This document shows positions 1-64,000 of a stretch of DNA of 64,000 bases, one piece after another (positions within the stretch are counted from its first letter, which is position 1; the number at the start of each line of letters is the position of its first letter). Location: the IMG/VR virus record IMGVR_UViG_3300022602_000024, positions 62,001 to 126,000 of that record. One strand, written 5' to 3'. A program made the position numbers and the translations under genes. The notes beneath the pieces were generated by a model. It was not told the origin of the DNA and made no database searches. It saw only the letters and a list, made by a program, of their open reading frames with translations.

Positions 1-2
1 CC

Positions 3-734
3 GGGCAAGCTCTAACTGCTAATATTATAACCGCAGGATCTGTAGTAACAAACGGAATAACTACGTCAGGTACCACTGCAATTACACCGTCGGCAATTAC
101 AACCAGCACACTCAATGCATCGACGATAGTTACATCATCGTCGATCACAGTAGGCAGTTCTACTGTAGCCGGGACATCAGTAACAACTCCAACACTGAAT
201 GCGACAGCAGTAAATGTCAGCGGAACAATAGCCCCAACTGCTAATTTAGGTGTAAATTTGGGATCTAGTGGTACTTGGTTCAACAATGTGTATGCAGCTC
301 AGTTTGTAGGTACCACATTTGCAGGAACAGCGGTACGTGCACTCTACGCTGACTTGGCAGAACGGTTTGAAGCAGACACAGAATACGAGCCAGGAACCGT
401 GGTTGAAATGGGCGGCCCTGCAGAAATAACCAAAGTCGGTGCAGAATTAAGCGATAATGTATTTGGAGTCATAAGTACTAATGCAGCCTATTTGATGAAT
501 GCCGGTGCCGGAACAGATGTTACACATCCACCTATAGCAATGAGCGGTAGAGTTCCAGTCAAAGTAGTAGGTACAGTCAAAAAAGGTGATAGATTAGTCA
601 GTGCCGGAAACGGATGTGCCCGTGCAGGGTCAAAAGCAGAAATTACTCCTTGGAATGTAATTGGACGTAGTTTGGTTGACAAACTGGATGCTGATGAAGG
701 TATAATTGAAGCTATAGTAAAAATAAATTCATAA
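3..734 (+). CDS. Tail fibre/virion protein, C-terminal part (5'-truncated by the window edge), ending in an intramolecular-chaperone/autocleavage-like domain
   Basis: The frame of ORF 258-734 stays open back to base 3 (Thr/Ser/Ala/Val-rich). The C-terminal 'YADLAERFEAD..YEPGTVV..GG..EIT...GVIS..AYLMN...GRVPVKV.G...GD.LV' is typical of phage tail-fibre C-terminal chaperone domains. Confidence 0.7.
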   Translation, partial: GQALTANIITAGSVVTNGITTSGTTAITPSAITTSTLNASTIVTSSSITVGSSTVAGTSVTTPTLNATAVNVSGTIAPTANLGVNLGSSGTWFNNVYAAQFVGTTFAGTAVRALYADLAERFEADTEYEPGTVVEMGGPAEITKVGAELSDNVFGVISTNAAYLMNAGAGTDVTHPPIAMSGRVPVKVVGTVKKGDRLVSAGNGCARAGSKAEITPWNVIGRSLVDKLDADEGIIEAIVKINS

Positions 735-746
735 GGATAAACAAAA

Positions 747-1706
747 ATGGCATATTCACAAGGTGGTTTAATTGCAGCCACAGACTACAATGGTTTTGTG
801 GGCACTGCTACTACATCAGGCACTATAAATTATGTCTGGAGTACTGGTAACGGCCAATACGGTTACGGACAGACTGCACTAACACAAGCCGCATCATCAG
901 CAGGATTGATTACTGCCACACAATGGGCCACAATGATCAACACCTTAAACAGTATCAGTAAACATCAAAGTGGTGGTTCTGGTACTGGTATCACTGCTCC
1001 TACTGCTGGTAACCAAATCAATTATCTAAGCACACTATCAACTAACATTGCTACTATCAATACAAACCATAATAGTGCCAACACACAAGGCAGTATAGTG
1101 TCTGGATCGGGCGTTGCAGCCAGCGCCATCACTGCAACCAACAACACTACATATGGTCCTACAGTATTCCAAACACGTACAGTGACATTCAGTAGTGGCG
1201 ATGCTGCACGTTATTTCTTTAACGCTGGTGGTTCAATCAACTTGGTTGTTACCGGTGTAACAAACAACGACAGCACATCACGCAGTACTGATGCAGTAAA
1301 CGTGTTACTTACATACTTTGCAGGAATGAGCAACTTTAAAGGTACTAGCAATGGCCAACGCACTGGTACAGGTGGTACACTGAGTGGCAGTTACACATCG
1401 GGTTACTGGGGACTAACAACCAGTTACCAAACTATTGCACAGGTTACTACATCTAGCAGTACTTACTCTGGTGATTACATGTTGTTGCAAGCCAAAACAA
1501 ATGGTAGCAATTTATCCGGCAATGGCGATAACGGCAGTGTAATTTCTTTTGCACTGACTTATTATTCAGCACACACCAGTACAACTTCTGCATTGTACGG
1601 AAGTTCGGGCGACACATTGAATGTAACTCCCACAACCCGTATTGACTATTATCCACCAGAAACAACCAACTTGTCATCAAGTTGGGGAACCCCGACAATA
1701 GCCTAA
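747..1706 (+). CDS. Putative virion structural protein (Gly/Thr/Ser-rich, tail-associated)
   Basis: 319 aa with strong T/S/G bias, AAGGA RBS upstream, directly after the tail-fibre gene. Confidence 0.55.
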   Translation: MAYSQGGLIAATDYNGFVGTATTSGTINYVWSTGNGQYGYGQTALTQAASSAGLITATQWATMINTLNSISKHQSGGSGTGITAPTAGNQINYLSTLSTNIATINTNHNSANTQGSIVSGSGVAASAITATNNTTYGPTVFQTRTVTFSSGDAARYFFNAGGSINLVVTGVTNNDSTSRSTDAVNVLLTYFAGMSNFKGTSNGQRTGTGGTLSGSYTSGYWGLTTSYQTIAQVTTSSSTYSGDYMLLQAKTNGSNLSGNGDNGSVISFALTYYSAHTSTTSALYGSSGDTLNVTPTTRIDYYPPETTNLSSSWGTPTIA

Positions 1707-1718
1707 TACCCAATCGGG

Positions 1719-1747
1719 TTGACCTTTAAGGTGTAGCATAGTATAAT
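1719..1747 (+). promoter_or_regulatory. sigma70-type promoter TTGACC-17-TATAAT
   Basis: TTGACC at 1719-1724 and TATAAT at 1742-1747, upstream of the long + strand operon starting at 1773. Confidence 0.7.
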
Positions 1748-1765
1748 CACTTGCTACACCTTTTA
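1728..1765 (+). terminator. Inverted repeat / probable intrinsic terminator overlapping the promoter
   Basis: AAGGTGTAGCA (1728-1738) pairs with TGCTACACCTT (1752-1762), 13-nt loop, followed by TTATT. Confidence 0.55.
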
Positions 1766-1772
1766 TTCTATT

Positions 1773-2120
1773 ATGAGCGAAGTCGAACAGTTAACTAAAC
1801 AAATTAAACAGGCCACAGACTATCAAATCAATAAAACCATTCTACGGGAAAAGATTCAAACGGATCTACACTTTACCTATAATGGTGGATTATTTAAAGC
1901 CACACAAGAACTGATTGCTTTTGTATATGCTTGGAGCGGCACTGAAGAATTTTGGCCCTGGGATCACGGCAATCCCATTTTCTTAGAAGATACCTACGGT
2001 AATCCCATACGCATAGATAATCGTCAAGAATTTTATCAACGTGCCTGTGAACACTATCAACAGGCAATGAATACCTGGCATCAACAACATGAAGAACTCA
2101 AACGAATTAGAAAAATCTAG
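1773..2120 (+). CDS. Hypothetical protein
   Basis: 115-aa ORF that overlaps the next gene in an operon. Confidence 0.7.
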   Translation: MSEVEQLTKQIKQATDYQINKTILREKIQTDLHFTYNGGLFKATQELIAFVYAWSGTEEFWPWDHGNPIFLEDTYGNPIRIDNRQEFYQRACEHYQQAMNTWHQQHEELKRIRKI

Positions 2121-2916
2121 GGGTGCGGTTGTATTTGCGTTCAATACCGTAGTTGATTATGTCGCTATTGCAGATCAAACCAGCAGACTAATCGCACACA
2201 AGTTGCAACTGCCTGTGACATTGATTACAGATGCTGCCGCAGATCCAAAATTTGCTTACGATAAAATCATAAGAATCAATAACGATCCTACGTCGGAAAA
2301 TCAACGAGTAGACTCGGATCACACAGTAACAGAATGGCGCAACTTTGGGAGATATCTTGCATATGAACTTACACCGTATGATGACACTATTTTGCTTGAT
2401 ACAGATTATCTGGTACTCGATTCTAGCCTTAACACCTTATTTGAGACAGATTTTGACTACCGGTTAATGCATCATAATAAAACTCCTAAGGGCGCAGACT
2501 ACGAAATGATGGGACCAACTAGTTTACCGTTTGTTTGGGCCACTGTGGTCCTGTTTAGAAAAACAGAAAAGAGTCGATTGTTTTTCAATTTGGTTGGGCG
2601 CATACAACGTCATTATCATTATTATCGTTTGTTGTATAACATACAAGATCGTAATTTTAGGAATGATTTTGCGTTTGCTATTGCCAACAACATCATTAAC
2701 GGTTATAACTTAAACGAATCGCAAAGTATACCATGGCCCATGTTTACCATAGACGAAAAAATAGTTGATATAAGGGCAGACGGCCATATACTTAGAGTAT
2801 ACCACGATGATCACGCAACTATAGTGCCGCATCAGAATATACACATAATGGATAAAGAATATTTACAAAGCAAAAACTTTAAAAGAATGATTGGAATAAT
2901 CTGTGAGCCAACATAA
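2089..2916 (+). CDS. GT-A fold glycosyltransferase-like protein (GT8-like)
   Basis: 'TPYDDTILLDTDYL' contains a DxD motif; later 'RNDFAFAIA' and a C-terminal His. Confidence 0.6.
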   Translation: MKNSNELEKSRGAVVFAFNTVVDYVAIADQTSRLIAHKLQLPVTLITDAAADPKFAYDKIIRINNDPTSENQRVDSDHTVTEWRNFGRYLAYELTPYDDTILLDTDYLVLDSSLNTLFETDFDYRLMHHNKTPKGADYEMMGPTSLPFVWATVVLFRKTEKSRLFFNLVGRIQRHYHYYRLLYNIQDRNFRNDFAFAIANNIINGYNLNESQSIPWPMFTIDEKIVDIRADGHILRVYHDDHATIVPHQNIHIMDKEYLQSKNFKRMIGIICEPT

Positions 2917-3739
2917 AGAACAACAGGGCTTTGTGACTTTTGCCATCAATACTCCCGAAGTCAACTACGGAGAACTTGCATATCTACAATGCTTGAATGT
3001 CAAATCCACGCAACAAAACAATCGTTATGCAGTTATTGTTGATGTTAACACATACGAATCGTTTACCAAACAACAACTTGATACATTTGATTATGTAATA
3101 CAAATTGGTGTTGATAGAGACAATCCATTTAGTGCAGAACCTATGGTCTGGCACCATACACCATTTAAAGAAACAATCAAATTGGAAAGTGATCTGTTGT
3201 TCACCCGCAGTATTGACCATTGGTGGACTGCGTTTAGGCTACGCAATGTTTGTTTAAGTACGCATGCCAGGGCCGCTACTGGTGCCATGCTCGATGGGTT
3301 TATTAAATATAGAGAATTATTCAAAGCCAATCAATTGCCTGACATATACAACGGATTAATGTATTTTAGATACACGCAAGAAGCACATGACTTTTTTCTT
3401 ACTGCCAGAAACATTTTTGAAAACTGGGACATTGTTAGTGCTGAATTAATCAGATGCAATGTTCCTGCCAGCACTGATGTAGTATATGCCATAGCCGCAT
3501 TGATACTAGGTGAAGACATAGTGACCATGCCCAGTCTAGACTTCCTAAATTTTGTGCATATGAAGTCAGGTTTCAATGGATGGAGCGATGCACGCACTTG
3601 GTTAGAAACAGTGGTCAACGAACGTGATGGCGATATCATACGCATCAACAACTTGAACCAATATCATCCGGTGCACTACTACGATAAAACTTACTGCACC
3701 CAAGAATTGATTAAATACTATGAGTCCAGAAGAACTTGA
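2903..3739 (+). CDS. GT-A glycosyltransferase-like protein, paralogue of the preceding gene
   Basis: 'TPFKETIKLESDLL' (ExD variant), 'YNGLMYF', 'TDVVYAIA', 'FVHMK' are collinear with 2089-2916. Confidence 0.55.
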   Translation: MSQHKEQQGFVTFAINTPEVNYGELAYLQCLNVKSTQQNNRYAVIVDVNTYESFTKQQLDTFDYVIQIGVDRDNPFSAEPMVWHHTPFKETIKLESDLLFTRSIDHWWTAFRLRNVCLSTHARAATGAMLDGFIKYRELFKANQLPDIYNGLMYFRYTQEAHDFFLTARNIFENWDIVSAELIRCNVPASTDVVYAIAALILGEDIVTMPSLDFLNFVHMKSGFNGWSDARTWLETVVNERDGDIIRINNLNQYHPVHYYDKTYCTQELIKYYESRRT

Positions 3740-4076
3740 ATTTTGGAGAGAAGTTGAATCTCTCATTGCCCCTCCTGTAGAAACTGTAATAGAATACCGC
3801 TTGCATTATGATGCTGCAGGCGATATTGTTACTGCTTCAATGGCCAATCACCCAGAATCCAACCAATACATAGTTGTAGATCGAGCCACATACGAGAGAT
3901 ATTTTGAGTATCGTGTGGAAAAAGGCCAGTTAAAAAAGATAGACAAGGACTCGGGATTTAGTGTAAAATTACACAAAGCCTCTGATGGTTTTCGAGTAGT
4001 TAAGAATCACGCTGGTATTATACTGGACGCTGACGAAACATATACAGACACAGAATATTATGACACAAATCGTTGA
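3720..4076 (+). CDS. Hypothetical protein
   Basis: 118-aa ORF overlapping both neighbours. Confidence 0.65.
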   Translation: MSPEELEFWREVESLIAPPVETVIEYRLHYDAAGDIVTASMANHPESNQYIVVDRATYERYFEYRVEKGQLKKIDKDSGFSVKLHKASDGFRVVKNHAGIILDADETYTDTEYYDTNR

Positions 4077-4956
4077 TGTAGCAGATTTAGATTGCATTTA
4101 TTTAACATATGATGAACCTCAAAAAGAAGAATTTTGGATCAAGATCCAAAACATGGTACCCTGGGCTAAACGAGTTGATGGAATCAAGGGCAGTGATGCG
4201 GCTCACAAAGCAGCCGCGGATGCTAGCAATACTGATAGGTTTGTGCTTATCGACGGCGATAACTTGCCTGATGCTGATTTCTTTAACCTCCAGTTACATT
4301 TGGATAGCACCAATGATGCTTGTGTTTTTCGTTGGCGGGCTCGTAACAGTATTAATGGCCTAATGTACGGCAATGGTGGTATGAGTTGTTGGACAAAAGA
4401 ATTCGTCTACAATATGAAAACACACGAAGCGTCAGATGGATCAGATGACACCGCAGTGGAGTTCTGTTTTGATCCCAACTACTGGGCCATGCACGACTGT
4501 TACAGCACAACCTATCCTGATGCAACACCTTATCAAGCCTGGCGTGCTGGCTATAGAGAAGGTGTTAAGATGTGTTTGGATCGTGGAGCAAAACCCACGA
4601 TAGAAGAATTTAGTCAACGTGTTCAAGGACGCAACTATGATAACCTATGCATCTGGCAAAGTGTCGGAGCAGATAACCCCAATGGCCTGTGGGCCATTTA
4701 CGGAGCACGGCTGGGTACATTCATGACCATGTGCGAAAAGTGGGAATATAGAGATGTACAAGATTTTGATAGACTCAAAAAGTTATGGGAAACTTTTGGT
4801 AAGTTAGATCCTGTAACAGAAATCAACAAGCTGACCAAACCTTTGCAAAACCGACTGGGATTACCTATTACATTATTAGATAGCAATGCTAGTCAGTTTT
4901 TTAAACATCATTATCGTGCGGTGTTTAAAAATAGAGGACCAATGATTCGTGAATAA
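4060..4956 (+). CDS. GT-A (GT2-like) glycosyltransferase-like protein
   Basis: 'RVDGIKGSDAAHKAAA...RFVLIDGDN' with a DxD motif in GT-A context. Confidence 0.6.
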   Translation: MTQIVDVADLDCIYLTYDEPQKEEFWIKIQNMVPWAKRVDGIKGSDAAHKAAADASNTDRFVLIDGDNLPDADFFNLQLHLDSTNDACVFRWRARNSINGLMYGNGGMSCWTKEFVYNMKTHEASDGSDDTAVEFCFDPNYWAMHDCYSTTYPDATPYQAWRAGYREGVKMCLDRGAKPTIEEFSQRVQGRNYDNLCIWQSVGADNPNGLWAIYGARLGTFMTMCEKWEYRDVQDFDRLKKLWETFGKLDPVTEINKLTKPLQNRLGLPITLLDSNASQFFKHHYRAVFKNRGPMIRE

Positions 4957-6334
4957 GTCAGATTTTATGGCAAGTGCTGAGTGGATGAAAGATCACTTGG
5001 GAGAAGGCCTGTGCTTGGCTAAATGGAAGCAGGTTAGTCTACATTTACCCACAGGACTCAACAATAGTTGTTACCATCCTCCACTACATCAAATTGATGC
5101 GGCAGCACTCAAAGACAATCCTGGTGCATTACACAATACTGCCCACAAAAAAGAGCAGCGCAAGATTATGCTCCGACATGAACGTCCTAGCGAGTGTCAA
5201 TACTGCTGGAACATGGAAGACCTGGGCCGGTTAAGTGACAGGCATTACCGTTCAGGTGAGCGTTGGGCTGCAGAAGAATACGACACAATCGTTAACAGTA
5301 CAGGAGATGAAGATGATGTTATCCCCGCATACGTGGAGGTTAATTTTAACCACGCTTGCAATTTGGCTTGCAGCTATTGCAGCCCTCAGTTTAGCAGTAC
5401 GTGGCAAACAGAAATTGACCGTTTTGGTGGCTATCCTACTAGTACTATTCACAACGATGCTAGTCATTTCACTGGGCGCAATCGTCCTATTCCCGCCTCC
5501 GGCGATAACCCCTATGTAGACGCATTTTGGGCCTGGTGGCCCGAACTATACCCCAAACTAAAACATTTTAGAATGACTGGTGGCGAACCATTAATGGACA
5601 AGAATACCTATAAGGTATTTGACTATGTCCTGGCTATGCCTAACCCCGAACTGCACTTAAATGTTACTAGTAACTTCAGCGTAGAAGATAGCTTGTTTGA
5701 AAAGTATATGGGCTATGTTAAACAACTATGCTCAACTCAAATTGAACACTTTATGCAGTTTGTGAGTCTGGACTCCGGCCAGTATCAACACGCAGAATAC
5801 ATTAGACATGGATTAAATTTCCATCGTATGCAAAATAACGTACATAGGTTCCTGCACGAAATTCCCTACCGCAATAGTCTAACATTTATTATTACAATGA
5901 ATAACCTGAGTGTACTAGGTCTGCAACGCCAGTTAGAATGGATACTTGACTTGCGTAAGTCCTACAGTACCACATACCAACGTGTTTGGTTTGATACTCC
6001 TGTGTTACGTAAACCTGAATGGCAAAGCCTACAGATACTGCCGCCCATATATGCTGATCATTTGGATCGTATGGCAGACTGGATGGAGTTGAATTTAGAA
6101 ACTGCCAAGGACCCATTTCATGGATTTAAAGACTATGAAGTGCAAAGACTGCGTAGAGACATTGCCTGGATGAGAGAAGGTAGCAATTTAGATCCCAAGT
6201 ATGTTATACTGCAAAAAGCAGACTTTTATAGATTTTTTAACGAACACGATAAAAGACGTCGTACAGATTTTTTAGGAACTTTTCCGCAGATGCGAGAATT
6301 TTGGAAAGAATGCGAATACTATGCCAAGAATTAA
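4949..6334 (+). CDS. Radical SAM protein with N-terminal SPASM/Twitch-like Cys domain
   Basis: CNLACSYC (CxxxCxxC), 'MTGGEPL'; N-terminal C..KW...SCYH...CQYC. Confidence 0.85.
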   Translation: MNKSDFMASAEWMKDHLGEGLCLAKWKQVSLHLPTGLNNSCYHPPLHQIDAAALKDNPGALHNTAHKKEQRKIMLRHERPSECQYCWNMEDLGRLSDRHYRSGERWAAEEYDTIVNSTGDEDDVIPAYVEVNFNHACNLACSYCSPQFSSTWQTEIDRFGGYPTSTIHNDASHFTGRNRPIPASGDNPYVDAFWAWWPELYPKLKHFRMTGGEPLMDKNTYKVFDYVLAMPNPELHLNVTSNFSVEDSLFEKYMGYVKQLCSTQIEHFMQFVSLDSGQYQHAEYIRHGLNFHRMQNNVHRFLHEIPYRNSLTFIITMNNLSVLGLQRQLEWILDLRKSYSTTYQRVWFDTPVLRKPEWQSLQILPPIYADHLDRMADWMELNLETAKDPFHGFKDYEVQRLRRDIAWMREGSNLDPKYVILQKADFYRFFNEHDKRRRTDFLGTFPQMREFWKECEYYAKN

Positions 6335-7676
6335 TAACGAAACCGACTTAGAATATAAACGCAGAGTGATTGACATCAAGTCGGATTCATTCTGCGGAGC
6401 AAAATGGTACAATGCCACTATATGGCTTGGATCGGGCATGACTACTAGTTGCCACCATCCATTGCCTCATCGAATTGACATTGATGATGTCAAACGTAAT
6501 CCCAAAGCATTACATAACACGCAAAAGAAAAAGATGGAGCGTGAACAGATGCAGAAAGGAGAGCGTCCTGCTGGATGTGAGTATTGCTGGAAAATAGAAG
6601 ACATTGGTAGAGATAATATTTCTGATCGTGTGTACAAAACAATCATTTATAAAGACGAGGAACTAAGAGATGCTTATGCTAGGCCAGCACGCCATGACGT
6701 GGATTTACGAACGCTTGAGATTGCTTTTGATCGTACATGCAATTTTGGGTGTAGTTACTGTAACCCTGCTTTCAGTAGCACTTGGGTTAAGGATATCGAT
6801 GTTCATGGACCCTATACACATCTCACTTCAGACGGCAGGAATCATTTTACTCATAGCCATGATAGTAGTCAACTTTATACTTTTAATCAACATAATCCTT
6901 ACACTGAGGCGTTCTTTAAATGGTGGGAGACCGACCTTCATAGAACGCTTACTGAACTTAGGTTAACTGGTGGCGAACCATTGATGAGTGGAGAAACCTG
7001 GAAGTTATTAGATTGGTTTCGAACTAGAGAAGTAAACCCTGACATGCGTTTTGCGCTTAACAGTAATCTTGGTGCCAAAGACGAGTTGATTGATCGCATG
7101 ATCGAAGCCACACAACATATTGATCACTTTCATTTATACACCAGTAACGAAAGTATGGGCGCACAAGCAGAATACATACGTGACGGCCTTGACTGGACGA
7201 CATGGACTGCTAATGTAGAAAAAGTGTTAAGTCAAGGGCGCATTGAAGGCTTCCATATGATGTGTACTATTAATGCATTATGCTTAGATACGCTACCTGA
7301 GTTTTTAGATCAATGTATAGCTTGGAAAACCCGTTACGGCAAAGACTATCCTACATTTACACTAAATATTTTACGCTTTCCTAGTTTTCAATCACCACTT
7401 GTGTTATCGGATGACATAAGAACATATTACAAATATAATTTACAACAGTGGTTTGACAACAATACCGCAAATCCTTTCTTACACGAAATGGAACGTAATC
7501 AAGTTCAGCGACTAATAGATTATTTAGATGTAGTTAAAACTCCGCATTCGGGCGCAGCAGAACAAACAATGCTACAACAAGACTTTAAACAATTTTACAC
7601 ACAATATGATCAGCGACGAAATAAGAATTTTATTGCAACATTTCCAGCAGTATGCGAATGGTATAATTCACTATGA
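6321..7676 (+). CDS. Radical SAM protein with N-terminal SPASM/Twitch-like domain
   Basis: CNFGCSYC, 'LTGGEPL'; N-terminal CGAKW...SCHH...CEYC. Confidence 0.85.
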   Translation: MPRINNETDLEYKRRVIDIKSDSFCGAKWYNATIWLGSGMTTSCHHPLPHRIDIDDVKRNPKALHNTQKKKMEREQMQKGERPAGCEYCWKIEDIGRDNISDRVYKTIIYKDEELRDAYARPARHDVDLRTLEIAFDRTCNFGCSYCNPAFSSTWVKDIDVHGPYTHLTSDGRNHFTHSHDSSQLYTFNQHNPYTEAFFKWWETDLHRTLTELRLTGGEPLMSGETWKLLDWFRTREVNPDMRFALNSNLGAKDELIDRMIEATQHIDHFHLYTSNESMGAQAEYIRDGLDWTTWTANVEKVLSQGRIEGFHMMCTINALCLDTLPEFLDQCIAWKTRYGKDYPTFTLNILRFPSFQSPLVLSDDIRTYYKYNLQQWFDNNTANPFLHEMERNQVQRLIDYLDVVKTPHSGAAEQTMLQQDFKQFYTQYDQRRNKNFIATFPAVCEWYNSL

Positions 7677-8989
7677 GCAAAGATTTTTATAACAAAGGGT
7701 ATGACTATAATGCTCGTAAACCGTACTTTGTTGATCAAGTAGATCTGACTGAGCAAGAGTGGGCAAGATTAACGGAAAGCGATACATTTTGTATGTTGCC
7801 TTGGATGCATATGCACGCCTTTCCTGATGGTCGTGCATATCCTTGTTGTCTAAGTGATTATTGGCATCCGGTAGGGGACTTGCGCAAGAACACCATGGCC
7901 GAAGTTTGGAATCAAGACGCATACCGGACCATGCGCAGTAACATGTTGCAGGACAAGCCATGTAAAGAATGTACCAAGTGTTACGAGCAAGAACGACATG
8001 GTGCTTTTAGTATGCGCAACGACAGTAATAGAAACTACGGGCATTTAATCAAAGAAACCAACAATACTCATGAAGATGGCACTCACCCAGAATTTAAAAT
8101 ACGATATTGGGATGTGCGTTTTAGTAATCTTTGTAATTTTAGTTGTCGCAGTTGCGGTCCTATCTTTAGCAGTAACTGGTACAATGATCATGTAAAGTTA
8201 TACAATCGTAAACCTGATGTGTTAGGCAGAGACATGGCCAGGGTAGAATACACCACAGGCGACGAAGATGATATGATAGCACAAATGATGCCGCATGTGC
8301 CCTATCTTGAACAGGTGTACTTTGCTGGTGGCGAACCGCTTATAATGAAAGAGCATTATTTCCTATTAGAAAAACTAATAGAAGCTGGCAAAACTGATAT
8401 TCGTTTGCAATACAATACAAACTTTAGTGAACTACATTTTAAAGACAAACATGTATTTGAATACTGGAAACATTTTAAAAATGTGTCAGTGGGTGCTAGT
8501 TTAGATGGCATGGGTGCACAGGCAGAACTGATACGTAAAGGAACAGATTGGCAACAAACCGTTGAAAATCGTGAACGCATGATGCGGGAAGTTCCACATG
8601 TGGATTTTTATGTCAGCAGTACAGTTAGTAGCATGAATGTATTGCACGTATTGGACTTTCATAAGTCTTGGACTAAAATGGGATTAATCAATGCCAAAGA
8701 TTGGAATATCAATATTTGTCAAAGTCCTGAATGGTACCGTATAGATATATTCCCAGACGAGTTTAAACAACGTGTTATCTATCCTGCTTATGAAGAGCAT
8801 ATTGCTTGGCTTGATCCACAGGATACTCTGCGTCGTGCAACTACAGGATATCAAAGTTTATTGAGTTTAATGCGCGGCAATGATGGCACTCAACATTGGC
8901 CCAGATTTGTTGAGGAGATATCTGTATTAGATAATCTACGAAATGAAAACTTTTGGGAGACATTTCCTGAGTTTGAGGAATTAAAATGA
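7673..8989 (+). CDS. Radical SAM protein with N-terminal SPASM/Twitch-like domain
   Basis: CNFSCRSC, 'FAGGEPL', 'YNTN'; N-terminal CMLPW...PCC...CTKC. Confidence 0.85.
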   Translation: MSKDFYNKGYDYNARKPYFVDQVDLTEQEWARLTESDTFCMLPWMHMHAFPDGRAYPCCLSDYWHPVGDLRKNTMAEVWNQDAYRTMRSNMLQDKPCKECTKCYEQERHGAFSMRNDSNRNYGHLIKETNNTHEDGTHPEFKIRYWDVRFSNLCNFSCRSCGPIFSSNWYNDHVKLYNRKPDVLGRDMARVEYTTGDEDDMIAQMMPHVPYLEQVYFAGGEPLIMKEHYFLLEKLIEAGKTDIRLQYNTNFSELHFKDKHVFEYWKHFKNVSVGASLDGMGAQAELIRKGTDWQQTVENRERMMREVPHVDFYVSSTVSSMNVLHVLDFHKSWTKMGLINAKDWNINICQSPEWYRIDIFPDEFKQRVIYPAYEEHIAWLDPQDTLRRATTGYQSLLSLMRGNDGTQHWPRFVEEISVLDNLRNENFWETFPEFEELK

Positions 8990-10197
8990 CATTACCAGAA
9001 ACAATTTGTATGCTGCCTTGGATCAGCATTGAAGCCAGTCCAATGGGCACAACTCGCCCGTGTTGTTTAGCACAAGAAGAGATTATAGACGATGAAGGTA
9101 ATAAGATAGACTTACGCACGAGTACCTTACATGATGCATACCAAAGCGAGTATATGCAAAACTTACGTAGGCAATTTCGTGCAGGAGAAAAACCTGCAAC
9201 ATGCAGAATGTGTTGGGAAGAAGAGGCGGCTGGCAGAGCAAGCAAACGTATTAATAGTCGTATACGGTTAAAAGAATCGTATACACAAGTTGATTGGATG
9301 AACGATACTCCAGACCAACTCTGGTTTATTGATTTAAAACTAGGCAACATCTGTAACTTAAAATGTCGTATATGCGGATCTTGGTCTAGTAGCAAATGGG
9401 CCGCAGAAGAAATGGATTACTTGCCCAAGGGGACAGATAAAAAATCGCACATTGCCTATACATGGCTCAAAGCTGGTAGCTGGCCTGAAGAAAGCCCGGA
9501 CTTTTGGGACAACTTAAAATCCTTGTTGCCTGATATTAAGTACTTTGAGTTTACTGGCGGCGAGCCTTGGCTGATCGAGGAACACTGGGAGTTGTTGGAG
9601 TTTGCTGTTGCAGAAGGCTACGGCAAGGGTATTGATATACATTACAATACCAATGCTACACAGGCACCAACTAGATTAATACCATTATTAGACAAACTTG
9701 GTAGAGTTGATATTGCATTCAGCGTTGACAACGTAGGTGATCGTTTTGAATATGAACGTTATGGCGCTAAATGGACAGAAGCCAACAACATAATCGATGC
9801 CACACATGGATTGCGTACTAAGTATAACAACATTACCACTCAGTTGTGCTTTACTATCAATATTCAAAATGTCTACTATCTAGACGAGTTGTTGTCTTGG
9901 GCTAACACCAAAGGTTTTAACAGTATCTACTTCAATATGTTACAGAGCCCGGACCGTATGAGTATACAACGTATGACTCCGGTTGCACAGGAGTTGGTAC
10001 TAAACAAATTAAAAACACATTTTTGGAAATCTACATATTATCAACAAGAAATTGATAACGTCATCAAGTTTATTGAAAACGGCTCTGGTAGCGATGGTCA
10101 AGACTTTGTGGAAAAGATGCAGCAGACAGATTCTTATCGTCGACAAAACTTCATGGACACGCATTCTGAAATAGCACGAGCAATGGGATATGAATAA
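8986..10197 (+). CDS. Radical SAM protein with N-terminal SPASM/Twitch-like domain
   Basis: CNLKCRIC, 'FTGGEP', 'YNTN'; N-terminal CMLPW...PCC...CRMC. Confidence 0.85.
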   Translation: MTLPETICMLPWISIEASPMGTTRPCCLAQEEIIDDEGNKIDLRTSTLHDAYQSEYMQNLRRQFRAGEKPATCRMCWEEEAAGRASKRINSRIRLKESYTQVDWMNDTPDQLWFIDLKLGNICNLKCRICGSWSSSKWAAEEMDYLPKGTDKKSHIAYTWLKAGSWPEESPDFWDNLKSLLPDIKYFEFTGGEPWLIEEHWELLEFAVAEGYGKGIDIHYNTNATQAPTRLIPLLDKLGRVDIAFSVDNVGDRFEYERYGAKWTEANNIIDATHGLRTKYNNITTQLCFTINIQNVYYLDELLSWANTKGFNSIYFNMLQSPDRMSIQRMTPVAQELVLNKLKTHFWKSTYYQQEIDNVIKFIENGSGSDGQDFVEKMQQTDSYRRQNFMDTHSEIARAMGYE

Positions 10198-11509
10198 ACC
10201 CGAAACACTATGCATGGCGCCGTGGACGCACACCTATCTAAGTCCACAAACTGAGCGTAGGATGTGTTGTGCCAGTCGTGAGCCTGCACAAAACTTTCAG
10301 CAGTACATTGACACCAGTTCAGGTACCGGGCGGTATATACCCGTTACTTTAGAACAACATTGGAACGGGGAACACATGCGAGATGTTCGCCGACGTATGA
10401 TGGCCGGAGAGACGCTACCCGAATGTGAAGTATGCAATGACAAGTTATTGAATACCTCAGTTTACCGTAGTTATTTTAATCAACTTTTTGGGCATAAGTA
10501 CGATAGTATAGCAGCAACTACAGATGCTACAGGTTACACTACAATGCTGCCTGTGAGCTGGGACTATCGGTTTAGTAATCTATGTAATTTCAAATGCCGT
10601 ATGTGTGGCGATATGTTGAGCAGTGCGTGGGAATCAGAACAACGCACTCACGAAATGATTGATTGGACAAATCCAAAAAATAACTGGATGCGGCCCGAAG
10701 TCAAACAACAAATTGAACAGTTTCAAGATACTCAAATTGAACAAGAGTTTAGCGCAGCAGTAGAAGAACATAGAGTTGAGGAAGTATACTGGGTAGGCGG
10801 TGAACCACTGATGTATGAACAACATTGGCGGTATATGAAACGTATTGTTGAATTAGGAGATGGCCCACGTGTCTACGCTAGATATAATACTAATCTTTCC
10901 CGTGTGCATTATCGTGGCGTTAGCCTGTATGGTGATATATTGCAAAATCTCCGAGATTGGCAAATCTGCGCTTCGCTCGACGGAACGGGACCGATTGGCG
11001 AGTACATTAGAACAGGCCTTGACTACAGTTTGTGGCTTGAGAATTTCAGTCAAGGAGTTGAAATTGCAAGTCATGCGAGACAAATGCGAATTGATTTCAC
11101 ACTTACCCTGCCAGGTATGTTCGAAGTCGGGCGAGTGCAAGCACTTGCAGACAATCTACAAGTTGGACTCCTGGCCAAAGTAATTTTTAGTTTTAGCCCG
11201 GACATAGTTATGAGCCCGTTAGCACTACCTCGGGAGTTATTACATTCCTGGATAGATGAAATATTGGGTGACACCCCAGGGGGTATTAACCATGTACCTG
11301 ATAACAGTCCCTTACGAGACATACTTGTCCAGCTAAAAACTAGACCCACATTTGAGGAACAATGGCCTGACCAATATCAAGCAGGACTCAAAAAGGGCAA
11401 AGCAAGAGTATTAGAACTTGAACAAATTCGTCGAGATGTGTATACTATGAGAGATATACTTGCAGAAAGACCTGACGTATTGGCATGGTGGGACTCGATA
11501 AATGTTTAA
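10190..11509 (+). CDS. Radical SAM protein with N-terminal SPASM/Twitch-like domain
   Basis: CNFKCRMC, 'WVGGEPL', 'YNTN'; N-terminal CMAPW...MCC...CEVC. Confidence 0.85.
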   Translation: MNKPETLCMAPWTHTYLSPQTERRMCCASREPAQNFQQYIDTSSGTGRYIPVTLEQHWNGEHMRDVRRRMMAGETLPECEVCNDKLLNTSVYRSYFNQLFGHKYDSIAATTDATGYTTMLPVSWDYRFSNLCNFKCRMCGDMLSSAWESEQRTHEMIDWTNPKNNWMRPEVKQQIEQFQDTQIEQEFSAAVEEHRVEEVYWVGGEPLMYEQHWRYMKRIVELGDGPRVYARYNTNLSRVHYRGVSLYGDILQNLRDWQICASLDGTGPIGEYIRTGLDYSLWLENFSQGVEIASHARQMRIDFTLTLPGMFEVGRVQALADNLQVGLLAKVIFSFSPDIVMSPLALPRELLHSWIDEILGDTPGGINHVPDNSPLRDILVQLKTRPTFEEQWPDQYQAGLKKGKARVLELEQIRRDVYTMRDILAERPDVLAWWDSINV

Positions 11510-11792
11510 AATACCTATAGCAGTACCGCATCCGCACTTTGATAACTCAATGATGCATAACAGGCAAGAAATCAAACGTGATCATATACAAAATGAACAC
11601 AACCGTAAGGTGCATGAATATTATCAAGCAAAGAATCAAGATTGGTACAAAAAGCGTATACTGGTGCAAGAATTGCATGAGTACCAAGACTATTTGGCTA
11701 TTAATCAATATTTAAATCTAAAACGGCATATTGAGTATGGAAATTATAGATACAGTATTACGTTAGGAAATAACTTAGATGTGTATGCATGA
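11502..11792 (+). CDS. Hypothetical protein
   Basis: 96 aa, overlap-coupled on both sides. Confidence 0.55.
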   Translation: MFKIPIAVPHPHFDNSMMHNRQEIKRDHIQNEHNRKVHEYYQAKNQDWYKKRILVQELHEYQDYLAINQYLNLKRHIEYGNYRYSITLGNNLDVYA

Positions 11793-12862
11793 ATAAAGTG
11801 ACTGTAACCTTACGTAACCCATTGAACAAAACGGATACCATTGGCTATACTATTATAGTCAATGACACACCAATGGCTCAACGTTGGTATGCTGCACTAC
11901 AAGATAACTTGCGAGCTAATTTGTATTTAGAAAAGAACTTTTGCTTTTTAGGATTTCCTGATAGTGCAAGAGATTTAGAATTTATCTGTAAAGAATTAGA
12001 TTGGGCCAAACGTCAAATCAACCGGTTCTTTGACGCCGACGATTATTATATCCCAGAATTCTTTACTCCTAGTACTCTGCGTGACGGGCTAAATCCCAAT
12101 CAAGAAATAATGAATAGACTACACAATCACTTTGAACATCTTCAAGGCACAGTTGGGGGATTAAGTGATTGGTATCGACGTGCTGACTACGAAACAAAGT
12201 TTGCTATTCGGCAACTAAATAACTTGTGCCACGAAGCAGAAAGTTTAATGCTAAGTCAGCGTAAAAAAGTAGAGTTGCCTGAGTGGGTACGTCCTAGTCA
12301 AATCACAACGTTTTTAAATTGCCCAAGACTAGAATTCCCTGCAGAATACAAAACAACATTTGACGAAACCCGTTATGATCGACGTTTTGGTGAGGTATAT
12401 TTACATTGGACACAGATTGGTAAAACCCTATATGAAGTATATCGTGATGAAAATGGTGTTGATATTGATCAGGCCACTTGCGATGCTATTACTCATCTGC
12501 GTTTCTATAGTGGAGAGTTTGACGTTGAGTGGGCTCAAGATGTGGCGTTCCATGGGCCCCATCCGTGGCATACGAAAGAGATGATGGGCTTTAGGGCTTG
12601 GCTTACCCGTAACGGATTTGATGTTAATGACACACAATACAATTACGGGTATCACCCAGTTGGACAAGTGGATCTACAAGGTAGTTTTGGAACTACAGAT
12701 TTCCGTGAGGTGTGGCCCGTCCTTTCAAAATATCTAGACATATACAAGATCACTGCAGGTTCGGCATCAGCGACATTTGATTACACCTGGACTGACGCAG
12801 ATTATTATCAACAACAAATCAACAGAATGAAACCGGGATATGATTTTAGTAGCCGGGGGTGA
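11789..12862 (+). CDS. Hypothetical protein (His-containing motifs LHNHFEHL, LNNLCHE)
   Basis: 357-aa ORF inside the operon; family not recognised. Confidence 0.7.
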   Translation: MNKVTVTLRNPLNKTDTIGYTIIVNDTPMAQRWYAALQDNLRANLYLEKNFCFLGFPDSARDLEFICKELDWAKRQINRFFDADDYYIPEFFTPSTLRDGLNPNQEIMNRLHNHFEHLQGTVGGLSDWYRRADYETKFAIRQLNNLCHEAESLMLSQRKKVELPEWVRPSQITTFLNCPRLEFPAEYKTTFDETRYDRRFGEVYLHWTQIGKTLYEVYRDENGVDIDQATCDAITHLRFYSGEFDVEWAQDVAFHGPHPWHTKEMMGFRAWLTRNGFDVNDTQYNYGYHPVGQVDLQGSFGTTDFREVWPVLSKYLDIYKITAGSASATFDYTWTDADYYQQQINRMKPGYDFSSRG

Positions 12863-13565
12863 TAGTTTTACATGGGGAACGGAGATGGCAAACTGCACAG
12901 AAACAGTTTATAGTCAATCTACGTTTCCTGCACTATTAGCACGTGCACAAGGCTTGGATTATCAGTGCGTAGCTCGCCCCGGCAATGCCAACGATGCTAT
13001 TGCACGCATGGTTATTGATCGTTGTGAAACGGTTACAGATACTCCTGTAGTTATAGTTGCTTGGTCTTTTGTTACTAGATATGAATTCAGATTTACGTAT
13101 CCTATCAACAGTCCTATATCGCCTTGGTGTTCAATAACTCCGGACTTAAACAAAGCACAGGTGCATCATTTTGCCAATGATTTTTTCAAGCACGTGGGCA
13201 CAGATCCAGATTATCAAAAGTATAATACACTACGTGCTATTATATTGTTGCAAACATATCTGGAACAAAAAAGTATTCCTTATTTGTTTTTACCTACTGA
13301 CAATCATTTTTATGTTAGCAATACTGCAGGTGCTGATCCAATAGTGGCAACATTATACAATATGGTTAATTGGGATCATTGGTTCTTTTTTCCGGGTGCA
13401 ACAGAAGCCTGGAATACTACAGATCCTAGAGGTTTTTATCAGTGGGCAGTGGAAACTAAATACAAATGCGGACAGTATCAACATCCATTAGAAGACGCAC
13501 ATCGAGATGCCGCACAACTAATAGAAAGAAAATTCAATGAACTTTTTAAAAAGACTTTACAATAA
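12840..13565 (+). CDS. SGNH/GDSL-like hydrolase or acyltransferase
   Basis: 'AGGDSFTWG', 'PGNANDAIAR', 'IVAWS', C-terminal 'HPLEDAH'. Confidence 0.6.
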   Translation: MILVAGGDSFTWGTEMANCTETVYSQSTFPALLARAQGLDYQCVARPGNANDAIARMVIDRCETVTDTPVVIVAWSFVTRYEFRFTYPINSPISPWCSITPDLNKAQVHHFANDFFKHVGTDPDYQKYNTLRAIILLQTYLEQKSIPYLFLPTDNHFYVSNTAGADPIVATLYNMVNWDHWFFFPGATEAWNTTDPRGFYQWAVETKYKCGQYQHPLEDAHRDAAQLIERKFNELFKKTLQ

Positions 13566-13638
13566 AGTCACGCTGGAAATTCGCTATCGCCGAAAATTAA
13601 AAGAACTACGTAAAAGAGATCCATTTATTTACAAATGA
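13537..13638 (+). CDS. Small basic 33-aa protein (not in the ORF track)
   Basis: ATG 13537 to TGA 13638 reads MNFLKRLYNKVTLEIRYRRKLKELRKRDPFIYK. It fills the gap between two SGNH genes and ends in an ATGA overlap with 13635. Confidence 0.65.
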   Translation: MNFLKRLYNKVTLEIRYRRKLKELRKRDPFIYK

Positions 13639-14273
13639 AGATATTAACAGTTGGTGATAGTTTTACCTTTGGAGAAGAATTAGAAGACAGAAACAACGCT
13701 TGGCCGTTTCAGTTAGGCGAACTGCTGGATGCTGAAGTTGTTAATATGGCCAAACCTGGATCCGGCAACAAGCGCATGATCCGCTATGTAATAGATTATG
13801 TTGCTACAGTAGAACGTCCTGACCTTGTTGTAGTTGGTTGGAGCAGTCCTGGGCGTATGGAATTTGCTGACGAGGATGGATTTTTTGATCTTTGGCCTGG
13901 ATATAGTGGACGTATGTTTATGAACGAACAGCCCTGGAGAGTTGAGCTACTAAATTACATGGATCGTCACCATAATGAGAAATATCTGTATAAACAATAC
14001 CTATTAGATGTTATACTATTACAAAGTTTCCTAGAACAACAAAATATACAGTATGTAATGCTTAGAACAGTGGGCAACGAGTTTTATCATAATGCGTATT
14101 ACAAAGAAACAAAACCTACTGCGGATTTAATCAATACCAAAACTTATTTAGGATGGCCTACCCAAGGGATGGCAGAATGGACACAAGGATGTGCCCGAGG
14201 ACCCGGAGGGCATTTTTTAGACGACGGACACAATCGAATAGCAAATAAGATATTAAAACACATACAAGGTTAA
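13635..14273 (+). CDS. SGNH/GDSL-like protein
   Basis: 'VGDSFTFG', 'PGSGNKRMIR', 'VVGWS', 'GPGGHFLDDGH'. Confidence 0.6.
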   Translation: MKILTVGDSFTFGEELEDRNNAWPFQLGELLDAEVVNMAKPGSGNKRMIRYVIDYVATVERPDLVVVGWSSPGRMEFADEDGFFDLWPGYSGRMFMNEQPWRVELLNYMDRHHNEKYLYKQYLLDVILLQSFLEQQNIQYVMLRTVGNEFYHNAYYKETKPTADLINTKTYLGWPTQGMAEWTQGCARGPGGHFLDDGHNRIANKILKHIQG

Positions 14274-14276
14274 TGA

Positions 14277-14939
14277 TTGATGATTTACTGTATTGGGGAT
14301 AGTTTTACTTACGGGGATGAATTGGCTGATAGGCAAAAATCCGCTTGGCCCGCATTGGTAGGAAACTATTTTAACAAACCTGTAACTAATCTTGGGCGTC
14401 GTGCAGTCGGCAATACTCGCATTGTTAAACGCACTATAGATGCAGCATTTGCTGCCGATGCAGAGTTGATTATAATTGCTTGGGCTTCGCCCTACAGAAC
14501 AGAATTTTTCAATGACATTCCTTATGACATATGGGCTGGCATGCAAACTGATTACTTGAATGAAGAACAAGCATCATTAGCAAGATCATTAACTCTAGTA
14601 AACAATAAACAATTTGATTTGTGGCAATATCGTAAATGGTTAAGAGATGTTATTTTGATACAAAATTTATTGCAAAATCAAAATAAGAACTATATGATGT
14701 TTATGGCCTATACTCCTTGGGGCCCGATTCCGGGCACCGAAGATTTATGGGACAAAGTCAACTCGCAGTATTTCATGGGGCATGCTGCTCCTTCTAACAA
14801 TATTGACCGCTATGAAAATTTTGGTCATTGGGCTGCAGGGTGCCCAAAAGGACCGGGCGGACATCCATTAGAACTAGCACATCAAAAAGTAGCAAATAAA
14901 ATAAATGAATATATTCGGAATCTCAGCTGGCTTTCATGA
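14277..14939 (+). CDS. SGNH/GDSL-like protein
   Basis: 'IGDSFTYG', 'VGNTRIVK', 'IIAWAS', 'GPGGHPLELAH'. Confidence 0.6.
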   Translation: MMIYCIGDSFTYGDELADRQKSAWPALVGNYFNKPVTNLGRRAVGNTRIVKRTIDAAFAADAELIIIAWASPYRTEFFNDIPYDIWAGMQTDYLNEEQASLARSLTLVNNKQFDLWQYRKWLRDVILIQNLLQNQNKNYMMFMAYTPWGPIPGTEDLWDKVNSQYFMGHAAPSNNIDRYENFGHWAAGCPKGPGGHPLELAHQKVANKINEYIRNLSWLS

Positions 14940-16407
14940 TGCTGCAGTAACAGTATTACAAGACGACGAGATTGTCTTTGCTGGTCATGCTGAACGTTAT
15001 AGCAAACGCAAAAATGATGCCAATCTCAATGACGCCTTGATCGCAGATGCGTTATCTTATGGCAATCCAGACCAAGTAGTGTACTACGAACGTCCCTGGG
15101 TTAAAAAACTTCAACAACTTTATTCGGGACAACTTCGTGAAGCAACGGATTTTAAGAATTTTACTCTTGATCAGCATATTCGTAAACATTTATCTATTCC
15201 TGTTCATCAGGAGCGACTATTACATGCTGGTAGACGAAATATGTCCCACCATTTATCACATTGTGCCGCCGGATTCCAAACCAGCCCCTATAGTAAAGCC
15301 ACAGTTGTTGTTATAGATGCCATTGGTGAGTTTGATACTATTAGCATATGGGGCGCAGAATACGTCAATGGTCGTGCTAGATATAAAAGACTTTGGGGAC
15401 AGAAATATCCGCATAGCATAGGATTATTTTATAGTGCTATGACACAGGCAGTTGGACTAAAGCCCAACGAAGAAGAATACATTATGATGGGTATGGCAGC
15501 GTATGGTAACGATGCTGGACTTTCAAGTCTGATGAAAATGCAAACAGTAGCAGACGAATGGGAAATACTGTTTCGTGACAACTTGCATGCGGGAATAGAT
15601 TTGCAAGTCCTAAAGCGATTTGACGATATTGATTTAGCACACGGTGCACAAAAATTAGCCGAAAATCTCATATTCAACGTAATGGCTCGTGCACGAAAAT
15701 TAAACTGGAGCAACAATCTAGTTTACATGGGCGGAGTGGCTTTAAACTGTTTGGCCAACAGAAACTTAGGAGATTATTTTGAAAATATTTGGATTATGCC
15801 TAACCCTGGCGATGCTGGGTCTAGCCTGGGTGCTGCCGCACTCGCTCATGGTGGTCGTATTCGTTGGCGTAATGCTTACCTTGGGCATAATATTGCCGGT
15901 GATTACCCTGTTGCTGACTTGTTGGACGTATTACTCACTGACAAAATTGCAGGAGTTGCAAGTGGACGAGCCGAGTTTGGTCCCCGGGCGTTGGGCAACC
16001 GAAGCCTCTTGGCAGACCCACGTGGCATCGAGATTAAAGGGAAAGTAAATGAAATCAAACGCAGACAAAAATTTAGACCTTTCGCCCCGGTTATTTTGGA
16101 AGAGATGGCTGATCAGTACTTTGATATTCCTAGCGGCTGGAGTGACAGCAGGTATATGCAAATCGTCGGTCGTTGTCGGCATCCTGACCTATTTCCTGCT
16201 GTCGTTCATGTGGACAGCACTAGTCGTATCCAGACTGTCCCGCCAGATGGATCAGGAATAAGAGAGCTATTAGAAAAATGGTATGTAATGACCGATTGTC
16301 CTATGTTGCTTAATACTAGTTTAAATATACGTGGCGAGCCCATGGTCAATGATCGTGCGGATGCTGATCGCTTTGAAGCGTTATATAACATAAAGGTCTG
16401 TTCGTGA
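14905..16407 (+). CDS. O-carbamoyltransferase (NodU/CmcH/TobZ family)
   Basis: 'HDAAV', 'ERYSKRKND', 'HHLSH', 'DAIGE', 'GGVALNC', 'GDAG', 'EFGPRALGNRSLLADP', 'FRPFAP', 'LLNTSLN'. Confidence 0.93.
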   Translation: MNIFGISAGFHDAAVTVLQDDEIVFAGHAERYSKRKNDANLNDALIADALSYGNPDQVVYYERPWVKKLQQLYSGQLREATDFKNFTLDQHIRKHLSIPVHQERLLHAGRRNMSHHLSHCAAGFQTSPYSKATVVVIDAIGEFDTISIWGAEYVNGRARYKRLWGQKYPHSIGLFYSAMTQAVGLKPNEEEYIMMGMAAYGNDAGLSSLMKMQTVADEWEILFRDNLHAGIDLQVLKRFDDIDLAHGAQKLAENLIFNVMARARKLNWSNNLVYMGGVALNCLANRNLGDYFENIWIMPNPGDAGSSLGAAALAHGGRIRWRNAYLGHNIAGDYPVADLLDVLLTDKIAGVASGRAEFGPRALGNRSLLADPRGIEIKGKVNEIKRRQKFRPFAPVILEEMADQYFDIPSGWSDSRYMQIVGRCRHPDLFPAVVHVDSTSRIQTVPPDGSGIRELLEKWYVMTDCPMLLNTSLNIRGEPMVNDRADADRFEALYNIKVCS

Positions 16408-17177
16408 GTAATAAAATATTGTTTTGCGGAGACAGTTTTGCAGCTGCTAGTGCTCGAGGTACTGCCCCACATCAATGGGTGCCTCAGCAATACCCTGGTT
16501 ATCTAGATGTTGTGGCTGATACGTTAAACAGAGATTATCTAAGTTTTGGTTATGCAGGACGTGACCTATGGTATGCAAGCCGTAAACTGTTTCAATATGT
16601 TGACAACAATCCCCGAGATTATTTTGACACTGTGGTTTTGATCATTCCCAATATACTGAGGTTCCCCAGTACTGATGACGAGGTCACTAAAAATATCATT
16701 ACTAACAGCAACAACATAGGCAAAGCCATTGACATGTATTTTGGTTATATCTGTGATACGACTCTGCACCAATGGATAACTGAAAAAATACTAGACGAAA
16801 TCAAACAAAGATTTTACGATAAAAAAATTATAAGTTTTTTTGCATTTACTCACGAATACAAAACGATACGCAATGCACCTGGTATGGTTTGCACTACACC
16901 ATTGCAGGCAATTTCGTTTGCGGAGTTCAACGGAAATGGAAATCCTAATGTTTCTATAAAACAAGGAATCAAAATGGATACTAATCCTTATACTGGGCGT
17001 GCAAATCATTTTAATGAAAAAAATAACAAAGCACTAGCAAACGCTATAGTATCTGCAATCAACAACTATACAGAAGGACCATTTGATTTAGATTTATCCA
17101 CATTTGACATAGTTGACTACAACACATTTAATCATTTGATAAAAAATTCTGAACAGCTAGAAAGGAAACGACCATGA
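16404..17177 (+). CDS. SGNH-like protein
   Basis: 'FCGDSF' at the N-terminus, 'RANHF' near the C-terminus. Confidence 0.5.
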   Translation: MSNKILFCGDSFAAASARGTAPHQWVPQQYPGYLDVVADTLNRDYLSFGYAGRDLWYASRKLFQYVDNNPRDYFDTVVLIIPNILRFPSTDDEVTKNIITNSNNIGKAIDMYFGYICDTTLHQWITEKILDEIKQRFYDKKIISFFAFTHEYKTIRNAPGMVCTTPLQAISFAEFNGNGNPNVSIKQGIKMDTNPYTGRANHFNEKNNKALANAIVSAINNYTEGPFDLDLSTFDIVDYNTFNHLIKNSEQLERKRP

Positions 17178-17806
17178 CACGTCGTATACTGGTAATGGGA
17201 CTGCCAGGCTCGGGTAAAACTACATTCAGTCAAAACTTAGTTAAACGCCTGATGCTGACACATTCAGTATCGTGGTACAATGCCGATAGCGTGCGTGAGC
17301 AATTCAATGATTGGGACTTCTCGCCAGAGGGTCGTGCTAGGCAAGTTCAGCGTATGATTGATCTTAGTAACGATTGCGGCAGTAACTTTGCTATCTGTGA
17401 CTTTGTTTGCCCTACTCAAGAACTTCGCGATGTATTCGAAGCTGATGTTGTTGTATGGATGGATACTATCGCTGAGGGTAGATTCGAAGATACTAATCGT
17501 ATGTTTGAAAAACCAAATCACGCTACGTATCGTGTAACTGATTGGTCAGACACTTGGGTAAAATTGATAGCTGCAGATTTGATACAAACACCTAGTGAAA
17601 CGCATGTTAGAAGTTTAGTTAAAGCCGTTAGCTGGCGTATTATAGGAACTACAGAAACATTCTTGATAAGTTTGCTAATAACAGGACGATTAGGAACTGC
17701 TGGAGGAATTGCCGCAATACAAGCAGTTGCATCAACTATTTTGTACTGGTTGCACGAGAGGTACTGGAATAACATCAGGTGGGGCAAGAGGAATAGCCTG
17801 ACCTAA
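17174..17806 (+). CDS. Adenylyl-sulfate (APS) kinase-like P-loop kinase fused to a DUF2061-like membrane domain
   Basis: 'GLPGSGKTT', 'ADSVR', 'DFSPEGRARQ', 'FVCP', 'FEKP'; C-terminal 'RSLVKAVSWRIIGT...YWLHERYW'. Confidence 0.65.
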   Translation: MTRRILVMGLPGSGKTTFSQNLVKRLMLTHSVSWYNADSVREQFNDWDFSPEGRARQVQRMIDLSNDCGSNFAICDFVCPTQELRDVFEADVVVWMDTIAEGRFEDTNRMFEKPNHATYRVTDWSDTWVKLIAADLIQTPSETHVRSLVKAVSWRIIGTTETFLISLLITGRLGTAGGIAAIQAVASTILYWLHERYWNNIRWGKRNSLT

Positions 17807-18949
17807 TTTAAGATTTAAAGAATACGGTGGAACAAATTGATAAAATCTACTAATGTCTTTAAGACTGCTGGTTAAGTGATCCCACTCACGTCGTACAAAT
17901 TCTGGACTATTAAATAGATTGTAATTGTGATCTAACACAGATTGCATATCGTTGAGCATTGCAGTCTGCTCATTGATTGATAATGCACACAATTTCTTTA
18001 ATACTTGTGTTACTGCTTGTAGTCTGGCGACTGGATCTTCTATGCGATCATAACTTTCATCCCAGTAATCGCTGAATGTTTGGAAGCCATATTCTCGAAA
18101 GTACGCTAAGTTATTTGCACATCCTAACAAGATAAACGGCATGCGCAATGCAATGGGTTTGAATATCTTTTCTGTTAAATGAGTCTTACTTTGCCAAAAG
18201 CAAGTTTCGGTTACAACAAATACAAAACTTTTCATTAGTTGTTCCATGGGACTCAATATCATACTTTGATTGGGTATACCTTGTCCTTCAAAGTCGATAC
18301 GTAACTCTGGTAACTGATTTATATTGTTGATGGCACTACTAACCAACTCAGGATCCAAATTAAACTTTTCAATACCGCCAACGAGATTGTCGTCAAACCG
18401 ACCACCATCGGGGCAGTCCCGACTGAAACTAATATATCCCGAATCTAATATGTTGTTTGTGTACAGTTCATTTACAAACAAACTACGATATATACGATCA
18501 TTGCTGGTTAATCGGTTAAAAGTTATATAGGTCTTTTCTAACTGTCGCTCTGCAGGCGGCACAATGTTTGGCACAAAGTCTGTGCCACGATACCAATCGG
18601 CAGCGGCAAATATGTGAAAGAAATAATTGATATCGGCAAACCCATACCGTTCGCAAATCAAATCTTTTTCTGCACTATGTTTTTCTGTGCTAACTAATAT
18701 GTAAGGACCTCGTGTGGTAGCAACAATATGATCAAATACTGCGCTATTATAGTTTAATCCTAGAGGTTCTTGATCATAAAAGATAAACAATGGACCTCGA
18801 CGTGCAGGCGGATTGGTATCATCCCGAATTATTTCTATGTTTTCTGGTAGAGTTGCTCCAAATGGGTATAGGTAAACCACCCTGGGATCTGTTATAATAG
18901 TCTTTAAATAGTGATAGACGTTTTCGTAATGCTGAGCAATATTATACAT
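17732..18949 (-). CDS. Putative GT-B-like glycosyltransferase (TEK..KP family)
   Basis: 'VVTET...HLTEKIFKPI...PFILLG...GFQTFSDYWDESYD' resembles the GT10-like C-terminal motif. Confidence 0.45.
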   Translation of the reverse strand: MYNIAQHYENVYHYLKTIITDPRVVYLYPFGATLPENIEIIRDDTNPPARRGPLFIFYDQEPLGLNYNSAVFDHIVATTRGPYILVSTEKHSAEKDLICERYGFADINYFFHIFAAADWYRGTDFVPNIVPPAERQLEKTYITFNRLTSNDRIYRSLFVNELYTNNILDSGYISFSRDCPDGGRFDDNLVGGIEKFNLDPELVSSAINNINQLPELRIDFEGQGIPNQSMILSPMEQLMKSFVFVVTETCFWQSKTHLTEKIFKPIALRMPFILLGCANNLAYFREYGFQTFSDYWDESYDRIEDPVARLQAVTQVLKKLCALSINEQTAMLNDMQSVLDHNYNLFNSPEFVRREWDHLTSSLKDISRFYQFVPPYSLNLKLGQAIPLAPPDVIPVPLVQPVQNS

Positions 18950-21900
18950 GTTTGATGTTTTTTATTCGGGACCAAAACCAGGATTGTTTGCCTTTGAGCG
19001 TCCTGCTGACAGTTTGGCAGATGCAGTGAGTCGGTCAAGAACCGAATACTGTTGGTATATTTATGGGGCGAATGATTACTCAAACTTTGATTTTGATTAT
19101 GTACCCCCGCCATGGCAATCGCAGTTTGTGCATGTTTGGCCTAACCAATGGCAACCAGATGGCAACATATACCTGGCACATAAACATAACAATGGCCAAT
19201 GGCACTTTCATGAGCAAGCGGTACGACGTTTAGGTATACAGGAATACTGGCACATACCCGACCATATAGATCCTGCTTCGGTAGATACACTATGGTGCCC
19301 GGATCCCTTGGCTCCACCTTACATATATCATTTTCCCAGTCAGCATCAAAGTGCATCGGGTGTGACCTATACAGTACCGGGTGCAGTTGATGTTAAATTG
19401 GTAGATGCATTTACTGTTCGTGCTGTACCTAACCCAACTAGATTTGGACACAATATTGCGGTTGCAGAGTTTGACTACTCGTGGCATCCTAATCCACTGG
19501 ATCCCCCTATGAACTATGTGTTTGGCAATCAATGGAATCCGCCAACAATAGAAGCCACTGTGGTTTATCATGTAGAAGGCGCAACAGCTACACAATACAT
19601 GTCGCAGCTTGCTCGTGTGGCGCAAGACATGCGTTACTGGGAAATCTTAGATGATGTATCAGAGTTTGATTATTCATGGCGACCAAACCCTACTGAACCT
19701 CCTTACATCTATGTATTTGGCAATCAATGGATGCCCCCAGAAGTAAGACCAGCATTGCAATATCGAGTTCCGGGAGCCACGGATGTAAAATACATGGCTG
19801 AACCTCGTGCATATCGTACAGGGAATCCAGAGAAATTTATTACTAATTGCGACTGTGTGTTTGATTACTCGTGGGAACCTGATCCCGGATCACCTGCTTA
19901 CAACTATGTGTTTGGTAATCAATGGTGGCCGGCAGAAGTAATGCCCACTGTTGAATATAGAATGACTGGTGCCACAGAAACTAAGTTTATGATGGAGCCT
20001 GTAGCAAAGTTGTCTGCAACAGAAGATCATTGGGTTACTTTGTTTGAGTGCGAGTTTGACCGCAGTTGGTGCCCAGATCCTGGGTCTCCTCCTTACATCT
20101 ATGTTTTCGGTAATCAATGGTATCCTGCAGAAGTTATGCCCACCGTTGAGTATCACATGCCCGGTGCCAGTGAGCGCAAGTACGTAGATTATCATAGGGC
20201 ACAGTTAACGCCTATTATGGATCGCTGGACGATACCTGAAGAAGTTGATGCGGCCAATATTGATTTTTCGTGGCACCCACATCCTAAGGACTCTCCTTAT
20301 ATACATCACTTTGGCACTGAACACCAAATGAGCATTGGGTTAACTTATACTGCACCTGGTGCTACAGAACTAAAGTTTGAAGGCGATATTCCTAGGATTG
20401 TCAAAGAAAAACGTGCAGTTGAAGTAGTAGATATCTTTTATGTGGATCGTAGCAATCCTGCCGCAGGTGTGCGTTTTGATCGATTGAAAGAGCGTTATCC
20501 TAATATACAACGAATACGTTATGCTAACAGTATGATGGCTACTATACAAAGATGCATAGCAAGAGCCCGGACTACTAAGTTCTGGGTCATCAGCAGCGAA
20601 TACAGTTATGTGAACTTTGATTTTACTTGGCATGCACAGCCTTGGCAGAGCTACATGACACACGTATTCCCTAGTCAGCACAATCGTTGGTCGGACACAT
20701 TCCTGATTAATAAGTGGGAATTTGAGCGTCATGCTAAGTGGGCAGAGAGCTTGGAACAGTTTCCTAACTTGAACTTTGTTACTAACCAAATAGTGGCCCG
20801 ACCTGAAAACTTAGACAACATCTACTATGTTGATCACGGCAATCCCGAGAGTGCAGAACAATTTGCGTTGTTGCAACGTGAATTCCCGGAGATCGCACGC
20901 ACACGTTTTGTGGACAACTATTTGGATGTTATGAAGCGTATTATGGCCACTGCTGAAACTGAATACGTTTGGATACTGAACAGCATCTGCAACTATGATT
21001 TCTTTGATTTTACTTGGAAGCCGGAACCTTGGCAAGCGGAAATGATTCACTGTTTTGGTAACCAACAGTTTCAAAATCGTGGGGACACATTCTACATACA
21101 TGTTGAATCGTTTAAAACACAAATGGTTGATCTTGAGCTGTTGGATTGGTTTAATGTAATAAACTATTGTACAGATCAACGTGTGGAACGCTGGCCCACT
21201 CCGGTGCACTTATACACTTCAGACAACTTAATTGAAGAAATTCGGAATTACGAGTTCACTACACCATATGTGTTCTTTACCAACCAACCCGATATTGGTA
21301 TAAAGGACTTGCCTTGTCTATGGACCAAAAAAGACCGTGTTATAAAACGTATTACACGTAGCGGGGCTAGTGTAATGGTGCCGCGAGATATCAAGGCTGA
21401 TTTACAGTCACAAATCTACGATTATCCCTACCTAGAGAAGTCAGAACGACTGATAAATGACTACTATTGGAAGGGTAAACCGGGGTTGGACATAGTATAT
21501 ATCAGCAACGGAGAACCCGACGAAGAACGCTGGTATAATCATTTGTGCTATCAAAGCAATACCACTGACATAGAATGGGTACGCGGAGTAAACGGGCGAG
21601 TTGCTGCTTATCAAGAAGCTGCACGTCGTAGTCGTACTCCTTGGTTCTTTGCGGTATTTGCCAAATTAGAAGTTGCGGGCGGGGAGTTTCCTTGGTTTGA
21701 TTGGCAACCTGATTTCTGGCAAGGTCCCAAACACTATATTTTCAATGCACGTAATCCCTTAAACGGATTAGAATATGGTCACCAAGGTGTCGTAGCCTAC
21801 TGTAAGAGTTTGGTATTGAGCAACAATAACCCAGGCATTGACTTTACATTATCGCAACCACACGAATCAGTACCTATACTAAGCGGAACTGCACACTTCA

Positions 21901-22163
21901 ATCAAACGGCCTGGATGACTTGGCGTACTGCTTTCCGTGAAGTGATCAAGCTCAAACACTTCAATGCAACAGAACCTACACTGGAAACTGAGCATAGATT
22001 AACGGTATGGCTTAATAAGGCCGAAGGTGCATTTGCAGCAGATTGTTTAGCAGGTGCCCGTGATGCAGTTGAATACTATGACGGTGTTGGGGGAGATTAT
22101 GAAAAACTTAAACTAAGTTTTGAGTGGAAATGGCTTCAAGAGTATTATGATAATAAATACTAA
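18948..22163 (+). CDS. 1071-aa multi-repeat protein with degenerate GT-A-like modules
   Basis: Six ~65-aa tandem repeats plus several GT-A-like modules; the C-terminal domain is collinear with 4060-4956. Confidence 0.75.
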   Translation: MFDVFYSGPKPGLFAFERPADSLADAVSRSRTEYCWYIYGANDYSNFDFDYVPPPWQSQFVHVWPNQWQPDGNIYLAHKHNNGQWHFHEQAVRRLGIQEYWHIPDHIDPASVDTLWCPDPLAPPYIYHFPSQHQSASGVTYTVPGAVDVKLVDAFTVRAVPNPTRFGHNIAVAEFDYSWHPNPLDPPMNYVFGNQWNPPTIEATVVYHVEGATATQYMSQLARVAQDMRYWEILDDVSEFDYSWRPNPTEPPYIYVFGNQWMPPEVRPALQYRVPGATDVKYMAEPRAYRTGNPEKFITNCDCVFDYSWEPDPGSPAYNYVFGNQWWPAEVMPTVEYRMTGATETKFMMEPVAKLSATEDHWVTLFECEFDRSWCPDPGSPPYIYVFGNQWYPAEVMPTVEYHMPGASERKYVDYHRAQLTPIMDRWTIPEEVDAANIDFSWHPHPKDSPYIHHFGTEHQMSIGLTYTAPGATELKFEGDIPRIVKEKRAVEVVDIFYVDRSNPAAGVRFDRLKERYPNIQRIRYANSMMATIQRCIARARTTKFWVISSEYSYVNFDFTWHAQPWQSYMTHVFPSQHNRWSDTFLINKWEFERHAKWAESLEQFPNLNFVTNQIVARPENLDNIYYVDHGNPESAEQFALLQREFPEIARTRFVDNYLDVMKRIMATAETEYVWILNSICNYDFFDFTWKPEPWQAEMIHCFGNQQFQNRGDTFYIHVESFKTQMVDLELLDWFNVINYCTDQRVERWPTPVHLYTSDNLIEEIRNYEFTTPYVFFTNQPDIGIKDLPCLWTKKDRVIKRITRSGASVMVPRDIKADLQSQIYDYPYLEKSERLINDYYWKGKPGLDIVYISNGEPDEERWYNHLCYQSNTTDIEWVRGVNGRVAAYQEAARRSRTPWFFAVFAKLEVAGGEFPWFDWQPDFWQGPKHYIFNARNPLNGLEYGHQGVVAYCKSLVLSNNNPGIDFTLSQPHESVPILSGTAHFNQTAWMTWRTAFREVIKLKHFNATEPTLETEHRLTVWLNKAEGAFAADCLAGARDAVEYYDGVGGDYEKLKLSFEWKWLQEYYDNKY
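19245..20390 (+). repeat. Six tandem ~195-nt coding repeats (FDYSW.P.P..PPY.YVFGNQW...P...Y..PGA...K)
   Basis: Equivalent codons start at 19281, 19470, 19665, 19860, 20055 and 20259. Confidence 0.85.
22153..22159 (+). promoter_or_regulatory. T4-like late promoter motif ATAAATA
   Basis: Lies 4 nt upstream of the ATG at 22164. Confidence 0.55.
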
Positions 22164-23066
22164 ATGCTCATTAATGAAGTTATCACAGAAGGCGCAACGC
22201 CAGTATTATTCCACTATGCAGGTATAACGTCTGCCCGCGACATCCTGCGTGACGGTGTTTTTAAACTTAGCAGTACCACAGGAAATCCCAGCGAAGCCGG
22301 ATATGCTCCTAAAGGCTACCAATACTTTTTAAGCACTACCCGTAGTAAAGTTGGCGATTATCATCGTTATGTAGGATCTGGTGCCGCTATGTTTGTGTTA
22401 GATGGTAATTGGTTTGCACAACGCTATCCAGTTAAACCCATTGACTATTGGGAACGTGCTTGGCAACATAGTCCAGACCGCACACGGGAATCAGAAGACC
22501 GTGTGTTTAGCAAGGATAACGAAATTCCCATTGACGGTGTGCGTGCCCTACATGTGCTAATGAAAGAGCAAAGCGAAGTTCGCAGTCCTGCTACACGTGA
22601 AATGCTAATTGCGGCAAAACAACGTGGTATTCCTGCTTACTTGTATATGGACGAAACTGCTTGGAGATTGCAAGATACACGTCGTGCAGTTAGTATCAAA
22701 CAAGCCGCTAGTGTATTACAAGGACCTAAACCTACGCCTAGAAGTTATCGCAGTAGAAACTTCTTGGAAGACATATTAGAAATGATCTTTAAAAAGCGTA
22801 AAGCAGATCTTACTGACAGTGCTCGAAAGCGTGTGCGTACTTTGTTGGTGTATGGTGCTAGTTATCCCAACGAAGATGATGGCATTGGTGTAGACATGAG
22901 CAATGCTCGCAAACCTGGCAGCAGTGACTATGCGAGCGCAGTTAAGATTAATCAGTTTATGCGAGCCAATGGCATAAAAAATACTGTGGAACTAAAAAAC
23001 TTTCTAGTGCGTAAATGGGACGCTACTGACTTTTTTAAAGAAGATGTTAGCGAAGAAACTGTTTAA
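22164..23066 (+). CDS. Putative head-packaged protein with an ADP-ribosyltransferase-like domain
   Basis: N-terminal 'MLINEVITE', late promoter, 'LFHY.....ARDILRDG.FKLS', 'FLSTTRS', 'ESEDRV'. Confidence 0.45.
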   Translation: MLINEVITEGATPVLFHYAGITSARDILRDGVFKLSSTTGNPSEAGYAPKGYQYFLSTTRSKVGDYHRYVGSGAAMFVLDGNWFAQRYPVKPIDYWERAWQHSPDRTRESEDRVFSKDNEIPIDGVRALHVLMKEQSEVRSPATREMLIAAKQRGIPAYLYMDETAWRLQDTRRAVSIKQAASVLQGPKPTPRSYRSRNFLEDILEMIFKKRKADLTDSARKRVRTLLVYGASYPNEDDGIGVDMSNARKPGSSDYASAVKINQFMRANGIKNTVELKNFLVRKWDATDFFKEDVSEETV

Positions 23067-24165
23067 TAGTTTCAACGATTCGTTCTACTTCCCCATCTGT
23101 TAATTCGGGATAGATAGGCAAGCTCAAACACTCTCTAGTAAACGCATAACTTTCCACATAGGGATTGTTGGCATAATCCACATACTCATAACCAACTGGT
23201 AATTCATATAATGGCTTATCGTAGTTGATCTTGGTTTCAATACCATTGTTGGCAAGATGCGATTTCAATGCATGGCGACTGGCCAGTCTAATAACAAACT
23301 TACTCCACGCACTTTCTACATGTTCTCCGGGCAGTATGCAATCTACATAACCGCTTAACTGATCAATGTAATAACTAGCAATATCAGTTCTGCGGTCTTG
23401 CCAACGATCAAAGTGCCCCAACTTGACCAACATTTGCGCACAATCTACTTCAGACATTTTACTATTAGTGCCAATATCGTGATGTCCTCCGGGCTTGCCA
23501 TTGTCCCGCAAGTTTTCCATTGCGGCTGCAACACCATCGTCGTCGGTCAATATCATGCCACCTGAACCATAGTTGTTTAGATTCTTAGTAGGATCGAAAC
23601 TCAAACAACTAATATTGCCCAGGGAACCTGATGGTTGCCCTTTATATCGAGCACCAAAACTTTGTGCAGCATCTTCAATAATAAACATGTCTCGATTAAA
23701 GAATTCTGTTTGCAGTCTAAATCTATCCCAATCAATCACATGCCCCCACAAGTTGGCATACATGATCATATTGACTCCGGCACCAGCCAAGGCAAAGTCT
23801 ATGCTTTCTAAATCCATTAAGCCATTGGCATCTGTGTCGCAAAACACAGGCTCACGTCCGGCCATTAATACACTATTCAGCGTGGCAGCAAAACTCAGTG
23901 AGGGTATGAGAACCTTGCCATCTGTATACAGGCCAATGGTGCTGGCAAAGATTAGGGCCTGGGTGCATGAACCCACTGCAATAGCATGCGCACGATTACA
24001 ACGTGCGGCCATGTTTTGCTCAAAGTAACGAGTAAAGTTTCCGTCTAGGACTTTTCCTGTGCGCAGCACCTGGTCAGTGATATCCAGCAATTCTTCTCGT
24101 AGGTTGGCATATTGACGGTCAACGCCAAAGAACGGAATTATATCTTTGTTTGCCAATATTCGCAC
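23047..24165 (-). CDS. DegT/DnrJ/EryC1/StrS PLP-dependent sugar aminotransferase
   Basis: 'IIEDAAQSFGA', 'SFDPTKNLNNYGSGGMILT', 'LSLPIYPEL'. Confidence 0.9.
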   Translation of the reverse strand: MRILANKDIIPFFGVDRQYANLREELLDITDQVLRTGKVLDGNFTRYFEQNMAARCNRAHAIAVGSCTQALIFASTIGLYTDGKVLIPSLSFAATLNSVLMAGREPVFCDTDANGLMDLESIDFALAGAGVNMIMYANLWGHVIDWDRFRLQTEFFNRDMFIIEDAAQSFGARYKGQPSGSLGNISCLSFDPTKNLNNYGSGGMILTDDDGVAAAMENLRDNGKPGGHHDIGTNSKMSEVDCAQMLVKLGHFDRWQDRRTDIASYYIDQLSGYVDCILPGEHVESAWSKFVIRLASRHALKSHLANNGIETKINYDKPLYELPVGYEYVDYANNPYVESYAFTRECLSLPIYPELTDGEVERIVETIKQFLR

Positions 24166-25112
24166 TTCTTAAACCAATCGTAATACATTTTCACGCCTTG
24201 GCGAAAGTTAATAATAGGATTATATCCCAAATCCTTTTGAGCGGCATCTATGTTTAGTCTGCCCCTGCTGGGAAAGTCTTGACTCTTGTCTTGAATATCA
24301 ATCTTACCTCGTCCTACAGTTTTAATACACAAAGCAGCTGCATCTAGTAAGGTAATTGATTTGCCAGCACAACGAGTAATGTTATAGATATTCCCATTGG
24401 CTTCAGGTTTGACGGCGGCCAACACAATTCCAGCAGCCACATCATTTACGTGAGTAAAGTCCAGGCTTTCTGTCGCTCCGTGCACCACTAGTGTTTCATC
24501 TCGCATTGCGGCAAGTAAGAACTTGGACACAACTCGGTCTTCGACATCAAGCTCTCCGTACACTGCCGAAGGGCGAACAATACTGTAATCAAAACACCCA
24601 CGACGGTTGTAATCCTGGACAAGTTTTTCTCCCATATACTTCATTATACCATACTGCCCAACTGGATCGCAATCGGCAGTCTCTCTTACTCCGTCTCGGA
24701 AATTGCCGTAGACCATGCTTGAACTTACATACACAAACTTGGGTATACGGTAGTTCTTGGTCATTTCTAACAAGTTAATCAATCCTGTGCCCATTACATC
24801 AGCACCCCAAATGGGATTTTTGCTGAATACTTTTTGCCGGGGAAAACTTGCTAGATGAATAACGGCAGCAGTACTACCGCACCATGTCCTGAAGAAATCT
24901 TCTATCTTTTTATGATCTCTCAAATCTAAGTGATGTACGTTGGCACGAATACGTTTTTTACGTTCAGTTATCAAATATTCAAGTTCGTCGGGATTGACAA
25001 AACCATAGTCTGTTGCACTATCAATGATAATGCATTCATGGCCTTGTGCCTCAAGTTGCCGCACAACATTGTGTCCAATGAATCCAGCGCCTCCGGTTAC
25101 AATATATCTCAT
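24138..25112 (-). CDS. NAD-dependent sugar epimerase/dehydratase (extended SDR)
   Basis: 'TGGAGFIG', 'SSSMVYG', 'YGIMK', 'DFTHVNDVA'. Confidence 0.9.
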   Translation of the reverse strand: MRYIVTGGAGFIGHNVVRQLEAQGHECIIIDSATDYGFVNPDELEYLITERKKRIRANVHHLDLRDHKKIEDFFRTWCGSTAAVIHLASFPRQKVFSKNPIWGADVMGTGLINLLEMTKNYRIPKFVYVSSSMVYGNFRDGVRETADCDPVGQYGIMKYMGEKLVQDYNRRGCFDYSIVRPSAVYGELDVEDRVVSKFLLAAMRDETLVVHGATESLDFTHVNDVAAGIVLAAVKPEANGNIYNITRCAGKSITLLDAAALCIKTVGRGKIDIQDKSQDFPSRGRLNIDAAQKDLGYNPIINFRQGVKMYYDWFKKCEYWQTKI

Positions 25113-26017
25113 ACTGCCATCGCTGCTTTGATAGGTGGATGACTCTGATATCCTCGTAGTTCAATATCAGACATGGTAAATTGGGTGATATCTGTAATGT
25201 CGGGATTCAGCACCAGTTGTGGAGCCATCATGGGTTCACGTGTTAACTGTTCTTGTACTTGCTCTACATGGTTTAAGTATATGTGTGCATCACCTAGTAC
25301 ATGCACAAACTCTCCTACACCTAAATCGCACACTTGCGCAATCAGATGTGTTAATAAACTATAACTGGCAATGTTAAAGGGCACACCCAAGAACATGTCA
25401 CAACTACGTTGGTACATTTGGCAACTCAATAGACCTTGGTTAACATAAAATTGTGCCATGACATGGCAAGGAGGCAGGGCCATGGCATCTAATTCTCCAG
25501 GATTCCATGCACTTAGAATATGTCTTCGTCCGTGAGGGTCCTGTTTTATACCATCTATCAATAACTGTAGTTGGTCGACCTCTTTGACATGCAATGTGCC
25601 GTGACGATTGTATGAATTACCAAAATCGTCTCGGAAAGTTTCTTTTGCGTGCTCTACGGGTGTGCGCCATTTGCGCCACTGTACTCCGTACACACGACCT
25701 AAATCGCCCGCATACTTGGCTCGTGATTGCCAATAAGGTGCTAGGGCATTGGGAGTCCAAATAGTGGCCGAGCCTTCTCGAGTACCGTGGGTAATTTCGG
25801 CCAGCCTACGCTCATCCCCGGAACCTTCAATCATCCATAACAGTTCACCAACACAGGCACGCCATGCTAGTTTCTTTGTAGTTACAGCAGGAAATGATTC
25901 TGCTAGGTTATAGCGTTGTTGCATACCAAAGTAGGAAATAGTACCTACTCCAGTGCGATCATCTTTAACAGTACCTTGTTCAAGTACTTGTCTTAATGCG
26001 TCCAAATAAGTTTTCAT
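25109..26017 (-). CDS. thyA: Thymidylate synthase
   Basis: 'DDRTGVGT', 'LPPCH', 'YQRSCDMFLGVPFNIASY', 'GDAHIY'. Start moved to MKTYLD (26017). Confidence 0.96.
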   Translation of the reverse strand: MKTYLDALRQVLEQGTVKDDRTGVGTISYFGMQQRYNLAESFPAVTTKKLAWRACVGELLWMIEGSGDERRLAEITHGTREGSATIWTPNALAPYWQSRAKYAGDLGRVYGVQWRKWRTPVEHAKETFRDDFGNSYNRHGTLHVKEVDQLQLLIDGIKQDPHGRRHILSAWNPGELDAMALPPCHVMAQFYVNQGLLSCQMYQRSCDMFLGVPFNIASYSLLTHLIAQVCDLGVGEFVHVLGDAHIYLNHVEQVQEQLTREPMMAPQLVLNPDITDITQFTMSDIELRGYQSHPPIKAAMAV

Positions 26018-26486
26018 ATACGACAAAAGTGCAAGAGTTATTGGCAGGAGCGGATGCAGTAACAGGACTCCATCCACTTAAAAATGATTTCATATTCATC
26101 TTAACGTCTATTTTATAGGTTCCCTTGAAGTGTGTCAAGTACAATCTATCGAATATACCATCACATTGTTCCAATAAATTTGAACCACCAATGACCCAAA
26201 TGGTTTTGTTTTGATGTAGTTGTTCTAACCGAAGAATTTCTGTTTTAATGTCGCCTTTGATTGTGGCAGCCATGTATACAGGATTGTTAGTTGCAACATA
26301 TACTGTACGTCCCACCAAGGGTTTGGGCATCTTAGGATCATCCCAGGTCTTGCGACCCATGACCACCACATGCTCATTGGTTAACCGTTTAAAGTTTGCT
26401 AGATCTTCACTGTTGTGTGGCCAGGGCAGGGTACCATTGAAACCCATACCCCCGTATTGGTCTACGGCAAATAGTGCGTTTATCAT
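25980..26486 (-). CDS. folA: Dihydrofolate reductase
   Basis: 'GGMGFNGTLPW', 'VVMGRKTW', 'WVIGGS'; next to thyA. Confidence 0.92.
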   Translation of the reverse strand: MINALFAVDQYGGMGFNGTLPWPHNSEDLANFKRLTNEHVVVMGRKTWDDPKMPKPLVGRTVYVATNNPVYMAATIKGDIKTEILRLEQLHQNKTIWVIGGSNLLEQCDGIFDRLYLTHFKGTYKIDVKMNMKSFLSGWSPVTASAPANNSCTFVVYENLFGRIKTST

Positions 26487-26851
26487 AAATCTTTTAGTAA
26501 TTGATCAGTAAAAGGTTGTACTACTTTAGCAACACTATCTACACTAATGTGGAAATCTACATCTGTAATATACTCATCCAGTGCTTTTAATTTGTTATTA
26601 ATCAAATGCTCTACTGCTTCAGGATCAGCGCCTTGTGCCAACATTTCTTCAATGTCAACTTCGACGCTGGTTCCATCTTTTAAGTTTACTGTTATAGATA
26701 GTAATACATTAACGGGAACCTGCTCTTTTTTGACTTCTTTGAGCAGGCTTTCCCATCTGGCCTTGGTGTTTAAATTAAGCCGTTTGCTTTTTTGGCGTCG
26801 CGGCTTTTTTGGCTCTTGTTGGTTTGACATTTTCTTGGGGGAGTAACGCAT
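26483..26851 (-). CDS. Hypothetical protein (true start may be internal)
   Basis: ORF in the - strand operon. Confidence 0.6.
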   Translation of the reverse strand: MRYSPKKMSNQQEPKKPRRQKSKRLNLNTKARWESLLKEVKKEQVPVNVLLSITVNLKDGTSVEVDIEEMLAQGADPEAVEHLINNKLKALDEYITDVDFHISVDSVAKVVQPFTDQLLKDL

Positions 26852-27494
26852 TTGCTTCTTGAACTAGTCTTTGTGATTCTGCAAGCAATTGTTCTGCTTG
26901 CTTCTTCATATTTTGTGCTTGCTCTAAACGTTGAGCGGCTAGATCTGTATCGCTTAATACACCTTCGCTTAGTGCACCCTTTAGGTATGCAGCAGCACTG
27001 GTATTGCTTTCTGTATCTAAGTTAGTTCTACTAACACTTACGTTGTTGGGCGGCATACCAACTTCGCGACCTTCGTTGGTCTTGCGTTTCTTGCCCGACA
27101 TTCCGGTGCCTTTGTCGAGGTCAGCTAATCGTTTAACTGCTTCTTCGCCTTTTTCCATTTCGTCAAGAATATCATTCAATTCATCAAGACGAACTGTTGA
27201 TTTAGTTGTCGGTGTGATCAACACTTGACTGGTTGGGACTTTCTTGATAAAGCCTTCTTTGTGCAATACTTCCAGAGCATTGCGACCGTCAGCCATGGTA
27301 GTTCGGAACAGCACGTCCGACAGTTCCTTGGCATTTTGTCCAATTGGGCTTTCGAGTTGACGCATGACTTCGTCATGAATCATACGTGGAAGTGTGTCAC
27401 TGTATAGTACTAGTGCCATGTGCCCTTCATTGGGCACACGACGCCATAGTAATACAATTTTCTTGTTGTTGTGTTTACCGACATGTTTAATCAT
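26775..27494 (-). CDS. Hypothetical protein with C-terminal coiled coil
   Basis: 239 aa, AAGGA RBS. Confidence 0.75.
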   Translation of the reverse strand: MIKHVGKHNNKKIVLLWRRVPNEGHMALVLYSDTLPRMIHDEVMRQLESPIGQNAKELSDVLFRTTMADGRNALEVLHKEGFIKKVPTSQVLITPTTKSTVRLDELNDILDEMEKGEEAVKRLADLDKGTGMSGKKRKTNEGREVGMPPNNVSVSRTNLDTESNTSAAAYLKGALSEGVLSDTDLAAQRLEQAQNMKKQAEQLLAESQRLVQEANALLPQENVKPTRAKKAATPKKQTA

Positions 27495-27503
27495 TTTGAT
27501 TCC

Positions 27504-27758
27504 TTATTCTGCAGCAGGTGCTTCGGCAGGTGTTTCTGTTGTTGCTGGTTGCAATGCGCCACTGGCTTGCAAGAATGCCACTAGGCGTTCGTATACACCG
27601 CCAACTTGCGTAAATTCTTCGGCGCGATATGCACCGCGTGTGCTAGCCAATTGGATACATTGTGCGGCAGCCAAAATATCTTGCAATTGCAATTGAACTT
27701 GTGGTGCTGCTTCTGGGGTAGCAGTTGCGTCTACTGTTTGAGTTGTTTCGTCTGTCAT
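27504..27758 (-). CDS. Hypothetical protein
   Basis: GGAGA RBS; TAAATA motif upstream at 27785-27790. Confidence 0.7.
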   Translation of the reverse strand: MTDETTQTVDATATPEAAPQVQLQLQDILAAAQCIQLASTRGAYRAEEFTQVGGVYERLVAFLQASGALQPATTETPAEAPAAE

Positions 27759-27819
27759 AGTGTCTCCGTAATAAACTATACATATATTTAACAGAGACAG
27801 TTAGACCGAAAAAATTTTT

Positions 27820-28110
27820 CTAGAATTCGAAATCGTGTTTGTTGATTTGGTCTATCATTAGTGCAAACATGCTGGCTTCCCCGGCAATTTCAAACGCTGC
27901 ACACTTCTGAAATGCCACACTATCGCCTTCTGTTTTGGTATACCAGTCACCATAATAAAAGCGACCTGACAAGTTGGCCCATATCCAATCGCTAATGGCT
28001 TTTTCGTGTGTCTTTAGCGCAAACTCCACACGAGTAAAATGCGGGGGGCAGAATTCAAGTTCTCTTAACCCAAAAACTGCCAGGGGATTTGCTTCGTTAT
28101 ACTTTAGCAT
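27820..28110 (-). CDS. Hypothetical protein
   Basis: 96 aa, operon context. Confidence 0.65.
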   Translation of the reverse strand: MLKYNEANPLAVFGLRELEFCPPHFTRVEFALKTHEKAISDWIWANLSGRFYYGDWYTKTEGDSVAFQKCAAFEIAGEASMFALMIDQINKHDFEF

Positions 28111-28399
28111 GTTTCTTCTGAATTTCTTCTATTGTTTCTTGGCTGAGTTCGCCTTCGATAATAGTGTACTTCATATCTGCTTGTTCAATTTCGGGCAAGA
28201 CCAAACGATCCTTAAGCAGGTGTTCTGCATCACGTACAAAGGTTTCTGTAACGTGATATTGTTTGCTATATTGTGCAATCTCCACACTTCGACTCAAATC
28301 GTCTAAACAGTTTTCCAAACTGTAGATACGTTTTTGCAAATCCATTACCAGCTGTTTTGCTTGTTTGGGCTTCAATTTTGTTGCGTCAACATATTCCAT
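28097..28399 (-). CDS. Hypothetical protein
   Basis: 100 aa, AAGGA RBS. Confidence 0.65.
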   Translation of the reverse strand: MEYVDATKLKPKQAKQLVMDLQKRIYSLENCLDDLSRSVEIAQYSKQYHVTETFVRDAEHLLKDRLVLPEIEQADMKYTIIEGELSQETIEEIQKKHAKV

Positions 28400-28731
28400 T
28401 TTAGTTCCTTTTCTTTTACATTGCTGAAAACCTGTATACCATGGGCTCTAATCAGTTCAACAGCTTTTAGCCAATCTTGGTTAAACATCTCCACTAGATC
28501 GTCCCTGTTGATGCCAGTGTTGACGTGTAAGGTATAAATTTCATACTGCCTGAGTGTTTTAGTTTTAACTCTCATCATCATACCATCGATCATTTGCCTT
28601 ACAACAGGAGTGGACTGGCCCTGCAACGTGTTCCACATGATTTCTTGTTCTAGTGCACCAAGATCCACACACGCCTCAAGGCCATCCTCGTCCCACGACA
28701 CCAAAAAGCCATTGCTGTTGTCAGTTGTCAT
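28372..28731 (-). CDS. Hypothetical protein
   Basis: 119 aa, coupled to the VWA gene. Confidence 0.6.
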   Translation of the reverse strand: MTTDNSNGFLVSWDEDGLEACVDLGALEQEIMWNTLQGQSTPVVRQMIDGMMMRVKTKTLRQYEIYTLHVNTGINRDDLVEMFNQDWLKAVELIRAHGIQVFSNVKEKELKWNMLTQQN

Positions 28732-29990
28732 TTATCGGCGTTCTCGTAGTGAGCCCACACACCAAACTCGGGTTCGGCATTGGGATTGCCTTTGATAATC
28801 CATACTGTATCAGCATAAGGCTCTACTTCTGCTGGATGCCATTCAAAAAAGCAAAAGTCTGTAAACATGATCAATTTCTTGGGCTCGATGTTGTTTTCTT
28901 TCAACCAGTTCCATACACAATGTGGGTCAGTGCCGCCACCGCCACCGGGTTCAAACGTGCTGATATCTTCCAAGTTATCACTGGTAAACTCGCCACTGTT
29001 ATGAACTTCGGTATCCCACCCCACAACTGTAATCTTGTACTCATCGTAGGCTTCCATGATACCTTTGATCTCGCTCAAGAACACTTTCAAGTCTTTGTCA
29101 GTGATTGAGCCTGAAGTGTCAATACCGATCACAACATCAATTTGCTCACCGGGCTTCATGCCAGGCATGACTGCATCCATGTGCCAACTGCGACGGCTGG
29201 GTTTGGACCATGTAAAGTCACTCTTGACTGTGCTTTGGATTTGTTGTTGCAACAATTCTCTCCAGTTCATAACTGGTTCAGTCAAGTCTTTGATCATGCG
29301 CTTAACACCACCGGGCACATTACCTGCGCCTGCGGCATTGGCTGCAGCCAATACAGCTTCTTTGATCTCATCACGTATGGCCTTTTGCTCATCCTTGCTC
29401 AGGCGTGGGCGACCACCTGCATGTGAACGTTCTTTGCCTTCGCCGTCACCATCTCCCTCGCCATCGTCGCCGGGCTCCAAGTGTTCGTCCAACAACTGCT
29501 TCATCAACTTGTCAATGTCCAACTTGTCGGCATTGGCATACAAGTCATCGTACACTTCTTCTGCGCTCATACCTTTGTATTTGGTATCGTACAGGGCCAC
29601 GGGAATCTTGTCGCCAATTCGTTGCTCAACCAAATCATAGTTGACACAATAGTCATCGGCAATGTTCCACAATTTGGGATCTCTGTTGCCACGACGTCCC
29701 ATGTGATCATAAACCGCATGCAACACTTCGTGCCCAACCAAAAACTCCAATTGTTTCAGGGGCATGTTATTGACAAACTCACTATTGTAGTAAAATCTAC
29801 GTCCATCTGTGGCAGCAGTTGGGCACCAGTCATCACCATTGATCAGTGTCATACGTGTGGCCAAGTTACCAAAAAATGGTGCGCGGAGCAACAATCCAAT
29901 ACGTGCAGTAATCAATTTCTCTCGTGCAGCCTCGTCAATTTTGGGATTGGTAACTGTTTTAACGGTGCTTTTTTCTGCTAATGTTGTCAT
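28728..29990 (-). CDS. Metallopeptidase-like (HExxH) plus VWA-domain protein (DUF2201-like)
   Basis: 'TAATDGR', 'GHEVLH', 'IDTSGSI' (MIDAS), 'GGGGTD', 'FTD'. Confidence 0.85.
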   Translation of the reverse strand: MTTLAEKSTVKTVTNPKIDEAAREKLITARIGLLLRAPFFGNLATRMTLINGDDWCPTAATDGRRFYYNSEFVNNMPLKQLEFLVGHEVLHAVYDHMGRRGNRDPKLWNIADDYCVNYDLVEQRIGDKIPVALYDTKYKGMSAEEVYDDLYANADKLDIDKLMKQLLDEHLEPGDDGEGDGDGEGKERSHAGGRPRLSKDEQKAIRDEIKEAVLAAANAAGAGNVPGGVKRMIKDLTEPVMNWRELLQQQIQSTVKSDFTWSKPSRRSWHMDAVMPGMKPGEQIDVVIGIDTSGSITDKDLKVFLSEIKGIMEAYDEYKITVVGWDTEVHNSGEFTSDNLEDISTFEPGGGGGTDPHCVWNWLKENNIEPKKLIMFTDFCFFEWHPAEVEPYADTVWIIKGNPNAEPEFGVWAHYENADK

Positions 29991-30013
29991 TGTAACTCCT
30001 GTTTAATGTATAT

Positions 30014-30058
30014 ATTATAACACACTTTGAATTATTGGTCTGTGGCTTTTTTGCAACA
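30014..30058 (-). promoter_or_regulatory. Promoter (TATAAT, -35 CAGACC) with the 18-bp box TGTTGCAAAAAAGCCACA
   Basis: -10 at 30014-30019, -35 at 30037-30042, box at 30041-30058. Confidence 0.6.
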
Positions 30059-30062
30059 CTTT

Positions 30063-30338
30063 TTACGCCCATTTTAACTTAAAAAGCGTGAAAGCATCTT
30101 CTTTAAAGTATAGCCTAAGATGCTGAAATTCTGTGTCCCAAGCCCACTGGGCAGTTTGAGATTTCATCCGGATCATGCTGTCTCTTTCGCCACTTGGACC
30201 AAAAGTTTCCCAACACCAAACCCGCCACGCATGGAACGTGGCAATGTTTTGATTCATGGCCGAACTCTCACTGGGGGTCGCATAGTAGGCAAAATAGTGA
30301 TTACCAGTGTGTCGACGATCTAATTTGGTAACTATCAT
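30063..30338 (-). CDS. Hypothetical protein
   Basis: 91-aa ORF. Confidence 0.6.
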   Translation of the reverse strand: MIVTKLDRRHTGNHYFAYYATPSESSAMNQNIATFHAWRVWCWETFGPSGERDSMIRMKSQTAQWAWDTEFQHLRLYFKEDAFTLFKLKWA

Positions 30339-30607
30339 TGCCGCCTCTTGTTAAATGTATCTTCCATGGCCTGAACCGTAGTCATTTGGCACACTTGCTC
30401 GCCTTTGACAATTCTAAAAGTTTTACAGTCTCTATCTTGCGTATAACTCAGTGCATGATCTTCTACACTTTTGCCTGTAGTGCCCAGTATGCCGAGATTA
30501 ACTGAAGTGACAACTGGGCTTGCACACCCAGTTAACAGGCATAACAAAATAGGGGCAATGCCCCTACCTTGCTTACTTGCCGCCTGCAGCAATGATGTAT
30601 TTGCCAT
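30335..30607 (-). CDS. Possible small lipoprotein (start uncertain)
   Basis: Lipobox-like 'LLTGC'; the 5' end runs through a terminator hairpin. Confidence 0.35.
   Translation of the reverse strand: MANTSLLQAASKQGRGIAPILLCLLTGCASPVVTSVNLGILGTTGKSVEDHALSYTQDRDCKTFRIVKGEQVCQMTTVQAMEDTFNKRRQ
30543..30566 (-). terminator. Intrinsic terminator after the MoxR gene
   Basis: TAGGGGC-ATT-GCCCCTA followed by TTTTGTT on the - strand. Confidence 0.55.
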
Positions 30608-31673
30608 AACGCTTGTGGAACTCGTTAAAGCTCTCCAATTTGCCAGGTAACAATGGCAAGTTGTATGTAGTCAACGCAACCCTAGCGCCCATAACAACCA
30701 ACTCTGTTGAGAAATTGTCCATCATAAAGCGGAAGAAACAGTCGGCCATTTTGTGCCAATCGGCAATTTTATCTTTGCTGAGTTTGACATAAGCGTCTTG
30801 CAGTTCATAGCACATACTCACAGTCAACGAATACATAGCACTCACTTCTTTGACTTTGAGCTCTTTGACTTTGCCTTGCAAAATGTCACTGGGGTTAGGC
30901 ATTTGGCTGGCCACTTTGCGGTGTGCCATAAACTTAACTGCCAAGCCGTCACCGATGGTACCTGCAATCAAATCGCTCAACTCAGCATCGGTAGCGTCTT
31001 CGTCATACAAGAACTGACTTACGAAACTCCATGAACGTGGAGTAGCAAAGGCACGTGAACTAGAACGTGGGTTAAAGTCCATCAAGTCATTCTTGGCAAA
31101 GCCAATGTAACCTACCACGTCCTTGTGGATACGATTCTTAACAGCCCACTCATTCCATGAGTCATAGTCTTCTTTGACTTCTAAGTGTACGAAACGATTT
31201 GCCAGGGGCATGGGCATTCTGTAGCTAACACCTTTGTCTGACTCTCTGTTACCTGCCGCAACAATAACCACGTTGTCGGGCAAATTGTAAGTGCCAAGTC
31301 TACGATTAAGCACCAATTGATAAGCCGCGGCCTGTACTGCTGGAGCCGCACTGTTCATCTCATCCAAGAACAAGGTGATCACTGGATGTTGAGCGGCCAA
31401 TTCAGCAGTGGGCAACTCAATGGGCTCGGCCCAGTCCATTTTACCAACTTCTTTGTTGAAGTAAGGAATACCACGCAAGTCAGTGGGATCCAATTGCGAC
31501 AAACGCAAATCAATCATAACACCACCCAAGTCTTTGGTCAAGTCTGCAACCAATTCTGACTTGCCAACTCCAGGAGGACCCCAAAGGAATACGGGACGCT
31601 GAACTTTGAATGCACGTAGAAGTCTGCTACGGGCTTCGTTGGGGCTAACTGTACGATTTTCTGAAATGCTCAT
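30573..31673 (-). CDS. MoxR-family AAA+ ATPase
   Basis: Walker A 'GPPGVGKS', Walker B 'LFLDEMN', 'AAGNR', 'LANRF', 'TPRSW'. Confidence 0.88.
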   Translation of the reverse strand: MSISENRTVSPNEARSRLLRAFKVQRPVFLWGPPGVGKSELVADLTKDLGGVMIDLRLSQLDPTDLRGIPYFNKEVGKMDWAEPIELPTAELAAQHPVITLFLDEMNSAAPAVQAAAYQLVLNRRLGTYNLPDNVVIVAAGNRESDKGVSYRMPMPLANRFVHLEVKEDYDSWNEWAVKNRIHKDVVGYIGFAKNDLMDFNPRSSSRAFATPRSWSFVSQFLYDEDATDAELSDLIAGTIGDGLAVKFMAHRKVASQMPNPSDILQGKVKELKVKEVSAMYSLTVSMCYELQDAYVKLSKDKIADWHKMADCFFRFMMDNFSTELVVMGARVALTTYNLPLLPGKLESFNEFHKRYGKYIIAAGGK

Positions 31674-31716
31674 ATATACTCCTGAAATTAATGAACTTTT
31701 AACTAACTAAAAACAT

Positions 31717-31761
31717 ATTATACGACAAACTTCTTTATTGGTCTGTTGTTTTTATGCAACT
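31717..31761 (-). promoter_or_regulatory. Promoter (TATAAT, -35 CAGACC) with the 18-bp box AGTTGCATAAAAACAACA
   Basis: -10 at 31717-31722, -35 at 31740-31745, box at 31744-31761; same geometry as the 30014 promoter. Confidence 0.6.
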
Positions 31762-32087
31762 CAATGAGTATTAAGTGCGGGCTTGCACTCATTGATTAAT
31801 TCACGTTCGATAGCATGAGCGGGCTTACGTCCACGCACAATATCTACCAATAACACGGAAAATGCTTCTGCACCGTGTTCACGAATGCTGTTGCACAAAG
31901 CCCACGATTTGTTTTCAGTTACAGCACGACGAACGTGCTTCTGAAAACGAACTTTTAGTGCTTTGGTTACTTGTGAGCCGCATACAGTAATACCAATATA
32001 ACTCTCGTTTGTGTTAGTGTTTACTAACATATAAACGGCGTGTTTGGTATCTTGTCTGCGTTTACGGGTTTGTTTTTTGCTGTCCAT
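31761..32087 (-). CDS. GIY-YIG-family nuclease-like protein
   Basis: 'AVYMLVNTNTNESYIGIT', 'RFQKH', 'ERELI', 'LN'. Start moved to MDSKK. Confidence 0.7.
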   Translation of the reverse strand: MDSKKQTRKRRQDTKHAVYMLVNTNTNESYIGITVCGSQVTKALKVRFQKHVRRAVTENKSWALCNSIREHGAEAFSVLLVDIVRGRKPAHAIERELINECKPALNTH

Positions 32088-32093
32088 GTAGTT

Positions 32094-32148
32094 ATTATAG
32101 CAAAAGTGCCATTTATGGACAACCAAACGGTGTTGTTTTTAGCACAAA
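32094..32148 (-). promoter_or_regulatory. sigma70-type promoter TTGTCC-17-TATAAT (leaderless) with upstream box
   Basis: -10 at 32094-32099, -35 at 32117-32122, box at 32131-32148; ATG 6 nt after the -10. Confidence 0.6.
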
Positions 32149-32165
32149 AAAGTAGTACTAAAGTG

Positions 32166-33308
32166 TTACTTTTTGAACACAAAAATACCCTCAAATTTTG
32201 TGCTATTTTCACTACGATTATTGCCTACTCCCGGGCGAGTTGTCAACAACATTTTAAGAGTTTCTGTGTGTTTAAAACCACACTTTTCGCTCAGCTCAAT
32301 CCAGCGTTCTACTATTTTAAACTGCTCTTTGCCGTGTTTATAGTCGGCAATGTTGACTGCATATACCCCATCATCAGCAAGTGCACGATGAATCATCTTT
32401 AACGTGGGTGCCACGTAACCTTCGAACCAACGATCAATGTCGCTATAACGATTCATACACTGGGTTGGTTCATCAGTGTAGGTTTCAAGATTAAAGTATG
32501 GGGGGCTAGAAAAGGCTGCATCGTAAGTGCCAGGTTCAGGCTCAAACTCCTCACTAGGCATACAATTCATACTAAATCCAGATCCTTGGCCTTCGTCTTG
32601 TAACAGTTCGCCTAGGGCCTGTAATCCTTCAAACGTTCGAGTGTTGGGATCAATACCGGTATAATGATAACGCATACGACTGGTCATTGAACCTAGCATA
32701 CGTCCGCCATAGCCTGAACTAAAGTCCAATAGGTTGCCCATAAATGTGGGGCAAAGATATTCCCATACTGCACGAGCATTTAACGGTTTGAAGTTTTGTA
32801 TAGTGCCACCATTGACCAATTCTATAGCAGTTCTGATCAAGTGCGGGAATACTGCTTCATCACCATTGTCTCGATGTTGATAGCACAATTTGATAGCACG
32901 TTTGAATTTGACATCATGATTAAATCTTGATCGTAAGCTCACAGTATCATTTGTATTCCATTTAGCATCTTGCATGTTAGGAAACCAAAAACGTGCAAAC
33001 GCATTACCATCATTGCCACCAATGGCTAGAGTTTTCTTTGTGACAGATTTGTTCTTGTGTGCTAGATTACGAATCTGTGCTCTACATCCTTCTAAACTGT
33101 AGTAGGTTAAAGGTAGCACATTTACTGCACGATAGATATCGAACACTTCTTGTTCAATGGCCAATCGACCTGCTTCATCTGCGGCTGCCCAACGTTCCTT
33201 ATTCAATCGGCGTAGGTCCTTCTCTACACTTTCGTATCCGGTGTAGATGTCAGCAGTGGGAACAACTCCCCATTCTGCACAAACTTGATCGTAATACGCT
33301 TGAATCAT
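32166..33308 (-). CDS. Amino (N4-C/N6-A) DNA methyltransferase
   Basis: 'LLDFSSGYGGR' (motif I), 'GIDPN', 'FSSPPYFNLETY' (motif IV). Confidence 0.82.
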   Translation of the reverse strand: MIQAYYDQVCAEWGVVPTADIYTGYESVEKDLRRLNKERWAAADEAGRLAIEQEVFDIYRAVNVLPLTYYSLEGCRAQIRNLAHKNKSVTKKTLAIGGNDGNAFARFWFPNMQDAKWNTNDTVSLRSRFNHDVKFKRAIKLCYQHRDNGDEAVFPHLIRTAIELVNGGTIQNFKPLNARAVWEYLCPTFMGNLLDFSSGYGGRMLGSMTSRMRYHYTGIDPNTRTFEGLQALGELLQDEGQGSGFSMNCMPSEEFEPEPGTYDAAFSSPPYFNLETYTDEPTQCMNRYSDIDRWFEGYVAPTLKMIHRALADDGVYAVNIADYKHGKEQFKIVERWIELSEKCGFKHTETLKMLLTTRPGVGNNRSENSTKFEGIFVFKK

Positions 33309-34234
33309 TCTTCAGTGACAAATAACGATTCGTTTTTGATTGCTTTGCTATATAACAATACTTCTTTTGCAGCTTTGGCTTCTTTTATTGTGACATTTGC
33401 TTTACCTTCTTCTTGTACTGTTTTTGTAGATCTACGCCCAGCAGTATAAGTGATATCATAATAACTGATATCTAAATTTCCTTGATTGTCTGTGTAAAAT
33501 GTATCACCAGCATTGCGGTTGCAGTACATAACAATATGTCCTTCTTGATCTGCTTTTTTGCAAAAATCAATTAGTTCTAAATGTTTATTATCGTCAAAGT
33601 CTGTTCCGTATTGCGTAAAACTATCACGATAAGGAGGATCAAAAAAGAATAGTGCTCGACCTTCTATATTAGTACCGAGACAATGTTTCCATTCACCACT
33701 GTGGATAGAAACTTTTTGTAAGAACTTGTGCCACTCTAACACATTTTCTTTGTCATATACGCTGTCTTTTTGATTAAGCAACCCAGATGGAGTACAAAAT
33801 CTTCCTTTGGCTTCTTTGGTGCTTTGCCATATACCATTAAATGCGGTCTTCATTAAAAAGTACAATGTGGCACTTTCTTTAGCGGCTGACCAAGATTGAT
33901 ATTCTGTGGTGTATTCTTTTCTTATTTTATAATAAAAAACTTTTCTTTCGGCCTTGGACATAGGCAAATACTGATTGCAAAGATGATCACATTCAGTAGT
34001 GAACTCTGTAATGTGATCTCGTATGGCAAGATATAACCCCACGATTTCCGGGTTTATATCATTGAGTATAAACTTAATGTTGGGATTATTTTTATAGATA
34101 TGAATCATCATAGCACCACCTCCGAAGAATGGTTCTACATAAGTATCGTATCCATTTTTTGGTATGCCGGGATTAAGTTCGTACTTGGGTATCATTTTAT
34201 TCTTACCACCGGCCCACATGTATAAAGGTTTCAT
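33305..34234 (-). CDS. Dam/D12-class N6-adenine DNA methyltransferase
   Basis: 'WAGGK', 'YVEPFFGGGA', 'LNDIN', 'FFDPPY'. Confidence 0.9.
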   Translation of the reverse strand: MKPLYMWAGGKNKMIPKYELNPGIPKNGYDTYVEPFFGGGAMMIHIYKNNPNIKFILNDINPEIVGLYLAIRDHITEFTTECDHLCNQYLPMSKAERKVFYYKIRKEYTTEYQSWSAAKESATLYFLMKTAFNGIWQSTKEAKGRFCTPSGLLNQKDSVYDKENVLEWHKFLQKVSIHSGEWKHCLGTNIEGRALFFFDPPYRDSFTQYGTDFDDNKHLELIDFCKKADQEGHIVMYCNRNAGDTFYTDNQGNLDISYYDITYTAGRRSTKTVQEEGKANVTIKEAKAAKEVLLYSKAIKNESLFVTEE

Positions 34235-34245
34235 AGTATATTATA

Positions 34246-35073
34246 TTAGTTTAAAAAACATTCCACAAGTGTTGTGGCTATCTCTGAATTTGCTTTGCCT
34301 TCTTGCATCATGTCCAACACAATTTCATGTGCTTCTGTTAGATATGCACGGGGCAATCTGTGCCAAACTGGGAATAATGGATCACCGGGAGTCTGTGCAA
34401 AGGTACTAAAACGCATTTCTAATTCTCGACGTGCAAGTTCTTTAGCGATTCTTTCCGTGCGTTCTTCGTCAGTCTCAAAGTTTCTGATAAAGAAATCTAC
34501 ACTACTTGATTTGCTTGCGTTTCCGTTGGTTATTGTCAAATATTGTTTGGCCTTTTCAAAAGGTATATCTAACCCTAATATACCAATCATTATGTTAAAG
34601 ATTTCTTCTTCAGTGAATCCATTGGGTTGATAGTAAAAGATGCAGTTGTCGCCGTTGATGGCTCTCATCGTTTGTCCAAACTCATACAATACTCCGCCAG
34701 GATTTGCTCCTTCCCCAGTCATGAATGTGATGTATTTTACATCAGGATTCATTCGGTAACAAATCAAATAGTTTTTGGTCCATCGTTCAATAGCATTACC
34801 GCCATCCTGTTGGTGCTTGGCTTCAAATACAAATTTAATAGATCTTGGTTGATTACGTGAACCATCAAACCACATGCCGCCATCGGGAACACATCCTAAG
34901 GTGACATTCATATTATGACATTCTGGGAGTATCTTATTCTTTTGGTGTCCGATTTCAAAACAATATTTTTCTTGACATATAGCAATAGCCATAGCGATGT
35001 TCTTAACATCGCCGTCGAGCTGTTTAGACTCGGTACTGCCTGCTTCTGTACCTACTTGGATACCACCAGCCAT
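34246..35073 (-). CDS. EcoRI/MunI-family type II restriction endonuclease-like protein
   Basis: 'PDGG...FVFEAKHQ..GGNAIERWTKN' matches EcoRI's PDGG...EAKHQ...GNAIERSHKN. Confidence 0.75.
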   Translation of the reverse strand: MAGGIQVGTEAGSTESKQLDGDVKNIAMAIAICQEKYCFEIGHQKNKILPECHNMNVTLGCVPDGGMWFDGSRNQPRSIKFVFEAKHQQDGGNAIERWTKNYLICYRMNPDVKYITFMTGEGANPGGVLYEFGQTMRAINGDNCIFYYQPNGFTEEEIFNIMIGILGLDIPFEKAKQYLTITNGNASKSSSVDFFIRNFETDEERTERIAKELARRELEMRFSTFAQTPGDPLFPVWHRLPRAYLTEAHEIVLDMMQEGKANSEIATTLVECFLN

Positions 35074-35122
35074 AATAAATCCTCTTTAAAATAATTAATC
35101 TTTTTACTCTCTGACAGTTGTT

Positions 35123-35192
35123 ATTATATAGTCGGCATCTATTAGTGTCAACTCCAAAATAACAAAACATTGAGTGTTGTTTTTATACAAAA
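35123..35192 (-). promoter_or_regulatory. Consensus sigma70 promoter TTGACA-17-TATAAT with upstream box
   Basis: -10 at 35123-35128, -35 at 35146-35151, box at 35175-35192. Confidence 0.75.
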
Positions 35193-35199
35193 GTAGTAC

Positions 35200-35580
35200 T
35201 TAAGTATTACTTTCTTCCAGTGTATCTAAATATTTCTGCAAATCCCCATAAAGTGTAAGGGTAACTGCTTCAGATTCTTCAAAGATGATAAACTTTTCAC
35301 GTTTGAGCAAGTAATACATTGATGGAAATACACGTTCCAGTTTGAGTATGTAGGCGTTGCTGATTTCTGTTTCTAGGCGAAACTCGTAGGGCTTGAGTTC
35401 TAGTTCCTTGATGGCCATACGCAGGCCATCCAAGGAGAGTCTAAGGCTATTGGCATCGGTGGGATTAATCCACCATAAGTTACGATGATACGAAGTTTCT
35501 GCAGATGGTATGCCGATCTGTTGGCAGAATATCTCAGTGAGTTGGCGTTGCGAGAAACGCTTATGGGAAGATTTTTTCAC
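35200..35580 (-). CDS. Hypothetical protein
   Basis: 126-aa ORF. Confidence 0.65.
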   Translation of the reverse strand: MKKSSHKRFSQRQLTEIFCQQIGIPSAETSYHRNLWWINPTDANSLRLSLDGLRMAIKELELKPYEFRLETEISNAYILKLERVFPSMYYLLKREKFIIFEESEAVTLTLYGDLQKYLDTLEESNT

Positions 35581-35848
35581 CTTGCTTTAGTAAGACAACA
35601 CTAAACGATTCTGTTTTGTACAGGCTGTTTAGTTTCTTACAAAGATTAATTGCGTGTCCTTTATTGCTGAAAGACACTTTAGAATACTTGGGACCAGGGT
35701 ATGCCACCAGCACATTGCTGGTTTTGAGATTGATGGGTCGATTTTCGTAAAAGACCGCATAGATACCATCGGCTTGTAAAACCTGAGAACTCTTGTATGT
35801 TGTTTTATTGACGTGGTCTAATAACACCGTCGGTTTTGGTCTTGACAT
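35561..35848 (-). CDS. Hypothetical basic protein
   Basis: 95 aa; ATAAATA motif upstream at 35870-35876. Confidence 0.7.
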   Translation of the reverse strand: MSRPKPTVLLDHVNKTTYKSSQVLQADGIYAVFYENRPINLKTSNVLVAYPGPKYSKVSFSNKGHAINLCKKLNSLYKTESFSVVLLKQGEKIFP

Positions 35849-35894
35849 CTCATGTATCCTTGATACTCTTATTTATCACCTTAATATAGGTAGT

Positions 35895-36104
35895 TTATTT
35901 AAAACCACCACCGTCCATGGTAACAGCAACGGCATTGGTAGTGGTGCGATTTAAACTGACATTTGTGGCCATCAAATCGTAAATTTCCGCATGCAAATTG
36001 CGTGCTTCTTCGGCATTTAGTGTAAGAATCTTGCCGCTAGTTTGATTCATAGCTCTTACTCTATCATTAAACATTTTTATATGTAATGGTAAATTATTGT
36101 CCAT
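35895..36104 (-). CDS. Hypothetical protein
   Basis: 69 aa, coupled to the upstream gene. Confidence 0.6.
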   Translation of the reverse strand: MDNNLPLHIKMFNDRVRAMNQTSGKILTLNAEEARNLHAEIYDLMATNVSLNRTTTNAVAVTMDGGGFK

Positions 36105-36573
36105 TTGCTTCTTTCATTGCGTCCATCATGCGCTCTTGTGTTTTAAAAGGACCTTGATATTCGTAGCGGTTTAAGGTAATGAGTTTTGGACAGTAAGCAC
36201 GAACCCATGTGTTACTGAATTTAACAATGTAATATCCTGCACAAAAGAAACTTTTACTCTTGGCTCCTTTGGTATAGATAGGCAAGTAGCGTTGCACGTC
36301 CAAGACCTGATTGTGTGGGGCACTATTGGTAGGGAATCCATACACATCATAATGGTCTGACTTTTCACGCACAGGCTTTTCGGCTTTGGCAAATGCAATA
36401 TTGTATTTCTTGCTCAACAATTTGATACTGGGAAACACTTCACGCTGATCATCGTGCACATAAGCAACACCACCATCTTCATCAATGGCTTGGATAGTGG
36501 CAATTTTGTTGCCATTGCTTTCCACAATCCAAAATTTATTTTTAACTACAGGTTTAGCGATTATTTCGGTCAT
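36094..36573 (-). CDS. Hypothetical protein
   Basis: 159 aa, ATGA overlap. Confidence 0.7.
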   Translation of the reverse strand: MTEIIAKPVVKNKFWIVESNGNKIATIQAIDEDGGVAYVHDDQREVFPSIKLLSKKYNIAFAKAEKPVREKSDHYDVYGFPTNSAPHNQVLDVQRYLPIYTKGAKSKSFFCAGYYIVKFSNTWVRAYCPKLITLNRYEYQGPFKTQERMMDAMKEANGQ

Positions 36574-36851
36574 AGTGAGATTCTCAACAATTCCATACTA
36601 ACAATATGCCCAATACGTTCAGCAACATCTTCTTCCGACGTGATAATGTGTGTAATGTGATTGTTGCGATCTGTTTTGCGATCGTAGTGCCTAATCTGTA
36701 CAATGGTACCGCCATGTGCTGGCATGACATTGAAGCACAGGCCTTCTACTTCTATCATGTCTCTAGCCCGTACTGGACTAATGGCAAGTATATCACCGTC
36801 GCTGTCGTCGCGGTTTAACCAATTTCTCAATTTTCTTTTTAACCAACTCAT
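36570..36851 (-). CDS. Hypothetical protein
   Basis: 93 aa, ATGA overlap. Confidence 0.65.
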   Translation of the reverse strand: MSWLKRKLRNWLNRDDSDGDILAISPVRARDMIEVEGLCFNVMPAHGGTIVQIRHYDRKTDRNNHITHIITSEEDVAERIGHIVSMELLRISL

Positions 36852-37846
36852 TGTATTTCCTCTGGATATTGTGCTGATAAGAAGCGAACAAAGTTATCAG
36901 CCTGTTCGCTCATTTTGATTAGGTCATACTTGCCACAGAACTTTAAGAAATGTGCACCAATCATGGGCCTACTCAACTGTACGGCACCTGTAGCAATAGT
37001 TTCTGCAATCTTGGCTTTGATATCATCAGGTTGTGCAGTAAGATCAACCAAGACCACATTGCGCTGATAATCATCTAACACACGGTGTTCTTCGCCATTA
37101 TGGTCGGTCCAACGTTGCAACATTAGATTGTTCCACGCGAAACCCTTGCTCTCGCAATCGTTGAAGGCCTCTCGGAGTCCAACTTTATTTTTAGTTCCAT
37201 TCGTACGGACCCCAGGGTACGCACTAAAGATATTATCGGTTGGATCCCCGCGGACACACTTCTCGAATAGTAGCCACTTAGGGTCCGGAACTGCTTTGAT
37301 TTCCTTAGTTTTTTTATCTTTGACTGGGGCACCTTTTTTGTCAAAAATACCTTGTGCAGTGATAAGCTCATCTGTTATTCCATTATATTGATTTACGTTT
37401 GGTGCGATCAGTTGCACAAAATCTGTGTCTGAACTTACGATGGTATGGTGATCCTCAGGGTGACTTTGGATCCATCCTGCCACCAAGTCATCTGCTTCCA
37501 GTTCTTCGTGCCGGAGAACAGTACAATTGGACTTTTCGCCGAGGAAGGTCTTGAGATTGTCAAAAGCCTCCCAAAATAGTCGGTCTTCTTCTTGCTCAGT
37601 TTCGGTGAGTGCAGCACGGGCAACTGATCGGTTTTTCTTGTACGGCTCATAATAATCCTTACGCCATGATCGGCCTTCTAAGCAGAATATGACATGGTCT
37701 GCCTTTTGATCTCTAAAACATTTGGCTACACTGGATAGCGTAACATGTATAGCAAATCCCAAGCGGTCCCAAGTGTCACTTTGACGATGTGCAGCATGAC
37801 GTGCACGAAAGAAGGTGTTTGCAGTATCAACAATTAAATATTTCAT
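36848..37846 (-). CDS. rnh: T4 RNase H-like 5'-3' exonuclease / flap endonuclease
   Basis: 'YLIVDTAN', 'SWRKDYYEPYKKNR', 'LEADD', 'SSDTDF', 'GDPTDNI'. Start moved to MKYLIVD. Confidence 0.85.
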   Translation of the reverse strand: MKYLIVDTANTFFRARHAAHRQSDTWDRLGFAIHVTLSSVAKCFRDQKADHVIFCLEGRSWRKDYYEPYKKNRSVARAALTETEQEEDRLFWEAFDNLKTFLGEKSNCTVLRHEELEADDLVAGWIQSHPEDHHTIVSSDTDFVQLIAPNVNQYNGITDELITAQGIFDKKGAPVKDKKTKEIKAVPDPKWLLFEKCVRGDPTDNIFSAYPGVRTNGTKNKVGLREAFNDCESKGFAWNNLMLQRWTDHNGEEHRVLDDYQRNVVLVDLTAQPDDIKAKIAETIATGAVQLSRPMIGAHFLKFCGKYDLIKMSEQADNFVRFLSAQYPEEIQ

Positions 37847-37852
37847 GTCGTT

Positions 37853-37881
37853 ATAATAGCACTTAATGATTAACGTGTCAA
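37853..37881 (-). promoter_or_regulatory. sigma70-type promoter TTGACA-17-TATTAT (leaderless rnh)
   Basis: -35 at 37876-37881, -10 at 37853-37858, ATG 6 nt downstream. Confidence 0.65.
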
Positions 37882-38565
37882 GTTCTTTTGGACAATTTTT
37901 TGGTATAAAAATTCTGCCCAAGCAGCATGGGCATCTGGTCCAAAATGGTAACTTCCCGGATAAACTGGCTTGAAACCCTGTGCAAGACTCCAATTATAGT
38001 AGGTAAAATCCCGATTATAGGGCTCTAAATAACTATCTCCCCAGAAATACTGGGGCTCATGTGCAAATGGTTCGTAGCAAGTAAAGAACAGATGCGGTAT
38101 TTCGAGATCGTCAAGTTCGTCTCCTAGTTGCCAAATTTTAGTAGCCTGTTCCTGCATTTTGGATTCATAGTCCAAATTAGCGACATACTCTTTGTAACGA
38201 TGCCGTATGTCCACAGGCCAATCTTCGCCCATACCACCGGCACTAACTTGCCAGTAACGATCACCACTCAACCATTCTTCTCGTTCCCATGTACTCCATC
38301 CTATAACAATGTAGTCAGGTTTATTTGTTTCTAAATAAGCTCGTGTGGTTCTTATGATACGATCGTTACTGCTGGCACTTTCTGCGTCACAATCCAGTAT
38401 GGCGCCCATGTGATTGGCTAATTCTGCACCCCAACTCACACGTAGGTTATCGGGGTGGGGTCGTCGTCCCAAAGCCCAATACATACTATCATCTTCAGCA
38501 AACCCATGAGGATTAACTGCTTCAGCTGCAGCAGTATTGCTGTCTCCGTTTACATACAGAATCAT
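37870..38565 (-). CDS. SGNH-like protein
   Basis: 'VNGDSNT', 'SSNDRIIR', 'VIGWSTWER', 'YHFGPDAH'. Confidence 0.6.
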   Translation of the reverse strand: MILYVNGDSNTAAAEAVNPHGFAEDDSMYWALGRRPHPDNLRVSWGAELANHMGAILDCDAESASSNDRIIRTTRAYLETNKPDYIVIGWSTWEREEWLSGDRYWQVSAGGMGEDWPVDIRHRYKEYVANLDYESKMQEQATKIWQLGDELDDLEIPHLFFTCYEPFAHEPQYFWGDSYLEPYNRDFTYYNWSLAQGFKPVYPGSYHFGPDAHAAWAEFLYQKIVQKNLTR

Positions 38566-38571
38566 AGATTC

Positions 38572-38988
38572 TTAGGATACTTCTGTGCGTCCGTTGCCTA
38601 GGTCTTTGCGATCAATCACACGTGGTCTTGCATCGTATGGTTGATTGGCTTCCCATTGCTCGTAGTTTTCTGCCAGAACATTTTTGCAAACATCTGCAAA
38701 CCATTGATCTACCATGTCTGCATCTGTTTTGCCTTTGTAGCCGGCACGTACTAGGTTAGCAATGAACTTTTCGTTCCAGTCCAGTTCAAATGCACCATTT
38801 CCGATGTTGTCAGGATCTAGTTCTACACTGATAACACTGACCCAGGGTTCGCCTTTGGCATCGGCAATTTGCCTGGGAGTCATGCCAGTGAAGTCGATCT
38901 TTTTAGTTGTCTTTTTTGTTGGTGCTTTTGCTGGCACTTTTTTAGCAGGTGTTTTTGTTGCTGGTGTTTTTTTAGTTACCATTTTCAT
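38572..38988 (-). CDS. Hypothetical protein with Lys-rich N-terminus
   Basis: 138 aa, GAGG RBS. Confidence 0.7.
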   Translation of the reverse strand: MKMVTKKTPATKTPAKKVPAKAPTKKTTKKIDFTGMTPRQIADAKGEPWVSVISVELDPDNIGNGAFELDWNEKFIANLVRAGYKGKTDADMVDQWFADVCKNVLAENYEQWEANQPYDARPRVIDRKDLGNGRTEVS

Positions 38989-39448
38989 CCTCTTTGATTT
39001 CTAACCATGTGTGATCGCCCATGTATTTAACTTGGCACATATAGTCATAGTTTACTGGTTTACCCGAACTCCAGTCATTGGGTCCGTGCGATGTAAGTAT
39101 TGTTTTTTGCAAGCGAGTATCAAATGCTAACCAGTAGCATTGTCCCAGTACCACTTGAAATTGATATTCAGCGGCATACACCAAATCAGTAACATCTAGT
39201 CTACGTTTGATATCATCTGCTTGCTTTTGTAAAACACTCACAAGTTCCATAATACGATCATATTCCTGCTGGGCATAGATCCTAGCATGGTTGATCATTA
39301 TATCTTTTTGTCGTTGTACAGGAACAAGATCAAACTTGGGACCACCAGCTTCAGTGGCATAGGTACTTACATTACGATTAAAAAACGCAACCACAGTATT
39401 GCCTGTGGTTGAATCATAACTTTCTCTACCTTTGCTTACATTGCTCAT
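38972..39448 (-). CDS. Hypothetical protein (DUF2452-like)
   Basis: 'EYDRIMELV.VLQKQA..IKRRL...Y.F...G..Y...P..W...D.TW'. Confidence 0.6.
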   Translation of the reverse strand: MSNVSKGRESYDSTTGNTVVAFFNRNVSTYATEAGGPKFDLVPVQRQKDIMINHARIYAQQEYDRIMELVSVLQKQADDIKRRLDVTDLVYAAEYQFQVVLGQCYWLAFDTRLQKTILTSHGPNDWSSGKPVNYDYMCQVKYMGDHTWLEIKEDENGN

Positions 39449-39449
39449 G

Positions 39450-39722
39450 TTATCGTTTTAGTAACCACATCATGTGCTCTTGAGCATTGTGCCATCTATA
39501 TTCCCATACAGGCGATCCAGGTCCGGTCCATACGGCAGCACCAACAAATCCTTTTTTGAGCCAAATACGTTTTTGGCTTAAATCGCATCGTTGTGGTGTT
39601 AATGCAAAACGTTCTTCCCACTCGGCTCTACGATAAAATGCACCATCTGCATCATCTATCCATCGGTTGTTTGACATGGCCCGCTTTCCTAGATATCCTG
39701 TGCCCATCATCAGGTGCCCCAC
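39450..39722 (-). CDS. Hypothetical protein
   Basis: 90-aa ORF. Confidence 0.5.
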   Translation of the reverse strand: MGHLMMGTGYLGKRAMSNNRWIDDADGAFYRRAEWEERFALTPQRCDLSQKRIWLKKGFVGAAVWTGPGSPVWEYRWHNAQEHMMWLLKR

Positions 39723-40555
39723 TCGTTCTTGAACAATGGCACTTGTAGTCGATCACTGTAACGCCAGCCACGTTTCATTGCGGCTAGTGCTACATTCCTT
39801 GCATTTAACGTGTAAACATTCTCTACACCGCCCACAGGCATGATATAAACATGCCCTTTAAACCCTGCTGATCTAAATTCTCTTACTGCACGTTCTGCAT
39901 CTAACAAATCTTCTTCAGTGGCTACAACAAGTTTAAGATATACTGTACCAACTTGTTCATATTCGCATACAATCTCGGGTCGGATAGCATCCGCCCACTT
40001 CTCGCCACTAGCAGGAAGTTTAGCACTTACGCTGAATGTGATTTCTCCATTTTTCCATCTAGCCCATTCTTGCAAATATCGTTTAAATTCTAGAGTTAAC
40101 TTTTGCGTGCCATTTGTTTCAAATGTGATTTCTTTCAAGTCTGACATTTTAGGATGATCCAGCAAGTCTGGATAAGCACGTTGCCATCCTAGCAATGGCT
40201 CGCCTCCTGTGATGACAAGGTGCTCATCGATCCAGGTCTTGTATGGGAGAATGTGCATGATTCTATCTGCAATGGCGTCTGTTGTGAGCATTGGACTAAG
40301 TTCTTTAAAATCAGGATGCCAACTAGCATAGCTGTCACAACCCGTAGATACAAGAGGAAGTTCTTCATATTTGTTAAAGTGGTAAACGACTTGTGCAATA
40401 TCATCAGCTTCGGTACTGAGTTCACCACGTGGCATACCAAAGCCGGCACATTTAAAGTTACAACCAAATGTGCGTAAGAATACCGACGGCACACCCATAT
40501 AGCGACCTTCTCCTTGTACGCTATAAAACAATTCTGCGATTTTGAGTTTACTCAT
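39710..40555 (-). CDS. queE: 7-carboxy-7-deazaguanine synthase (radical SAM)
   Basis: 'ELFYSVQGEG', 'VFLRTFGCNFKC...CDS', 'ITGGEPL', 'FETNGT', 'SAKL', 'SDRLQV'. Confidence 0.88.
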   Translation of the reverse strand: MSKLKIAELFYSVQGEGRYMGVPSVFLRTFGCNFKCAGFGMPRGELSTEADDIAQVVYHFNKYEELPLVSTGCDSYASWHPDFKELSPMLTTDAIADRIMHILPYKTWIDEHLVITGGEPLLGWQRAYPDLLDHPKMSDLKEITFETNGTQKLTLEFKRYLQEWARWKNGEITFSVSAKLPASGEKWADAIRPEIVCEYEQVGTVYLKLVVATEEDLLDAERAVREFRSAGFKGHVYIMPVGGVENVYTLNARNVALAAMKRGWRYSDRLQVPLFKNEWGT

Positions 40556-40820
40556 AGATTGATGACCATTTCTTAAGTTTTTCAATTTTGTGTTGCTTTG
40601 CAATGTCTAATTGTACAGTATCTAGTACACCTTGGTCAACTAAAATGTCGATTAATGCCAACATATCTCCAACTTCCATTACCAAAGTTTCTCTGTGCGG
40701 TAAATTAGTATGATGCGAAAGTTCATCTAATCCAAATCTTCTGATTTTACTAACTTCTACTATTACTTCTGCACATTCTTCTTGTAGTATACCCAAGGCT
40801 TCTTCTATTTTTGAATTCAT
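40548..40820 (-). CDS. MazG-like NTP pyrophosphohydrolase
   Basis: 'LQEECAEV...EVGDMLA' all-alpha NTP-PPase motif. Confidence 0.7.
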   Translation of the reverse strand: MNSKIEEALGILQEECAEVIVEVSKIRRFGLDELSHHTNLPHRETLVMEVGDMLALIDILVDQGVLDTVQLDIAKQHKIEKLKKWSSIYE

Positions 40821-42085
40821 GATATATTATGTCTGTTGAATTGTTCTATTAACCAAGGAAATAGTGTGGGCCAGCTGGTTCCGCGCCTGCGGTCTAATTC
40901 GTTTAAGTAGGCATACATTTCTTTTAGTTTTGAAATATTTGGTTTACTAACTGCTACTTGTTGTCTAATGCCCTTCATATACGGAGTAAAATTAGCATAC
41001 CAAGAATCCAATGATGCAGTTTCTTCCATTACTGCAATAATCTTTGCAAAATCATCATCGAACACATCTCCTCCTAAGTAATCGGGATTCAACGGCTGTG
41101 GATCTTGTACAGTCATAAAGTTCTGGTATATGGGACGCTGGCGCCTCCAACCATTCATCTTACTCATTAAGTCTGGCATGGTTTTGATACTCAATGTGTT
41201 AATAGCACTATTGATATTTAGAACGATCCAATCCTGGCTGACCAAATATTCAAAGTTTTTCTCCCATCGATCCAAGTTCAACGGAAAACGCACATATTCC
41301 TGTTCCGGACCCCAGCAATCAATACTGCCAGTGATCTGTAGAGTTTTCATTTTGCCATCTTGTACAATCTTTTTAAATCGTTCAATTTTGTTTATTAAAC
41401 GATCAGTACTACAGTTAAGATTAGTAACAATGTTAAAGAACAATTCAGGATTACTGTGTTGCTCCACAAAATCCAAACATTCGTCAAACTCCTGTTGAAA
41501 GAAAGGTTCTCCTCCTAAGAATTGAAAGTGTGTAACTTGATTGTAGTGTTGATCCCACCAGGCCCAAAACTTTTCCACATACGCACGCCGGTTGGCGTCA
41601 ACTTGATAGTTACTATTTAATTCAAATGTTGCATATTTCCAATCACCAAACTTTTTGTTTTCGGCTTGCCATGCGCTGGAGTAATGCGGCCCGCAGTAGA
41701 TACATTTTAAATCACATGTGTTATCAAAGTATACTTCTACCATCTTCGGTACTACACTGGTTGCAGTAGGATCAGTATATACTTCGTTGGGGGTTACATG
41801 TTGCAATTTTTCATTGTTGAAATGTCTATCACTGTAACCACCAGCATCTTCAATTTTGCGACAGTATTCGCAACCATTGCCAGGCCAAGAGCCGTCTAAC
41901 ATCAGTTGACGATCGCGTTGCTTTTCTGGCAAGTTATGAAAATCGTCAAAAGAGTCTAAGTCAAACTTATACTGACGTGTCCGATGGCAACTTGCGCTGG
42001 CGCTGTTGGCCATGTATATTGTGCTCCAAGTCCACTTTAGTTGGCACGTTGGATCTATGTTGATTGGCCATGTTTTTTGAGTCAT
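40817..42085 (-). CDS. Radical SAM protein, paralogue of 4949 and 6321
   Basis: CDLKCIYC, 'LGGEPF'; N-terminal CQLKW...SCHR...CEYC. Confidence 0.82.
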   Translation of the reverse strand: MTQKTWPINIDPTCQLKWTWSTIYMANSASASCHRTRQYKFDLDSFDDFHNLPEKQRDRQLMLDGSWPGNGCEYCRKIEDAGGYSDRHFNNEKLQHVTPNEVYTDPTATSVVPKMVEVYFDNTCDLKCIYCGPHYSSAWQAENKKFGDWKYATFELNSNYQVDANRRAYVEKFWAWWDQHYNQVTHFQFLGGEPFFQQEFDECLDFVEQHSNPELFFNIVTNLNCSTDRLINKIERFKKIVQDGKMKTLQITGSIDCWGPEQEYVRFPLNLDRWEKNFEYLVSQDWIVLNINSAINTLSIKTMPDLMSKMNGWRRQRPIYQNFMTVQDPQPLNPDYLGGDVFDDDFAKIIAVMEETASLDSWYANFTPYMKGIRQQVAVSKPNISKLKEMYAYLNELDRRRGTSWPTLFPWLIEQFNRHNIS

Positions 42086-42120
42086 GTGTGTTTTCTCTGT
42101 ATTCTTTTTTGGCTCTACGC

Positions 42121-43326
42121 TCAATGTGATTCATTAGTTTTTTGGTCGACATTTTTAATTATCTCGGTTACAGTTTTAGCAGTATATGGACCTAGTGTCC
42201 ATCCTAAGTGCCCGTGTCCTGTATTATAAAACACTTTTGCATTTTTGTCACTCTGTTTGATGATAGGCATCATGTTTGGCGTCATTGGGCGAAGGCAAGC
42301 ATATTGTGTGTAATCGTGTGTATTGATATTTGGAAAGTTTGTTTTGATCCACTTTAACAAAGGCTCAATTCTAGCACGAGTGATATCATAATTTTCCCCT
42401 GCTAGTTCAGCAGTCCCAGCTACACGAAACTTATTACCTAAACTTGAAGTAACAATTTTGGCTTCGTCGTCTAACAAACTTACTTTAGGCAAGTATTTGG
42501 CGTCAACATTGTTAATAGTAACACTATATCCTTTGATAGGGTATACTCCGATGTTGTCGCCGATTTGTTCAGCAAGCTCTGTGCTGCCCACTCCATTTGC
42601 ACCCACCACTGCATCATAATCTTCAGTTAATGTTTCTAGATCTTCGATCTTCCATTCATAAAAGAATTCAACCGCATATTTGTTTTTAAGGATATCTGCA
42701 AGTTGGTAACAAAACTTGTGTATATCTCCAGTCCAGTCACTGGGAGTAAATGTTGCGCCAACAACTCCATCAACATCAACCAACGCAGGATCTATAGTGC
42801 TGACAGCAGAAGGAGCAACCTCAACTCTATCTAATCCATTTGCATTGTATAACTTGGTAACTGCTTGTGCATTTTGCCAATAACTGTCTTTTTTATAGAA
42901 ATGCAAAATACCACAGTTGCTGCGATCAAACTCGATGGTTTCTTCTGCACAGATCTCATCGTACAATCTGCGACTCTCCAAAGCCATTTTTACAGTTGCG
43001 GCAGTATTTTTGGGACCTTCATTTCGAATAGTTGCCCACAAGAACCGAACTACCCAACGCCACATGGCCCAATCTAAACGCCAAGGGCGGAATAGAAATG
43101 GAGCATCTTTGGTAAACATCCACTTGATGCCTTTGTATACATTGCTCCATGATGTCCATGTTTCACTATTGCTGACAGATATTTGTCCACCATTGGCAAA
43201 ACTGGTTTTCATACCAGCATAGCGTTCTGCTTCGTATACCGTAACTTCATATCCTTCTCTTGCAAGATAATACGCAGTTGTGACTCCAGTGATACCTGCC
43301 CCGATTACTGCTACTGTTTTAGTCAT
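42121..43326 (-). CDS. dadA: FAD-dependent D-amino acid dehydrogenase
   Basis: 'GAGITGVTTAYYL', 'TSFANGGQIS', 'YPIKGYS', 'LRPMTPN', 'NTGHGHLGWT'. Confidence 0.85.
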   Translation of the reverse strand: MTKTVAVIGAGITGVTTAYYLAREGYEVTVYEAERYAGMKTSFANGGQISVSNSETWTSWSNVYKGIKWMFTKDAPFLFRPWRLDWAMWRWVVRFLWATIRNEGPKNTAATVKMALESRRLYDEICAEETIEFDRSNCGILHFYKKDSYWQNAQAVTKLYNANGLDRVEVAPSAVSTIDPALVDVDGVVGATFTPSDWTGDIHKFCYQLADILKNKYAVEFFYEWKIEDLETLTEDYDAVVGANGVGSTELAEQIGDNIGVYPIKGYSVTINNVDAKYLPKVSLLDDEAKIVTSSLGNKFRVAGTAELAGENYDITRARIEPLLKWIKTNFPNINTHDYTQYACLRPMTPNMMPIIKQSDKNAKVFYNTGHGHLGWTLGPYTAKTVTEIIKNVDQKTNESH

Positions 43327-43664
43327 TAATGATTCCGTTTCCCGTCAAATACACAGTTAAAAACAAAGTCAGTGTTGCAGTTGTTGATTACACGATGGAA
43401 AGCACCGTCTGGGATTAAAACAATATCTCCACCTTTGACTGGGAACGGCTCATCAGTTTCATCGCCCACAATCATTTGACCATAGCCCGAAATAAAGATA
43501 TAAACTTCTTCTTGTCCGGGGTGGCGATGACCCCGTGTTTGTTGTCCGGGGTGTAGTTGTGTTTGGCTCAAGACCAAGTTATTTAATGTCTTGTTGTCGA
43601 TTAATCGATAGGTTTCATTATCTTTGACAACTTCTCCGCCTATATTGTTGATGTTTAATGTCAT
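43326..43664 (-). CDS. Cupin-domain protein
   Basis: 'HRHPGQEEVY...G.G...GDIVLIPDGAFHRV.N'. Confidence 0.8.
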   Translation of the reverse strand: MTLNINNIGGEVVKDNETYRLIDNKTLNNLVLSQTQLHPGQQTRGHRHPGQEEVYIFISGYGQMIVGDETDEPFPVKGGDIVLIPDGAFHRVINNCNTDFVFNCVFDGKRNH

Positions 43665-43780
43665 GATAGCAAATCCTCATTCCACTCTCTATGACCCTCT
43701 CTAAAGGCCATATTGGCTTGTGTTTCTCTAACTTCTACACGATAGCACCATAAACGTTGTTCTAACCTTGCGTTAAACAT
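43661..43780 (-). pseudogene. Remnant 3' end of a second queD allele (39-aa mini-ORF)
   Basis: Reads MFNARLEQRLWCYRVEVRETQANMAFREGHREWNEDLLS, versus the QueD C-terminus DRVWCSKVEVRETPSNMAYRQGHREDGEF. Confidence 0.8.
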
Positions 43781-44078
43781 TTTTTAATCCTATTCTACTA
43801 TAACCTAACTTTGACTTGAGTTCCCTGCTTTTCTTCTCTGGTTTCCATGCTCTAGGATCAACTGTTTCGCCTGTGAGTTCATAACGAAAGTCTGGATCGT
43901 AAACCATATAGCCCAACTTGTTCCATTTGATTACTCCATCGTCAAATAGAAAAATACAACCACGACACATACAGAAACTGGCACCGTTGTCACTCATTAC
44001 ATTGCCATTCACTGTGCCAACATATTTGACTACATTGCCCTGGTGCATTTCTCTTAGTGCTTGGTAATAATCAATCAT
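43773..44078 (-). CDS. Hypothetical protein
   Basis: 101-aa ORF. Confidence 0.6.
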   Translation of the reverse strand: MIDYYQALREMHQGNVVKYVGTVNGNVMSDNGASFCMCRGCIFLFDDGVIKWNKLGYMVYDPDFRYELTGETVDPRAWKPEKKSRELKSKLGYSRIGLKNV

Positions 44079-44305
44079 TCTTCAACTCCAAAAACAAACT
44101 TGATACGGTTGGCAACTACCTTGCCATCATATCGTGTGTCGTTGGCAACATCTAAACATTCGTTGATGATTAGTTCAGCAAACTTAGCCAAACGGATCTT
44201 ATCCCATTCTTGAATTTTGAATCCATCTTCGGGATCAAATTGATATGTTTTATCGGCAGATAAGTTAGCCTGTTCGGTAAGTTGTTTTATCTTCTGTTCG
44301 TTCAT
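44075..44305 (-). CDS. Hypothetical protein
   Basis: 76 aa, 'KFAELIINEC' motif common in small phage ORFs. Confidence 0.6.
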   Translation of the reverse strand: MNEQKIKQLTEQANLSADKTYQFDPEDGFKIQEWDKIRLAKFAELIINECLDVANDTRYDGKVVANRIKFVFGVEE

Positions 44306-44321
44306 AGGTTAAAAGCGTTAT

Positions 44322-44801
44322 TTAAATAAACTCGCCGTCTTCGCGGTGACCCTGGCGATAGGCCATATTTGACGGAGTTTCTCTAACTTCAACTTTTGAA
44401 CACCAAACTCGGTCTGCTTCAGACTTACCGCAATTTGGCAAGAAGATAGTATTCACATACTCATATAGAAAATCGGCAATGCCTTCGCATCCGGTTTTTT
44501 CTACTTCTGTAATTTTTGCCAAACCTAATGCACCTAACTGTTTGATGGTATCATAGTACGGATCGTCTTGAGCCAATAGTAGAACATGGTCAAAGTATTC
44601 TTCTAAAAAGTCCTTGAGTGGGCGTAAACCACCGTAATCAAAACACCAATTGCGGGCGTCAAGGTCATCACACTCAAATTCAAATTTGAATGATAGTGCG
44701 TAACCATGGATAAGATTACAATGACTGTCAGCCCTCCATTGACGATATGCCACTGGGGCTAAATGTGAATATTCTTTTGTTGATATAAATTTTTTAGACA
44801 T
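44322..44801 (-). CDS. queD: 6-carboxy-5,6,7,8-tetrahydropterin synthase
   Basis: 'HCNLIHGY', 'DYGGL', 'FDHVLL', 'CEGIA', 'VEVRETPSN'. Confidence 0.85.
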   Translation of the reverse strand: MSKKFISTKEYSHLAPVAYRQWRADSHCNLIHGYALSFKFEFECDDLDARNWCFDYGGLRPLKDFLEEYFDHVLLLAQDDPYYDTIKQLGALGLAKITEVEKTGCEGIADFLYEYVNTIFLPNCGKSEADRVWCSKVEVRETPSNMAYRQGHREDGEFI

Positions 44802-44807
44802 GCTGGT

Positions 44808-44875
44808 TCTCCTATGTTAAATTTTAGCATAGGCGGCAGAGTTTGTATAGCGGGATGAACGCCGAAGACCGCTTG
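44808..44875 (-). ncRNA. Structured 5' leader of queD: candidate preQ1-I-like pseudoknot plus an RBS-sequestering hairpin
   Basis: AGCGG-UCUUCGGCGUUCAUC-CCGCU-AUACAAAC-UCUGCCG, then a CCUAUG...CAUAGG stem overlapping the AGGAGA RBS; TAAATA at 44885-44890. Confidence 0.4.
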
Positions 44876-44887
44876 TTGAATATGTAT

Positions 44888-45076
44888 TTATTGCTCACGA
44901 GTCCAAGGCTTTTCATTCCCTGCCCATTCTTGTATATTTACGCTCCATGACATAAGGCGATTGTATAGGGGATACAACCAGCCCCAATCAAACCATCCCA
45001 TTGGGAAACTGATCCAGTGTCCTAGATAGTATAATATTTCACTTAATATACGAGCCAGGATTTTTTTAATAAACAT
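44888..45076 (-). CDS. Hypothetical Trp-rich small protein
   Basis: 62-aa ORF. Confidence 0.55.
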   Translation of the reverse strand: MFIKKILARILSEILYYLGHWISFPMGWFDWGWLYPLYNRLMSWSVNIQEWAGNEKPWTREQ

Positions 45077-45395
45077 ACGTTTCGTATTCTTTCATATTGT
45101 GTGCTACAACATTTTCATTGAATTTGAGTATAAACATATAAGCTGCATTGGCATCGTTGCCGTTAAAGTTTATTTTAACATGTCCGGTACCGTCTTGTCT
45201 ATGATAACTAGATTTGGCTTGCCCGTATTGCACGTCTTTTATAATTTTTGGATTAAGAGACCTACCGTAGTATGTCTCTTTTGTTATTACAGTACCACCA
45301 ATCATCTCAAACCATTCACACATTTCGTCTGTTAACTGATCTATGTCAATCCAAATACTGTAGTGTAGTTTTGCACCCGGAGGTAAAGATATCAT
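45066..45395 (-). CDS. Hypothetical protein
   Basis: 109 aa, ATGA overlap. Confidence 0.6.
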   Translation of the reverse strand: MISLPPGAKLHYSIWIDIDQLTDEMCEWFEMIGGTVITKETYYGRSLNPKIIKDVQYGQAKSSYHRQDGTGHVKINFNGNDANAAYMFILKFNENVVAHNMKEYETYVY

Positions 45396-46564
45396 TTAAA
45401 ATTTCCCACACATTGATTGATAGCAGTTTCTGCTTGTGTATGATTATATAGTTCAAAACCTAGGGTGTCAAATAGATACCAGTTATAATTTGCTGAACCT
45501 GGTACAGCGTTTTGTACCCAGGCAGCTTGTGCCCATGGTATATATTCATCGAAGCCGATTCCCGCAACAGGGGTTATGACTGAAGAAATATTACAAAATG
45601 CAGATATTTTTGCAACTAGCAAGTTGTAGTTAGGTGGCGGAATAGACGAGAAATTTCCTCCATTGAATATCAGATTCCATAAATCTACATTTAATCCAAC
45701 ACCTGTATCTGTTGGAGAAGCACGAAAATAATCTAATATCAGGGGTTTGTTGTTGTGAGATTTACTAAGTGTTTGTACATAGTTTACTATGTCTAATCCG
45801 TTGGTGTCATGGTAATATGAATTTACAATATCAGTGACATTTGTGGTAGTTGTGGACATCAAGGGAAAATTAAATCCTGTACTGATGTAGTCAACTAAAT
45901 CATAAACCGGAGTATCGTAACTTGCCATATATGATAATTTTCCATTAAACACATTTTTAATAGAAGAAAATAATGTTTGCCAGTACAGCAAGTACGGCGC
46001 CTGATCAAATCCTACCTGTAAATCACCTAAATATATACCGTTAACATTGTGTTGTTGTGCTAATACTGCTACAGACTTGTCGTAGGTTGTTATAGTATCA
46101 AACATGGTGGCAGCATTAAAGTTTACACCAACTGAAGTACTAGTTAATCCATTATCGAGCCCATCTGTTATAGCAATCATAATCCATACCACTAGCCCTT
46201 GACTTTTAGCATAATCCACTACACGCCAAAAATCTTTGGGTAAAGTTCTTGGTTGGGCAGGTACTGCATTAAGATCTAACTGGCCAGTATCTGTATTAAC
46301 TGGTACTTCTGTTTGGAAAACAATAGTATTGTAGCCAACCTTTTTAATATGGTCGACCATTGGTGTCATCCCTGCATATGATGTTGTTGTTACACCATTT
46401 ATATTAAGTGAGGAATCGTCAAACCGATAATCGACCCATGCCAATGATAATTTATTTGGCGGGGTATTGTTAATTACTTGCGTCGGAACTGTTGTAGAAG
46501 TCGAACTTCCGCCCCCACCACAGGCAGTTAATAGCACTGCCAGGCAACATAGTAAGTATTTCAT
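45392..46564 (-). CDS. Predicted lipoprotein with a glycoside-hydrolase-like TIM barrel (GH113-like)
   Basis: Signal peptide and lipobox 'MKYLLCCLAVLLTAC', GGGGSST linker, 'AQQHNVNGIYLG', 'VFNGKLSY'. Confidence 0.5.
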   Translation of the reverse strand: MKYLLCCLAVLLTACGGGGSSTSTTVPTQVINNTPPNKLSLAWVDYRFDDSSLNINGVTTTSYAGMTPMVDHIKKVGYNTIVFQTEVPVNTDTGQLDLNAVPAQPRTLPKDFWRVVDYAKSQGLVVWIMIAITDGLDNGLTSTSVGVNFNAATMFDTITTYDKSVAVLAQQHNVNGIYLGDLQVGFDQAPYLLYWQTLFSSIKNVFNGKLSYMASYDTPVYDLVDYISTGFNFPLMSTTTTNVTDIVNSYYHDTNGLDIVNYVQTLSKSHNNKPLILDYFRASPTDTGVGLNVDLWNLIFNGGNFSSIPPPNYNLLVAKISAFCNISSVITPVAGIGFDEYIPWAQAAWVQNAVPGSANYNWYLFDTLGFELYNHTQAETAINQCVGNFK

Positions 46565-47010
46565 TTTGCCTTGGATATTAGATATTGTTCGTGTTGTATC
46601 CAACCTTTTTTAGTCAGGAAACCCCATTCACGTGCATGAGGTCCGGGCATAAACAATGTCCAAGTTTCTACTTCGGGATCTAGTTCAATTCTGTGATAAC
46701 TGGTAGCGCCACAGACTCTAAAACTACCGGCACCACGCCAAGTGCAGGTTTCGGCAATCTTTTTGCCTTGGCCATCAAATATTGGTGTCCACTCGTAGTA
46801 GCCACCCTTTAGGATAAGACTAGCATAAGGCCAAGGATGATCATGCACGTCATCGGGATCTGATTTAAGAAACCGATGCAGAAATACGTTAAAGGGGAAC
46901 CAAGTACGTTCTTTAAGGAATACATAGTATCTTTCTAAATAGGGTTCATTATCAACCCTGTCCATGATAATTCGTTTGCGTCCTAGACGTTCAAGTAGCT
47001 TAATAATCAT
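46561..47010 (-). CDS. Cupin-like protein
   Basis: 'HDHPW...ILKGGYYE...HRI...WTLF..GP..REWGF'. Confidence 0.6.
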   Translation of the reverse strand: MIIKLLERLGRKRIIMDRVDNEPYLERYYVFLKERTWFPFNVFLHRFLKSDPDDVHDHPWPYASLILKGGYYEWTPIFDGQGKKIAETCTWRGAGSFRVCGATSYHRIELDPEVETWTLFMPGPHAREWGFLTKKGWIQHEQYLISKAK

Positions 47011-47039
47011 TGTAAATCCTAAGTGATGTTTACAACGCT

Positions 47040-47092
47040 ATTATACTACAGAACGCCAAATCCCACAAATACTGTGTTGTTTTTACGCAACA
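47040..47092 (-). promoter_or_regulatory. Promoter (TATAAT) with the palindromic box TGTTGCGTAAAAACAACA
   Basis: -10 at 47040-47045, box at 47075-47092. Confidence 0.6.
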
Positions 47093-47842
47093 TTAGCAAG
47101 AATACTCTTGTTGCAGTTTAACATTGTCAAAGAATTCCTTCTTTGTACCTGCATCATCCTTGAATGCGCCTTTAAGGACTGTGGTTTGTGTTAGACTGCT
47201 CTTGGCCATAATACCACGGTTTTCGCAACATCCATGAGTCATTTGCATATACACACCAATGTCCGATGCACCAGTGGCTGCACCTATTTCTTTAGCAATG
47301 TCATTACAAAGTTCCTCCTGGAGAGTACCACGTCGGGCACACCATTGGGCGATTCGGGAATACTTGCTGAGTCCAATGAGCTTTTCCGCGGCAATAATGC
47401 CAATATAAGCAACACCAGATACGGGTTGGTGATGATGGCTACACATACTGCGAAGCTCACTGCGCACAACCAACATACCTTCGTAGCGGTCTTGCGAATC
47501 ATTTGGGAATGCTGTTGCGTCGGGTGCTGAATCATATCTTCCACTCATTACTTCATTGATGTACATTTTTGCCAGGCGTTTGGCAGTACCTTTACTACTG
47601 GGATCTGTTTCGGTATCGATTAGCAAAGTCTTTAACACTTGCTCAAATGCCTCTGTTGCTTCTTCGATTAATTTTTCTCTAATAGCAGGACTATCTACAT
47701 ATTCGCTGATGTTGTCGTTGGCCCAGAATCTCTTGCCATCACGCCGCATTTTAAAACGTAATACATCTGCTAGCGTTGATTCTTCATAGCCGCCGTCACC
47801 GGCCATGGCGTCTAGTGCAGTTTCTTTTTTCTTTTTTGTCAA
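47093..47842 (-). CDS. folE: GTP cyclohydrolase I
   Basis: 'TAKRLAKMY', 'SMCSHHH', 'IGLSKYSRI', 'LQEEL', 'HGCCENRG'; TTG start with GGAG RBS. Confidence 0.93.
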   Translation of the reverse strand: MTKKKKETALDAMAGDGGYEESTLADVLRFKMRRDGKRFWANDNISEYVDSPAIREKLIEEATEAFEQVLKTLLIDTETDPSSKGTAKRLAKMYINEVMSGRYDSAPDATAFPNDSQDRYEGMLVVRSELRSMCSHHHQPVSGVAYIGIIAAEKLIGLSKYSRIAQWCARRGTLQEELCNDIAKEIGAATGASDIGVYMQMTHGCCENRGIMAKSSLTQTTVLKGAFKDDAGTKKEFFDNVKLQQEYSC

Positions 47843-47879
47843 TTTCGTTCTCCGAGTTATTTAAAAGTCGTGGATGACT

Positions 47880-48488
47880 TCATACTATGATTGTGATTTG
47901 TCTCAAATCTGGATAAGCAACAAATTCGGGTACTGGATTCAGCTCTTTGATACCCTCTAACAAAGCCAGTCCTTGTTCCGCTTCTTCGATAGTGGGTTTG
48001 TAATGATAGCCGACCTTAAAAGTCTGTTGGTTTTCCCAAGGACTAATAGTTAAGTCTCTACCATCATATCTTTGTTGCAAAATTGCGTGATACGCTTCTG
48101 CATCATCTAACAGTATAGCACCTCCACGACCTATGTGTAAAGGTTTTCCATGTCCAAAACTTAAACATTGTATTTGTTTTGGGCGATACATGTTGCGTTC
48201 AAGCCGGCGAGCACTGTCCCATATTCGTGTACCTTCGAACTTGTATTCACCGACCCATTGCTGTCTGTGTGGCAAAGTGTCTGGATAGTACTCATATTCA
48301 ATGCCCAACTTGTGCATCAGCATAGGAATACTCAAATAAGTAAAGGGCGTAAATGAGCATTGTTTAATTTGATCATACCGTAAGCATAACTCTATTGCGT
48401 GAGTACAACAATCAGTCATGATTGCATAAGGTGCTCCTGTAAACTCAGCTAGAGCACGTTCAAATTTTAAAATCTTATCAAAACTCAT
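47880..48488 (-). CDS. Short DegT-like PLP-dependent aminotransferase
   Basis: 'TDCCTHAIEL', 'WDSA', 'CLSFGHGKPL..GRGGAIL'; only about 200 aa. Confidence 0.7.
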   Translation of the reverse strand: MSFDKILKFERALAEFTGAPYAIMTDCCTHAIELCLRYDQIKQCSFTPFTYLSIPMLMHKLGIEYEYYPDTLPHRQQWVGEYKFEGTRIWDSARRLERNMYRPKQIQCLSFGHGKPLHIGRGGAILLDDAEAYHAILQQRYDGRDLTISPWENQQTFKVGYHYKPTIEEAEQGLALLEGIKELNPVPEFVAYPDLRQITIIV

Positions 48489-49450
48489 CTTGTATACCAC
48501 TTATAAGCACTATCTACAATAGTGTCAATGTCACTGTATTGGGGTTGCCATAGTAACACTTCTTTGGCCTTGGCTGCTGATGCCATCAATGTTGCAGGAT
48601 CCCCGGCACGCATGGGTCCAAATATGTAATCAAGTCCATATTTTCTTCTCACATATTCAGCTATTTCACGATTGCTAACACCAGTATTGGTACTGAGATT
48701 AAATCGATATGCCCCCGGTTGTGGATAGTCATCCAACAAGAAGCCCACTGCTTGAATATGTGCAGTGGCCAAGTCCCATACGTGTATGTAATCACGCACA
48801 CACGTACCGTCATCAGTGGAAAAATGTCCACCGTTGATCACAAACGGCTTTTTTGCAATGCTGGCTTCTAGTGCACGAGCAATGATGTGTGTAGCACCAG
48901 GTTCTTGCCCGAGATCATGTGTGAAGGGTTCTGCACCTGCGGCATTGAAGTACCTAAAGCAAACACTATGAATACCGTAGGCTCTACTGTAATCATTCAG
49001 TATGCGTTCAATCATGGCCTTGGTTTGGCCATAAGGACTGATTGGTTGTACTGGTGCATCTTCAGTAATAGGAAACGTTTCGGGTTCGCCGTAGACGCTG
49101 GCACTGCTACTGAACAAGATCACAGGCTTTTTAGGCATATCTTTGATCACATTCAGCATGGTGATAGTCTTGGCCACATTGTTGTCATAGTATTCACCGG
49201 GATCAGTGACACTGGGTCCAACAAGACTAGTGCCGGCACAATGCACAATCACGTCAGGTTCATACATGACCATGGCCGATAGAGCTACAGGACTGGCATA
49301 GTCATAAGCAATGAAACTGTCCATACCTTTCATGGTATGCACACGATATTCGCGATCTAATAGGATTACTTGATCGCCATGTTGCTTGAATGCTCTCGCA
49401 ACATGGCTACCAATATAACCACAACCACCAGTTACTAGTATTTTACGCAT
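48485..49450 (-). CDS. galE: UDP-glucose 4-epimerase
   Basis: 'TGGCGYIGSH', 'FSSSASVYG', 'PYGQTK', 'RYFNAAGA', 'DGTCVRDYIHV.DLA'. Confidence 0.88.
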   Translation of the reverse strand: MRKILVTGGCGYIGSHVARAFKQHGDQVILLDREYRVHTMKGMDSFIAYDYASPVALSAMVMYEPDVIVHCAGTSLVGPSVTDPGEYYDNNVAKTITMLNVIKDMPKKPVILFSSSASVYGEPETFPITEDAPVQPISPYGQTKAMIERILNDYSRAYGIHSVCFRYFNAAGAEPFTHDLGQEPGATHIIARALEASIAKKPFVINGGHFSTDDGTCVRDYIHVWDLATAHIQAVGFLLDDYPQPGAYRFNLSTNTGVSNREIAEYVRRKYGLDYIFGPMRAGDPATLMASAAKAKEVLLWQPQYSDIDTIVDSAYKWYTR

Positions 49451-49820
49451 CTTCTTTGGCTAATGTTACAACAATGTCAAGTCGCTCTTGGGCCAGTGCT
49501 ACAATTGCCTTGTATTCTTCTAATGCTCCGGCGACTGCTCGATTAGTTTTTGCTAATTCTTCTACTTCACGTTCCCGGGACATTTGTCGAACAACCCATT
49601 GAAATGCATCTTGTGCCTGCACTGGTGTCTCCACTGTTGCGTAACTCGCTGGTAAATTTGTCCAGCCATTACCATCGTTGACTTGAAAGTCACTGCCATT
49701 GAATCTAACTTGGCCAGCAATGCCTTGTTGCACTTTGTGGCTGTCAATGTACATTGACCCAGTGCCATATCCATTGTTGACAGTAAGCCAAGGGCTATTA
49801 CTACTAATACTTCTGATCAT
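49443..49820 (-). CDS. Hypothetical protein
   Basis: 125-aa ORF. Confidence 0.6.
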   Translation of the reverse strand: MIRSISSNSPWLTVNNGYGTGSMYIDSHKVQQGIAGQVRFNGSDFQVNDGNGWTNLPASYATVETPVQAQDAFQWVVRQMSREREVEELAKTNRAVAGALEEYKAIVALAQERLDIVVTLAKEDA

Positions 49821-50323
49821 TCATCTTCCTCGAAGTCAACAACGTTGCCGTCATCATCTGCACAAATAATGCGCACACGCTCGCCGGCTTCATTTTTGAT
49901 TTCAATCGGTCCCCAGATCCACCACTGTGTATCGCTTTGCATCCAGGGATCGTCCTCACGCTCTTCTAACTCATATGGACTGTTTTCATCTAGAAACTCT
50001 TCTAGCTCGGCTTCTTCGTCCTCGTCTAGATTGGCCATGGCTACATTGTACCAGCAACCACCATCAAACAGTTCAACAAGTTCAACATTTTCAATATTGT
50101 TAACTTCGCAGTCCAACATATCAATACTGTCTCGTTTACCATCTCCGCCGGGAACTTCTACAAATTCAAACTCTGGTGGGTTATTGTCTGTGGTTTCTAC
50201 TGTCCATTCACCGTAACGGTAACCGTTTCTAACAGTTACTATACCATCGCCTTGTTGTTGATGGTATGTTTCGACTTCTTCGCAAGATTTCTTGTAATAA
50301 GTGCTAACAGTCCATATGGCCAT
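49817..50323 (-). CDS. Very acidic hypothetical protein
   Basis: About 47 D/E in 168 aa by hand count. Confidence 0.7.
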   Translation of the reverse strand: MAIWTVSTYYKKSCEEVETYHQQQGDGIVTVRNGYRYGEWTVETTDNNPPEFEFVEVPGGDGKRDSIDMLDCEVNNIENVELVELFDGGCWYNVAMANLDEDEEAELEEFLDENSPYELEEREDDPWMQSDTQWWIWGPIEIKNEAGERVRIICADDDGNVVDFEEDE

Positions 50324-50325
50324 GA

Positions 50326-50538
50326 TCAGTCTCTTTCCATTTCTGCAGCTTCTCGGATCAGTTCAACCAATTGTTCAACGGTTTGCACCATGATCTTGGC
50401 AGTTTTCCAATCGTCATCTTTACGTCCGCCGATTTCAAACATAAAGCCATTGTCATACATATTGATGGTATAAGACTCATTGACTTTGTCTAGTTTATCG
50501 CTGATTTTATTTACTGCGATTGTTTTCTTTGTTGCCAT
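50326..50538 (-). CDS. Hypothetical protein
   Basis: 70-aa ORF. Confidence 0.65.
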   Translation of the reverse strand: MATKKTIAVNKISDKLDKVNESYTINMYDNGFMFEIGGRKDDDWKTAKIMVQTVEQLVELIREAAEMERD

Positions 50539-50540
50539 GA

Positions 50541-50771
50541 TTAAGCCTTTGCTTCTTTACGTGCGTTTTTAGTTTCAGTAATTTCGTTACGGCGTGCTTT
50601 AACTGCTTTGCCCAACTCTGCTAATGCTTTACGAGCACGAGTACCTGCAGCACTATTACCTGCTTCGAACTTGGCATGTTCTGCTTGATATACAGCCAAT
50701 GCTGACTCAATGTCTGCATGTGCGTTTGTTTTTTCCGCTACTGGAGTTGCTACTGTTTTTGATGTTGCCAT
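50541..50771 (-). CDS. Histone H1-like (Hc1/HctA N-domain) DNA-binding protein
   Basis: 'KFEAGNSAAGTRARKAL.EL.K..KARR.EI'. Confidence 0.7.
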   Translation of the reverse strand: MATSKTVATPVAEKTNAHADIESALAVYQAEHAKFEAGNSAAGTRARKALAELGKAVKARRNEITETKNARKEAKA

Positions 50772-50797
50772 TTTAATTTCCTTTAAGTGTTTAATGA

Positions 50798-51070
50798 TTA
50801 TATACTAATTTGCTGACTATCGCTAGTCTTTTTCTGACGTTTTGGCTTTACTGCTACCGTTTCTTTTGGTGCACAAACCTCACGTATTTCTCTACGCAGG
50901 GCTTCGTCGTCCCACTTGAGTTCTGTCTGCCCGTTTTCGTAACGGGTAACAGTCAAGTGACTGCCTACTGTTACCTTGGGCCATGATTCTTTCACAGCCT
51001 TTGGTTTTTTAACTGCGGGCTTTGCAACCTTTTCTACTACAGGTTCTTCTTTCTTTTTACGTGTTACCAT
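50798..51070 (-). CDS. Hypothetical basic protein
   Basis: 90-aa ORF. Confidence 0.6.
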   Translation of the reverse strand: MVTRKKKEEPVVEKVAKPAVKKPKAVKESWPKVTVGSHLTVTRYENGQTELKWDDEALRREIREVCAPKETVAVKPKRQKKTSDSQQISI

Positions 51071-51071
51071 A

Positions 51072-52250
51072 TCAATACTTGCTTTCGTGTGTGTGCTTAC
51101 GATAGTCTGTGCTCATACGCAACCATTTCTCGCCTGAACCTTCTAAGATATCAACGATGCGATCAATAGTACCATCAGTCCAGTTACTGATATCTCCAGT
51201 ATTATGATTCCACTTTAACAATGTTTTTAGTTTGTCCATTGCATCGGTTAACGACCAAGGTACATAAAGCCTATTATGATCATTGGCAAAAGTTTCTGGA
51301 AAACTTCTATAAGCAGGATAAAGAACATTACACCCAAGAGTGTCTGCTTCTGAGACTGTGTTAGATACCCAGTCTTGTAACGCACAATTAAACAATACAC
51401 GAGTATCATTAAGAAGATTGTAGTAGTCATTTTTCTCTAAGTCCTCATAAATTGTCAATAAGCCACGTTGTTGCAAGTCACGTGTACGTGCCATGTAACT
51501 GTCGTTATTGCTTTTTAACTTAGCACCACTGAAGATACAGAATTCTACTGGAATACTATTACCATATTGACGGTTCCATTCTTCAATCAAGTCCATAAAG
51601 AAGTCGGGTTGTTTCTCTTGATCCCAACGTGCCGCGAACCCTACCCGCATGGCACGTTGATCAAATGGCTTTAATTCGCCAGCAACACGACCACGTACTT
51701 CTGCTTTGCCAAATGCCAGACCGCTAATATTATAGATGGGTGCCTCCCAGCCGGCAATCTTCATGTGCATGACCATTTCTTCATTGCTGGCTAACACACC
51801 ATCAACAAATGAATCCACCATCTTTTCATACAAGCCCATCCACCGGCTCATGCCCCATACATGTACGAAATCATCCGGATCGATTGACTGAGCAAGACAG
51901 CGGACAAATATACGAGGACGCATATTAGCAGGAACTTGATTAAGAATGTACGGCAAGCTCTCAATACCGGGCTGAAACATGTCTTCAAAGTAAACAACAT
52001 CTTCATTGGTAACTTCTCCTGCTTTCATTTTAGCGACTAGATTCATCAACTGACTCATACCAAAGTATGTGCGACCATGTGCATCTAACACCTGTCCTGT
52101 TACAATGGCTTGATCATTGCTGAGTGTTTCACCTGTGACCAGTTCGTAGTTGATACCTCTACGTTTAAAGACTCTTTCATTCCAGTCTTGTAACTGTAGT
52201 GTATATCTTGCTTTATAGGGCTCCAAGCCCATGTACCATAGTTTTCTCAT
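51072..52250 (-). CDS. GT-B fold glycosyltransferase
   Basis: 'FAARWDQEKQP', 'FNCALQDWVSNTVSEADTLGCNVLYPAYRSFPE' (GT4-like C-terminal motif). Confidence 0.75.
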   Translation of the reverse strand: MRKLWYMGLEPYKARYTLQLQDWNERVFKRRGINYELVTGETLSNDQAIVTGQVLDAHGRTYFGMSQLMNLVAKMKAGEVTNEDVVYFEDMFQPGIESLPYILNQVPANMRPRIFVRCLAQSIDPDDFVHVWGMSRWMGLYEKMVDSFVDGVLASNEEMVMHMKIAGWEAPIYNISGLAFGKAEVRGRVAGELKPFDQRAMRVGFAARWDQEKQPDFFMDLIEEWNRQYGNSIPVEFCIFSGAKLKSNNDSYMARTRDLQQRGLLTIYEDLEKNDYYNLLNDTRVLFNCALQDWVSNTVSEADTLGCNVLYPAYRSFPETFANDHNRLYVPWSLTDAMDKLKTLLKWNHNTGDISNWTDGTIDRIVDILEGSGEKWLRMSTDYRKHTHESKY

Positions 52251-52615
52251 TGTTTCTCCACAAATGGCGCTAAGTTGGGTGGCGTCCATCCCACCGGTTT
52301 GAGGACCTTGCCATCTTCACGCTTGCGTACCTTGCCGTCGTTGCCAATTTTAGCAAAGTTGGTGGCCATGACTTCTTTCCAAGCACCTTCGGCATCAAAG
52401 CCTGCGCTATGAATAGCACCAATGGCAACAACTAGTATATCAATCAAGGCATCTAACATTTCTACGCGATCATCTTCATTATTAGCCACAAACAATTCAT
52501 TGTATTCTTCTTTGATAAGATTTAGATACAGTGCAAATTGTTCGTTGTTAAAACCTGCTACTGTTTGATCACAGGCACGCATGAACTTTTCTTGATCTCG
52601 AAAAGGATTGGTCAT
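52247..52615 (-). CDS. MazG/PRA-PH-like nucleotide pyrophosphohydrolase
   Basis: 'LIKEEYNEL...EMLDALIDILVV...EVMATNFAK...REDGKVLKP'. Confidence 0.8.
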   Translation of the reverse strand: MTNPFRDQEKFMRACDQTVAGFNNEQFALYLNLIKEEYNELFVANNEDDRVEMLDALIDILVVAIGAIHSAGFDAEGAWKEVMATNFAKIGNDGKVRKREDGKVLKPVGWTPPNLAPFVEKQ

Positions 52616-52887
52616 TATTGATCTCTGTTGAATCTGTAGTTAGTGTTGCGTGGTTGGAAGTCTTTGCGTTCACGTCTTGGAGTACGCCATTGATCCCAGG
52701 GCTCGCGACCTTTAAGCATTTTGATATACTCGCCATAAGGACTTGGAGCACGCTCATTGTATAGTGTTTTTTCATCAAACGGATATCCGTAATCCTGACA
52801 AAAACGTTGATAGTTTTCGAGGTCTTCGAAAATGTTTAAGACTTCGGGTTTCATGCGAAGATACTTCTTAAGCCATTCTTGGGCCAT
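52615..52887 (-). CDS. Hypothetical protein
   Basis: 90 aa, AAGGA RBS. Confidence 0.65.
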   Translation of the reverse strand: MAQEWLKKYLRMKPEVLNIFEDLENYQRFCQDYGYPFDEKTLYNERAPSPYGEYIKMLKGREPWDQWRTPRRERKDFQPRNTNYRFNRDQ

Positions 52888-52896
52888 GTTAGTTCC

Positions 52897-53340
52897 TTAA
52901 ATTACAATTGATTGTGCAGGACGGGTAAGGTTGTAGTTGATAACGCATCCGTTTTCGCCGTCCTCGGATACGTCAATAGTGACATTACGGTTAGGGTAAC
53001 GTGCGGCTATTTGTAGATATAAATCATCTGCGATCATTTCGCATGACTTATAGTCTAATGCTAGTATAGCATCTTTGTAGAGATTTTCCAACCAACGTTT
53101 AAATTGAATAAACTCAATGTCTCGATCGTTATGGAAAACATCAATACTGACACGAAAGTGAAAGATATGCCTGTGTGGCGTGCCGAGGAATGATACATCA
53201 TATTCATCGCCGGTTGCTAGCATGGGGTCAGTTGCGGCAGCAGGATAGCAGTGAATACCTTCTTTGGTAAAAGATACCCATATCTGTCTAGGTGCCGCAG
53301 TCATAATGCGATCAATGGTGTCTCTTTGTTCTTGATTCAT
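52897..53340 (-). CDS. QueD-like T-fold protein (LxxxHRHxF; DpdL-like)
   Basis: 'EGIHCYP', 'FLGTPHRHIFHF', 'DRDIEF', 'SCEMIA', 'VSEDGENG'. Confidence 0.7.
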   Translation of the reverse strand: MNQEQRDTIDRIMTAAPRQIWVSFTKEGIHCYPAAATDPMLATGDEYDVSFLGTPHRHIFHFRVSIDVFHNDRDIEFIQFKRWLENLYKDAILALDYKSCEMIADDLYLQIAARYPNRNVTIDVSEDGENGCVINYNLTRPAQSIVI

Positions 53341-53852
53341 TTGATTACTTCGTCTTTGGTGTATTGTGACCAGTCTGTAAATACCTTACGATCGCGCAGT
53401 TCGTGTAGACTGTGGCACCATACTCCGGGGTTTGTTGCGCGGAAATCTTTATCGTCTAACTTGATTGTAGCATTATATCCCAACAGTTGTATATAGGGCA
53501 ATTTAACCGAAATCATTGGGATAAAGTTATTGTAATCAGTTAGCCCACTTTCAGTTAGGCCCTCGACACAGGTACTGTCGATATCTAATGTACATAAGTA
53601 GCCTTTTTGTAATAGGGCTAGAATCATTTCTTCCCACGGCTGCCATCCTTGCGAATCATCAGTTGCCATTTTTGGAAAACTCATGTTGGCACCAAAATAG
53701 ATATGCTCACATTTAGTAGTGTGTGCCCATTCTTCAATTTTATCTACAGGTTGCACACCAACTACAAATAGTGTGCGTTTGCCCCGTGCTGGCGTATGTT
53801 CTACTTCAACACCAACAAAGAAATTGATGTCCTCGTGTCCTGCTCTAATCAT
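53337..53852 (-). CDS. Hypothetical protein between the TGT-like and QueD-like genes
   Basis: 171 aa, ATGA-coupled; 'GVEVEHTP', 'HIYFGANMSF', 'NPGVWCH'. Confidence 0.7.
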   Translation of the reverse strand: MIRAGHEDINFFVGVEVEHTPARGKRTLFVVGVQPVDKIEEWAHTTKCEHIYFGANMSFPKMATDDSQGWQPWEEMILALLQKGYLCTLDIDSTCVEGLTESGLTDYNNFIPMISVKLPYIQLLGYNATIKLDDKDFRATNPGVWCHSLHELRDRKVFTDWSQYTKDEVIK

Positions 53853-54037
53853 TTCGTGCTCTTAGATAGTTGATCAGCCTTTAGTTTAACAATATCTTCT
53901 TTAATATGCAACCGTTGTTTCTTCAATTTAGTAAGATGTTCGTCACTGAACACACCATTTCGTTCCATACCATCAATCTTTTTATCTAGTGTGGCGTGTT
54001 CTTTTTCTAAATGCTTAATACGTGCTTCAATTGTCAT
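53849..54037 (-). CDS. DUF465/YdcH-like small coiled-coil protein
   Basis: 'HLEKEHATLDKKI...LKKQRLHIKEDI'. Confidence 0.7.
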   Translation of the reverse strand: MTIEARIKHLEKEHATLDKKIDGMERNGVFSDEHLTKLKKQRLHIKEDIVKLKADQLSKSTK

Positions 54038-55562
54038 TGCTAATCTCCAAGGTATCTAGTTTTGATTCATCTAATTCTGGTTCTACATCTTCAACGATTT
54101 CAAATAGTTCATCAAACATGGCATTGCCGTTGATGGCCTTTTTACCTTTGAATCCACGAGTACCAATAATCTCTGTCCAGTATGTACTGTATTTTTCGAT
54201 GATAGCCATACTCTTGGCTTTTGTGGGTGCTGAAAAGATTTCTTCTACTAAATCTTCAAAGTATTCACCGCCAGGTCCTGAACTACGCATCATAGCAGGA
54301 TGCTCGCCAGCATCAAATCTACGATTGGCTTCTTGAACCGCAGTCAAGTGCATCCATACATTGTGTCCCATAAGCAGAGCATAACTAAAACTATCCCAAC
54401 TAGTCTTGCCTTCTTTGCCATTTTTATTTAGATCGCCAGGCTTGTAGATACAAATATCTTTCATTTGGAACAAGTCACTCAAGGGACTGTCTTCCCAACG
54501 TGGGTAAATGCCATCTGCAACTACACCCTGCGACCATTTACGTGTATCAGTGGCATACTTCTTGTCATCTGCACTTGGAGCCATTCTATAACTCCACTTG
54601 CCGTTGTCGGGAAATGCATTTTCAAAGTAAACTTGTCCGTTGGCAGTGGCAAGGAATGGACTGGCACAATCAAAAGATATAGTAAATGCGGGGTTAGCGT
54701 ATTTTCTTACATTCCTTTGAATCACGGTGAGTAGCACAGCCCATTCCAACTTTGATGTGCCCAAGAAGTGCATCCAATCGTGCACACCTTCTTGTAGCAA
54801 GCCATCGTATTTCAATGTAATCAAGCGTTTCAGTACCAAGTGAACATCGCACATGTTTTGTCCACCCATGGACCACCCATTAAAATGTGTATCAGGATAG
54901 ATATTAGGATCACAATACTGCTTCATCATGTCATACCAACGATCAGCATCCTTGTGATTGGCGCCTTGCAACACATTAAGAATCTTCATACCGCCGTTCT
55001 TAACGCCTTTACGGTTGTTCATCCAATATTCGTTGTTGTATTTGGTCGCATCAACTGCTTCTTGTAATGTGCTGATACCGCATTTGGCACCTGCAGCCTT
55101 ATCATGAATAACCCATGTAGGGATATCCAAGGTCATTCCATAGTCAGCTATGCCGTCCAGCCACTTGAGCACTGCCTCACGACGTGCTTGGGCCTTCGGG
55201 CATCCTGAACCAGCCTTCCAGTCGCCTTCCCATAATCCTTTGGCAATCTGGAATCCACCAGAGTCGCCTAGGATTAGTGTGTTGGGATCGCGATTTCGAA
55301 CCATGTCCTCTGACCAATCTTGCTTGGTAAGGTCTAGGTTAGCATGGCCGCCGGAGTAAAGCGACCATCGATATGGGAACAAGGCTTTCTGGGCATTAAG
55401 CCAATTCAGCTGTTCCATATCTGTCAAACCCTGCGGAAAACGTGCAGGGTCCACATATTGTTCGTTGCGTTGTTTGCCTACAAACGTAGCGTAAAAACCG
55501 CTGATAGCCGGAAGGAATACTGCATAATCCTTCTGCTTTGCGGTTAAATTATCTTGTGCCAT
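54027..55562 (-). CDS. TGT/DpdA-family guanine transglycosylase
   Basis: 'GDSGGFQI', 'MTLDIP', 'NVLQG', 'GWSMGG', 'HFLG', 'SFDCASP'; no C-terminal CxCxxC zinc site seen. Confidence 0.8.
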   Translation of the reverse strand: MAQDNLTAKQKDYAVFLPAISGFYATFVGKQRNEQYVDPARFPQGLTDMEQLNWLNAQKALFPYRWSLYSGGHANLDLTKQDWSEDMVRNRDPNTLILGDSGGFQIAKGLWEGDWKAGSGCPKAQARREAVLKWLDGIADYGMTLDIPTWVIHDKAAGAKCGISTLQEAVDATKYNNEYWMNNRKGVKNGGMKILNVLQGANHKDADRWYDMMKQYCDPNIYPDTHFNGWSMGGQNMCDVHLVLKRLITLKYDGLLQEGVHDWMHFLGTSKLEWAVLLTVIQRNVRKYANPAFTISFDCASPFLATANGQVYFENAFPDNGKWSYRMAPSADDKKYATDTRKWSQGVVADGIYPRWEDSPLSDLFQMKDICIYKPGDLNKNGKEGKTSWDSFSYALLMGHNVWMHLTAVQEANRRFDAGEHPAMMRSSGPGGEYFEDLVEEIFSAPTKAKSMAIIEKYSTYWTEIIGTRGFKGKKAINGNAMFDELFEIVEDVEPELDESKLDTLEISNDN

Positions 55563-56172
55563 AAAATTGTACTTGCTCTATTAGTTCGTAGTCTTGTTTA
55601 AAGTATTCTTTGACTTGATATAAGTATTTAGAATTGTTCAGTTGTTCTGTAAAAATTTCTTTGAATCTTTTTCTTTCAGGGCTAGCATCACTGACATGTT
55701 GATAATCATATTTGTTGTATCTATTGGTCATGCCTTGTGAGTTTAAAAATTGACTGAACTGTTCTCTATAGTCAGGACCGCATTTAAAAAATACGCATCT
55801 AGTTAAATCTATATTGTCTATAAAGTATACTTGTTTTTCTGTATGGTCGTCAAATGCAATCTTATCAAACACTAGATCAAAGAACGCACGTCCAGCAAAA
55901 GCAAAATCTATATTTTGGTGATATAGATACATATATTCTGCAATACCACTGATCCACCGTTCAATCGGATCTCGTAACACTATTAAAGGTGTTTTTGTTG
56001 ATACATCGTCGGTGTAATAGTTATAAAATTCCCACCCCCAATCCTTTAGATTGGGTTTTGTCCAGGAACTGGCATTTTTTGGAATGTGTACATACATTAA
56101 ATTAGTATGTGGAGAAGTCATGCACTCTCCAAATACATGTCCTCTATTCTGATAGTAATCAATAAACTTCAT
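55549..56172 (-). CDS. Sulfotransferase-like protein
   Basis: 'YVHIPKNASSW' (5'-PSB loop), 'LRDPIERWISG' (3'-PB), 'YFKQDYEL'. Confidence 0.65.
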   Translation of the reverse strand: MKFIDYYQNRGHVFGECMTSPHTNLMYVHIPKNASSWTKPNLKDWGWEFYNYYTDDVSTKTPLIVLRDPIERWISGIAEYMYLYHQNIDFAFAGRAFFDLVFDKIAFDDHTEKQVYFIDNIDLTRCVFFKCGPDYREQFSQFLNSQGMTNRYNKYDYQHVSDASPERKRFKEIFTEQLNNSKYLYQVKEYFKQDYELIEQVQFYGTR

Positions 56173-57230
56173 ACTGTTTGTTGATACTTTCGTACTTGTT
56201 GTTCTATTAGAGGAGCAAAGTGTATATTTGGTTTAATTTGTTTTGCCATTAACAACTGATCCATGGCAGTTTTATACAATGGATGTGACGTTGTTAGCAC
56301 TTGCATATCGTTGTATATCATCAATGGCTGAGCACCCCAGTTATCTAATTTTGCTATTACACCGTCAGATTTGTAATGATTACATAAAATGGCAAAATTA
56401 ACTATATCCCCGGCGTTGGCAGATTGCAACACAAAATTATATAATGAACGTGGACGTTTTGTTTGAGTATTTTGATAATCAAACAACCAATCTAAATTTT
56501 CAAGAAGTACTTTATGTTTACCCGGTCTACGAACATTTTCGTATACTTCGGCCGAACCTGCATCCATGCTTATATGAAATTCTTTAATATGTGCTAATAC
56601 AGGACTATCGGGTAATAATTTTTTCATTAGTAGCCCGTTGGTGCGCAATATAATTGAATGATTTTCTGTTGGTTGCCAGTTTAATAGCAAGGGACGGTAT
56701 AACATACTTGCTAGTACATCACCATTGCCAGTCATTATCAATGTAGTTGGTTTGTTAAATTTTTGTATTAATGTTACAAAATGATTTATTAATTTTTTTG
56801 ACTTTTCAAACTGAGGACCTGATGTTATATTGCTTGGCCCTGACCTACAAGTTGGGCACGCAAGATTACAACTTTCATCCATAGAAATAGTTATTTCATA
56901 CTGGTGTACATTATAACTCTTATTAAGTAAGTTGCAATGCTCTACGGCACAGTATGTAAATTTTTTATCGTTTACATCTTGTTGTATTTCTTTTGCAATA
57001 GGACTATCCCATATGTCTTCTAAACTGTCAAACTCCAGTATATTACCAACCGGTATCGGTAACCAGGCTTCGCAACTACATACAAAACAGTCGCCTCTTG
57101 AATCTATAATAAGTGTATAGTAAGGTACATTACACGAATTAGTAATCTGCCCTGGGTACTTGCTACCTCTTGGATATTCTTTAAGATTAAACTGCTGAAT
57201 TTTTGGCAGTTTAGAAACATCTATAGTCAT
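56169..57230 (-). CDS. Radical SAM protein with N-terminal SPASM-like domain
   Basis: CNLACPTC; N-terminal 'CNVPY...GDCFVCSC...VGNI...C...C'. Confidence 0.8.
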   Translation of the reverse strand: MTIDVSKLPKIQQFNLKEYPRGSKYPGQITNSCNVPYYTLIIDSRGDCFVCSCEAWLPIPVGNILEFDSLEDIWDSPIAKEIQQDVNDKKFTYCAVEHCNLLNKSYNVHQYEITISMDESCNLACPTCRSGPSNITSGPQFEKSKKLINHFVTLIQKFNKPTTLIMTGNGDVLASMLYRPLLLNWQPTENHSIILRTNGLLMKKLLPDSPVLAHIKEFHISMDAGSAEVYENVRRPGKHKVLLENLDWLFDYQNTQTKRPRSLYNFVLQSANAGDIVNFAILCNHYKSDGVIAKLDNWGAQPLMIYNDMQVLTTSHPLYKTAMDQLLMAKQIKPNIHFAPLIEQQVRKYQQTV

Positions 57231-57965
57231 TTATTTTGTCTGTGCTGGCAATTGGTATGTGTATACAATAAGTCCAGAGTCTACAGTGATCTGCATAACA
57301 CCTTCATCGGAAATTTTCATTTCTTTATCGCCGGGCAAGCTCAAAATACTGTTAACTACTGACACTGGCCAATGCAACTGTTTGCTCAATGAGCCTGAGG
57401 TTGCAGCAAATGTAAAACTGCCTGCGTGACTTGCAGCATCACCAAAGAAGAACTTCAATTCGCCTGAGTCTGTTGTACTGCTGAATGTGGTGGCATCACT
57501 GTGTGCACTGGATTGAAAACGCAGTTTCTGGATGCTTTGTACTGTGGGGGTAATCTCTACACCCCATTTAACTGGCTTCATTTTAACGTTCTTCAACTGG
57601 TCGTTAATAACAGATGTGGCCATGAATCTGTAGTCGTTTTTAAAGTCGCCAGTTTTGTTCTCAAAGTGAACACCACTAGGAACCATGTTGCCGTCGGCAT
57701 CCTTTTGTTGTGTTACTGTGATAGTGGCACCTTCGCGGTATTCTGGAATGTTAAGGATAGTGTTGAGTCTATCCAAGTTGGGCATACCAAATATGCCAAC
57801 AAATTCTGCAACAGGTGCTTTGAATTCTGCGTTTAAGATAACTGTTTTTGTTGCTTGGTCAAAAGCATTAATAGTTGTAGAGGTTTTATTTCCTGTGATT
57901 TTAATCATAGAAATAACGCCAAGGCCATAAGTGTGTTGTACAATGTCTTTTAAGTGATCGATCAT
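57231..57965 (-). CDS. Putative DNA polymerase sliding clamp (gp45-like)
   Basis: 244 aa, beta-rich, 'FGMPNL..L', 'YRFM'; close to polB. Confidence 0.55.
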   Translation of the reverse strand: MIDHLKDIVQHTYGLGVISMIKITGNKTSTTINAFDQATKTVILNAEFKAPVAEFVGIFGMPNLDRLNTILNIPEYREGATITVTQQKDADGNMVPSGVHFENKTGDFKNDYRFMATSVINDQLKNVKMKPVKWGVEITPTVQSIQKLRFQSSAHSDATTFSSTTDSGELKFFFGDAASHAGSFTFAATSGSLSKQLHWPVSVVNSILSLPGDKEMKISDEGVMQITVDSGLIVYTYQLPAQTK

Positions 57966-57988
57966 GTTTTATTCTCCGTAATAGATGT

Positions 57989-58017
57989 AGTATATAGATG
58001 TATTTAGAAAATGTCAA
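57989..58017 (-). promoter_or_regulatory. TTGACA-17-TATACT promoter with a TAAATA late motif in the spacer
   Basis: -35 at 58012-58017, TAAATA at 58001-58006, -10 at 57989-57994. Confidence 0.65.
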
Positions 58018-58952
58018 TAGACAATTCTTTTTATTTCTCCCATTACCTGGTGTGCTTTCACCGTTGATAAGGTACCGGGCTTCTTGATTTCAAGCCAACT
58101 GACATAGGGCTCAAAGTCAAATTCTTTTTCAATTTCAAAGCCTAGGCTTTGACAGGTTGGTATTAAGATACTCTTGGGCATGTAGGTTTGTGCAAAACTT
58201 TCAGCAATACCGGCACCGGCAGAAGTATCACCATCGTTATAACTAAACAGGAATACACCTCCGGGACGCATGACTTCACGTAAATCTTTAAGAAACTGTG
58301 TAATAGTATCAAGACTTATGTAGTTAAAATGTCCCCAACTGAACACAAAGCCAAATTGATTTCGGGGCAAAACCGACAAGTCGTAATTTTTCAACTGATA
58401 CTTTCTAAGTCTGCGTTGGTATGCTTCTGGAAATTTGTTAACTGTACTGTTTAGAAATTCCGGCCAAGGATCCATAATATACAATGGATCAGCAGCTACC
58501 AGGAACTGTGTCCATTCACCGTCTCTGCAACCTATTTCTAAACTGGGATAACGCCAGTTAGTATACAACAATATACGTTGTTTGATAGTTTGTTCAATGT
58601 CCTCATTGAGATATATGCGTCTATTATTGCGAACATTATCAAACCCGCCTGTGCGTTCTTCTAGTTCGTAAGCATTAGCAAACAAGTTGTGAGTTAGCTT
58701 GGTTATTTCATTGTTGACTGCAGCCAACTGCTGATGTAGATCCAAACGTGGTTGTTGTACTTGATCAATAATATTGCCATAATAATCAATCAAGTCTTTG
58801 ACATACTTGGTATTGTGTTCGCTGATCTCGCCTACTTTATTTTTAATATTATCCAAATTGGTTTGCAGTTCTAACAAGCGTTGAACCACAGGATCAGGAT
58901 CTAGTGCTTTCACTAGTCTATTTCGGAATGTCACTAGATCATACAACTTCAT
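58014..58952 (-). CDS. Class I SAM-dependent methyltransferase with N-terminal coiled coil
   Basis: 'LEIGCRDG', 'FGFVFSWGHFNY', 'MRPGGVFLFSY'. Confidence 0.7.
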   Translation of the reverse strand: MKLYDLVTFRNRLVKALDPDPVVQRLLELQTNLDNIKNKVGEISEHNTKYVKDLIDYYGNIIDQVQQPRLDLHQQLAAVNNEITKLTHNLFANAYELEERTGGFDNVRNNRRIYLNEDIEQTIKQRILLYTNWRYPSLEIGCRDGEWTQFLVAADPLYIMDPWPEFLNSTVNKFPEAYQRRLRKYQLKNYDLSVLPRNQFGFVFSWGHFNYISLDTITQFLKDLREVMRPGGVFLFSYNDGDTSAGAGIAESFAQTYMPKSILIPTCQSLGFEIEKEFDFEPYVSWLEIKKPGTLSTVKAHQVMGEIKRIVY

Positions 58953-58953
58953 G

Positions 58954-61611
58954 TTATTCCCAAGTAAACAAATCATCAAAGGTTGACTTAATGTCAGTGT
59001 GTCCAGGAATGTCCCATTCCAGCACGCCCAATAAGTTTTCTACCTTTTGGTTAACAATGCCCATTTCCATCTTGCTGTCATCAAACGGCAAGTCCTTGAA
59101 CCATGTGGGAATATGACTTTCATCAGTGGGGTAGCCCACGCTGGTAAAACCCAGGGGATTGTCTTTGAGCTTGCACACAATGGTCTTCATGCCGTCTACA
59201 ATGGCCATACTATAGTTGTCACCGTGCATTTTCTTGAGACGATTCCAGTTCATTGCGGCTCTAACGTGTCCGGGCATATTTGCTTTGCCTTGTTGTGCTT
59301 CTGCCGCAGTATATTTGGTCAAGTTGTTGACACGTTTAGGTGTACCTTTCTCCCATGCAGGACGTTCAGCAAATACCAGTTTGAAGTCTTTGACCTTTTT
59401 GTAGATCTGTTCTTTTTCCGCACCTGTTAGCACATCCAACAAGATCTCACTCAAGAAGTCTTGCACTACCTTGGGTGTGTCACTTCGCTTCAAGTCCAGA
59501 CCCATGGCCTTGACCTTACCGGGCTTGCCCACGTCTTGTCGGTTGCCTTCTAAGTCGTAAATCAATACTGCATAGCGTTTCTTTTTAATAAACAGGCTCT
59601 TGGTAGCAATAAGTTCACGTCCGCCTTTGATGATAGCACCCATTTCTCTGGGACAATGACAAGCACGTTCCATAAATGCCGGAAATGATTCGTTCACCTG
59701 ATCAGCAATACTATCATACATCTGTATGCAAACTTCTTTGTTCCACTCTAAGGTACCTGCCTCAACTTCCTTCTTGATTGCAGGCCACGCTGAGAAATAG
59801 ACTGAGTCCGTGTCACCGTAGATGACAGCCTCCCCAATGTGATCGTAAGTACCTGTAATTGCCTCATTGACATACGAGTCCATGTGCTTTGCGATAATCC
59901 TACCAGTGAGCGTCGTACTCTGTCCAATTCTCTGATCAAAGAAGCGACAGCCAGCGTTGAGGATCGCACCGTAGAGGGAATTAAGGTTAATCTTCTTGAC
60001 AAGTTGCCTCTTGTCCCAGAACGCAGTTTCTTCCTTAGTTTCTGCGGTTTTCTTTTTAGCCTGCATTTCTTTGCGTTCAGCATACCATCTCTCCAATAAG
60101 CCGGGAATGATCCCTTTCATGTCATATTTAAATATAGTGCCATTTGCACTGAGTGTCCAAGGCTGATTGCCTTCAAAGATCAAACGCCAAACATCTGCGG
60201 CACTCATAACATCGCTGGTGCCATCTTCCCAGTCAATGGTGATCTCTGTGCCCACTTCGCCATTCATAACTGCTTGGTATTCTAAACTGCCAAACATATT
60301 CTCCCACGCATCAGCAAAACTCGAACCTGCATCCATCTTTTCCTGGATGTAGTGGTCAGTCATCACTGGCCGGAATTGTCCAACAACGGTTTCTGGGCCC
60401 ATGTTAAGGGCTCGAATAGCCGAGGGATAGAGCGAGTTGATGTCGATCGCTCCAACCCATTCGTGCATGCCTTTTTTGGGATAAGCAACGTAGGCACCTG
60501 CGGCTTGTGTGTTTTCTTTGTCATCTCTAGGTCTCCTGTTTGGAACTATCATACCTCGACTGTGGGCCTCATTGATGATGGCCTGCTCAGTCACTGCTAC
60601 TGCACCCATTGTAGTAGCAAGCAACACGGTATTATCGTGTGCAAGTTCGTTAGCCAAGTCCAAGAAGCGTAGTTTCTTATCGAACTTGGCAATAAGCATA
60701 GTATCCTGTCTATTGTATTCAATAAACGTGGGGAAATCTTTATTATAAAGTTGATCTAGTGTGCCTTCATATTGTGTTTTACGTTCGCCCAGTTCATATT
60801 CGGCAATGGCATCCAGGCTATAACTATGACGTTCTTCATAGGTATATTTGCGATACAACTGCATATAATCCAAGTGCACACGCCCAATCAAGTCAAATGT
60901 CAGGTTCTCTGCACCAAAGCGTTCAAACATACGTTGTTTGGGCAGTTGTCCCCACAAACAAAAACGTCGTGTGTCGTCTTTGCTCAGTACTTTGATAATG
61001 CGCATTACAGTATAGGGAATATCAAAGCCCTCACTGTTCCATCCACTCAAGATGTCGGCATCTTCAATCAAGTCTAAGAATGTGTTCAGTAAGTCTTCTT
61101 CACGATCAAACAAGAAACAGTTTTCAAACTTGGCGCAGACTTCTTCAGCAGTTTCCCACGAATAGGTCTTGGGTAGCAATACCAGTGTAACCAGTTTGTC
61201 TAGCCAGTCCATATACACAGTAATGGCAGTGATTTTGTTAAACGGATCGTTTGTGGGAGCATAGCCAACCAGTGGATCAAAGTCCACCTCAATATCAAAA
61301 AAGGCTGTGTGTAGTTTAGGCGACGTTGCGCCCAAGTAGTTGGTTTCCAAACAACGGAATATGGGATTGATATCTGATTCCCACAAGCGTTTGCCGCTGA
61401 GTGCTTTTAATTCTTTGTGATACTCTTTGCTGTTGCGAGTATTGAATCTTGATACTGGCGTATCAAAAATTGTCCTAAACTTGCCTCGAGGGTCATCATA
61501 GTAGAAAGTATAATCTACTGGAAACTCTTTGTAGGTTCTTTCGCCATCTACACGTTCTACAACGTGAATACGGTCTTTTTGTCTATCATATAATGCATCA
61601 ACGTAACTCAT
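58954..61611 (-). CDS. Family B DNA polymerase (T4 gp43-like)
   Basis: Exo 'FFDIEV', 'GWNSEGFDIPY', 'YNRQD'; Pol 'DINSLYPS', 'KINLNSLYG', 'YGDTDS', 'KKRYA'. Start MSYVD with AGGAG RBS. Confidence 0.96.
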   Translation of the reverse strand: MSYVDALYDRQKDRIHVVERVDGERTYKEFPVDYTFYYDDPRGKFRTIFDTPVSRFNTRNSKEYHKELKALSGKRLWESDINPIFRCLETNYLGATSPKLHTAFFDIEVDFDPLVGYAPTNDPFNKITAITVYMDWLDKLVTLVLLPKTYSWETAEEVCAKFENCFLFDREEDLLNTFLDLIEDADILSGWNSEGFDIPYTVMRIIKVLSKDDTRRFCLWGQLPKQRMFERFGAENLTFDLIGRVHLDYMQLYRKYTYEERHSYSLDAIAEYELGERKTQYEGTLDQLYNKDFPTFIEYNRQDTMLIAKFDKKLRFLDLANELAHDNTVLLATTMGAVAVTEQAIINEAHSRGMIVPNRRPRDDKENTQAAGAYVAYPKKGMHEWVGAIDINSLYPSAIRALNMGPETVVGQFRPVMTDHYIQEKMDAGSSFADAWENMFGSLEYQAVMNGEVGTEITIDWEDGTSDVMSAADVWRLIFEGNQPWTLSANGTIFKYDMKGIIPGLLERWYAERKEMQAKKKTAETKEETAFWDKRQLVKKINLNSLYGAILNAGCRFFDQRIGQSTTLTGRIIAKHMDSYVNEAITGTYDHIGEAVIYGDTDSVYFSAWPAIKKEVEAGTLEWNKEVCIQMYDSIADQVNESFPAFMERACHCPREMGAIIKGGRELIATKSLFIKKKRYAVLIYDLEGNRQDVGKPGKVKAMGLDLKRSDTPKVVQDFLSEILLDVLTGAEKEQIYKKVKDFKLVFAERPAWEKGTPKRVNNLTKYTAAEAQQGKANMPGHVRAAMNWNRLKKMHGDNYSMAIVDGMKTIVCKLKDNPLGFTSVGYPTDESHIPTWFKDLPFDDSKMEMGIVNQKVENLLGVLEWDIPGHTDIKSTFDDLFTWE

Positions 61612-61616
61612 TTTTC

Positions 61617-61683
61617 TCCTTTGTACGACTTCGAGCTCATACACACTCTACATGCTGTTTAAGTCAGCGACTCTACGATTATA
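61617..61683 (-). promoter_or_regulatory. polB promoter (TGnTATAAT) and structured leader
   Basis: -10 at 61678-61683; hairpins at 61654-61668 and 61622-61643, the second immediately 5' of the SD. Confidence 0.5.
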
Positions 61684-61687
61684 ACAT

Positions 61688-62983
61688 TTACCGGTAATAA
61701 ATGCTATAGATTTCTTTAATATTTAGTTCAGGGTGGACTTCTTGAAGTCGATCTAACATGAAATGAATATTTTCATTATCTTTGGAAAAATTAATTGTAT
61801 TTAAATGATATTCTAAATCTGTAATAGCAGACCGTAATCGTTGATTTTCGACCACTGGTGGTAAAATCTTTAAAGCATCTAGTTGTTGCTGTACTTGATC
61901 TCTCATATATTCTGGCACTGATTCTATGCCAAAATTTTCTTCGAGTTTAACTACGGGGGTAAATCCAAATCCCAAGTAAACATTTTTATAAGGACTGTAC
62001 CTAGTGATCAAGTGTTGCCATACTTCGGGCACCTGATGAAAATTCAAATTTGTAATCACAGTATTAAAATTCACTGAGTTTCTTGGATTATTTTTTTCTG
62101 CTAACCAATCAAATATAGAATCTATGTTTTTTTGTATGTAAGGCCAACGACTAGGAGTTCTTTGTATGTATGCAATATCATCTATGGCATCTATACTTAA
62201 ATTGAACATGACTTGATCAAAATTTCCCAAAATATCCAGCAAACGTTTGTTGACATTGGTACAGTTGGTGTTGATGAATGCCAATATGTGTTGACTATGT
62301 CCTGTTGTAACTAGATCTTCTAAGAAATCTATGTTTTCTTTGATAATGGTTGGTTCTCCGCCAGTGAGCCATACCGTTTCCAATGAACTGTAATGATCTT
62401 TCAGTATAGTAGCCAATGGTCTCTTAACTGGCCAATCATAAAGATCTCCAAACTCGCCACCGTTGAGAACTCCAATGGATGTTTTGCTAAATTTAATTTG
62501 TTGTTTTGTAGTAATATTTCTATCTAAGAAAAATTCTGAATATTGTATACTGTTGTCAGGCCCACACATTTTACAGGCCAGGTTGCATAAATTGCCGGTA
62601 CTGATCTGCATGTCAATCCAGTCAACATTTAATTCGCCATTATTTTCTGCTGCATACTGGATTCGATCCTGCACACGACTCAATGGTATTCGATCATTGG
62701 CATTTTTTCTTACACTATTGCCTTTGGTGTGATCTTTATTTTCTAGTTTCCAACAAGAGTTACAACATTCAGGTTCCTTGCCGTTGATTAAATCTAATCT
62801 TAATTGTTTTTGTTCTTGGCTATTCCAAAAATCAGATATATTGTGTGTATTAACATTATATACTTGTTGTTGATCGTCGGTCATTCTACCAAGTATGGCA
62901 CAACATGATACTATATCGCCATTGGGCTGAATCATATTGTGTGCAAAAGGATATGCACAAATTGTAGGACTGTGTATTTCCAT
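61688..62983 (-). CDS. Radical SAM protein with N-terminal SPASM/Twitch-like domain
   Basis: CNLACKMC, 'LTGGEP'; N-terminal CAYPF...SCC...CNSC. Confidence 0.82.
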   Translation of the reverse strand: MEIHSPTICAYPFAHNMIQPNGDIVSCCAILGRMTDDQQQVYNVNTHNISDFWNSQEQKQLRLDLINGKEPECCNSCWKLENKDHTKGNSVRKNANDRIPLSRVQDRIQYAAENNGELNVDWIDMQISTGNLCNLACKMCGPDNSIQYSEFFLDRNITTKQQIKFSKTSIGVLNGGEFGDLYDWPVKRPLATILKDHYSSLETVWLTGGEPTIIKENIDFLEDLVTTGHSQHILAFINTNCTNVNKRLLDILGNFDQVMFNLSIDAIDDIAYIQRTPSRWPYIQKNIDSIFDWLAEKNNPRNSVNFNTVITNLNFHQVPEVWQHLITRYSPYKNVYLGFGFTPVVKLEENFGIESVPEYMRDQVQQQLDALKILPPVVENQRLRSAITDLEYHLNTINFSKDNENIHFMLDRLQEVHPELNIKEIYSIYYR

Positions 62984-62986
62984 GTG

Positions 62987-63298
62987 TTAGTTAAGTGCTA
63001 TTAACGCCAGTTTGGTTAATCCCACCATGTCAATGCAAAACAATAATGCGTAGTTGGCCAACATGCCAAATGATCCACGTGTCCATGCTGCCCAGGCATA
63101 GATCAAGGTACTGGCCACCCAGATACAGTATAATTGTAGCAATGGCGGATTGGGCAAAAATATAGTCATGCCTAGTGCACACCCAATACTACCAAACCAT
63201 CCTAGTATTTCAAGGCAAAAGCGTAATGGCCATTCGTTGTAGTCACGTTTCATCCAGTCTGCAGTACTTGAAAAGCATCGGTTGATTATTTGTTTCAT
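62987..63298 (-). CDS. Small membrane protein (about 3 TM segments)
   Basis: Hydrophobic stretches. Confidence 0.65.
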   Translation of the reverse strand: MKQIINRCFSSTADWMKRDYNEWPLRFCLEILGWFGSIGCALGMTIFLPNPPLLQLYCIWVASTLIYAWAAWTRGSFGMLANYALLFCIDMVGLTKLALIALN

Positions 63299-63939
63299 TT
63301 GGGTAAGTGGTAAAATTTTTGTTGGTATTGATCTATTACTTGTCTATACCGTACAATATCACGTTCTAAGAAATTCTTTTGTAGACTATGATAGTTGGTT
63401 TCGTATACTTTTTTGTAGTATTCGATCTGTTTTCTAAGTTCCAGCTCATCAGCAGTGGCAACATTCATACGCCGATCTCGTTCTATAACCAAGTCAAGCC
63501 CGTTCTCTTTGAAGAACATGTTGGTTAAATCGTTGCCCGAGTATAAATGACGGTCAGGATCAAACGGCTCATACGGCTGATGATCTTTGATTGTTGCATC
63601 CAGTGGAATCCAATGTATAGGCAAATCCCAGATGGGACCCAACATCATGGATACACTATAGGTATGCTCGTCAAATACTCCGCTGACCAACAACTTGGCC
63701 ACTTGTGGATCATCTAAACTAATGTCTGGATTGAGCCTCAGGTACTGTGTGATACCTTTGGTATGCCTGACTTCAGGATCTGTTATATGTGCAAAGATCT
63801 TGTACTGTGATAAATCTAATAGTGGATCAAATAAGTTAACATAATCCCACCCATGTGCAGCCAAGAATGTGTTATGTGTTATATAACCATTCTTAGGGCA
63901 CAGTATGTATAGGAAGCGATCTTTGATCCTGCAGAACAT
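63295..63939 (-). CDS. Divergent sulfotransferase-like protein
   Basis: 'YILCPKNG', 'ITDPEVRHTKG', 'FDEHT' parallel the motifs in 55549-56172. Confidence 0.45.
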   Translation of the reverse strand: MFCRIKDRFLYILCPKNGYITHNTFLAAHGWDYVNLFDPLLDLSQYKIFAHITDPEVRHTKGITQYLRLNPDISLDDPQVAKLLVSGVFDEHTYSVSMMLGPIWDLPIHWIPLDATIKDHQPYEPFDPDRHLYSGNDLTNMFFKENGLDLVIERDRRMNVATADELELRKQIEYYKKVYETNYHSLQKNFLERDIVRYRQVIDQYQQKFYHLPK

Positions 63940-64000
63940 TAAAGAGTTTTGCCAACAGTTTCTAAAATAGTATTCAAATCTTCGTGTTCACGATTGGTAT
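63939..64000 (-). CDS. 3' end of a gene cut by the window edge (..NREHEDLNTILETVGKTL*)
   Basis: Open frame ending in a TAA that overlaps the next ATG. Confidence 0.5.
   Translation of the reverse strand, partial: TNREHEDLNTILETVGKTL

Follow-up and report, generated by a model that had tools for sequence, protein, structure and literature searches.

Several groups of viruses carry their own protein glycosylation genes, such as those for virion O-glycosylation in mycobacteriophages, the Mimivirus fibril glycans and the chlorovirus capsid glycans. In these systems the virus supplies soluble glycosyltransferases together with a nucleotide-sugar dehydratase and a DegT-type aminotransferase, glycosylation takes place in the cytoplasm without the lipid-carrier machinery of the host, and the genes lie near structural genes. 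None of them is known to include radical-SAM enzymes, a carbamoyltransferase or SGNH arrays. A phage TobZ/NodU-type carbamoyltransferase is known to make 5-carbamoyloxymethylcytosine in DNA, and such genes co-occur with thymidylate-synthase homologs (PMC8670742). Nol-like carbamoyltransferases of T4-like cyanophages and pelagiphages are regarded as auxiliary or host-takeover genes of unknown substrate. Finally, aminoglycoside biosynthetic clusters combine a carbamoyltransferase (TobZ), a twitch-domain radical-SAM enzyme (the domain was defined in BtrN), DegT-type aminotransferases and a kinase.

We analyzed a 64,000-nucleotide stretch (the window) of an uncultivated freshwater jumbo phage (IMG/VR record IMGVR_UViG_3300022602_000024, positions 62,001 to 126,000). 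Positions 1773-25112 of the window were found to carry a 23-kb island of about two dozen genes for soluble enzymes that appear to build and decorate a complex sugar chain. A preliminary description had listed three GT-A-like genes, five radical-SAM genes, four SGNH-like genes, a carbamoyltransferase, an APS-kinase-like fusion, a GT-like gene, a 1071-aa repeat/GT-like protein and convergent DegT and epimerase genes, and this observation was confirmed, as every gene class was present at the coordinates given. The features of the island and its borders are as follows.

1-734 (+), 3' end of a 449-aa tail-fibre gene (context, not part of the island)
747-1706 (+), u319, Ser/Thr/Gly/Asn-rich fibre-like protein and candidate glycan acceptor
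1719-1762 (+), transcription boundary: promoter-like site (1719-1747) overlapping a terminator hairpin (1728-1762) followed by a U-run
1773-2120 (+), A115, conserved small protein of unknown role
2089-2916 (+), B275, GT8-like GT-A glycosyltransferase
2903-3739 (+), C278, GT8-like (glycogenin-like) GT-A glycosyltransferase
3720-4076 (+), D118, small accessory protein
4060-4956 (+), E298, divergent GT-A-fold (GT2-like) protein, by model
4949-11509 (+), R1-R5, five tandem N-terminal-twitch radical-SAM paralogs (4949-6334, 6321-7676, 7673-8989, 8986-10197 and 10190-11509)
11502-11792 (+), F96, doubtful gene
11789-12862 (+), G357, conserved protein of unknown fold family, a likely partner of the radical-SAM enzymes
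12840-14939 (+), S1-S3, three accessory SGNH/DUF6071 paralogs (12840-13565, 13635-14273 and 14277-14939)
14905-16407 (+), NodU/TobZ-type O-carbamoyltransferase
16404-17177 (+), H257, fourth SGNH-like protein, accessory
17174-17806 (+), K210, P-loop kinase (APS-kinase-like) fused to the DUF2061 membrane hairpin, accessory
17732-18949 (-), I405, GT10 (fucosyltransferase)-like protein
18948-22163 (+), J1071, repeat protein with degenerate GT-A-like modules
22164-23066 (+), L300, unknown and poorly conserved
23047-24165 (-), DegT-family PLP sugar aminotransferase
24138-25112 (-), extended SDR, NDP-sugar 4,6-dehydratase or epimerase
25109-26486 (-), canonical thymidylate synthase (ThyA) and DHFR, neighbours and not members

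Stop/start overlaps of 4-35 nt link nearly all plus-strand genes. Although the preliminary description placed the island directly after the virion genes, its sequence signals indicate that it is not co-transcribed with the tail genes by default. A TTGACC-17-TATAAT site, matching the sigma-70 promoter at 11 of 12 positions, overlaps a covarying hairpin (-22.7 kcal/mol, z -4.4) with a U-run between u319 and A115. About 30 relatives keep the promoter and a palindrome of different sequence, while others have a GC hairpin plus TATAAT. The tail-fibre gene upstream has a C-terminal intramolecular-chaperone domain (Pfam Peptidase_G2, E 1.3e-6; PHROG tail fibre), and the full gene was read in the sequence L083 (3065-4414). 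Related genes (more radical SAM, DUF6071, GalE and a DegT fragment) lie outside 1773-25112.

The three GT-A-like genes were invisible to Pfam and PHROGs but were supported by other evidence. B275 and C278 are paralogs (hhalign probability 98.5). The C278 profile matched glycogenin-1 at E 0.003 over residues 3-109, and C278 has invariant E95/D97 and H219/K221, while B275 has invariant D104/D106. E298 was modelled with AF2 (pLDDT 79) as a GT-A fold, with Foldseek matches to HddC/RmlT/SunS/GpgS in PDB at E about 1e-2 and to GT2-like proteins in AFDB at E 5.6e-5. It has an invariant D65-G-D67-N68 and is the most conserved non-radical-SAM member. I405 had no Pfam or PDB sequence hit and is GT10-like only by language-model features (Atlas score 0.80 to PF00852 clusters) and an invariant T259-E260-K261. 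The three GT-A assignments and the GT10 assignment rest on weak profile, fold or feature matches (E 0.003 to 0.01; feature score 0.80). J1071 contains about seven FDYSWxPxP..PPYIYVFGNQW units, degenerate GT-A-like modules and a C-terminal E298-like domain, detected by BLAST, that lacks DxD.

All five radical-SAM genes carry Pfam Radical_SAM and SPASM domains and belong to the uncharacterised NCBIfam family NF033640 (N-terminal twitch domain), with scores of 273-402 bits against a cut-off of 170. The window holds at least seven copies. In contrast to aminoglycoside biosynthetic clusters, the twitch domain is N-terminal here and not C-terminal, and the carrier is a phage genome. An invariant CxxxCxxC and four N-terminal Cys were found. 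The paralogs are 22-33% identical to each other, whereas orthologs in relatives have medians of 53-74%. For G357 the AF2 model (pLDDT 90) gave no Foldseek match in PDB and resembled a cyclophilin-like barrel plus helical insert at Z 7-8 only. G357 has 688 representatives in 1.84 billion and occurs naturally fused to an NF033640 enzyme in the protein P0258. F96 was found only in the window's own contig and has no counterpart in relatives.

The carbamoyltransferase has both Pfam domains (Carbam_trans_N, E 1e-33; Carbam_trans_C, E 4e-45), matched the Nol-like PHROG at E 1e-90 and is 47% identical to ORF199 of the cultured Ralstonia phage RsoM2USA. Homologs at 26-34% identity were found in 139 phage records. 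The Nol-like regions of T4-like cyanophages and pelagiphages are not known to have the five-gene radical-SAM array, G357 or the GT8-like/E298 module, and only RsoM2USA and one marine single-cell viral contig were found to pair the enzyme with an NF033640 gene. S1-S3 are paralogs with DUF6071/GDSL hits, an N-terminal GDSF motif (block I) and a C-terminal His, and H257 begins FCGDSF. K210 was found to have P-loop/APS_kinase and DUF2061 domains (Pfam) and a PHROG kinase match at E 5e-24, but APS kinase cannot be claimed beyond a generic P-loop kinase. L300 had no family hit. The DegT protein (Pfam E 2.5e-75) has an SFDPTK lysine motif, and its best NCBIfam models are of the PseC and WecE types, below their cut-offs. 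The SDR (Epimerase, E 8e-42; GDP_Man_Dehyd, E 2e-31) has GGAGFIG and YGIMK motifs.

The preliminary description had made co-occurrence of the genes in related phages a test of its proposal. We found the gene order conserved in 88 full-length IMG/VR loci of 354-kb-class freshwater jumbo phages at 30-80% protein identity, which is far more than chance. The order A-B-C-(D)-E-R1-R5-G357-carbamoyltransferase...J1071-DegT-SDR was kept in 37-39 of 39 and 44-47 of 49 full-length loci. Of the 39 loci, u319 and A115 were found in 38, B275 in 39 and D118, with a conserved C-terminal E.Y..[IT]EYY tail, in 32. J1071 was found in 47 of 49 loci, L300 in five loci only and K210 in about 36% of loci. S1-S3 and I405 both vary from zero to three copies among relatives, and H257 is present in few.

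The front half of the island is also syntenic in RsoM2USA (PMC8504454). Here the order fibre-like ORF355, then A, B, C, x, E, R1 recurs at 25-36% identity beside the structural module and a GDP-mannose 4,6-dehydratase. ORF355 is 25% identical to u319, ORF354 is a homolog of A115 (HMM E 2e-21), and the E298 homolog is 36% identical.

In three bacterial genomes NF033640 genes were found in glycan or deoxysugar loci, often as several full-length paralogs per locus. In Acidobacteriota (locus L177) they lie among GT2, GT4 and GT9 genes, YdjC and methyltransferases. In an alphaproteobacterium (L180) they lie beside an OafA-type acyltransferase-SGNH, an NDP-sugar C-methyltransferase, a dehydratase, a nucleotidyltransferase and a GT2, and in Bdellovibrionales (L178) beside PIG-L and GT genes. 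These uncharacterised surface-polysaccharide-type loci differ from the phage island in holding membrane acyltransferases, GT4/GT9 enzymes and transporters, and in lacking homologs of B275, C278, E298, G357 and I405.

The preliminary description interpreted the island as a phage pathway for a heavily decorated glycan placed on virion proteins, the host surface or DNA, and this was partly supported: the family assignments, the fixed gene order and the bacterial context of the radical-SAM family support a glycan-assembly and tailoring pathway, whereas the acceptor was not settled. The sulfation it listed has no support beyond the weak APS-kinase similarity. The gene families, intact motifs, conservation, gene order, glycan context of the radical-SAM family and G357 fusion were established by the analysis, while every reaction, the expression of the genes and the acceptor are inferred from sequence and from the chemistry of the families, without biochemical data for any member.

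Our preferred explanation, which remains tentative, is a separately transcribed and entirely cytoplasmic pathway that assembles and heavily tailors an oligosaccharide. In this view the SDR and the DegT aminotransferase would turn a nucleotide-hexose into a 4-keto-6-deoxy and then an amino-dideoxy sugar. The two glycogenin-like enzymes, the third GT-A-fold enzyme, the GT10-like enzyme and the multi-module J1071 would build the chain on an acceptor. The carbamoyltransferase would O-carbamoylate it using carbamoyl phosphate and ATP, the SGNH proteins would add or remove acyl esters and the kinase would phosphorylate it. The radical-SAM enzymes, working with G357, would act at unactivated sugar carbons (oxidation, epimerisation, deoxygenation or C-C chemistry).

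The most likely acceptor is in our view a phage protein of the fibre/virion surface, such as u319. No flippase, polymerase, export or lipid-carrier enzyme and no hydrophobic segment was found in any product of the island, which fits direct cytoplasmic glycosylation, as in the viral systems above. The island follows the tail-fibre genes in all relatives, u319 precedes it in 38 of 39 full loci, and the adjacency of a fibre-like gene to the GT module is kept in the distant RsoM2USA. P0258 lies between Laminin_G_3 proteins, and accessory tailoring genes vary in copy number, as expected of a surface glycan under diversifying pressure. However, the terminator and sigma-70-like promoter suggest early rather than late expression and break the operon link to the fibre genes, and synteny with these could simply be inherited genome order. 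Furthermore, in the T4-like contigs L035 and L059 the minimal radical-SAM, carbamoyltransferase and kinase module lies not beside fibres but beside genes that we read, from their N-terminal sequences only, as terminase-, gp32- and UvsX-like.

It is less likely that the same pathway targets the host cell envelope. The enzymes would then rewrite cytoplasmic nucleotide-sugar or lipid-linked O-antigen, capsule or LPS-core intermediates, and the changed surface of the infected cell would give receptor masking, superinfection exclusion or less loss of progeny on cell debris. This agrees with the surface-polysaccharide-type context of bacterial NF033640 homologs, the promoter, the DUF2061 membrane hairpin of the kinase and the filing of Nol-like carbamoyltransferases, common in cyanophages and pelagiphages, as host-takeover or auxiliary genes in PHROGs. 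However, no initiating phosphoglycosyltransferase, flippase, polymerase, ligase, signal peptide or transmembrane enzyme was found in the island, the kinase is present in only about 36% of relatives, and the front module stays beside structural genes even in RsoM2USA.

Hypermodification of phage DNA is unlikely. A hydroxymethyl- or otherwise activated base would be glycosylated, and the sugar or base carbamoylated, acylated and radical-SAM-modified to block host nucleases. As in the 5-hydroxymethylcytosine carbamoyltransferase system (PMC8670742), a carbamoyltransferase with both Pfam domains has a thymidylate-synthase-family gene within 10 kb. The island abuts ThyA/DHFR, the combination of kinase, PLP enzyme and radical SAM recalls thymidine hypermodification clusters, and the window also holds FolE-, QueD- and QueE-like genes. 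However, the adjacent ThyA is a canonical dUMP enzyme, as it scores 350.8 bits against the NCBIfam thymidylate-synthase cut-off of 327, keeps His147 and Asn177 (motifs PCH and PFNIASY) and sits next to DHFR. In contrast, modified contigs in PMC8670742 carry Asp177 (dCMP-specific) with dCMP deaminase/MazG-type genes, while carbamoyltransferases in unmodified contigs are flanked by glycosyltransferases; here the enzyme is flanked by radical-SAM, SGNH and glycosyltransferase genes. No hydroxymethylase, TET or DpdA was found in the window, which covers 64 kb of 354 kb, and four or more glycosyltransferases are many for a base modification.

It is also doubtful that the radical-SAM array and G357 modify a phage protein or peptide directly (cross-links, epimerisation, oxidation), with the glycosyltransferases serving a separate function. 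SPASM/twitch enzymes are best known as peptide and protein maturases, and weak NCBIfam similarities to such maturases were found. P0258 lies between Laminin_G_3 proteins, a relative's G357-fusion locus includes an Asp/Asn hydroxylase-type gene, and the small conserved proteins A115 and D118 are present. However, these two look like ordinary globular proteins, no precursor-peptide-like gene or recognition-element domain was seen, the family is embedded in sugar-enzyme loci in the three bacterial genomes, and in phages the array is always tied to the carbamoyltransferase.

The least likely product is a free aminoglycoside-like or other pseudo-oligosaccharide or nucleoside metabolite that would be made in the infected cell to inhibit competitors or reprogramme the host, because, although the enzymes are all soluble and the carbamoyltransferase, twitch-domain radical SAM, DegT aminotransferase and kinase are typical of aminoglycoside clusters, no cyclitol synthase, exporter or resistance gene was recognised, the GT8-like and GT10-like types and J1071 are atypical for such clusters, and the bacterial contexts look like polysaccharide and not antibiotic loci.

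The window covers about positions 62,001-126,000 of the 354,429-bp IMG/VR contig IMGVR_UViG_3300022602_000024, and near-identical DNA was found in about twenty freshwater and lake metagenome runs from 2016 to 2023. The family-B DNA polymerase of the contig is 52% identical to that of Sinorhizobium phage Phosso, 47% to that of Agrobacterium phage Atu_ph07 and 43% to those of Rak2-like E. coli jumbo phages. A megablast search of the gene island against 50,697 phage records gave no match. Directly upstream of the island lie a subtilisin-like gene and two tail-fibre genes, of which the second ends in an intramolecular-chaperone domain and has its 3' end at 1-734 of the window. It is followed by the gene for u319, a 319-aa Ser/Thr/Gly/Asn-rich fibre-like protein.

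The preliminary description listed GT-A-like, radical-SAM, SGNH-like, carbamoyltransferase, APS-kinase-like, DegT and epimerase genes, and this observation held, as the ORF map and family scans confirmed each class named. The five tandem radical-SAM proteins (R1-R5) score 273-402 bits against the curated cut-off of 170 bits of NCBIfam NF033640, the "twitch domain-containing radical SAM protein" family with an N-terminal twitch domain. The residues C154, C158 and C161 of the CxxxCxxC motif and the N-terminal C40, C59, C100 and C103, a set suited to an auxiliary cluster, were invariant in six window paralogs and in ORF202 of the cultured Ralstonia phage RsoM2USA. The carbamoyltransferase contains both Carbam_trans_N (117 bits against a gathering score of 24) and Carbam_trans_C (154 against 27) and is of the NodU/TobZ type. 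However, it does not reach the NodU equivalog cut-off (132 against 1000), so it is not NodU itself. The DegT aminotransferase, which is encoded on the opposite strand together with an extended SDR, scores 254 bits against 19.8 and contains the SFDPTK motif with the PLP lysine, but reaches no specific equivalog cut-off, so that its assignment does not extend to the sugar. The SDR has intact GGAGFIG and YGIMK motifs.

Three of the SGNH-like proteins are SGNH/DUF6071 paralogs, while the fourth, H257, begins FCGDSF. The block I motif GDSF is present in all four, whereas only 13635-14273 exceeds the DUF6071 cut-off (42.9 against 27) and the GDSL scores are below cut-off. The fusion K210 consists of a P-loop kinase joined to DUF2061. 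The preliminary description had called it APS-kinase-like, but it scores 21.9 bits against 138.7 for NCBIfam apsK, and no sulfurylase or sulfotransferase was recognized among the ORFs scanned. It is a generic P-loop kinase (PHROG kinase), and a sulfation pathway was rejected for lack of partner enzymes.

Pfam and PHROGs returned nothing for A115 (a small conserved protein), B275 and C278 (GT8-like), D118 (small accessory protein), E298 (predicted GT-A fold), G357 (a conserved core protein), H257, I405 (GT10-like), J1071 (repeat protein) or L300, with a Pfam threshold of E 0.01 for the GT8-like proteins. We therefore aligned orthologs of the GT-A-like proteins from related loci. B275 and C278 are paralogs (hhalign probability 98.5). 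The C278 profile matches glycogenin at E 0.003 over the N-terminal 109 residues only, and B275 is linked to the family through C278. B275 has D104/D106 and H252 and C278 has E95/D97 and H219, all invariant in 24 sequences, corresponding to a DxD-type metal site and a downstream His. E298 gave an AlphaFold model of pLDDT 79, for which the best solved structures were GT-A and nucleotidyltransferase folds at E about 1e-2 (best E 7e-3, TM about 0.3), while the best named AFDB matches were GT2-like proteins at E 5.6e-5 with a TM of 0.48. The motif D-G-D-N is invariant in E298. I405 resembles GT10 fucosyltransferases only by language-model features, with a score of 0.80 that is no more than a lead, and by an invariant T259-E260-K261, as no Pfam or PDB sequence hit was obtained. 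J1071 carries about seven FDYSWxPxP...PPYIYVFGNQW repeats and degenerate copies of the N-terminal half of E298, and its C-terminal E298-like domain lacks the DxD. Profiles of B275, G357, I405 and J1071 searched against PDB sequences gave nothing usable. The glycosyltransferase assignments are weak. No product of the island has a hydrophobic segment at the threshold used, and none has a Pfam domain of an initiating phosphoglycosyltransferase, flippase, polymerase or transporter as expected for a Wzx/Wzy- or ABC-dependent polysaccharide pathway. An Rfam search found no family in the window.

Two scans of IMG/VR returned 160 loci, and each locus ORF was assigned to its best window gene. The recurrent order was tail fibre, u319, A115, B275, C278, (D118), E298, R1-R5, G357, (SGNH, zero to three copies), carbamoyltransferase, (H257), (K210), (I405, zero to three copies), J1071, DegT, SDR, ThyA. 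Among 39 full-length loci centred on R2, A115, B275, C278, E298, R1, R4, R5 and G357 were each present in 38-39, while R3 and the carbamoyltransferase were present in 37. Among 49 loci centred on the carbamoyltransferase, R2-R5 and G357 were present in 46-47, J1071 in 47, DegT in 45 and the SDR in 44. These loci are relatives and not independent samples. Median protein identity to the window ranged from 33 to 74%. The five radical-SAM paralogs are 22-33% identical to each other but each has orthologs at 53-74%; the duplication is therefore old and each copy is kept. The number of SGNH genes, the kinase, the number of I405 copies and extra radical-SAM copies (4-7 per locus) vary. F96 and L300 are nearly unique to this contig. 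F96, a 96-aa ORF at 11502-11792 that fills the 280-nt gap between R5 and G357, has no counterpart in any related locus and is probably not a gene, or is a recent insertion. I405 (17732-18949, minus strand) and J1071 (18948-22163, plus strand) start back to back and overlap by 2 nt, so each promoter would have to lie inside the coding sequence of the other gene. I405 also overlaps the 3' end of K210 by 75 nt, and in relatives I405 copies appear on either strand and at several positions.

Further members of the same and of related families were found in the window outside the coordinates of the preliminary description:
40817-42124 (-), NF033640 radical-SAM gene, 244 bits
61688-62983 (-), NF033640 radical-SAM gene, 232 bits
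56169-57230 (-), more distant, divergent SPASM radical-SAM gene, 31 bits and not a member of NF033640
37870-38565 (-) and 47880-49450 (-), given for the remaining members, a fifth DUF6071/SGNH-like gene, a GalE that passes its equivalog cut-off and a 206-aa DegT fragment

Literature searches found no paper on the function of NF033640 and no description of the gene cluster. A scan of GTDB species genomes with an R3 ortholog profile gave 13 loci. Five of these (L164-L168) are phage contigs binned into MAGs named Polynucleobacter, Legionellales, Porticoccaceae and Haliscomenobacter (two), and carry the whole island. This is either contamination of the bins or a hint about hosts; RsoM2USA infects a member of the Burkholderiales, as does any phage of Polynucleobacter. 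In a 513-kb Acidobacteriota contig two full-length and two divergent family members lie among GT2, GT4 and GT9-methyltransferase genes, YdjC and a B12 radical-SAM gene. In an alphaproteobacterial contig the gene lies between an OafA-type acyltransferase-SGNH and an NDP-sugar C-methyltransferase, dehydratase, nucleotidyltransferase and GT2, and in a Bdellovibrionales contig four copies lie with an amidohydrolase, PIG-L and GT genes. These contexts are the main new evidence that the radical-SAM array works on sugars. Another locus (L170), on an 84-kb phage or bacterial contig from a Bacteriovoracaceae MAG, has eight tandem NF033640 genes, 33-55% identical to R1, R2 and R5, without the glycosyltransferase or G357 genes within the 21 kb read. 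The KVP40-like Vibrio phage K566 has three tandem NF033640-type genes (record positions 161548-165950) among unannotated genes, with a PagP-like gene 6 kb downstream. HMMs of B275, C278, E298, G357 and I405 found no homologs in K566 or in the bacterial loci.

The model of G357 is confident (pLDDT 90) but has no Foldseek match in the PDB, and a wide structural scan gave only near-noise cyclophilin-like barrel and helical-bundle matches. AFDB holds unnamed or auto-named cellular relatives, whereas tblastn against cultured phages found none. An exhaustive profile search found 688 representatives among 1.84 billion. One of these, P0258, is a natural fusion of a G357-like domain to a full NF033640 enzyme that is 36% identical to R3, which links the two functionally. 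P0258 lies between Laminin_G_3 proteins.

Between u319 and A115 we identified a promoter-like TTGACC-17-TATAAT at 1719-1747, overlapping a hairpin at 1728-1762 of -22.7 kcal/mol (z -4.4) that is followed by UUUUAUU. About thirty relatives keep a TTGAC(A)-N17-TAnnnT site inside a palindrome whose sequence differs but whose pairing is kept, while others have a GC-rich hairpin, a T-run and then TATAAT; about 60 related loci were compared at this intergenic spot. Judged from sequence, the island is therefore a transcription unit of its own, probably read by host sigma-70 polymerase, and not the tail of the fibre operon. The terminator hairpin has the -10 element in its loop and stem, and could also be an operator.

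Altogether, we consider it likely that the island is a glycan assembly and tailoring pathway, and the interpretation of the preliminary description, a phage pathway for a heavily decorated glycan, is thereby partly supported. The gene families, motifs and conserved gene order rest on direct analysis, whereas every reaction, as well as expression and the acceptor, is inferred. Within this reading a phage fibre or virion protein is the leading acceptor, although the full statement remains tentative. It agrees with a chemistry that appears cytoplasmic and soluble, without lipid-carrier, flippase or polymerase genes. RsoM2USA keeps the order ORF355 (fibre/u319-like), ORF354 (A115), ORF353 (B275), ORF352 (C278), ORF351, ORF350 (E298, 36%), ORF349 (R1, 36%) and ORF348 (E298/J1071-C-terminal-like), next to its structural module and a GDP-mannose 4,6-dehydratase, while its R2-type radical-SAM gene, an SGNH gene and the carbamoyltransferase are located 95 kb away. 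On the other hand, the promoter and terminator separate the island from the fibre genes. In addition, in two further contigs (L035 and L059) the minimal module of one to two radical-SAM genes, carbamoyltransferase and kinase follows genes read, from their N-terminal sequences only, as terminase-, gp32- and UvsX-like.

The host envelope as target is possible but less likely, and is suggested by the bacterial contexts, the early-type promoter and the DUF2061 anchor. Modification of phage DNA is unlikely. A phage TobZ-type enzyme carbamoylates 5hmC, and such genes co-occur with thymidylate-synthase homologs bearing Asp at E. coli position 177 (PMC8670742). However, the ThyA encoded here passes the thymidylate-synthase equivalog cut-off, reads PCH and PFNIASY (His147 and Asn177, with numbering from that paper and our reading of the motif) and is followed by DHFR, and it was therefore rejected as a hydroxymethylase. 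The same paper notes that carbamoyltransferases on unmodified contigs are flanked by glycosyltransferases. No hydroxymethylase, TET or DpdA was seen in the window, which covers only 18% of the genome. QueE-like radical-SAM, QueD/PTPS-like and FolE-like genes (39710-40603, 44322-44801 and 47093-47842, all minus strand) lie within 8 kb of each other, all below the curated cut-offs, and together suggest 7-deazaguanine or pterin synthesis, but no QueC was recognized in the window either. Direct modification of a protein by the radical-SAM array is also unlikely, and a RiPP cluster was rejected since no precursor or recognition element was found. A soluble metabolite is the least likely product.

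Virus-encoded glycan biosynthesis as such is known. What we could not find described is the composition, with a conserved series of N-terminal-twitch radical-SAM enzymes, G357, a carbamoyltransferase and virus-only GT-A families. If the reading is correct it would add radical-SAM chemistry to virus-encoded glycosylation, where it has no known precedent, and would give a first functional context to NF033640 and to G357, a protein of unknown fold family, both of which occur in bacteria as well. A bolder and rather unlikely possibility, which cannot be excluded, is that the N-terminal-twitch enzymes with G357 as partner form a previously unknown class of glycan-modifying radical enzymes. The phage clade would then use five to eight of them in series to make a hypermodified, carbamoylated glycan displayed on its own fibres, a virion decoration with no described counterpart. 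The clade is abundant in lakes worldwide, with thousands of homologs and many independent samples, and if the product is a variable surface glycan on phage or host, it would bear on phage-host recognition in freshwater. As the cultured RsoM2USA carries the front module, the question is accessible at the bench.

The C-terminal tail E.Y..[IT]EYY of D118 (3720-4076) is conserved in 50 orthologs, with the last Tyr in 90% or more. D118 is encoded next to the two glycogenin-like genes, and a role as a tyrosine primer is conceivable. The window also encodes, at 42121-43326, 46561-47010 and 33305-34234 (all minus strand), a D-amino-acid-dehydrogenase-like flavoprotein (439 bits against a cut-off of 494), a cysteine-dioxygenase-like PHROG member and a Dam-type N6-adenine methyltransferase.

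What the first reader, a model, noticed from the sequence alone, without database searches (positions are those of the whole stretch)
4949..11509. Five tandem radical SAM paralogues (eight in the window plus QueE) with the auxiliary Cys domain at the N-terminus, in two subtypes
Seen: each has a SPASM/Twitch-like Cys set before the CxxxCxxC core, whereas this domain is normally C-terminal. Subtype A (4949, 6321, 40817) has C..KW...SC[YH][HR]...C.YC. Subtype B (7673, 8986, 10190, 61688) has C..P[WF]...CC...C..C. 56169 is a further variant. The copies are divergent and all frames are intact. Inference: they act in sequence or as a complex, with different auxiliary cluster ligation. This many Fe-S enzymes is a large cost for a phage.
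Basis: partly seen in the sequence, partly recalled or inferred. Interest (0 to 1): 0.65.

Follow-up and report, generated by a model that had tools for sequence, protein, structure and literature searches.

The report
Phage radical SAM array, N-terminal twitch
A 354-kb freshwater jumbo phage carries five adjacent, strongly conserved radical SAM enzymes whose second iron-sulfur domain sits in front of the catalytic core instead of behind it; they belong to a curated but uncharacterised family, and their neighbours suggest they remodel sugars of a glycan.

Summary
Five overlapping + strand genes (4949-11509) each encode a radical SAM enzyme with CX3CX2C preceded by a Cys-rich domain. Two more copies lie at 40817 and 61688, and a divergent variant lies at 56169. 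Seven of the eight score 232-402 bits on NCBIfam NF033640, "N_Twi_rSAM" (cut-off 170). The architecture is therefore already curated, but I found no paper on it.

A profile of the N-terminal domain matches only the C-terminal twitch domain of BtrN, with all four cluster cysteines aligned. The two subtypes are real: A forms one clade, and B has an extra invariant Cys. Both keep the same four cysteines, so "different ligation" is not supported.

The genome holds 12 family copies and 17 radical SAM ORFs. Five relatives hold 7-14 copies each. All 38 fully covered related loci keep the five genes colinear, and dN/dS is 0.02-0.14.

Neighbours include GT-A-like and GT8-like glycosyltransferases, three SGNH proteins, a carbamoyltransferase, a DegT aminotransferase and an NDP-sugar dehydratase. 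A bacterial chromosome carries four tandem copies in an O-antigen locus, one fused to Wzt.

Best reading: stepwise radical tailoring of glycan sugars. The substrate is inferred, not shown.

The parts
4949..6334 (+). ORF1: N-terminal-twitch radical SAM, subtype A (C22, C41, C83, C86; CX3CX2C at 137)
   Evidence: NF033640 scores 301 bits. All listed Cys are invariant in 49 orthologues, as is C455. dN/dS is about 0.05.
6321..7676 (+). ORF2: N-terminal-twitch radical SAM, subtype A (C25, C44, C86, C89; CX3CX2C at 140)
   Evidence: NF033640 scores 306 bits. It is sister to ORF1 in the tree. Ralstonia phage RsoM2USA_202 is 52% identical. dN/dS is 0.08-0.13.
7673..8989 (+). ORF3: N-terminal-twitch radical SAM, subtype B (C40, C58, C59, C100, C103; CX3CX2C at 154)
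   Evidence: NF033640 scores 402 bits, and Pfam SPASM covers residues 40-103. The AF2 model has pLDDT 93.9 and pTM 0.91. dN/dS is 0.02-0.03.
8986..10197 (+). ORF4: N-terminal-twitch radical SAM, subtype B (C8, C26, C27, C73, C76; CX3CX2C at 123)
   Evidence: NF033640 scores 322 bits, and Pfam SPASM covers residues 8-77. The Cys are invariant in 57 orthologues. dN/dS is 0.04.
10190..11509 (+). ORF5: N-terminal-twitch radical SAM, subtype B (C8, C26, C27, C79, C82; CX3CX2C at 132)
   Evidence: NF033640 scores 273 bits. It is sister to ORF3. dN/dS is 0.05-0.14.
4060..4956 (+). GT-A-fold glycosyltransferase-like protein with an invariant DGD (65-67); its end overlaps the start of ORF1
   Evidence: The AF2 model has pLDDT 89.5. 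Its Foldseek neighbours are GT-A glycosyltransferases: RmlT, PcManGT, TarP, WrtF and PBCV-1 A64R, at TM 0.28-0.36. Orthologues are 62-74% identical and always sit upstream of ORF1. The pairing is kept even in the distant relative L160.
2903..3739 (+). GT8-like (glycogenin-like) putative glycosyltransferase
   Evidence: The orthologue profile matches glycogenin-1 with E 1.5e-3 over residues 4-111. The match is marginal.
11789..12862 (+). Conserved protein of unknown function, always downstream of ORF5
   Evidence: Orthologues occur in 49 loci at 35-79% identity. There is no Pfam, PHROG or PDB match.
12840..14939 (+). Three SGNH/GDSL-like (DUF6071) proteins: 12840-13565, 13635-14273 and 14277-14939
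   Evidence: Pfam DUF6071 and Lipase_GDSL_2. Only 13635-14273 passes DUF6071's cut-off (42.9 bits against 27); 12840-13565 (16.1 bits) and 14277-14939 (18.4 bits) fall below it. All Lipase_GDSL_2 scores are below cut-off.
14905..16407 (+). Carbamoyltransferase (NodU/CmcH/TobZ type)
   Evidence: Pfam Carbam_trans_N scores 117 bits and Carbam_trans_C 154 bits. Orthologues are conserved at 56-67% in relatives and at 47% in RsoM2USA.
23047..25112 (-). DegT/DnrJ/EryC1 sugar aminotransferase (23047-24165) and NDP-sugar epimerase/dehydratase (24138-25112)
   Evidence: Pfam DegT scores 254 bits, and Epimerase/GDP_Man_Dehyd score 144 and 110 bits.
40817..42124 (-). Dispersed subtype A copy, lying between a QueE-like gene and a DadA-like FAD oxidoreductase
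   Evidence: NF033640 scores 244 bits. It is sister clade to ORF1 plus ORF2.
61688..62983 (-). Dispersed subtype B copy next to the family B DNA polymerase
   Evidence: NF033640 scores 232 bits. PolB lies at 58954-61644.
56169..57230 (-). Divergent radical SAM with an N-terminal SPASM-like domain; it falls outside NF033640
   Evidence: Pfam SPASM covers residues 32-98 and Radical_SAM covers 119-251. NF033640 scores only 30.7 bits. It forms its own clade with array-inserted copies from relatives.

Best explanation
**What it is.** The five genes are an anciently duplicated, co-transcribed set of radical SAM enzymes of the N-terminal-twitch family (NCBIfam NF033640).

**How each enzyme most likely works.**
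- A radical SAM [4Fe-4S] cluster binds on CX3CX2C.
- An auxiliary [4Fe-4S] cluster binds on four invariant Cys of a BtrN-type twitch domain. Here that domain is encoded before the barrel instead of after it.
- The enzyme cleaves SAM to a 5'-deoxyadenosyl radical.
- The radical abstracts a hydrogen from an unactivated sugar carbon.
- The substrate radical is then either oxidised through the auxiliary cluster (dehydrogenase route, as in BtrN) or re-protonated from the opposite face by a Cys (epimerase route, as in HygY and NeoN).

**What the set does.** The five non-redundant paralogues act on different positions or intermediates of one glycan or sugar-nucleotide pathway. That pathway also uses the flanking glycosyltransferase-like, SGNH, carbamoyltransferase, aminotransferase and dehydratase genes. 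The product decorates either the virion or the infected cell surface.

**Shown:** family membership, domain order, Cys conservation, co-conservation of the five genes, purifying selection, and the glycan-gene neighbourhood in both the phage and a bacterium.

**Inferred:** the presence of two clusters, the sugar substrate, the reaction type, and the target of the glycan.
For: **Family and cofactor sites.**
- NF033640 scores 232-402 bits for seven window copies.
- Across 12 paralogues the invariant residues are four N-terminal Cys, CX3CX2C and GGE. All are also invariant within each orthogroup of 49-59 sequences.
- The N-domain profile hits only BtrN's twitch domain (4m7s residues 164-243, E 4.4e-4). 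The aligned Cys fall at C169, C187, C232 and C235.
- The AF2 model is confident (pLDDT 93.9). It shows a beta-hairpin at 46-56 and helices at 75-108 in the N-domain.
- The nearest solved cores are BlsE, CteB, SkfB, MoaA and anSME, at Z 11.5-12.3.

**One functional unit.**
- Gene ends overlap.
- 38 of 38 fully covered loci keep all five genes colinear.
- dN/dS is 0.02-0.14.
- The paralogues are more conserved (55-95% identity) than most flanking genes.

**Glycan link.**
- The 4060 protein has a GT-A fold, and 2903 is GT8-like.
- Pfam gives SGNH x3, carbamoyltransferase, DegT and NDP-sugar dehydratase.
- An NDP-sugar epimerase/dehydratase sits inside the array in L062 and L063.
- Bacterial chromosome G511:C19 has four tandem copies between RmlC/RmlD/Wzm and TylF-like and SAM methyltransferases plus WbsX. 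One copy is fused in frame to Wzt + Wzt_C.
- The G582 copy lies 1.2 kb from a GT2 gene, with one uncharacterised ORF between them.
- RsoM2USA keeps an ORF2 orthologue near SGNH and carbamoyltransferase orthologues.
Against: - No substrate, product or cluster content has been measured for any family member that I could find.
- Structural neighbours of the core include peptide maturases as often as sugar or nucleotide enzymes, and their Z scores are tied within 1.
- The best PDB sequence hit is a RiPP cyclopropyl synthase, and it covers the core only.
- The dispersed copies in the same genome lie next to replication, repair, chaperonin and tail-fibre-like genes, not glycan genes.
- Copy 40817 lies among FolE, QueD-like and QueE-like genes, so the family may not have a single substrate class.
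- The GT assignments of 4060 and 2903 rest on low TM scores (0.28-0.36) and a marginal E-value.
- Only two genuine bacterial contexts were seen.
Confidence: 0.5

Rival explanations
1. They are peptide or protein maturases. They would install thioether, C-C or epimerised residues in a phage peptide or a virion protein, as most SPASM/twitch radical SAM enzymes do.
For: - Pfam SPASM hits.
- The best PDB sequence hit is the cyclopropylglycine synthase entry 8vpo.
- SkfB, CteB, SuiB and anSME are among the top structural neighbours.
Against: - No Pfam family other than Radical_SAM, SPASM and Fer4_12 reaches its cut-off on any of the five proteins, so no PqqD-like peptide-recognition domain was detected.
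- Overlapping gene ends leave no room for a precursor gene inside the array.
- The only nearby small ORF (11502-11792, 96 aa) has no homologue in any fetched locus.
- There are only 4-5 N-terminal Cys (a sixth in some ORF3 orthologues), not the 7-8 of a full SPASM domain.
- The neighbours, and the bacterial contexts, are glycan genes.
- A large virion protein as substrate cannot be excluded.
Confidence: 0.15
2. They modify nucleotides or DNA bases. Examples would be further steps on 7-deazaguanine, another hypermodified base, or viperin-like nucleotide products.
For: - Weak hits to viperin, MoaA and QueE models.
- Copy 40817 lies between a QueE-like gene and DadA-like, cupin and QueD-like genes, with FolE nearby.
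- The genome also has Dam and ThyA.
Against: - Those hits cover only the shared core and lie far below their cut-offs.
- The tandem array is about 28 kb from the deazaguanine genes and is flanked by glycosyltransferase-like, SGNH and carbamoyltransferase genes.
- Bacterial members sit in O-antigen loci.
Confidence: 0.15
3. They build a diffusible sugar-derived small molecule, such as an aminoglycoside-like pseudo-oligosaccharide, rather than a surface glycan.
For: - By my own knowledge and the reference titles seen, the characterised twitch sugar enzymes BtrN and HygY, and the radical SAM epimerase NeoN, are aminoglycoside enzymes.
- A TobZ/NodU-type carbamoyltransferase and a DegT aminotransferase are present.
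Against: - No inosamine or 2-deoxy-scyllo-inosose synthase type gene was seen among the proteins scanned.
- GT-A-like proteins and the Wzt fusion in bacteria point to polymers.
Confidence: 0.08
4. The copies are redundant or decaying duplicates with no specific roles.
For: Copy number is high and varies between genomes, from 7 to 14.
Against: - All frames are intact.
- There are five distinct orthogroups, each 55-95% conserved, with invariant cofactor Cys.
- dN/dS is 0.02-0.14.
- 38 of 38 loci are colinear.
Confidence: 0.02

Closest known systems
NCBIfam NF033640 'N_Twi_rSAM' (twitch domain-containing radical SAM protein)
   Same: Seven window proteins, and 11 in the genome, pass the curated cut-off over the full model length. 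They share the domain order: twitch first, then the radical SAM core, then a helical C-terminal region.
   Different: The family is a subfamily-level model with no assigned activity, and I found no paper on it. Three features here are unusual. Copy number is 7-14 per phage genome. There is a fixed five-gene array. The nearest sequence and structure clusters are predominantly viral, while only 3 of 802 sampled bacterial genomes had a match, one of them through co-binned phage contigs.
BtrN (butirosin 2-deoxy-scyllo-inosamine dehydrogenase), the prototype twitch radical SAM enzyme; PDB 4M7S/4M7T
   Same: It is the only significant PDB match to the N-terminal domain profile. The four auxiliary-cluster Cys and the hairpin-helix layout align. 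It has a sugar substrate, as proposed here.
   Different: In BtrN the twitch domain follows the core (residues 164-243 of 269). Here it precedes the core, a permuted order. The BtrN core was not among the significant full-length sequence hits. The proteins here are about 170 residues longer and carry an extra helical C-terminal domain.
HygY (twitch radical SAM sugar epimerase) and NeoN (radical SAM sugar epimerase)
   Same: They are the proposed mechanistic analogues: H-abstraction from a sugar carbon, with a Cys as H-atom donor. NeoN Cys249 is described in PMC10991966, and the HygY title is cited there. Each orthogroup here has its own extra conserved core Cys: C455, C321, C349, C288 and C260.
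   Different: The extra Cys lie in different alignment columns, so their role is speculative.
SPASM-domain peptide maturases (anSME, SkfB, CteB, SuiB, and the cyclopropyl synthase of PDB 8VPO)
   Same: They share the core fold (Z 11.3-12.1 for anSME, SkfB, CteB and SuiB; 9.2 for 8VPO) and match the Pfam SPASM model.
   Different: In those enzymes the auxiliary domain is C-terminal, usually binds two clusters through 7-8 Cys, and comes with a peptide-recognition domain or a precursor gene. None of these features is found here.
BlsE (cytosylglucuronate decarboxylase)
   Same: It is the top structural neighbour of the core (Z 12.3, 221 residues), and it acts on a sugar nucleoside.
   Different: Identity is 15%, the match covers the core only, and its Z score is tied with those of peptide maturases.

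Membership tests
NCBIfam NF033640 N_Twi_rSAM | Full-length HMM score at or above the curated cut-off of 170 bits | tested here: met
   ORF1-5 score 301, 306, 402, 322 and 273 bits. Copy 40817 scores 244 and 61688 scores 232. ORF 56169 scores 30.7 and is not a member.
NCBIfam NF033640 N_Twi_rSAM | Twitch-type Cys domain N-terminal to the CX3CX2C core | tested here: met
   Four Cys invariant in 12 paralogues precede CX3CX2C. Pfam SPASM lies at the N-terminus of ORF3-5, with ORF5 just below cut-off. The domain profile aligns to BtrN's twitch domain.
Radical SAM superfamily | CX3CX2C cluster motif and GGE SAM-binding motif in a partial TIM barrel | tested here: met
   C154, C158, C161 and G219-G220-E221 (ORF3 numbering) are invariant. 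The model's core matches radical SAM structures at Z 10-12.
Twitch radical SAM enzymes (BtrN type) | Auxiliary [4Fe-4S] cluster ligated by four Cys of a hairpin-helix domain | tested here: inconclusive
   The sequence alignment puts the four Cys on BtrN C169, C187, C232 and C235, and the model's secondary structure fits.
Twitch radical SAM enzymes (BtrN type) | Twitch domain C-terminal to the core | tested here: not met
   The domain lies at residues 8-110, before the core, in all copies.
SPASM radical SAM peptide maturases | Seven or eight Cys for two auxiliary clusters | tested here: not met
   Subtype A has 4 N-terminal Cys and subtype B has 5. A sixth occurs in 43 of 59 ORF3 orthologues.
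SPASM radical SAM peptide maturases | Peptide-recognition (PqqD-like) domain or an adjacent conserved precursor gene | tested here: not met
   No PqqD-like Pfam hit. Gene ends overlap. The 96-aa ORF at 11502 is not conserved.
QueE (for ORF 39710-40603) | Score above an equivalog cut-off | tested here: not met
   The best score is 51 bits against a cut-off of 260. It is QueE-like only, although FolE and a QueD-like gene are nearby.
Glycan or sugar-nucleotide tailoring enzymes (functional class) | Acts on a sugar substrate | not testable with these tools
   Only context is available: GT-A-like, GT8-like, SGNH, carbamoyltransferase, DegT and dehydratase genes in the phage, and an O-antigen locus with a Wzt fusion in a bacterium.

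The most novel reading that the evidence does not exclude
A widespread clade of freshwater jumbo phages encodes its own multi-step radical glycan-editing pathway. Five to seven N-terminal-twitch radical SAM enzymes would each epimerise, oxidise or deoxygenate a different unactivated carbon of a sugar or of an assembled glycan. The result would be a surface structure, on the virion or on the infected cell, that non-radical glycan-tailoring enzymes are not known to make. This would give the first chemistry for the uncharacterised NF033640 family, and the same chemistry would apply to bacterial O-antigens whose export ATPase Wzt is fused to such an enzyme.
Probability: 0.3. Interest if true: 0.8.

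Novelty: new member of a known kind. Interest (0 to 1): 0.55.

Why it matters
- **Unknown chemistry.** The family is curated but has no known reaction. A phage clade that keeps five non-redundant copies under strong purifying selection, within 17 radical SAM genes per genome, points to chemistry the phage needs.
- **A testable substrate class.** The glycan-gene context, seen independently in a bacterial O-antigen locus with a Wzt fusion, supplies a concrete hypothesis.
- **A culturable handle.** Ralstonia phage RsoM2USA carries an ORF2 orthologue beside the same carbamoyltransferase.
- **Enzymology.** The permuted twitch domain is a natural experiment on how an auxiliary cluster can be delivered to the radical SAM barrel.
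- **Phage biology.** Oxygen-sensitive glycan tailoring in lake phages bears on host recognition, on exclusion of other phages, and on where in the water column infection is productive.

Tried and rejected
- **Near-DNA search of isolated phages:** no match.
- **Literature searches:** searches for N_Twi_rSAM, NF033640, N-terminal twitch or SPASM, and radical SAM with O-antigen gave nothing relevant.
- **Papers not held:** the BtrN, HygY and SPASM-review papers are not in the library. BtrN residue numbers were therefore read from the PDB alignment.
- **Scan set-up errors:** 'relatives' is not available for a virus record, and a locus cannot be given as 'of'.
- **Detour for bacterial handles:** I used ThyA to obtain bacterial genome handles. 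The first centre belonged to a small-genome phylum, and 401 genomes there had no match.
- **N-domain search:** the single-sequence search of the PDB found nothing. Only the profile worked.
- **Neighbour annotation:** PHROGs gave nothing for the unknown neighbours. PDB profiles gave nothing for 4060 or 11789.
- **RiPP precursor idea:** the 96-aa ORF at 11502-11792 is not conserved.
- **Dispersed copies:** their neighbourhoods gave no consistent functional signal.
- **Electron donors:** no flavodoxin or 2Fe-2S ferredoxin gene was found in the genome.
- **RNA evidence:** no RNA run holds the stretch.
  - Read laying, because only DNA contigs were on offer.
  - Complex prediction, because I make no binding claim.
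  - The search of protein representatives, which is costly and was not needed once the family scan had named the family.

Full report
**Where the window lies.** The window is bases 62001-126000 of a 354,429-bp IMG/VR virus record that CheckV rates 98% complete. GC content is about 41%. Its family B DNA polymerase is closest to those of Sinorhizobium phage Phosso (52%), Agrobacterium phage Atu_ph07 (47.5%) and Rak2-like jumbo phages (about 43%). The stretch occurs in freshwater and lake metagenomes from many studies, but no RNA run holds it.

**Observation.** Five + strand ORFs run from 4949 to 11509, and their ends overlap by 4-14 nt. Each has CX3CX2C at residue 123-154, preceded by 4-6 Cys.
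- Pfam finds Radical_SAM in all five. It finds SPASM at the N-terminus of ORF3, ORF4 and ORF5, with ORF5 just under the cut-off.
- NCBIfam places all five, plus 40817(-) and 61688(-), in NF033640 'N_Twi_rSAM' at 232-402 bits against a cut-off of 170.
- ORF 56169(-) fails that model. It still has an N-terminal SPASM-like domain.
- ORF 39710(-) is QueE-like only.

However, the N-terminal placement is already curated as a family.

**Is the N-terminal domain really a twitch domain?**
- Across the 12 genomic paralogues, which share only 15-33% identity, the invariant residues are four N-terminal Cys, the CX3CX2C triad, GGE, one Ser and two Arg (R115, R288).
- A profile of 43 N-terminal domains finds one significant family in the PDB: the C-terminal twitch domain of BtrN (4m7s residues 164-243, E 4.4e-4). 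The four Cys fall on BtrN C169, C187, C232 and C235.
- An AlphaFold2 model of ORF3 (121-sequence alignment, pLDDT 93.9, pTM 0.91) shows the expected beta-hairpin and helices in this domain.
- No solved structure matches the whole chain; the best TM by query is 0.36.
- The core resembles BlsE, CteB, SkfB, MoaA, anSME and viperin at Z 11-12. These scores are tied.

The domain order is therefore permuted relative to every solved twitch or SPASM enzyme.

**Subtypes.** In a maximum-likelihood tree of 62 family members, subtype A lies in one clade (SH-aLRT 96, with one CC-type row inside it) nested within subtype B diversity.
- ORF1 and ORF2 are sisters, and 40817 is the next branch.
- ORF3 and ORF5 are sisters.
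- Subtype B has one extra invariant Cys next to the second ligand.
- Both subtypes keep the same four Cys, so a different ligation is not indicated.
- Each orthogroup also has its own conserved core Cys, in a different alignment column in each.

**Conservation.**
- The ORF3 protein has more than 6,700 homologues in metagenomes. Orthologues lie on contigs of up to 374 kb.
- In 54 IMG/VR loci and four further contigs, five orthogroups recur at 55-95% identity.
- All 38 loci that include both flanks have all five genes in the same order.
- Only three of those 38 are as compact as the window. The others carry one to three inserted genes, mostly at the ORF1|ORF2 and ORF4|ORF5 junctions.
- The inserts include 32 further divergent radical SAM genes and, in L062 and L063, an NDP-sugar epimerase/dehydratase.
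- dN/dS (NG86) against the closest relatives is 0.02-0.14. Synonymous sites are mostly saturated, so these values are rough.
- The genome has 12 family copies, 11 of them over the cut-off, and 17 Radical_SAM ORFs in all.
- Five relatives have 7-14 copies each.
- No flavodoxin or 2Fe-2S ferredoxin gene was found.

**Context in the phage.**
- The gene whose end overlaps ORF1 (4060-4956) models confidently, and its structural neighbours are all GT-A glycosyltransferases. It has an invariant DGD motif.
- ORF 2903-3739 is weakly glycogenin-like.
- Downstream lie a conserved unknown protein, three SGNH/DUF6071 proteins, a carbamoyltransferase and a P-loop kinase fused to DUF2061.
- A DegT aminotransferase and an NDP-sugar dehydratase lie 12 kb further on.
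- The dispersed copies sit among replication, repair, chaperonin and tail-fibre-like genes.

**Context in bacteria.** The family is rare in the cellular genomes sampled.
- None of 401 genomes of a small-genome phylum had a match.
- Three of 401 genomes of the phylum of G008 had a match. One of those three is G008 itself, through co-binned phage contigs.
- G511:C19 is a true chromosomal contig, with DnaE and AccA. It carries four tandem copies inside an ABC-transporter-type O-antigen locus containing RmlC, RmlD, Wzm, Wzt, a TylF-like O-methyltransferase, a SAM methyltransferase and WbsX.
- One of those copies is fused in frame to Wzt and its carbohydrate-binding Wzt_C domain.
- The G582 copy lies 1.2 kb from a GT2 gene, with one uncharacterised ORF between them.
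- The nearest ESM Atlas clusters, by sequence features and by shape, are viral. They include an 851-aa double-length form.

**Isolated phages.**
- Ralstonia phage RsoM2USA_202, annotated as hypothetical, is 52% identical to ORF2. It lies near SGNH and carbamoyltransferase orthologues.
- Vibrio phages K566 and K567 each have the family; in K566, whose region was fetched, there are four clustered copies.

**Interpretation.** The best-supported reading is a co-transcribed set of two-cluster radical SAM enzymes that tailor sugars of one glycan pathway step by step. The mechanism is proposed by analogy with BtrN, HygY and NeoN (plus my own knowledge).
- Family membership, domain order, conservation and context are shown.
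- Cluster content, substrate and reaction type are inferred.

Three rival readings remain open at lower probability: peptide or protein maturation, nucleotide or DNA modification, and a small-molecule glycoside. Decay of redundant copies is excluded.

**Limits.**
- Model coordinates could not be inspected.
- The large profile search, the read-mapping tool and the complex-prediction tool were not used.
- Only two bacterial contexts were examined.

Noticed in passing
window 39710-47842 (- strand): A 7-deazaguanine-type gene set lies here: FolE (47093-47842), QueD-like (44322-44801) and QueE-like (39710-40603). Between them sit N_Twi copy 40817, a DadA-like FAD oxidoreductase (42121-43326; 439 bits on PRK12409, below its cut-off of 494) and a cupin (43326-43664). 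One family copy might therefore act on a deazapurine or amino-acid-derived substrate.
   Followed up: partly
window 11502-11792 (+): A 96-aa ORF fills a 280-nt gap between ORF5 and the conserved 11789 gene. It has no homologue in any of the fetched related loci or elsewhere in the genome. It is either a strain-specific ORFan or non-coding.
   Followed up: yes
window 4949-11509 compared with L060/L061: Identity to the same relative is mosaic: ORF3 95%, ORF5 85%, ORF1 82%, ORF4 79%, ORF2 65%. This suggests recombination inside the array.
   Followed up: no
L066, L146, L149, L155, L156 (genome handle G008): A MAG labelled 'uncultured Polynucleobacter' holds a ThyA contig 72% identical to the phage's and ten N_Twi matches on small contigs. 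These are phage contigs binned with that MAG. This is a weak hint that Polynucleobacter, a freshwater bacterium of similar GC content (own knowledge), is the host.
   Followed up: partly
L160 (G007:C200, 'Fischerella sp.' MAG contig): The whole 19-kb contig is syntenic with the window. It has homologues of 747, 2089, 2903, the 4060-ORF1 pair, ThyA, DegT and others at 30-73% identity. It is therefore a distant relative of this phage mis-binned in a cyanobacterial MAG. It keeps only the GT-A-like gene plus an ORF1-type rSAM.
   Followed up: partly
L158:8579-11143 (- strand; G511:C19): A single 854-aa frame fuses the O-antigen export ATPase Wzt (ABC_tran + Wzt_C) to a complete N-terminal-twitch radical SAM enzyme, with an 18-residue linker.
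   Followed up: partly
ESM Atlas cluster (row 1): A viral cluster of 73 proteins of about 851 aa matches the ORF3 model at TM 0.94 over 423 residues. These are double-length forms: possible fusions of two such enzymes, or of one with another domain.
   Followed up: no
genome 291726-293345 (L163:5727-7346, -): The phage encodes a Cpn60/GroEL-type chaperonin (261 bits) directly beside an N_Twi copy at genome 290546-291676.
   Followed up: no
genome 323979-324476 and 231772-232290 (- strand): Two further Radical_SAM ORFs (frames of 498 and 522 aa) score highest on Pfam Radical_SAM and are not N_Twi members. With a 328-aa copy at genome 254438-255424, they bring the genome total to 17.
   Followed up: no
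window 18948-22163 (+) and 4060-4956 (+): The 1071-aa protein at 18948 may share a domain with the GT-A-like 4060 protein. L160 ORFs hit both, at 28-39% identity. The 1071-aa protein may therefore carry a glycosyltransferase-like module too.
   Followed up: no
window 33305-34234 (-) and 25109-26077 (-): A Dam-family adenine methyltransferase (147 bits) and a thymidylate synthase (350 bits) are encoded here.
   Followed up: no
L065 (Ralstonia phage RsoM2USA, MG752970.1 126846-128228): RsoM2USA_202 is annotated 'hypothetical protein' but is a clear N-terminal-twitch radical SAM enzyme, 52% identical to ORF2. RsoM2USA_199 is a carbamoyltransferase orthologue at 47% identity.
   Followed up: yes

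What the first reader, a model, noticed from the sequence alone, without database searches (positions are those of the whole stretch)
32166..35192. Phage-encoded R-M-like cassette: EcoRI-family nuclease plus two methyltransferases under a consensus promoter
Seen: TTGACA-17-TATAAT followed by the nuclease (PDGG...EAKHQ..GNAIER..KN), a Dam-like DPPY MTase and an SPPY MTase. The cassette is flanked on both sides by a similar GTGTTGTTTTTA..(A)CAAAA..GTAGTACT sequence (about 32130-32159 and 35174-35200). GAATTC (e.g. 4399, 12056) and CAATTG (e.g. 3332) are present in the window, so those sites are not avoided. Inference: the phage cuts host or competitor DNA and protects itself by methylation or deazaguanine. 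The flanking repeats suggest the cassette moves by promoter-to-promoter recombination. A Dam-class partner is not EcoRI's usual cognate MTase, so the specificity may be new.
Basis: partly seen in the sequence, partly recalled or inferred. Interest (0 to 1): 0.65.

Follow-up and report, generated by a model that had tools for sequence, protein, structure and literature searches.

The report
Mobile phage EcoRI-like restriction-methylase pair
A 354-kb freshwater jumbo phage carries a movable two-gene unit, a stripped-down relative of the EcoRI cutting enzyme followed by a Dam-type DNA methylase, which most likely lets the phage cut unmethylated host or rival DNA at AATT-type sites while its own methylated genome is spared.

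Summary
The 275-aa protein is a real but compact EcoRI relative. Its predicted structure matches EcoRI best (Z 10.9). A profile comparison with true EcoRI proteins gives 95% probability. The catalytic residues and the residues that read AATT in EcoRI are identical, and EcoRI's inner arm is missing. The model also predicts an EcoRI-like symmetric dimer.

The partner is a Dam-family methylase. The pairing is conserved: 62 of 80 viral loci with a nuclease relative have this methylase downstream on the same strand, and one locus has the two fused. In all 52 linked methylases, the arginine that reads the G of GATC in E. coli Dam is replaced by glutamine. I therefore predict an AATT-type target. This is untested.

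Three corrections:
- The mobile unit is two genes, not three. The 380-aa "SPPY" gene is a backbone gene that relatives keep in the same place without the pair, and its substrate is unknown.
- The flanking repeats belong to promoter-region motif families found across the genome. They are not cassette ends.
- Methylation, not deazaguanine, is the likely self-protection.

The pair sits at a different genome position in a related phage. Apart from one 2.9-kb MAG contig (itself nuclease plus D12, possibly a binned phage), the family was found only in phages.

The parts
35123..35151 (-). Sigma-70 consensus promoter TTGACA-17-TATAAT driving the nuclease, the MTase and the 380-aa gene
   Evidence: 12 of 12 match. 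One of 13 perfect sites in the genome, all on the minus strand, against 0.08 expected per spacer. No intergenic gap or convincing terminator before 32166.
34246..35073 (-). Compact EcoRI-superfamily nuclease, 275 aa. Residues 1-168 form the PD-(D/E)xK core; residues 170-275 form a helical domain of unknown role that is absent from the roughly 175-aa short forms.
   Evidence: AF2 pLDDT 86.9. Foldseek top hit EcoRI, E 3.6e-4. VIA Z 10.9, 144 aa, rmsd 3.4, 21% identity to 1qc9. hhalign against true PF02963 proteins: probability 94.9%, E 4.7e-8. D64, E84, K86, Q88, N93, A94, E96 and R97 are invariant or nearly so in 35 homologues.
33305..34234 (-). Dam-family (D12, alpha-class) N6-adenine DNA methyltransferase, 309 aa, with a 'Q-type' recognition hairpin
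   Evidence: PF02086 E 2e-29. TIGR00571 149 bits. DpnM E 3e-16. The EcoDam R124 equivalent is Q137, invariant in 52 of 52 nuclease-linked MTases. It is the only D12 gene in the genome.
32166..33308 (-). Backbone gene co-transcribed with the pair: a 380-aa class I SAM methyltransferase with an SPPY motif and an N-terminal helical domain. Substrate unknown. Not part of the mobile unit.
   Evidence: Start overlaps the MTase stop (ATGA). 70-71% identical orthologues sit in the same synteny in L009 and L010 without the nuclease or D12 gene. More than 1566 homologues. Best folds are Trm11/TrmN m2G tRNA MTases, Z about 15, tied with many class I MTases.
35174..35213 (-). Upstream regulatory module: imperfect 24-bp palindrome (35190-35213, overlapping the stop of the 126-aa gene) plus a TAAAAACAACAC box (35174-35185)
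   Evidence: The RNA hairpin is weak (-5.8 kcal/mol, z -0.6). A variant metagenome contig departs from this genome exactly at 35189 (table 7).
32094..32172 (-). Second copy of the same module (palindrome 32149-32172, box 32130-32141) with promoter TTGTCC-17-TATAAT (32122..32094). It heads the next variable slot.
   Evidence: The slot downstream of the 380-aa gene differs between G000, L009 and L010.
31761..32126 (-). GIY-YIG homing-endonuclease-like ORF (121 aa) filling the second variable slot. A neighbour, not part of the R-M pair.
   Evidence: PF01541 E 2e-5. PHROG homing endonucleases.

Best explanation
This is a phage-borne Type IIP-like restriction-modification pair.

Shown:
- An EcoRI-superfamily nuclease gene is followed by a Dam-family m6A methylase gene.
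- Both sit behind a perfect host-type (sigma-70) promoter, with the backbone 380-aa gene read through behind them.
- The pair is accessory and occupies different genome slots in related phages.
- The same nuclease-then-methylase order recurs across many aquatic phages.

Inferred:
- The nuclease works as a symmetric homodimer and reads a palindromic site with an AATT core. It keeps EcoRI's Gln115, Asn141, Ala142, Glu144 and Arg145 equivalents and lacks the arms. No equivalent of Arg200, which helps EcoRI read the outer G, could be aligned.
- The methylase methylates the inner A of the same site. It keeps Dam's residues for the central A-T pairs and has Gln where Dam's Arg124 reads guanine.
- Packaged phage DNA arrives already methylated, so the nuclease can safely be made first and early by host RNA polymerase.
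- Unmethylated host DNA, or the DNA of a co-infecting phage without the methylase, is cut about every 150-250 bp. This would shut the host down, feed nucleotide pools and exclude rivals.
- The pair moves between variable slots by recombination at the short conserved promoter-region modules that head those slots.
For: Nuclease fold and homology. Residue mapping comes together with the EcoRI contacts described in PMC4081073.

Predicted symmetric dimer: ipSAE 0.61 against a best control of 0.00. The runs agree in at least 93% of contacts, and partner pLDDT is 76. The pass mark was reached by 20 of 30 proteins solved as pairs and by 1 of 23 solved as single chains. My own alignment was used, so those counts hold only roughly. 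Because EcoRI dimers are solved, the pass may reflect likeness rather than independent evidence. The interface is the helix that starts at GNAIER.

Linkage:
- 62 of 80 IMG/VR loci have a D12 MTase downstream on the same strand. In 46 it abuts the nuclease; in 16 it lies 0.7-1.4 kb away.
- One locus has an in-frame nuclease-MTase fusion (L068).
- The one complete genome without an adjacent MTase has the same Q-type MTase about 18 kb away.
- Mantel r 0.82 between nuclease and MTase distances, 0 of 2000 permutations as high.

MTase recognition residues: EcoDam R124 becomes Q in 52 of 52; K9 becomes M or I; Y138 becomes L. Y119 (as F), N120, L122 (as I or V) and P134 are kept. Their roles are described in PMC4417163. 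M.Tsp509I methylates the inner A of AATT (PMC3287169).

Mobility: in L001 the pair sits among genes that map to 202-214 kb of G000, not 95-97 kb. L009 and L010 fill the slot with unrelated genes.

Promoter class.
Against: - No activity, cut site or methylation mark has been measured. The AATT prediction rests on residue analogy alone.
- The family does not reach Pfam EcoRI, and an HMM of the family does not find EcoRI in the PDB.
- 18 of 80 loci show no D12 MTase in the flank held, 4 of them with under 1.7 kb of downstream sequence. L007 also has none within 5 kb.
- AATT is only mildly depleted in the phage (0.81), like several other palindromes, so composition is uninformative.
- The Mantel correlation could reflect shared phage ancestry alone.
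- Nuclease and MTase identities are incongruent between L001 (78% and 67%) and L003 (56% and 79%). The two genes are therefore not always inherited as one block.
- The palindromes are poor RNA hairpins.
- No excision joint was seen. Only contigs were available, and the one long joint had just 21 letters on its shorter side.
Confidence: 0.6

Rival explanations
1. The pair is mainly a selfish mobile element. In mixed infections it cuts genomes that lack it, and recombinational repair or simple exclusion spreads it, much as homing endonucleases do. Any benefit to the phage against the host would be secondary.
For: It occupies different slots in related phages. It sits among other selfish nucleases: GIY-YIG here and HNH in the same slot of L010. 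In lake metagenome X3, backbone genes are covered by many more contigs of relatives than the pair is (depth from contigs is only indicative). The family was found almost only in phages: 1 hit, on a 2.9-kb MAG contig, among 185,579 species genomes.
Against: This does not exclude the main reading, because the molecular mechanism is the same. The pair is old and widespread, with nuclease identities down to about 31% across cyanophage-like and jumbo phage contigs. That suggests retention by selection rather than a transient parasite.
Confidence: 0.2
2. The nuclease serves the phage's own DNA metabolism. It could be a Dam-directed strand-discriminating nickase like MutH, or a recombination or repair nuclease, rather than a restriction enzyme.
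For: It is always tied to a Dam-family MTase, as MutH is functionally. In cyanophages it lies next to denV and endonuclease VII.
Against: The best structural and profile matches are EcoRI, BstEII, Bse634I and MunI; MutH is not in the lists. EcoRI's base-reading residues are invariant. A symmetric dimer is predicted. The pair is accessory and mobile, not a core gene.
Confidence: 0.08
3. The phage protects itself through 7-deazaguanine in its DNA, and the Dam-type MTase has another role.
For: FolE (47093-47842), QueD-like (44322-44801) and QueE-like (39710-40603) genes lie in the window.
Against: No TGT/DpdA or QueC match in the genome. The unknown 403-aa neighbour matches no transglycosylase in the PDB by sequence. 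The nuclease-MTase linkage holds in 62 of 80 loci; I did not check those loci for deazaguanine genes. An AATT core contains no G.
Confidence: 0.05
4. The protein is a degenerate or non-cutting DNA binder, and the gene pair is an annotation coincidence.
For: No Pfam or NCBIfam hit. PHROG 2400 is of unknown function.
Against: The catalytic P-D...E-x-K residues are invariant or nearly so in 35 diverse homologues. Gene order is conserved in 62 loci, and one locus has a fusion.
Confidence: 0.05

Closest known systems
EcoRI / RsrI / MunI / MluCI group of Type IIP restriction endonucleases (Pfam PF02963; PDB 1ERI, 1QC9, 1D02)
   Same: PD-(D/E)xK alpha-branch fold. Identical PDGG, EAKHQ and GNAIER..KN strings, mapping to P90-D91, E111-K113-Q115, G140-R145 and N149. 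The predicted symmetric dimer is built on the recognition helix.
   Different: The core is only about 165 aa. EcoRI's inner arm is missing (a 21-residue gap covering EcoRI positions 118-138), and nothing aligns beyond EcoRI position 173, which includes R200. The family falls below Pfam detection. It carries an extra C-terminal helical domain, or none in the short forms. Its partner is a Dam-family MTase instead of PF13651. Apart from one 2.9-kb MAG contig, it was found only in phages.
Dam family methyltransferases (EcoDam 2G1P, DpnM 2DPM, T4 Dam; PF02086, TIGR00571)
   Same: Full-length match above the curated cut-offs. FxGxG and DPPY motifs. The hairpin residues that read or intercalate at the central A-T pairs are kept (Y119 as F, N120, L122 as I or V, P134).
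   Different: The residues that read G:C are replaced in every nuclease-linked member: R124 by Q, K9 by M or I, Y138 by L (roles from PMC4417163). GATC specificity is therefore doubtful.
Tsp509I / MluCI AATT restriction-modification systems
   Same: The predicted target and the predicted methylated base match: M.Tsp509I makes A-m6A-TT (PMC3287169).
   Different: The match is a prediction only.
PeSL promoter-terminator cassettes of T4-type phages (PMC2839356, PMC4122927)
   Same: Short conserved intergenic modules hold a sigma-70 consensus early promoter with an AT-rich upstream part. They sit at the heads of variable slots between core genes, and the slots hold unrelated genes in related phages.
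   Different: The stem-loop here is an AT-rich imperfect palindrome that overlaps gene ends and folds weakly, not a GGGG...CCCC terminator. The conserved upstream box TAAAAACAACAC is specific to this phage lineage. No mini-circles or recombination joints were seen.
Virus-encoded R-M used to degrade host DNA (chlorella viruses), and T4 EndoII/EndoIV acting on unmodified host DNA
   Same: The logic is the same: the virus marks its own DNA and an early nuclease attacks unmarked DNA.
   Different: Different enzymes and marks. The comparison comes from general knowledge and was not tested here.

Membership tests
EcoRI endonuclease family (PF02963) | Match to the Pfam model above its cut-off | tested here: not met
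   No Pfam hit for the protein at E 0.01 or better. No PF02963 match anywhere in the genome at E 10 or better. An HMM of 35 homologues does not find EcoRI in the PDB.
EcoRI endonuclease family (PF02963) | Profile-level homology to bona fide members | tested here: met
   hhalign of A1 against three PF02963 proteins (E 1e-121 to 1e-150): probability 94.9%, E 4.7e-8, 113 columns, 30% identity.
EcoRI endonuclease family (PF02963) | PD...(D/E)xK catalytic residues (EcoRI D91, E111, K113) | tested here: met
   D64, E84 and K86 align to them. In 35 homologues E84 is invariant and D64 and K86 are at least 90% conserved.
EcoRI endonuclease family (PF02963) | EcoRI-like three-dimensional core | tested here: met
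   Predicted model only. Foldseek top five hits are all EcoRI. VIA Z 10.5-10.9 against 8.9 for the next family. An Atlas cluster that is 100% PF02963 matches at TM 0.60.
EcoRI endonuclease family (PF02963) | Residues that read the inner AATT (Q115, N141, A142, E144, R145) | tested here: met
   Q88, N93, A94, E96 and R97 align to them and are invariant. Contacts are described in PMC4081073.
EcoRI endonuclease family (PF02963) | Inner and outer arms, and the element that reads the outer G:C pair (R200 region) | tested here: not met
   A 21-residue gap covers EcoRI positions 118-138, and there is no alignment beyond position 173. The model spans 151 residues against 230 in EcoRI.
EcoRI endonuclease family (PF02963) | Cognate EcoRI-type methylase (PF13651) next door | tested here: not met
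   The partner here is PF02086. The three true EcoRI loci all have PF13651.
EcoRI endonuclease family (PF02963) | Homodimer | tested here: inconclusive
   The prediction supports a symmetric dimer: ipSAE 0.61 against a best control of 0.00, at least 93% contact agreement between runs, pLDDT 76. The pass mark was reached by 20 of 30 proteins solved as pairs and 1 of 23 solved as single chains. It may reflect memory of solved EcoRI dimers.
EcoRI endonuclease family (PF02963) | Site-specific Mg2+-dependent cleavage | not testable with these tools
   Needs the enzyme.
Dam family N6-adenine MTase (PF02086 / TIGR00571) | HMM match above the curated cut-offs, with FxGxG and DPPY motifs in alpha-class order | tested here: met
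   103 bits against 22, and 149 bits against 115. EPFFGGGA precedes FDPPY in the sequence.
Dam family N6-adenine MTase (PF02086 / TIGR00571) | GATC-reading residues of EcoDam (R124 for Gua4; K9 and Y138 for base pair 1) | tested here: not met
   Q137, M6 and L153 occupy these positions in the pairwise HMMER alignment. Q is invariant in 52 linked MTases.
Type II restriction-modification system | Nuclease and MTase genes adjacent and inherited together | tested here: met
   62 of 80 loci, always in the same order and on the same strand. One fusion. Mantel r 0.82.
Type II restriction-modification system | Both enzymes act on the same sequence, and methylation blocks cleavage | not testable with these tools
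   Only the residue-based prediction of an AATT core for both.
N6/N4 DNA methylase (PF01555), for the 380-aa gene | Match above the cut-off and a DNA-MTase-like fold | tested here: not met
   17.3 bits against a cut-off of 26.7. The best folds are tRNA m2G MTases Trm11/TrmN, Z about 15, not separated from other class I MTases. Distant Vibrio phage homologues are annotated as N4-C methylases.
PeSL-type regulatory cassette | Sigma-70 consensus early promoter in a repeated intergenic motif at the borders of variable slots | tested here: met
PeSL-type regulatory cassette | Stable stem-loop acting as a terminator | tested here: inconclusive
   -10.2 and -5.8 kcal/mol, z -1.25 and -0.58. The terminator scan finds none at these sites.
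PeSL-type regulatory cassette | Recombination between flanking copies (mini-circles, deletion joints) | tested here: inconclusive
   Only assembled contigs were available. One variant contig breaks at 35189. One 4.8-kb joint has just 21 letters on its shorter side.

The most novel reading that the evidence does not exclude
This would be a family of miniature restriction-modification systems confined to phages: an armless EcoRI core plus a Dam methylase whose guanine-reading arginine has become glutamine. That change would naturally re-aim Dam from GATC to AATT. The systems would be widespread in aquatic jumbo and T4-like phages, including Synechococcus phages. They would serve as early host-genome shredders and inter-phage weapons, moving between genomes by recombination at promoter modules.
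Probability: 0.35. Interest if true: 0.7.

Novelty: new variant of a known kind. Interest (0 to 1): 0.55.

Why it matters
1. It assigns a testable function and a predicted target to PHROG 2400, a family listed as of unknown function. Relatives occur in at least 65 Synechococcus phage records and dozens of uncultured freshwater and marine phage contigs.

2. It offers a candidate for how some aquatic phages break down host DNA or exclude rivals.

3. If the Arg-to-Gln swap really moves a Dam enzyme from GATC to AATT, it is a clean natural example of specificity re-coding. It also means that "Dam" annotations in phage genomes cannot be read as GATC methylation, which matters for methylome-based host linking.

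4. A 165-aa EcoRI core without arms would be a useful minimal scaffold for studying how this enzyme family couples recognition to cutting.

Tried and rejected
- Megablast of the 4.2-kb region against 50,697 phage records found nothing.
- Sequence searches of the nuclease against the PDB, alone and as a 35-sequence profile, did not reach EcoRI. Pfam and NCBIfam gave no family. The link needed a fold search and a profile-profile comparison with EcoRI genes fetched from Bacteroidota genomes.
- The C-terminal domain (168-275) gave no usable Atlas hit.
- The idea that the three genes form one cassette bounded by the two repeats is rejected on synteny.
- Reading the palindromes as strong terminators is not supported.
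- Deazaguanine protection: pathway genes are partly present, but no transglycosylase or QueC was found.
- Composition gave no clue to the target.
- The reads step gave contigs only. It showed presence in many lake metagenomes but no clean excision joint.
- The large representative-protein search was not run. The family profile did not reach EcoRI even at E 10 in the PDB, so a single non-iterated pass would have added little, and no claim here rests on absence from that library.


Full report
SETTING

The window is bases 62001-126000 of a single 354,429-bp virus record (IMG/VR, CheckV 98% complete, 40.5% G+C). Its DNA polymerase is nearest to those of the jumbo myoviruses Sinorhizobium phage Phosso (52%) and Agrobacterium phage Atu_ph07 (47.5%). 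Identical sequence occurs in contigs of at least 10 freshwater or lake metagenome runs from many studies. This is an uncultured freshwater jumbo phage.

OBSERVATION

All genes in the region lie on the minus strand:
- a 275-aa ORF (35073..34246)
- a 309-aa ORF (34234..33305)
- a 380-aa ORF (33308..32166) whose ATG overlaps the preceding stop (ATGA)
- a 121-aa GIY-YIG ORF (32126..31761)

TTGACA-17-TATAAT lies at 35151..35123. The genome holds 13 perfect TTGACA-N16-18-TATAAT sites, all on the minus strand, against 0.08 expected per spacer and strand. The promoter is therefore real and belongs to a class of host-type early promoters.

GAATTC (69 sites) and CAATTG (184 sites) are not avoided.

THE NUCLEASE

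Pfam, NCBIfam and direct PDB sequence searches give nothing. PHROGs places it in phrog_2400, of unknown function.

An AlphaFold model built from 35 homologues (pLDDT 86.9) has EcoRI as its five best Foldseek hits (E 3.6e-4). With VIA-align it matches EcoRI at Z 10.5-10.9 (144 residues, rmsd 3.4, about 21% identity). The next hits are BstEII at 8.9, Bse634I at 7.9 and MunI at 7.4. An ESM Atlas cluster that is 100% PF02963 also matches.

To get a sequence-level test, I fetched three true EcoRI genes from Bacteroidota genomes (PF02963, E 1e-121 to 1e-150). Each is paired with a PF13651 EcoRI methylase. hhalign of the phage family against them gives 94.9% probability and E 4.7e-8. The mapping is:
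- P63-D64 to P90-D91
- E84-A-K86-H-Q88 to E111-A-K113-H-Q115
- G92-N-A-I-E-R97 to G140-R145
- N101 to N149

A 21-residue gap covers EcoRI positions 118-138, which is the inner arm. Nothing aligns after EcoRI position 173.

According to the review PMC4081073, Ala142 wedges into the centre of AATT, and Asn141, Ala142 and Arg145 bond to the inner A-T pairs. EcoRI, MunI and MluCI (AATT) are cited there as a possible mosaic group.

In the 35-sequence alignment these residues are invariant. A homodimer prediction passes: ipSAE 0.61 against a best control of 0.00, at least 93% contact agreement, pLDDT 76. The pass mark was reached by 20 of 30 proteins solved as pairs and 1 of 23 solved as single chains. 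The symmetric interface lies on the helix that begins at GNAIER. This may partly reflect the model's memory of EcoRI dimers.

Residues 170-275 form a helical domain of unknown role. Many relatives, including those in Synechococcus phages S-RIM2, S-BM1 and S-CREM2, are short forms of about 175 aa that lack it. In GenBank, S-CREM2 gp11 is already labelled "restriction endonuclease EcoRI". The S-CREM2 paper's main text does not contain that label and discusses only the Dam gene.

THE PARTNER

The 309-aa protein is a Dam-family (D12) methylase. DpnM is the closest solved structure. It is the only D12 gene in the genome.

Among 80 IMG/VR loci that encode a nuclease relative, 62 have a D12 methylase downstream on the same strand. 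In 46 the two genes abut or overlap. In 16 the methylase lies 0.7-1.4 kb away, as in S-CREM2, where denV sits between them.

One locus (L068) has the two in a single open frame of 473 aa. Of the 18 loci without a D12 gene, four have under 1.7 kb of downstream sequence. Others carry DUF6267, a helicase or a 2OG oxygenase nearby. The only complete genome among them has the same type of methylase about 18 kb away.

Nuclease and methylase distances correlate (Mantel r 0.82), although shared phage ancestry could explain this. Among one genome each from 185,579 prokaryote species, the family's motifs confirm one relative, on a 2.9-kb contig of an Aquirufa MAG, again with a D12 gene. As far as this search reaches, the family is a phage family.

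PREDICTED TARGET (INFERENCE)

PMC4417163 sets out the roles of the EcoDam residues:
- R124 reads the guanine of the fourth base pair, and R124A loses that discrimination.
- K9 and Y138 read the first pair.
- L122 and P134 read the third.
- Y119 intercalates between the central A-T pairs.

In the HMMER alignment, the phage enzyme has F, N, I and P at the Y119, N120, L122 and P134 positions. It has Q137 for R124, M6 for K9 and L153 for Y138. In all 52 nuclease-linked methylases the R124 position is Q. S-CREM2 gp8 and the unlinked G001 enzyme also have Q there.

Glutamine is the classical adenine reader, so the change fits a move from G-A-T-C to A-A-T-T with the same inner adenine as target. M.Tsp509I is known to make A-m6A-TT (PMC3287169).

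Two independent lines therefore point to an AATT core: the nuclease keeps EcoRI's AATT readers, and the methylase loses Dam's G readers. What reads the flanking base, if anything, is open. The phage has 2,479 AATT sites (observed/expected 0.81), so a four-base cutter would shred unmethylated DNA.

WHAT MOVES

In the related jumbo-phage contig L001 (nuclease 78% identical), the pair lies among genes whose orthologues sit at 202-214 kb of this genome, not at 95-97 kb. The gene after the methylase there is an unrelated P-loop plus GNAT protein.

In relatives L009 and L010 the backbone order is the same as here: FEN nuclease, small genes, 126/132-aa gene, [slot], 380/382-aa gene, [slot], MoxR-like AAA, DUF2201. 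The first slot holds three or so unrelated genes instead of the pair.

So the mobile unit is nuclease plus methylase. The 380-aa gene is backbone. It has more than 1566 homologues at about 70% identity. It is a class I SAM methyltransferase with an SPPY amino-methyltransferase motif, and its nearest folds are tRNA m2G enzymes. Whether it acts on DNA is unknown.

THE REPEATS

Each copy consists of two parts. The first is a 24-bp imperfect palindrome, AAAGTAATACTTWAGTAYTACTTT, that overlaps the end of the upstream gene. The second is a TAAAAACAACAC box a few bases further on, followed by the -35 and -10 hexamers.

The palindrome occurs at least 4-6 times in the genome. The box occurs upstream of about a dozen intergenic promoters, always on the minus strand. 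Both are far above simulated expectation. Several copies lie at 206.2-206.8 kb, inside the slot where L001 carries its pair.

The RNA hairpins are weak. The copies in the window head the two variable slots, and they do not bracket one cassette. This resembles the PeSL promoter-terminator modules that mediate gene shuffling in T4-type phages (PMC2839356, PMC4122927). One metagenome contig diverges from this genome exactly at 35189, at the palindrome/box junction. No clean deletion joint or circle could be shown from contigs.

SELF-PROTECTION BY DEAZAGUANINE

The window does hold FolE, QueD-like and QueE-like genes. No TGT/DpdA or QueC match was found. The conserved methylase partner is the simpler explanation.

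VERDICT

The finding is a phage-specific, mobile, two-gene R-M-like pair of a new variant type: a compact EcoRI-like core with a Q-type Dam partner. Its predicted AATT-core specificity is untested.

Gene order (nuclease first), the host-type consensus promoter and the pre-methylated incoming genome fit early attack on unmethylated host or rival DNA. That step is inferred, not shown.

Noticed in passing
window 31761-32126 (-): A free-standing GIY-YIG homing-endonuclease-like ORF (121 aa) fills a second variable slot between the 380-aa gene and the MoxR-like AAA gene. L009 and L010 have unrelated small genes there, and L010 has an HNH ORF in the first slot.
   Followed up: partly
window 39710-40603, 44322-44801, 47093-47842 (-): QueE-like radical SAM, QueD-like PTPS and GTP cyclohydrolase I genes form part of a 7-deazaguanine pathway. 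No QueC or TGT/DpdA match was found in the genome. An unknown 403-aa ORF (45392-46603) and a radical-SAM-like 435-aa ORF (40817-42124) lie among them.
   Followed up: partly
whole genome G000: AGCT (observed/expected 0.58), AAGCTT (2 sites against 24 expected), AGCGCT (0 against 11.5) and CGCG (0.55) are strongly avoided. This suggests host restriction systems of the AluI, HindIII or Eco47III type.
   Followed up: no
whole genome G000, e.g. genome 107443, 153568, 194497, 195912, 204150: All 13 perfect TTGACA-N16-18-TATAAT promoters and all exact TAAAAACAACAC boxes lie on the minus strand. Many cluster in small-gene regions at 192-207 kb and around 289 kb.
   Followed up: partly
L068:1878-3296: A single open frame of 473 aa joins a short-form nuclease directly to the D12 methylase (...NEILEGKF-MKPIFTWAGGK...). 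This is a natural fusion or a lost stop codon.
   Followed up: partly
L001:9775-10824 and L006:6816-7883: In two other phages the gene after the methylase is a P-loop NTPase plus GNAT acetyltransferase of about 350 aa. It is 81% identical between them, whereas L001's nuclease is 78% and L006's only about 43% identical to the window's. No homologue is found in G000.
   Followed up: no
L001 and L003 against window 33305-35073: Identities are incongruent. L001: nuclease 78%, methylase 67%. L003: nuclease 56%, methylase 79%. This suggests recombination inside the pair.
   Followed up: no
L071, L073, L077, L080, L081, L084: In loci where the short-form nuclease has no D12 neighbour, a DUF6267 protein of about 300 aa lies next to it, on either side.
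   Followed up: no
window 34263-34277 (-): A terminator-like hairpin (CCACAACACTTGTGG followed by a T run) lies inside the last codons of the nuclease gene, just before the methylase. Hits of this kind are no more frequent in the region than chance predicts.
   Followed up: no
window 28728-31673 (-): A MoxR-like AAA ATPase (366 aa) and a DUF2201/VWA-like protein (420 aa) form a backbone pair conserved at 81-84% identity in L009 and L010.
   Followed up: no
window 30800-36600 in run X3: In one lake metagenome, summed contig depth is 60-300 over the backbone genes but about 5 over the nuclease-methylase pair. Abundant relatives apparently lack the pair at 85% or more nucleotide identity. Depth from contigs is only indicative.
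   Followed up: partly
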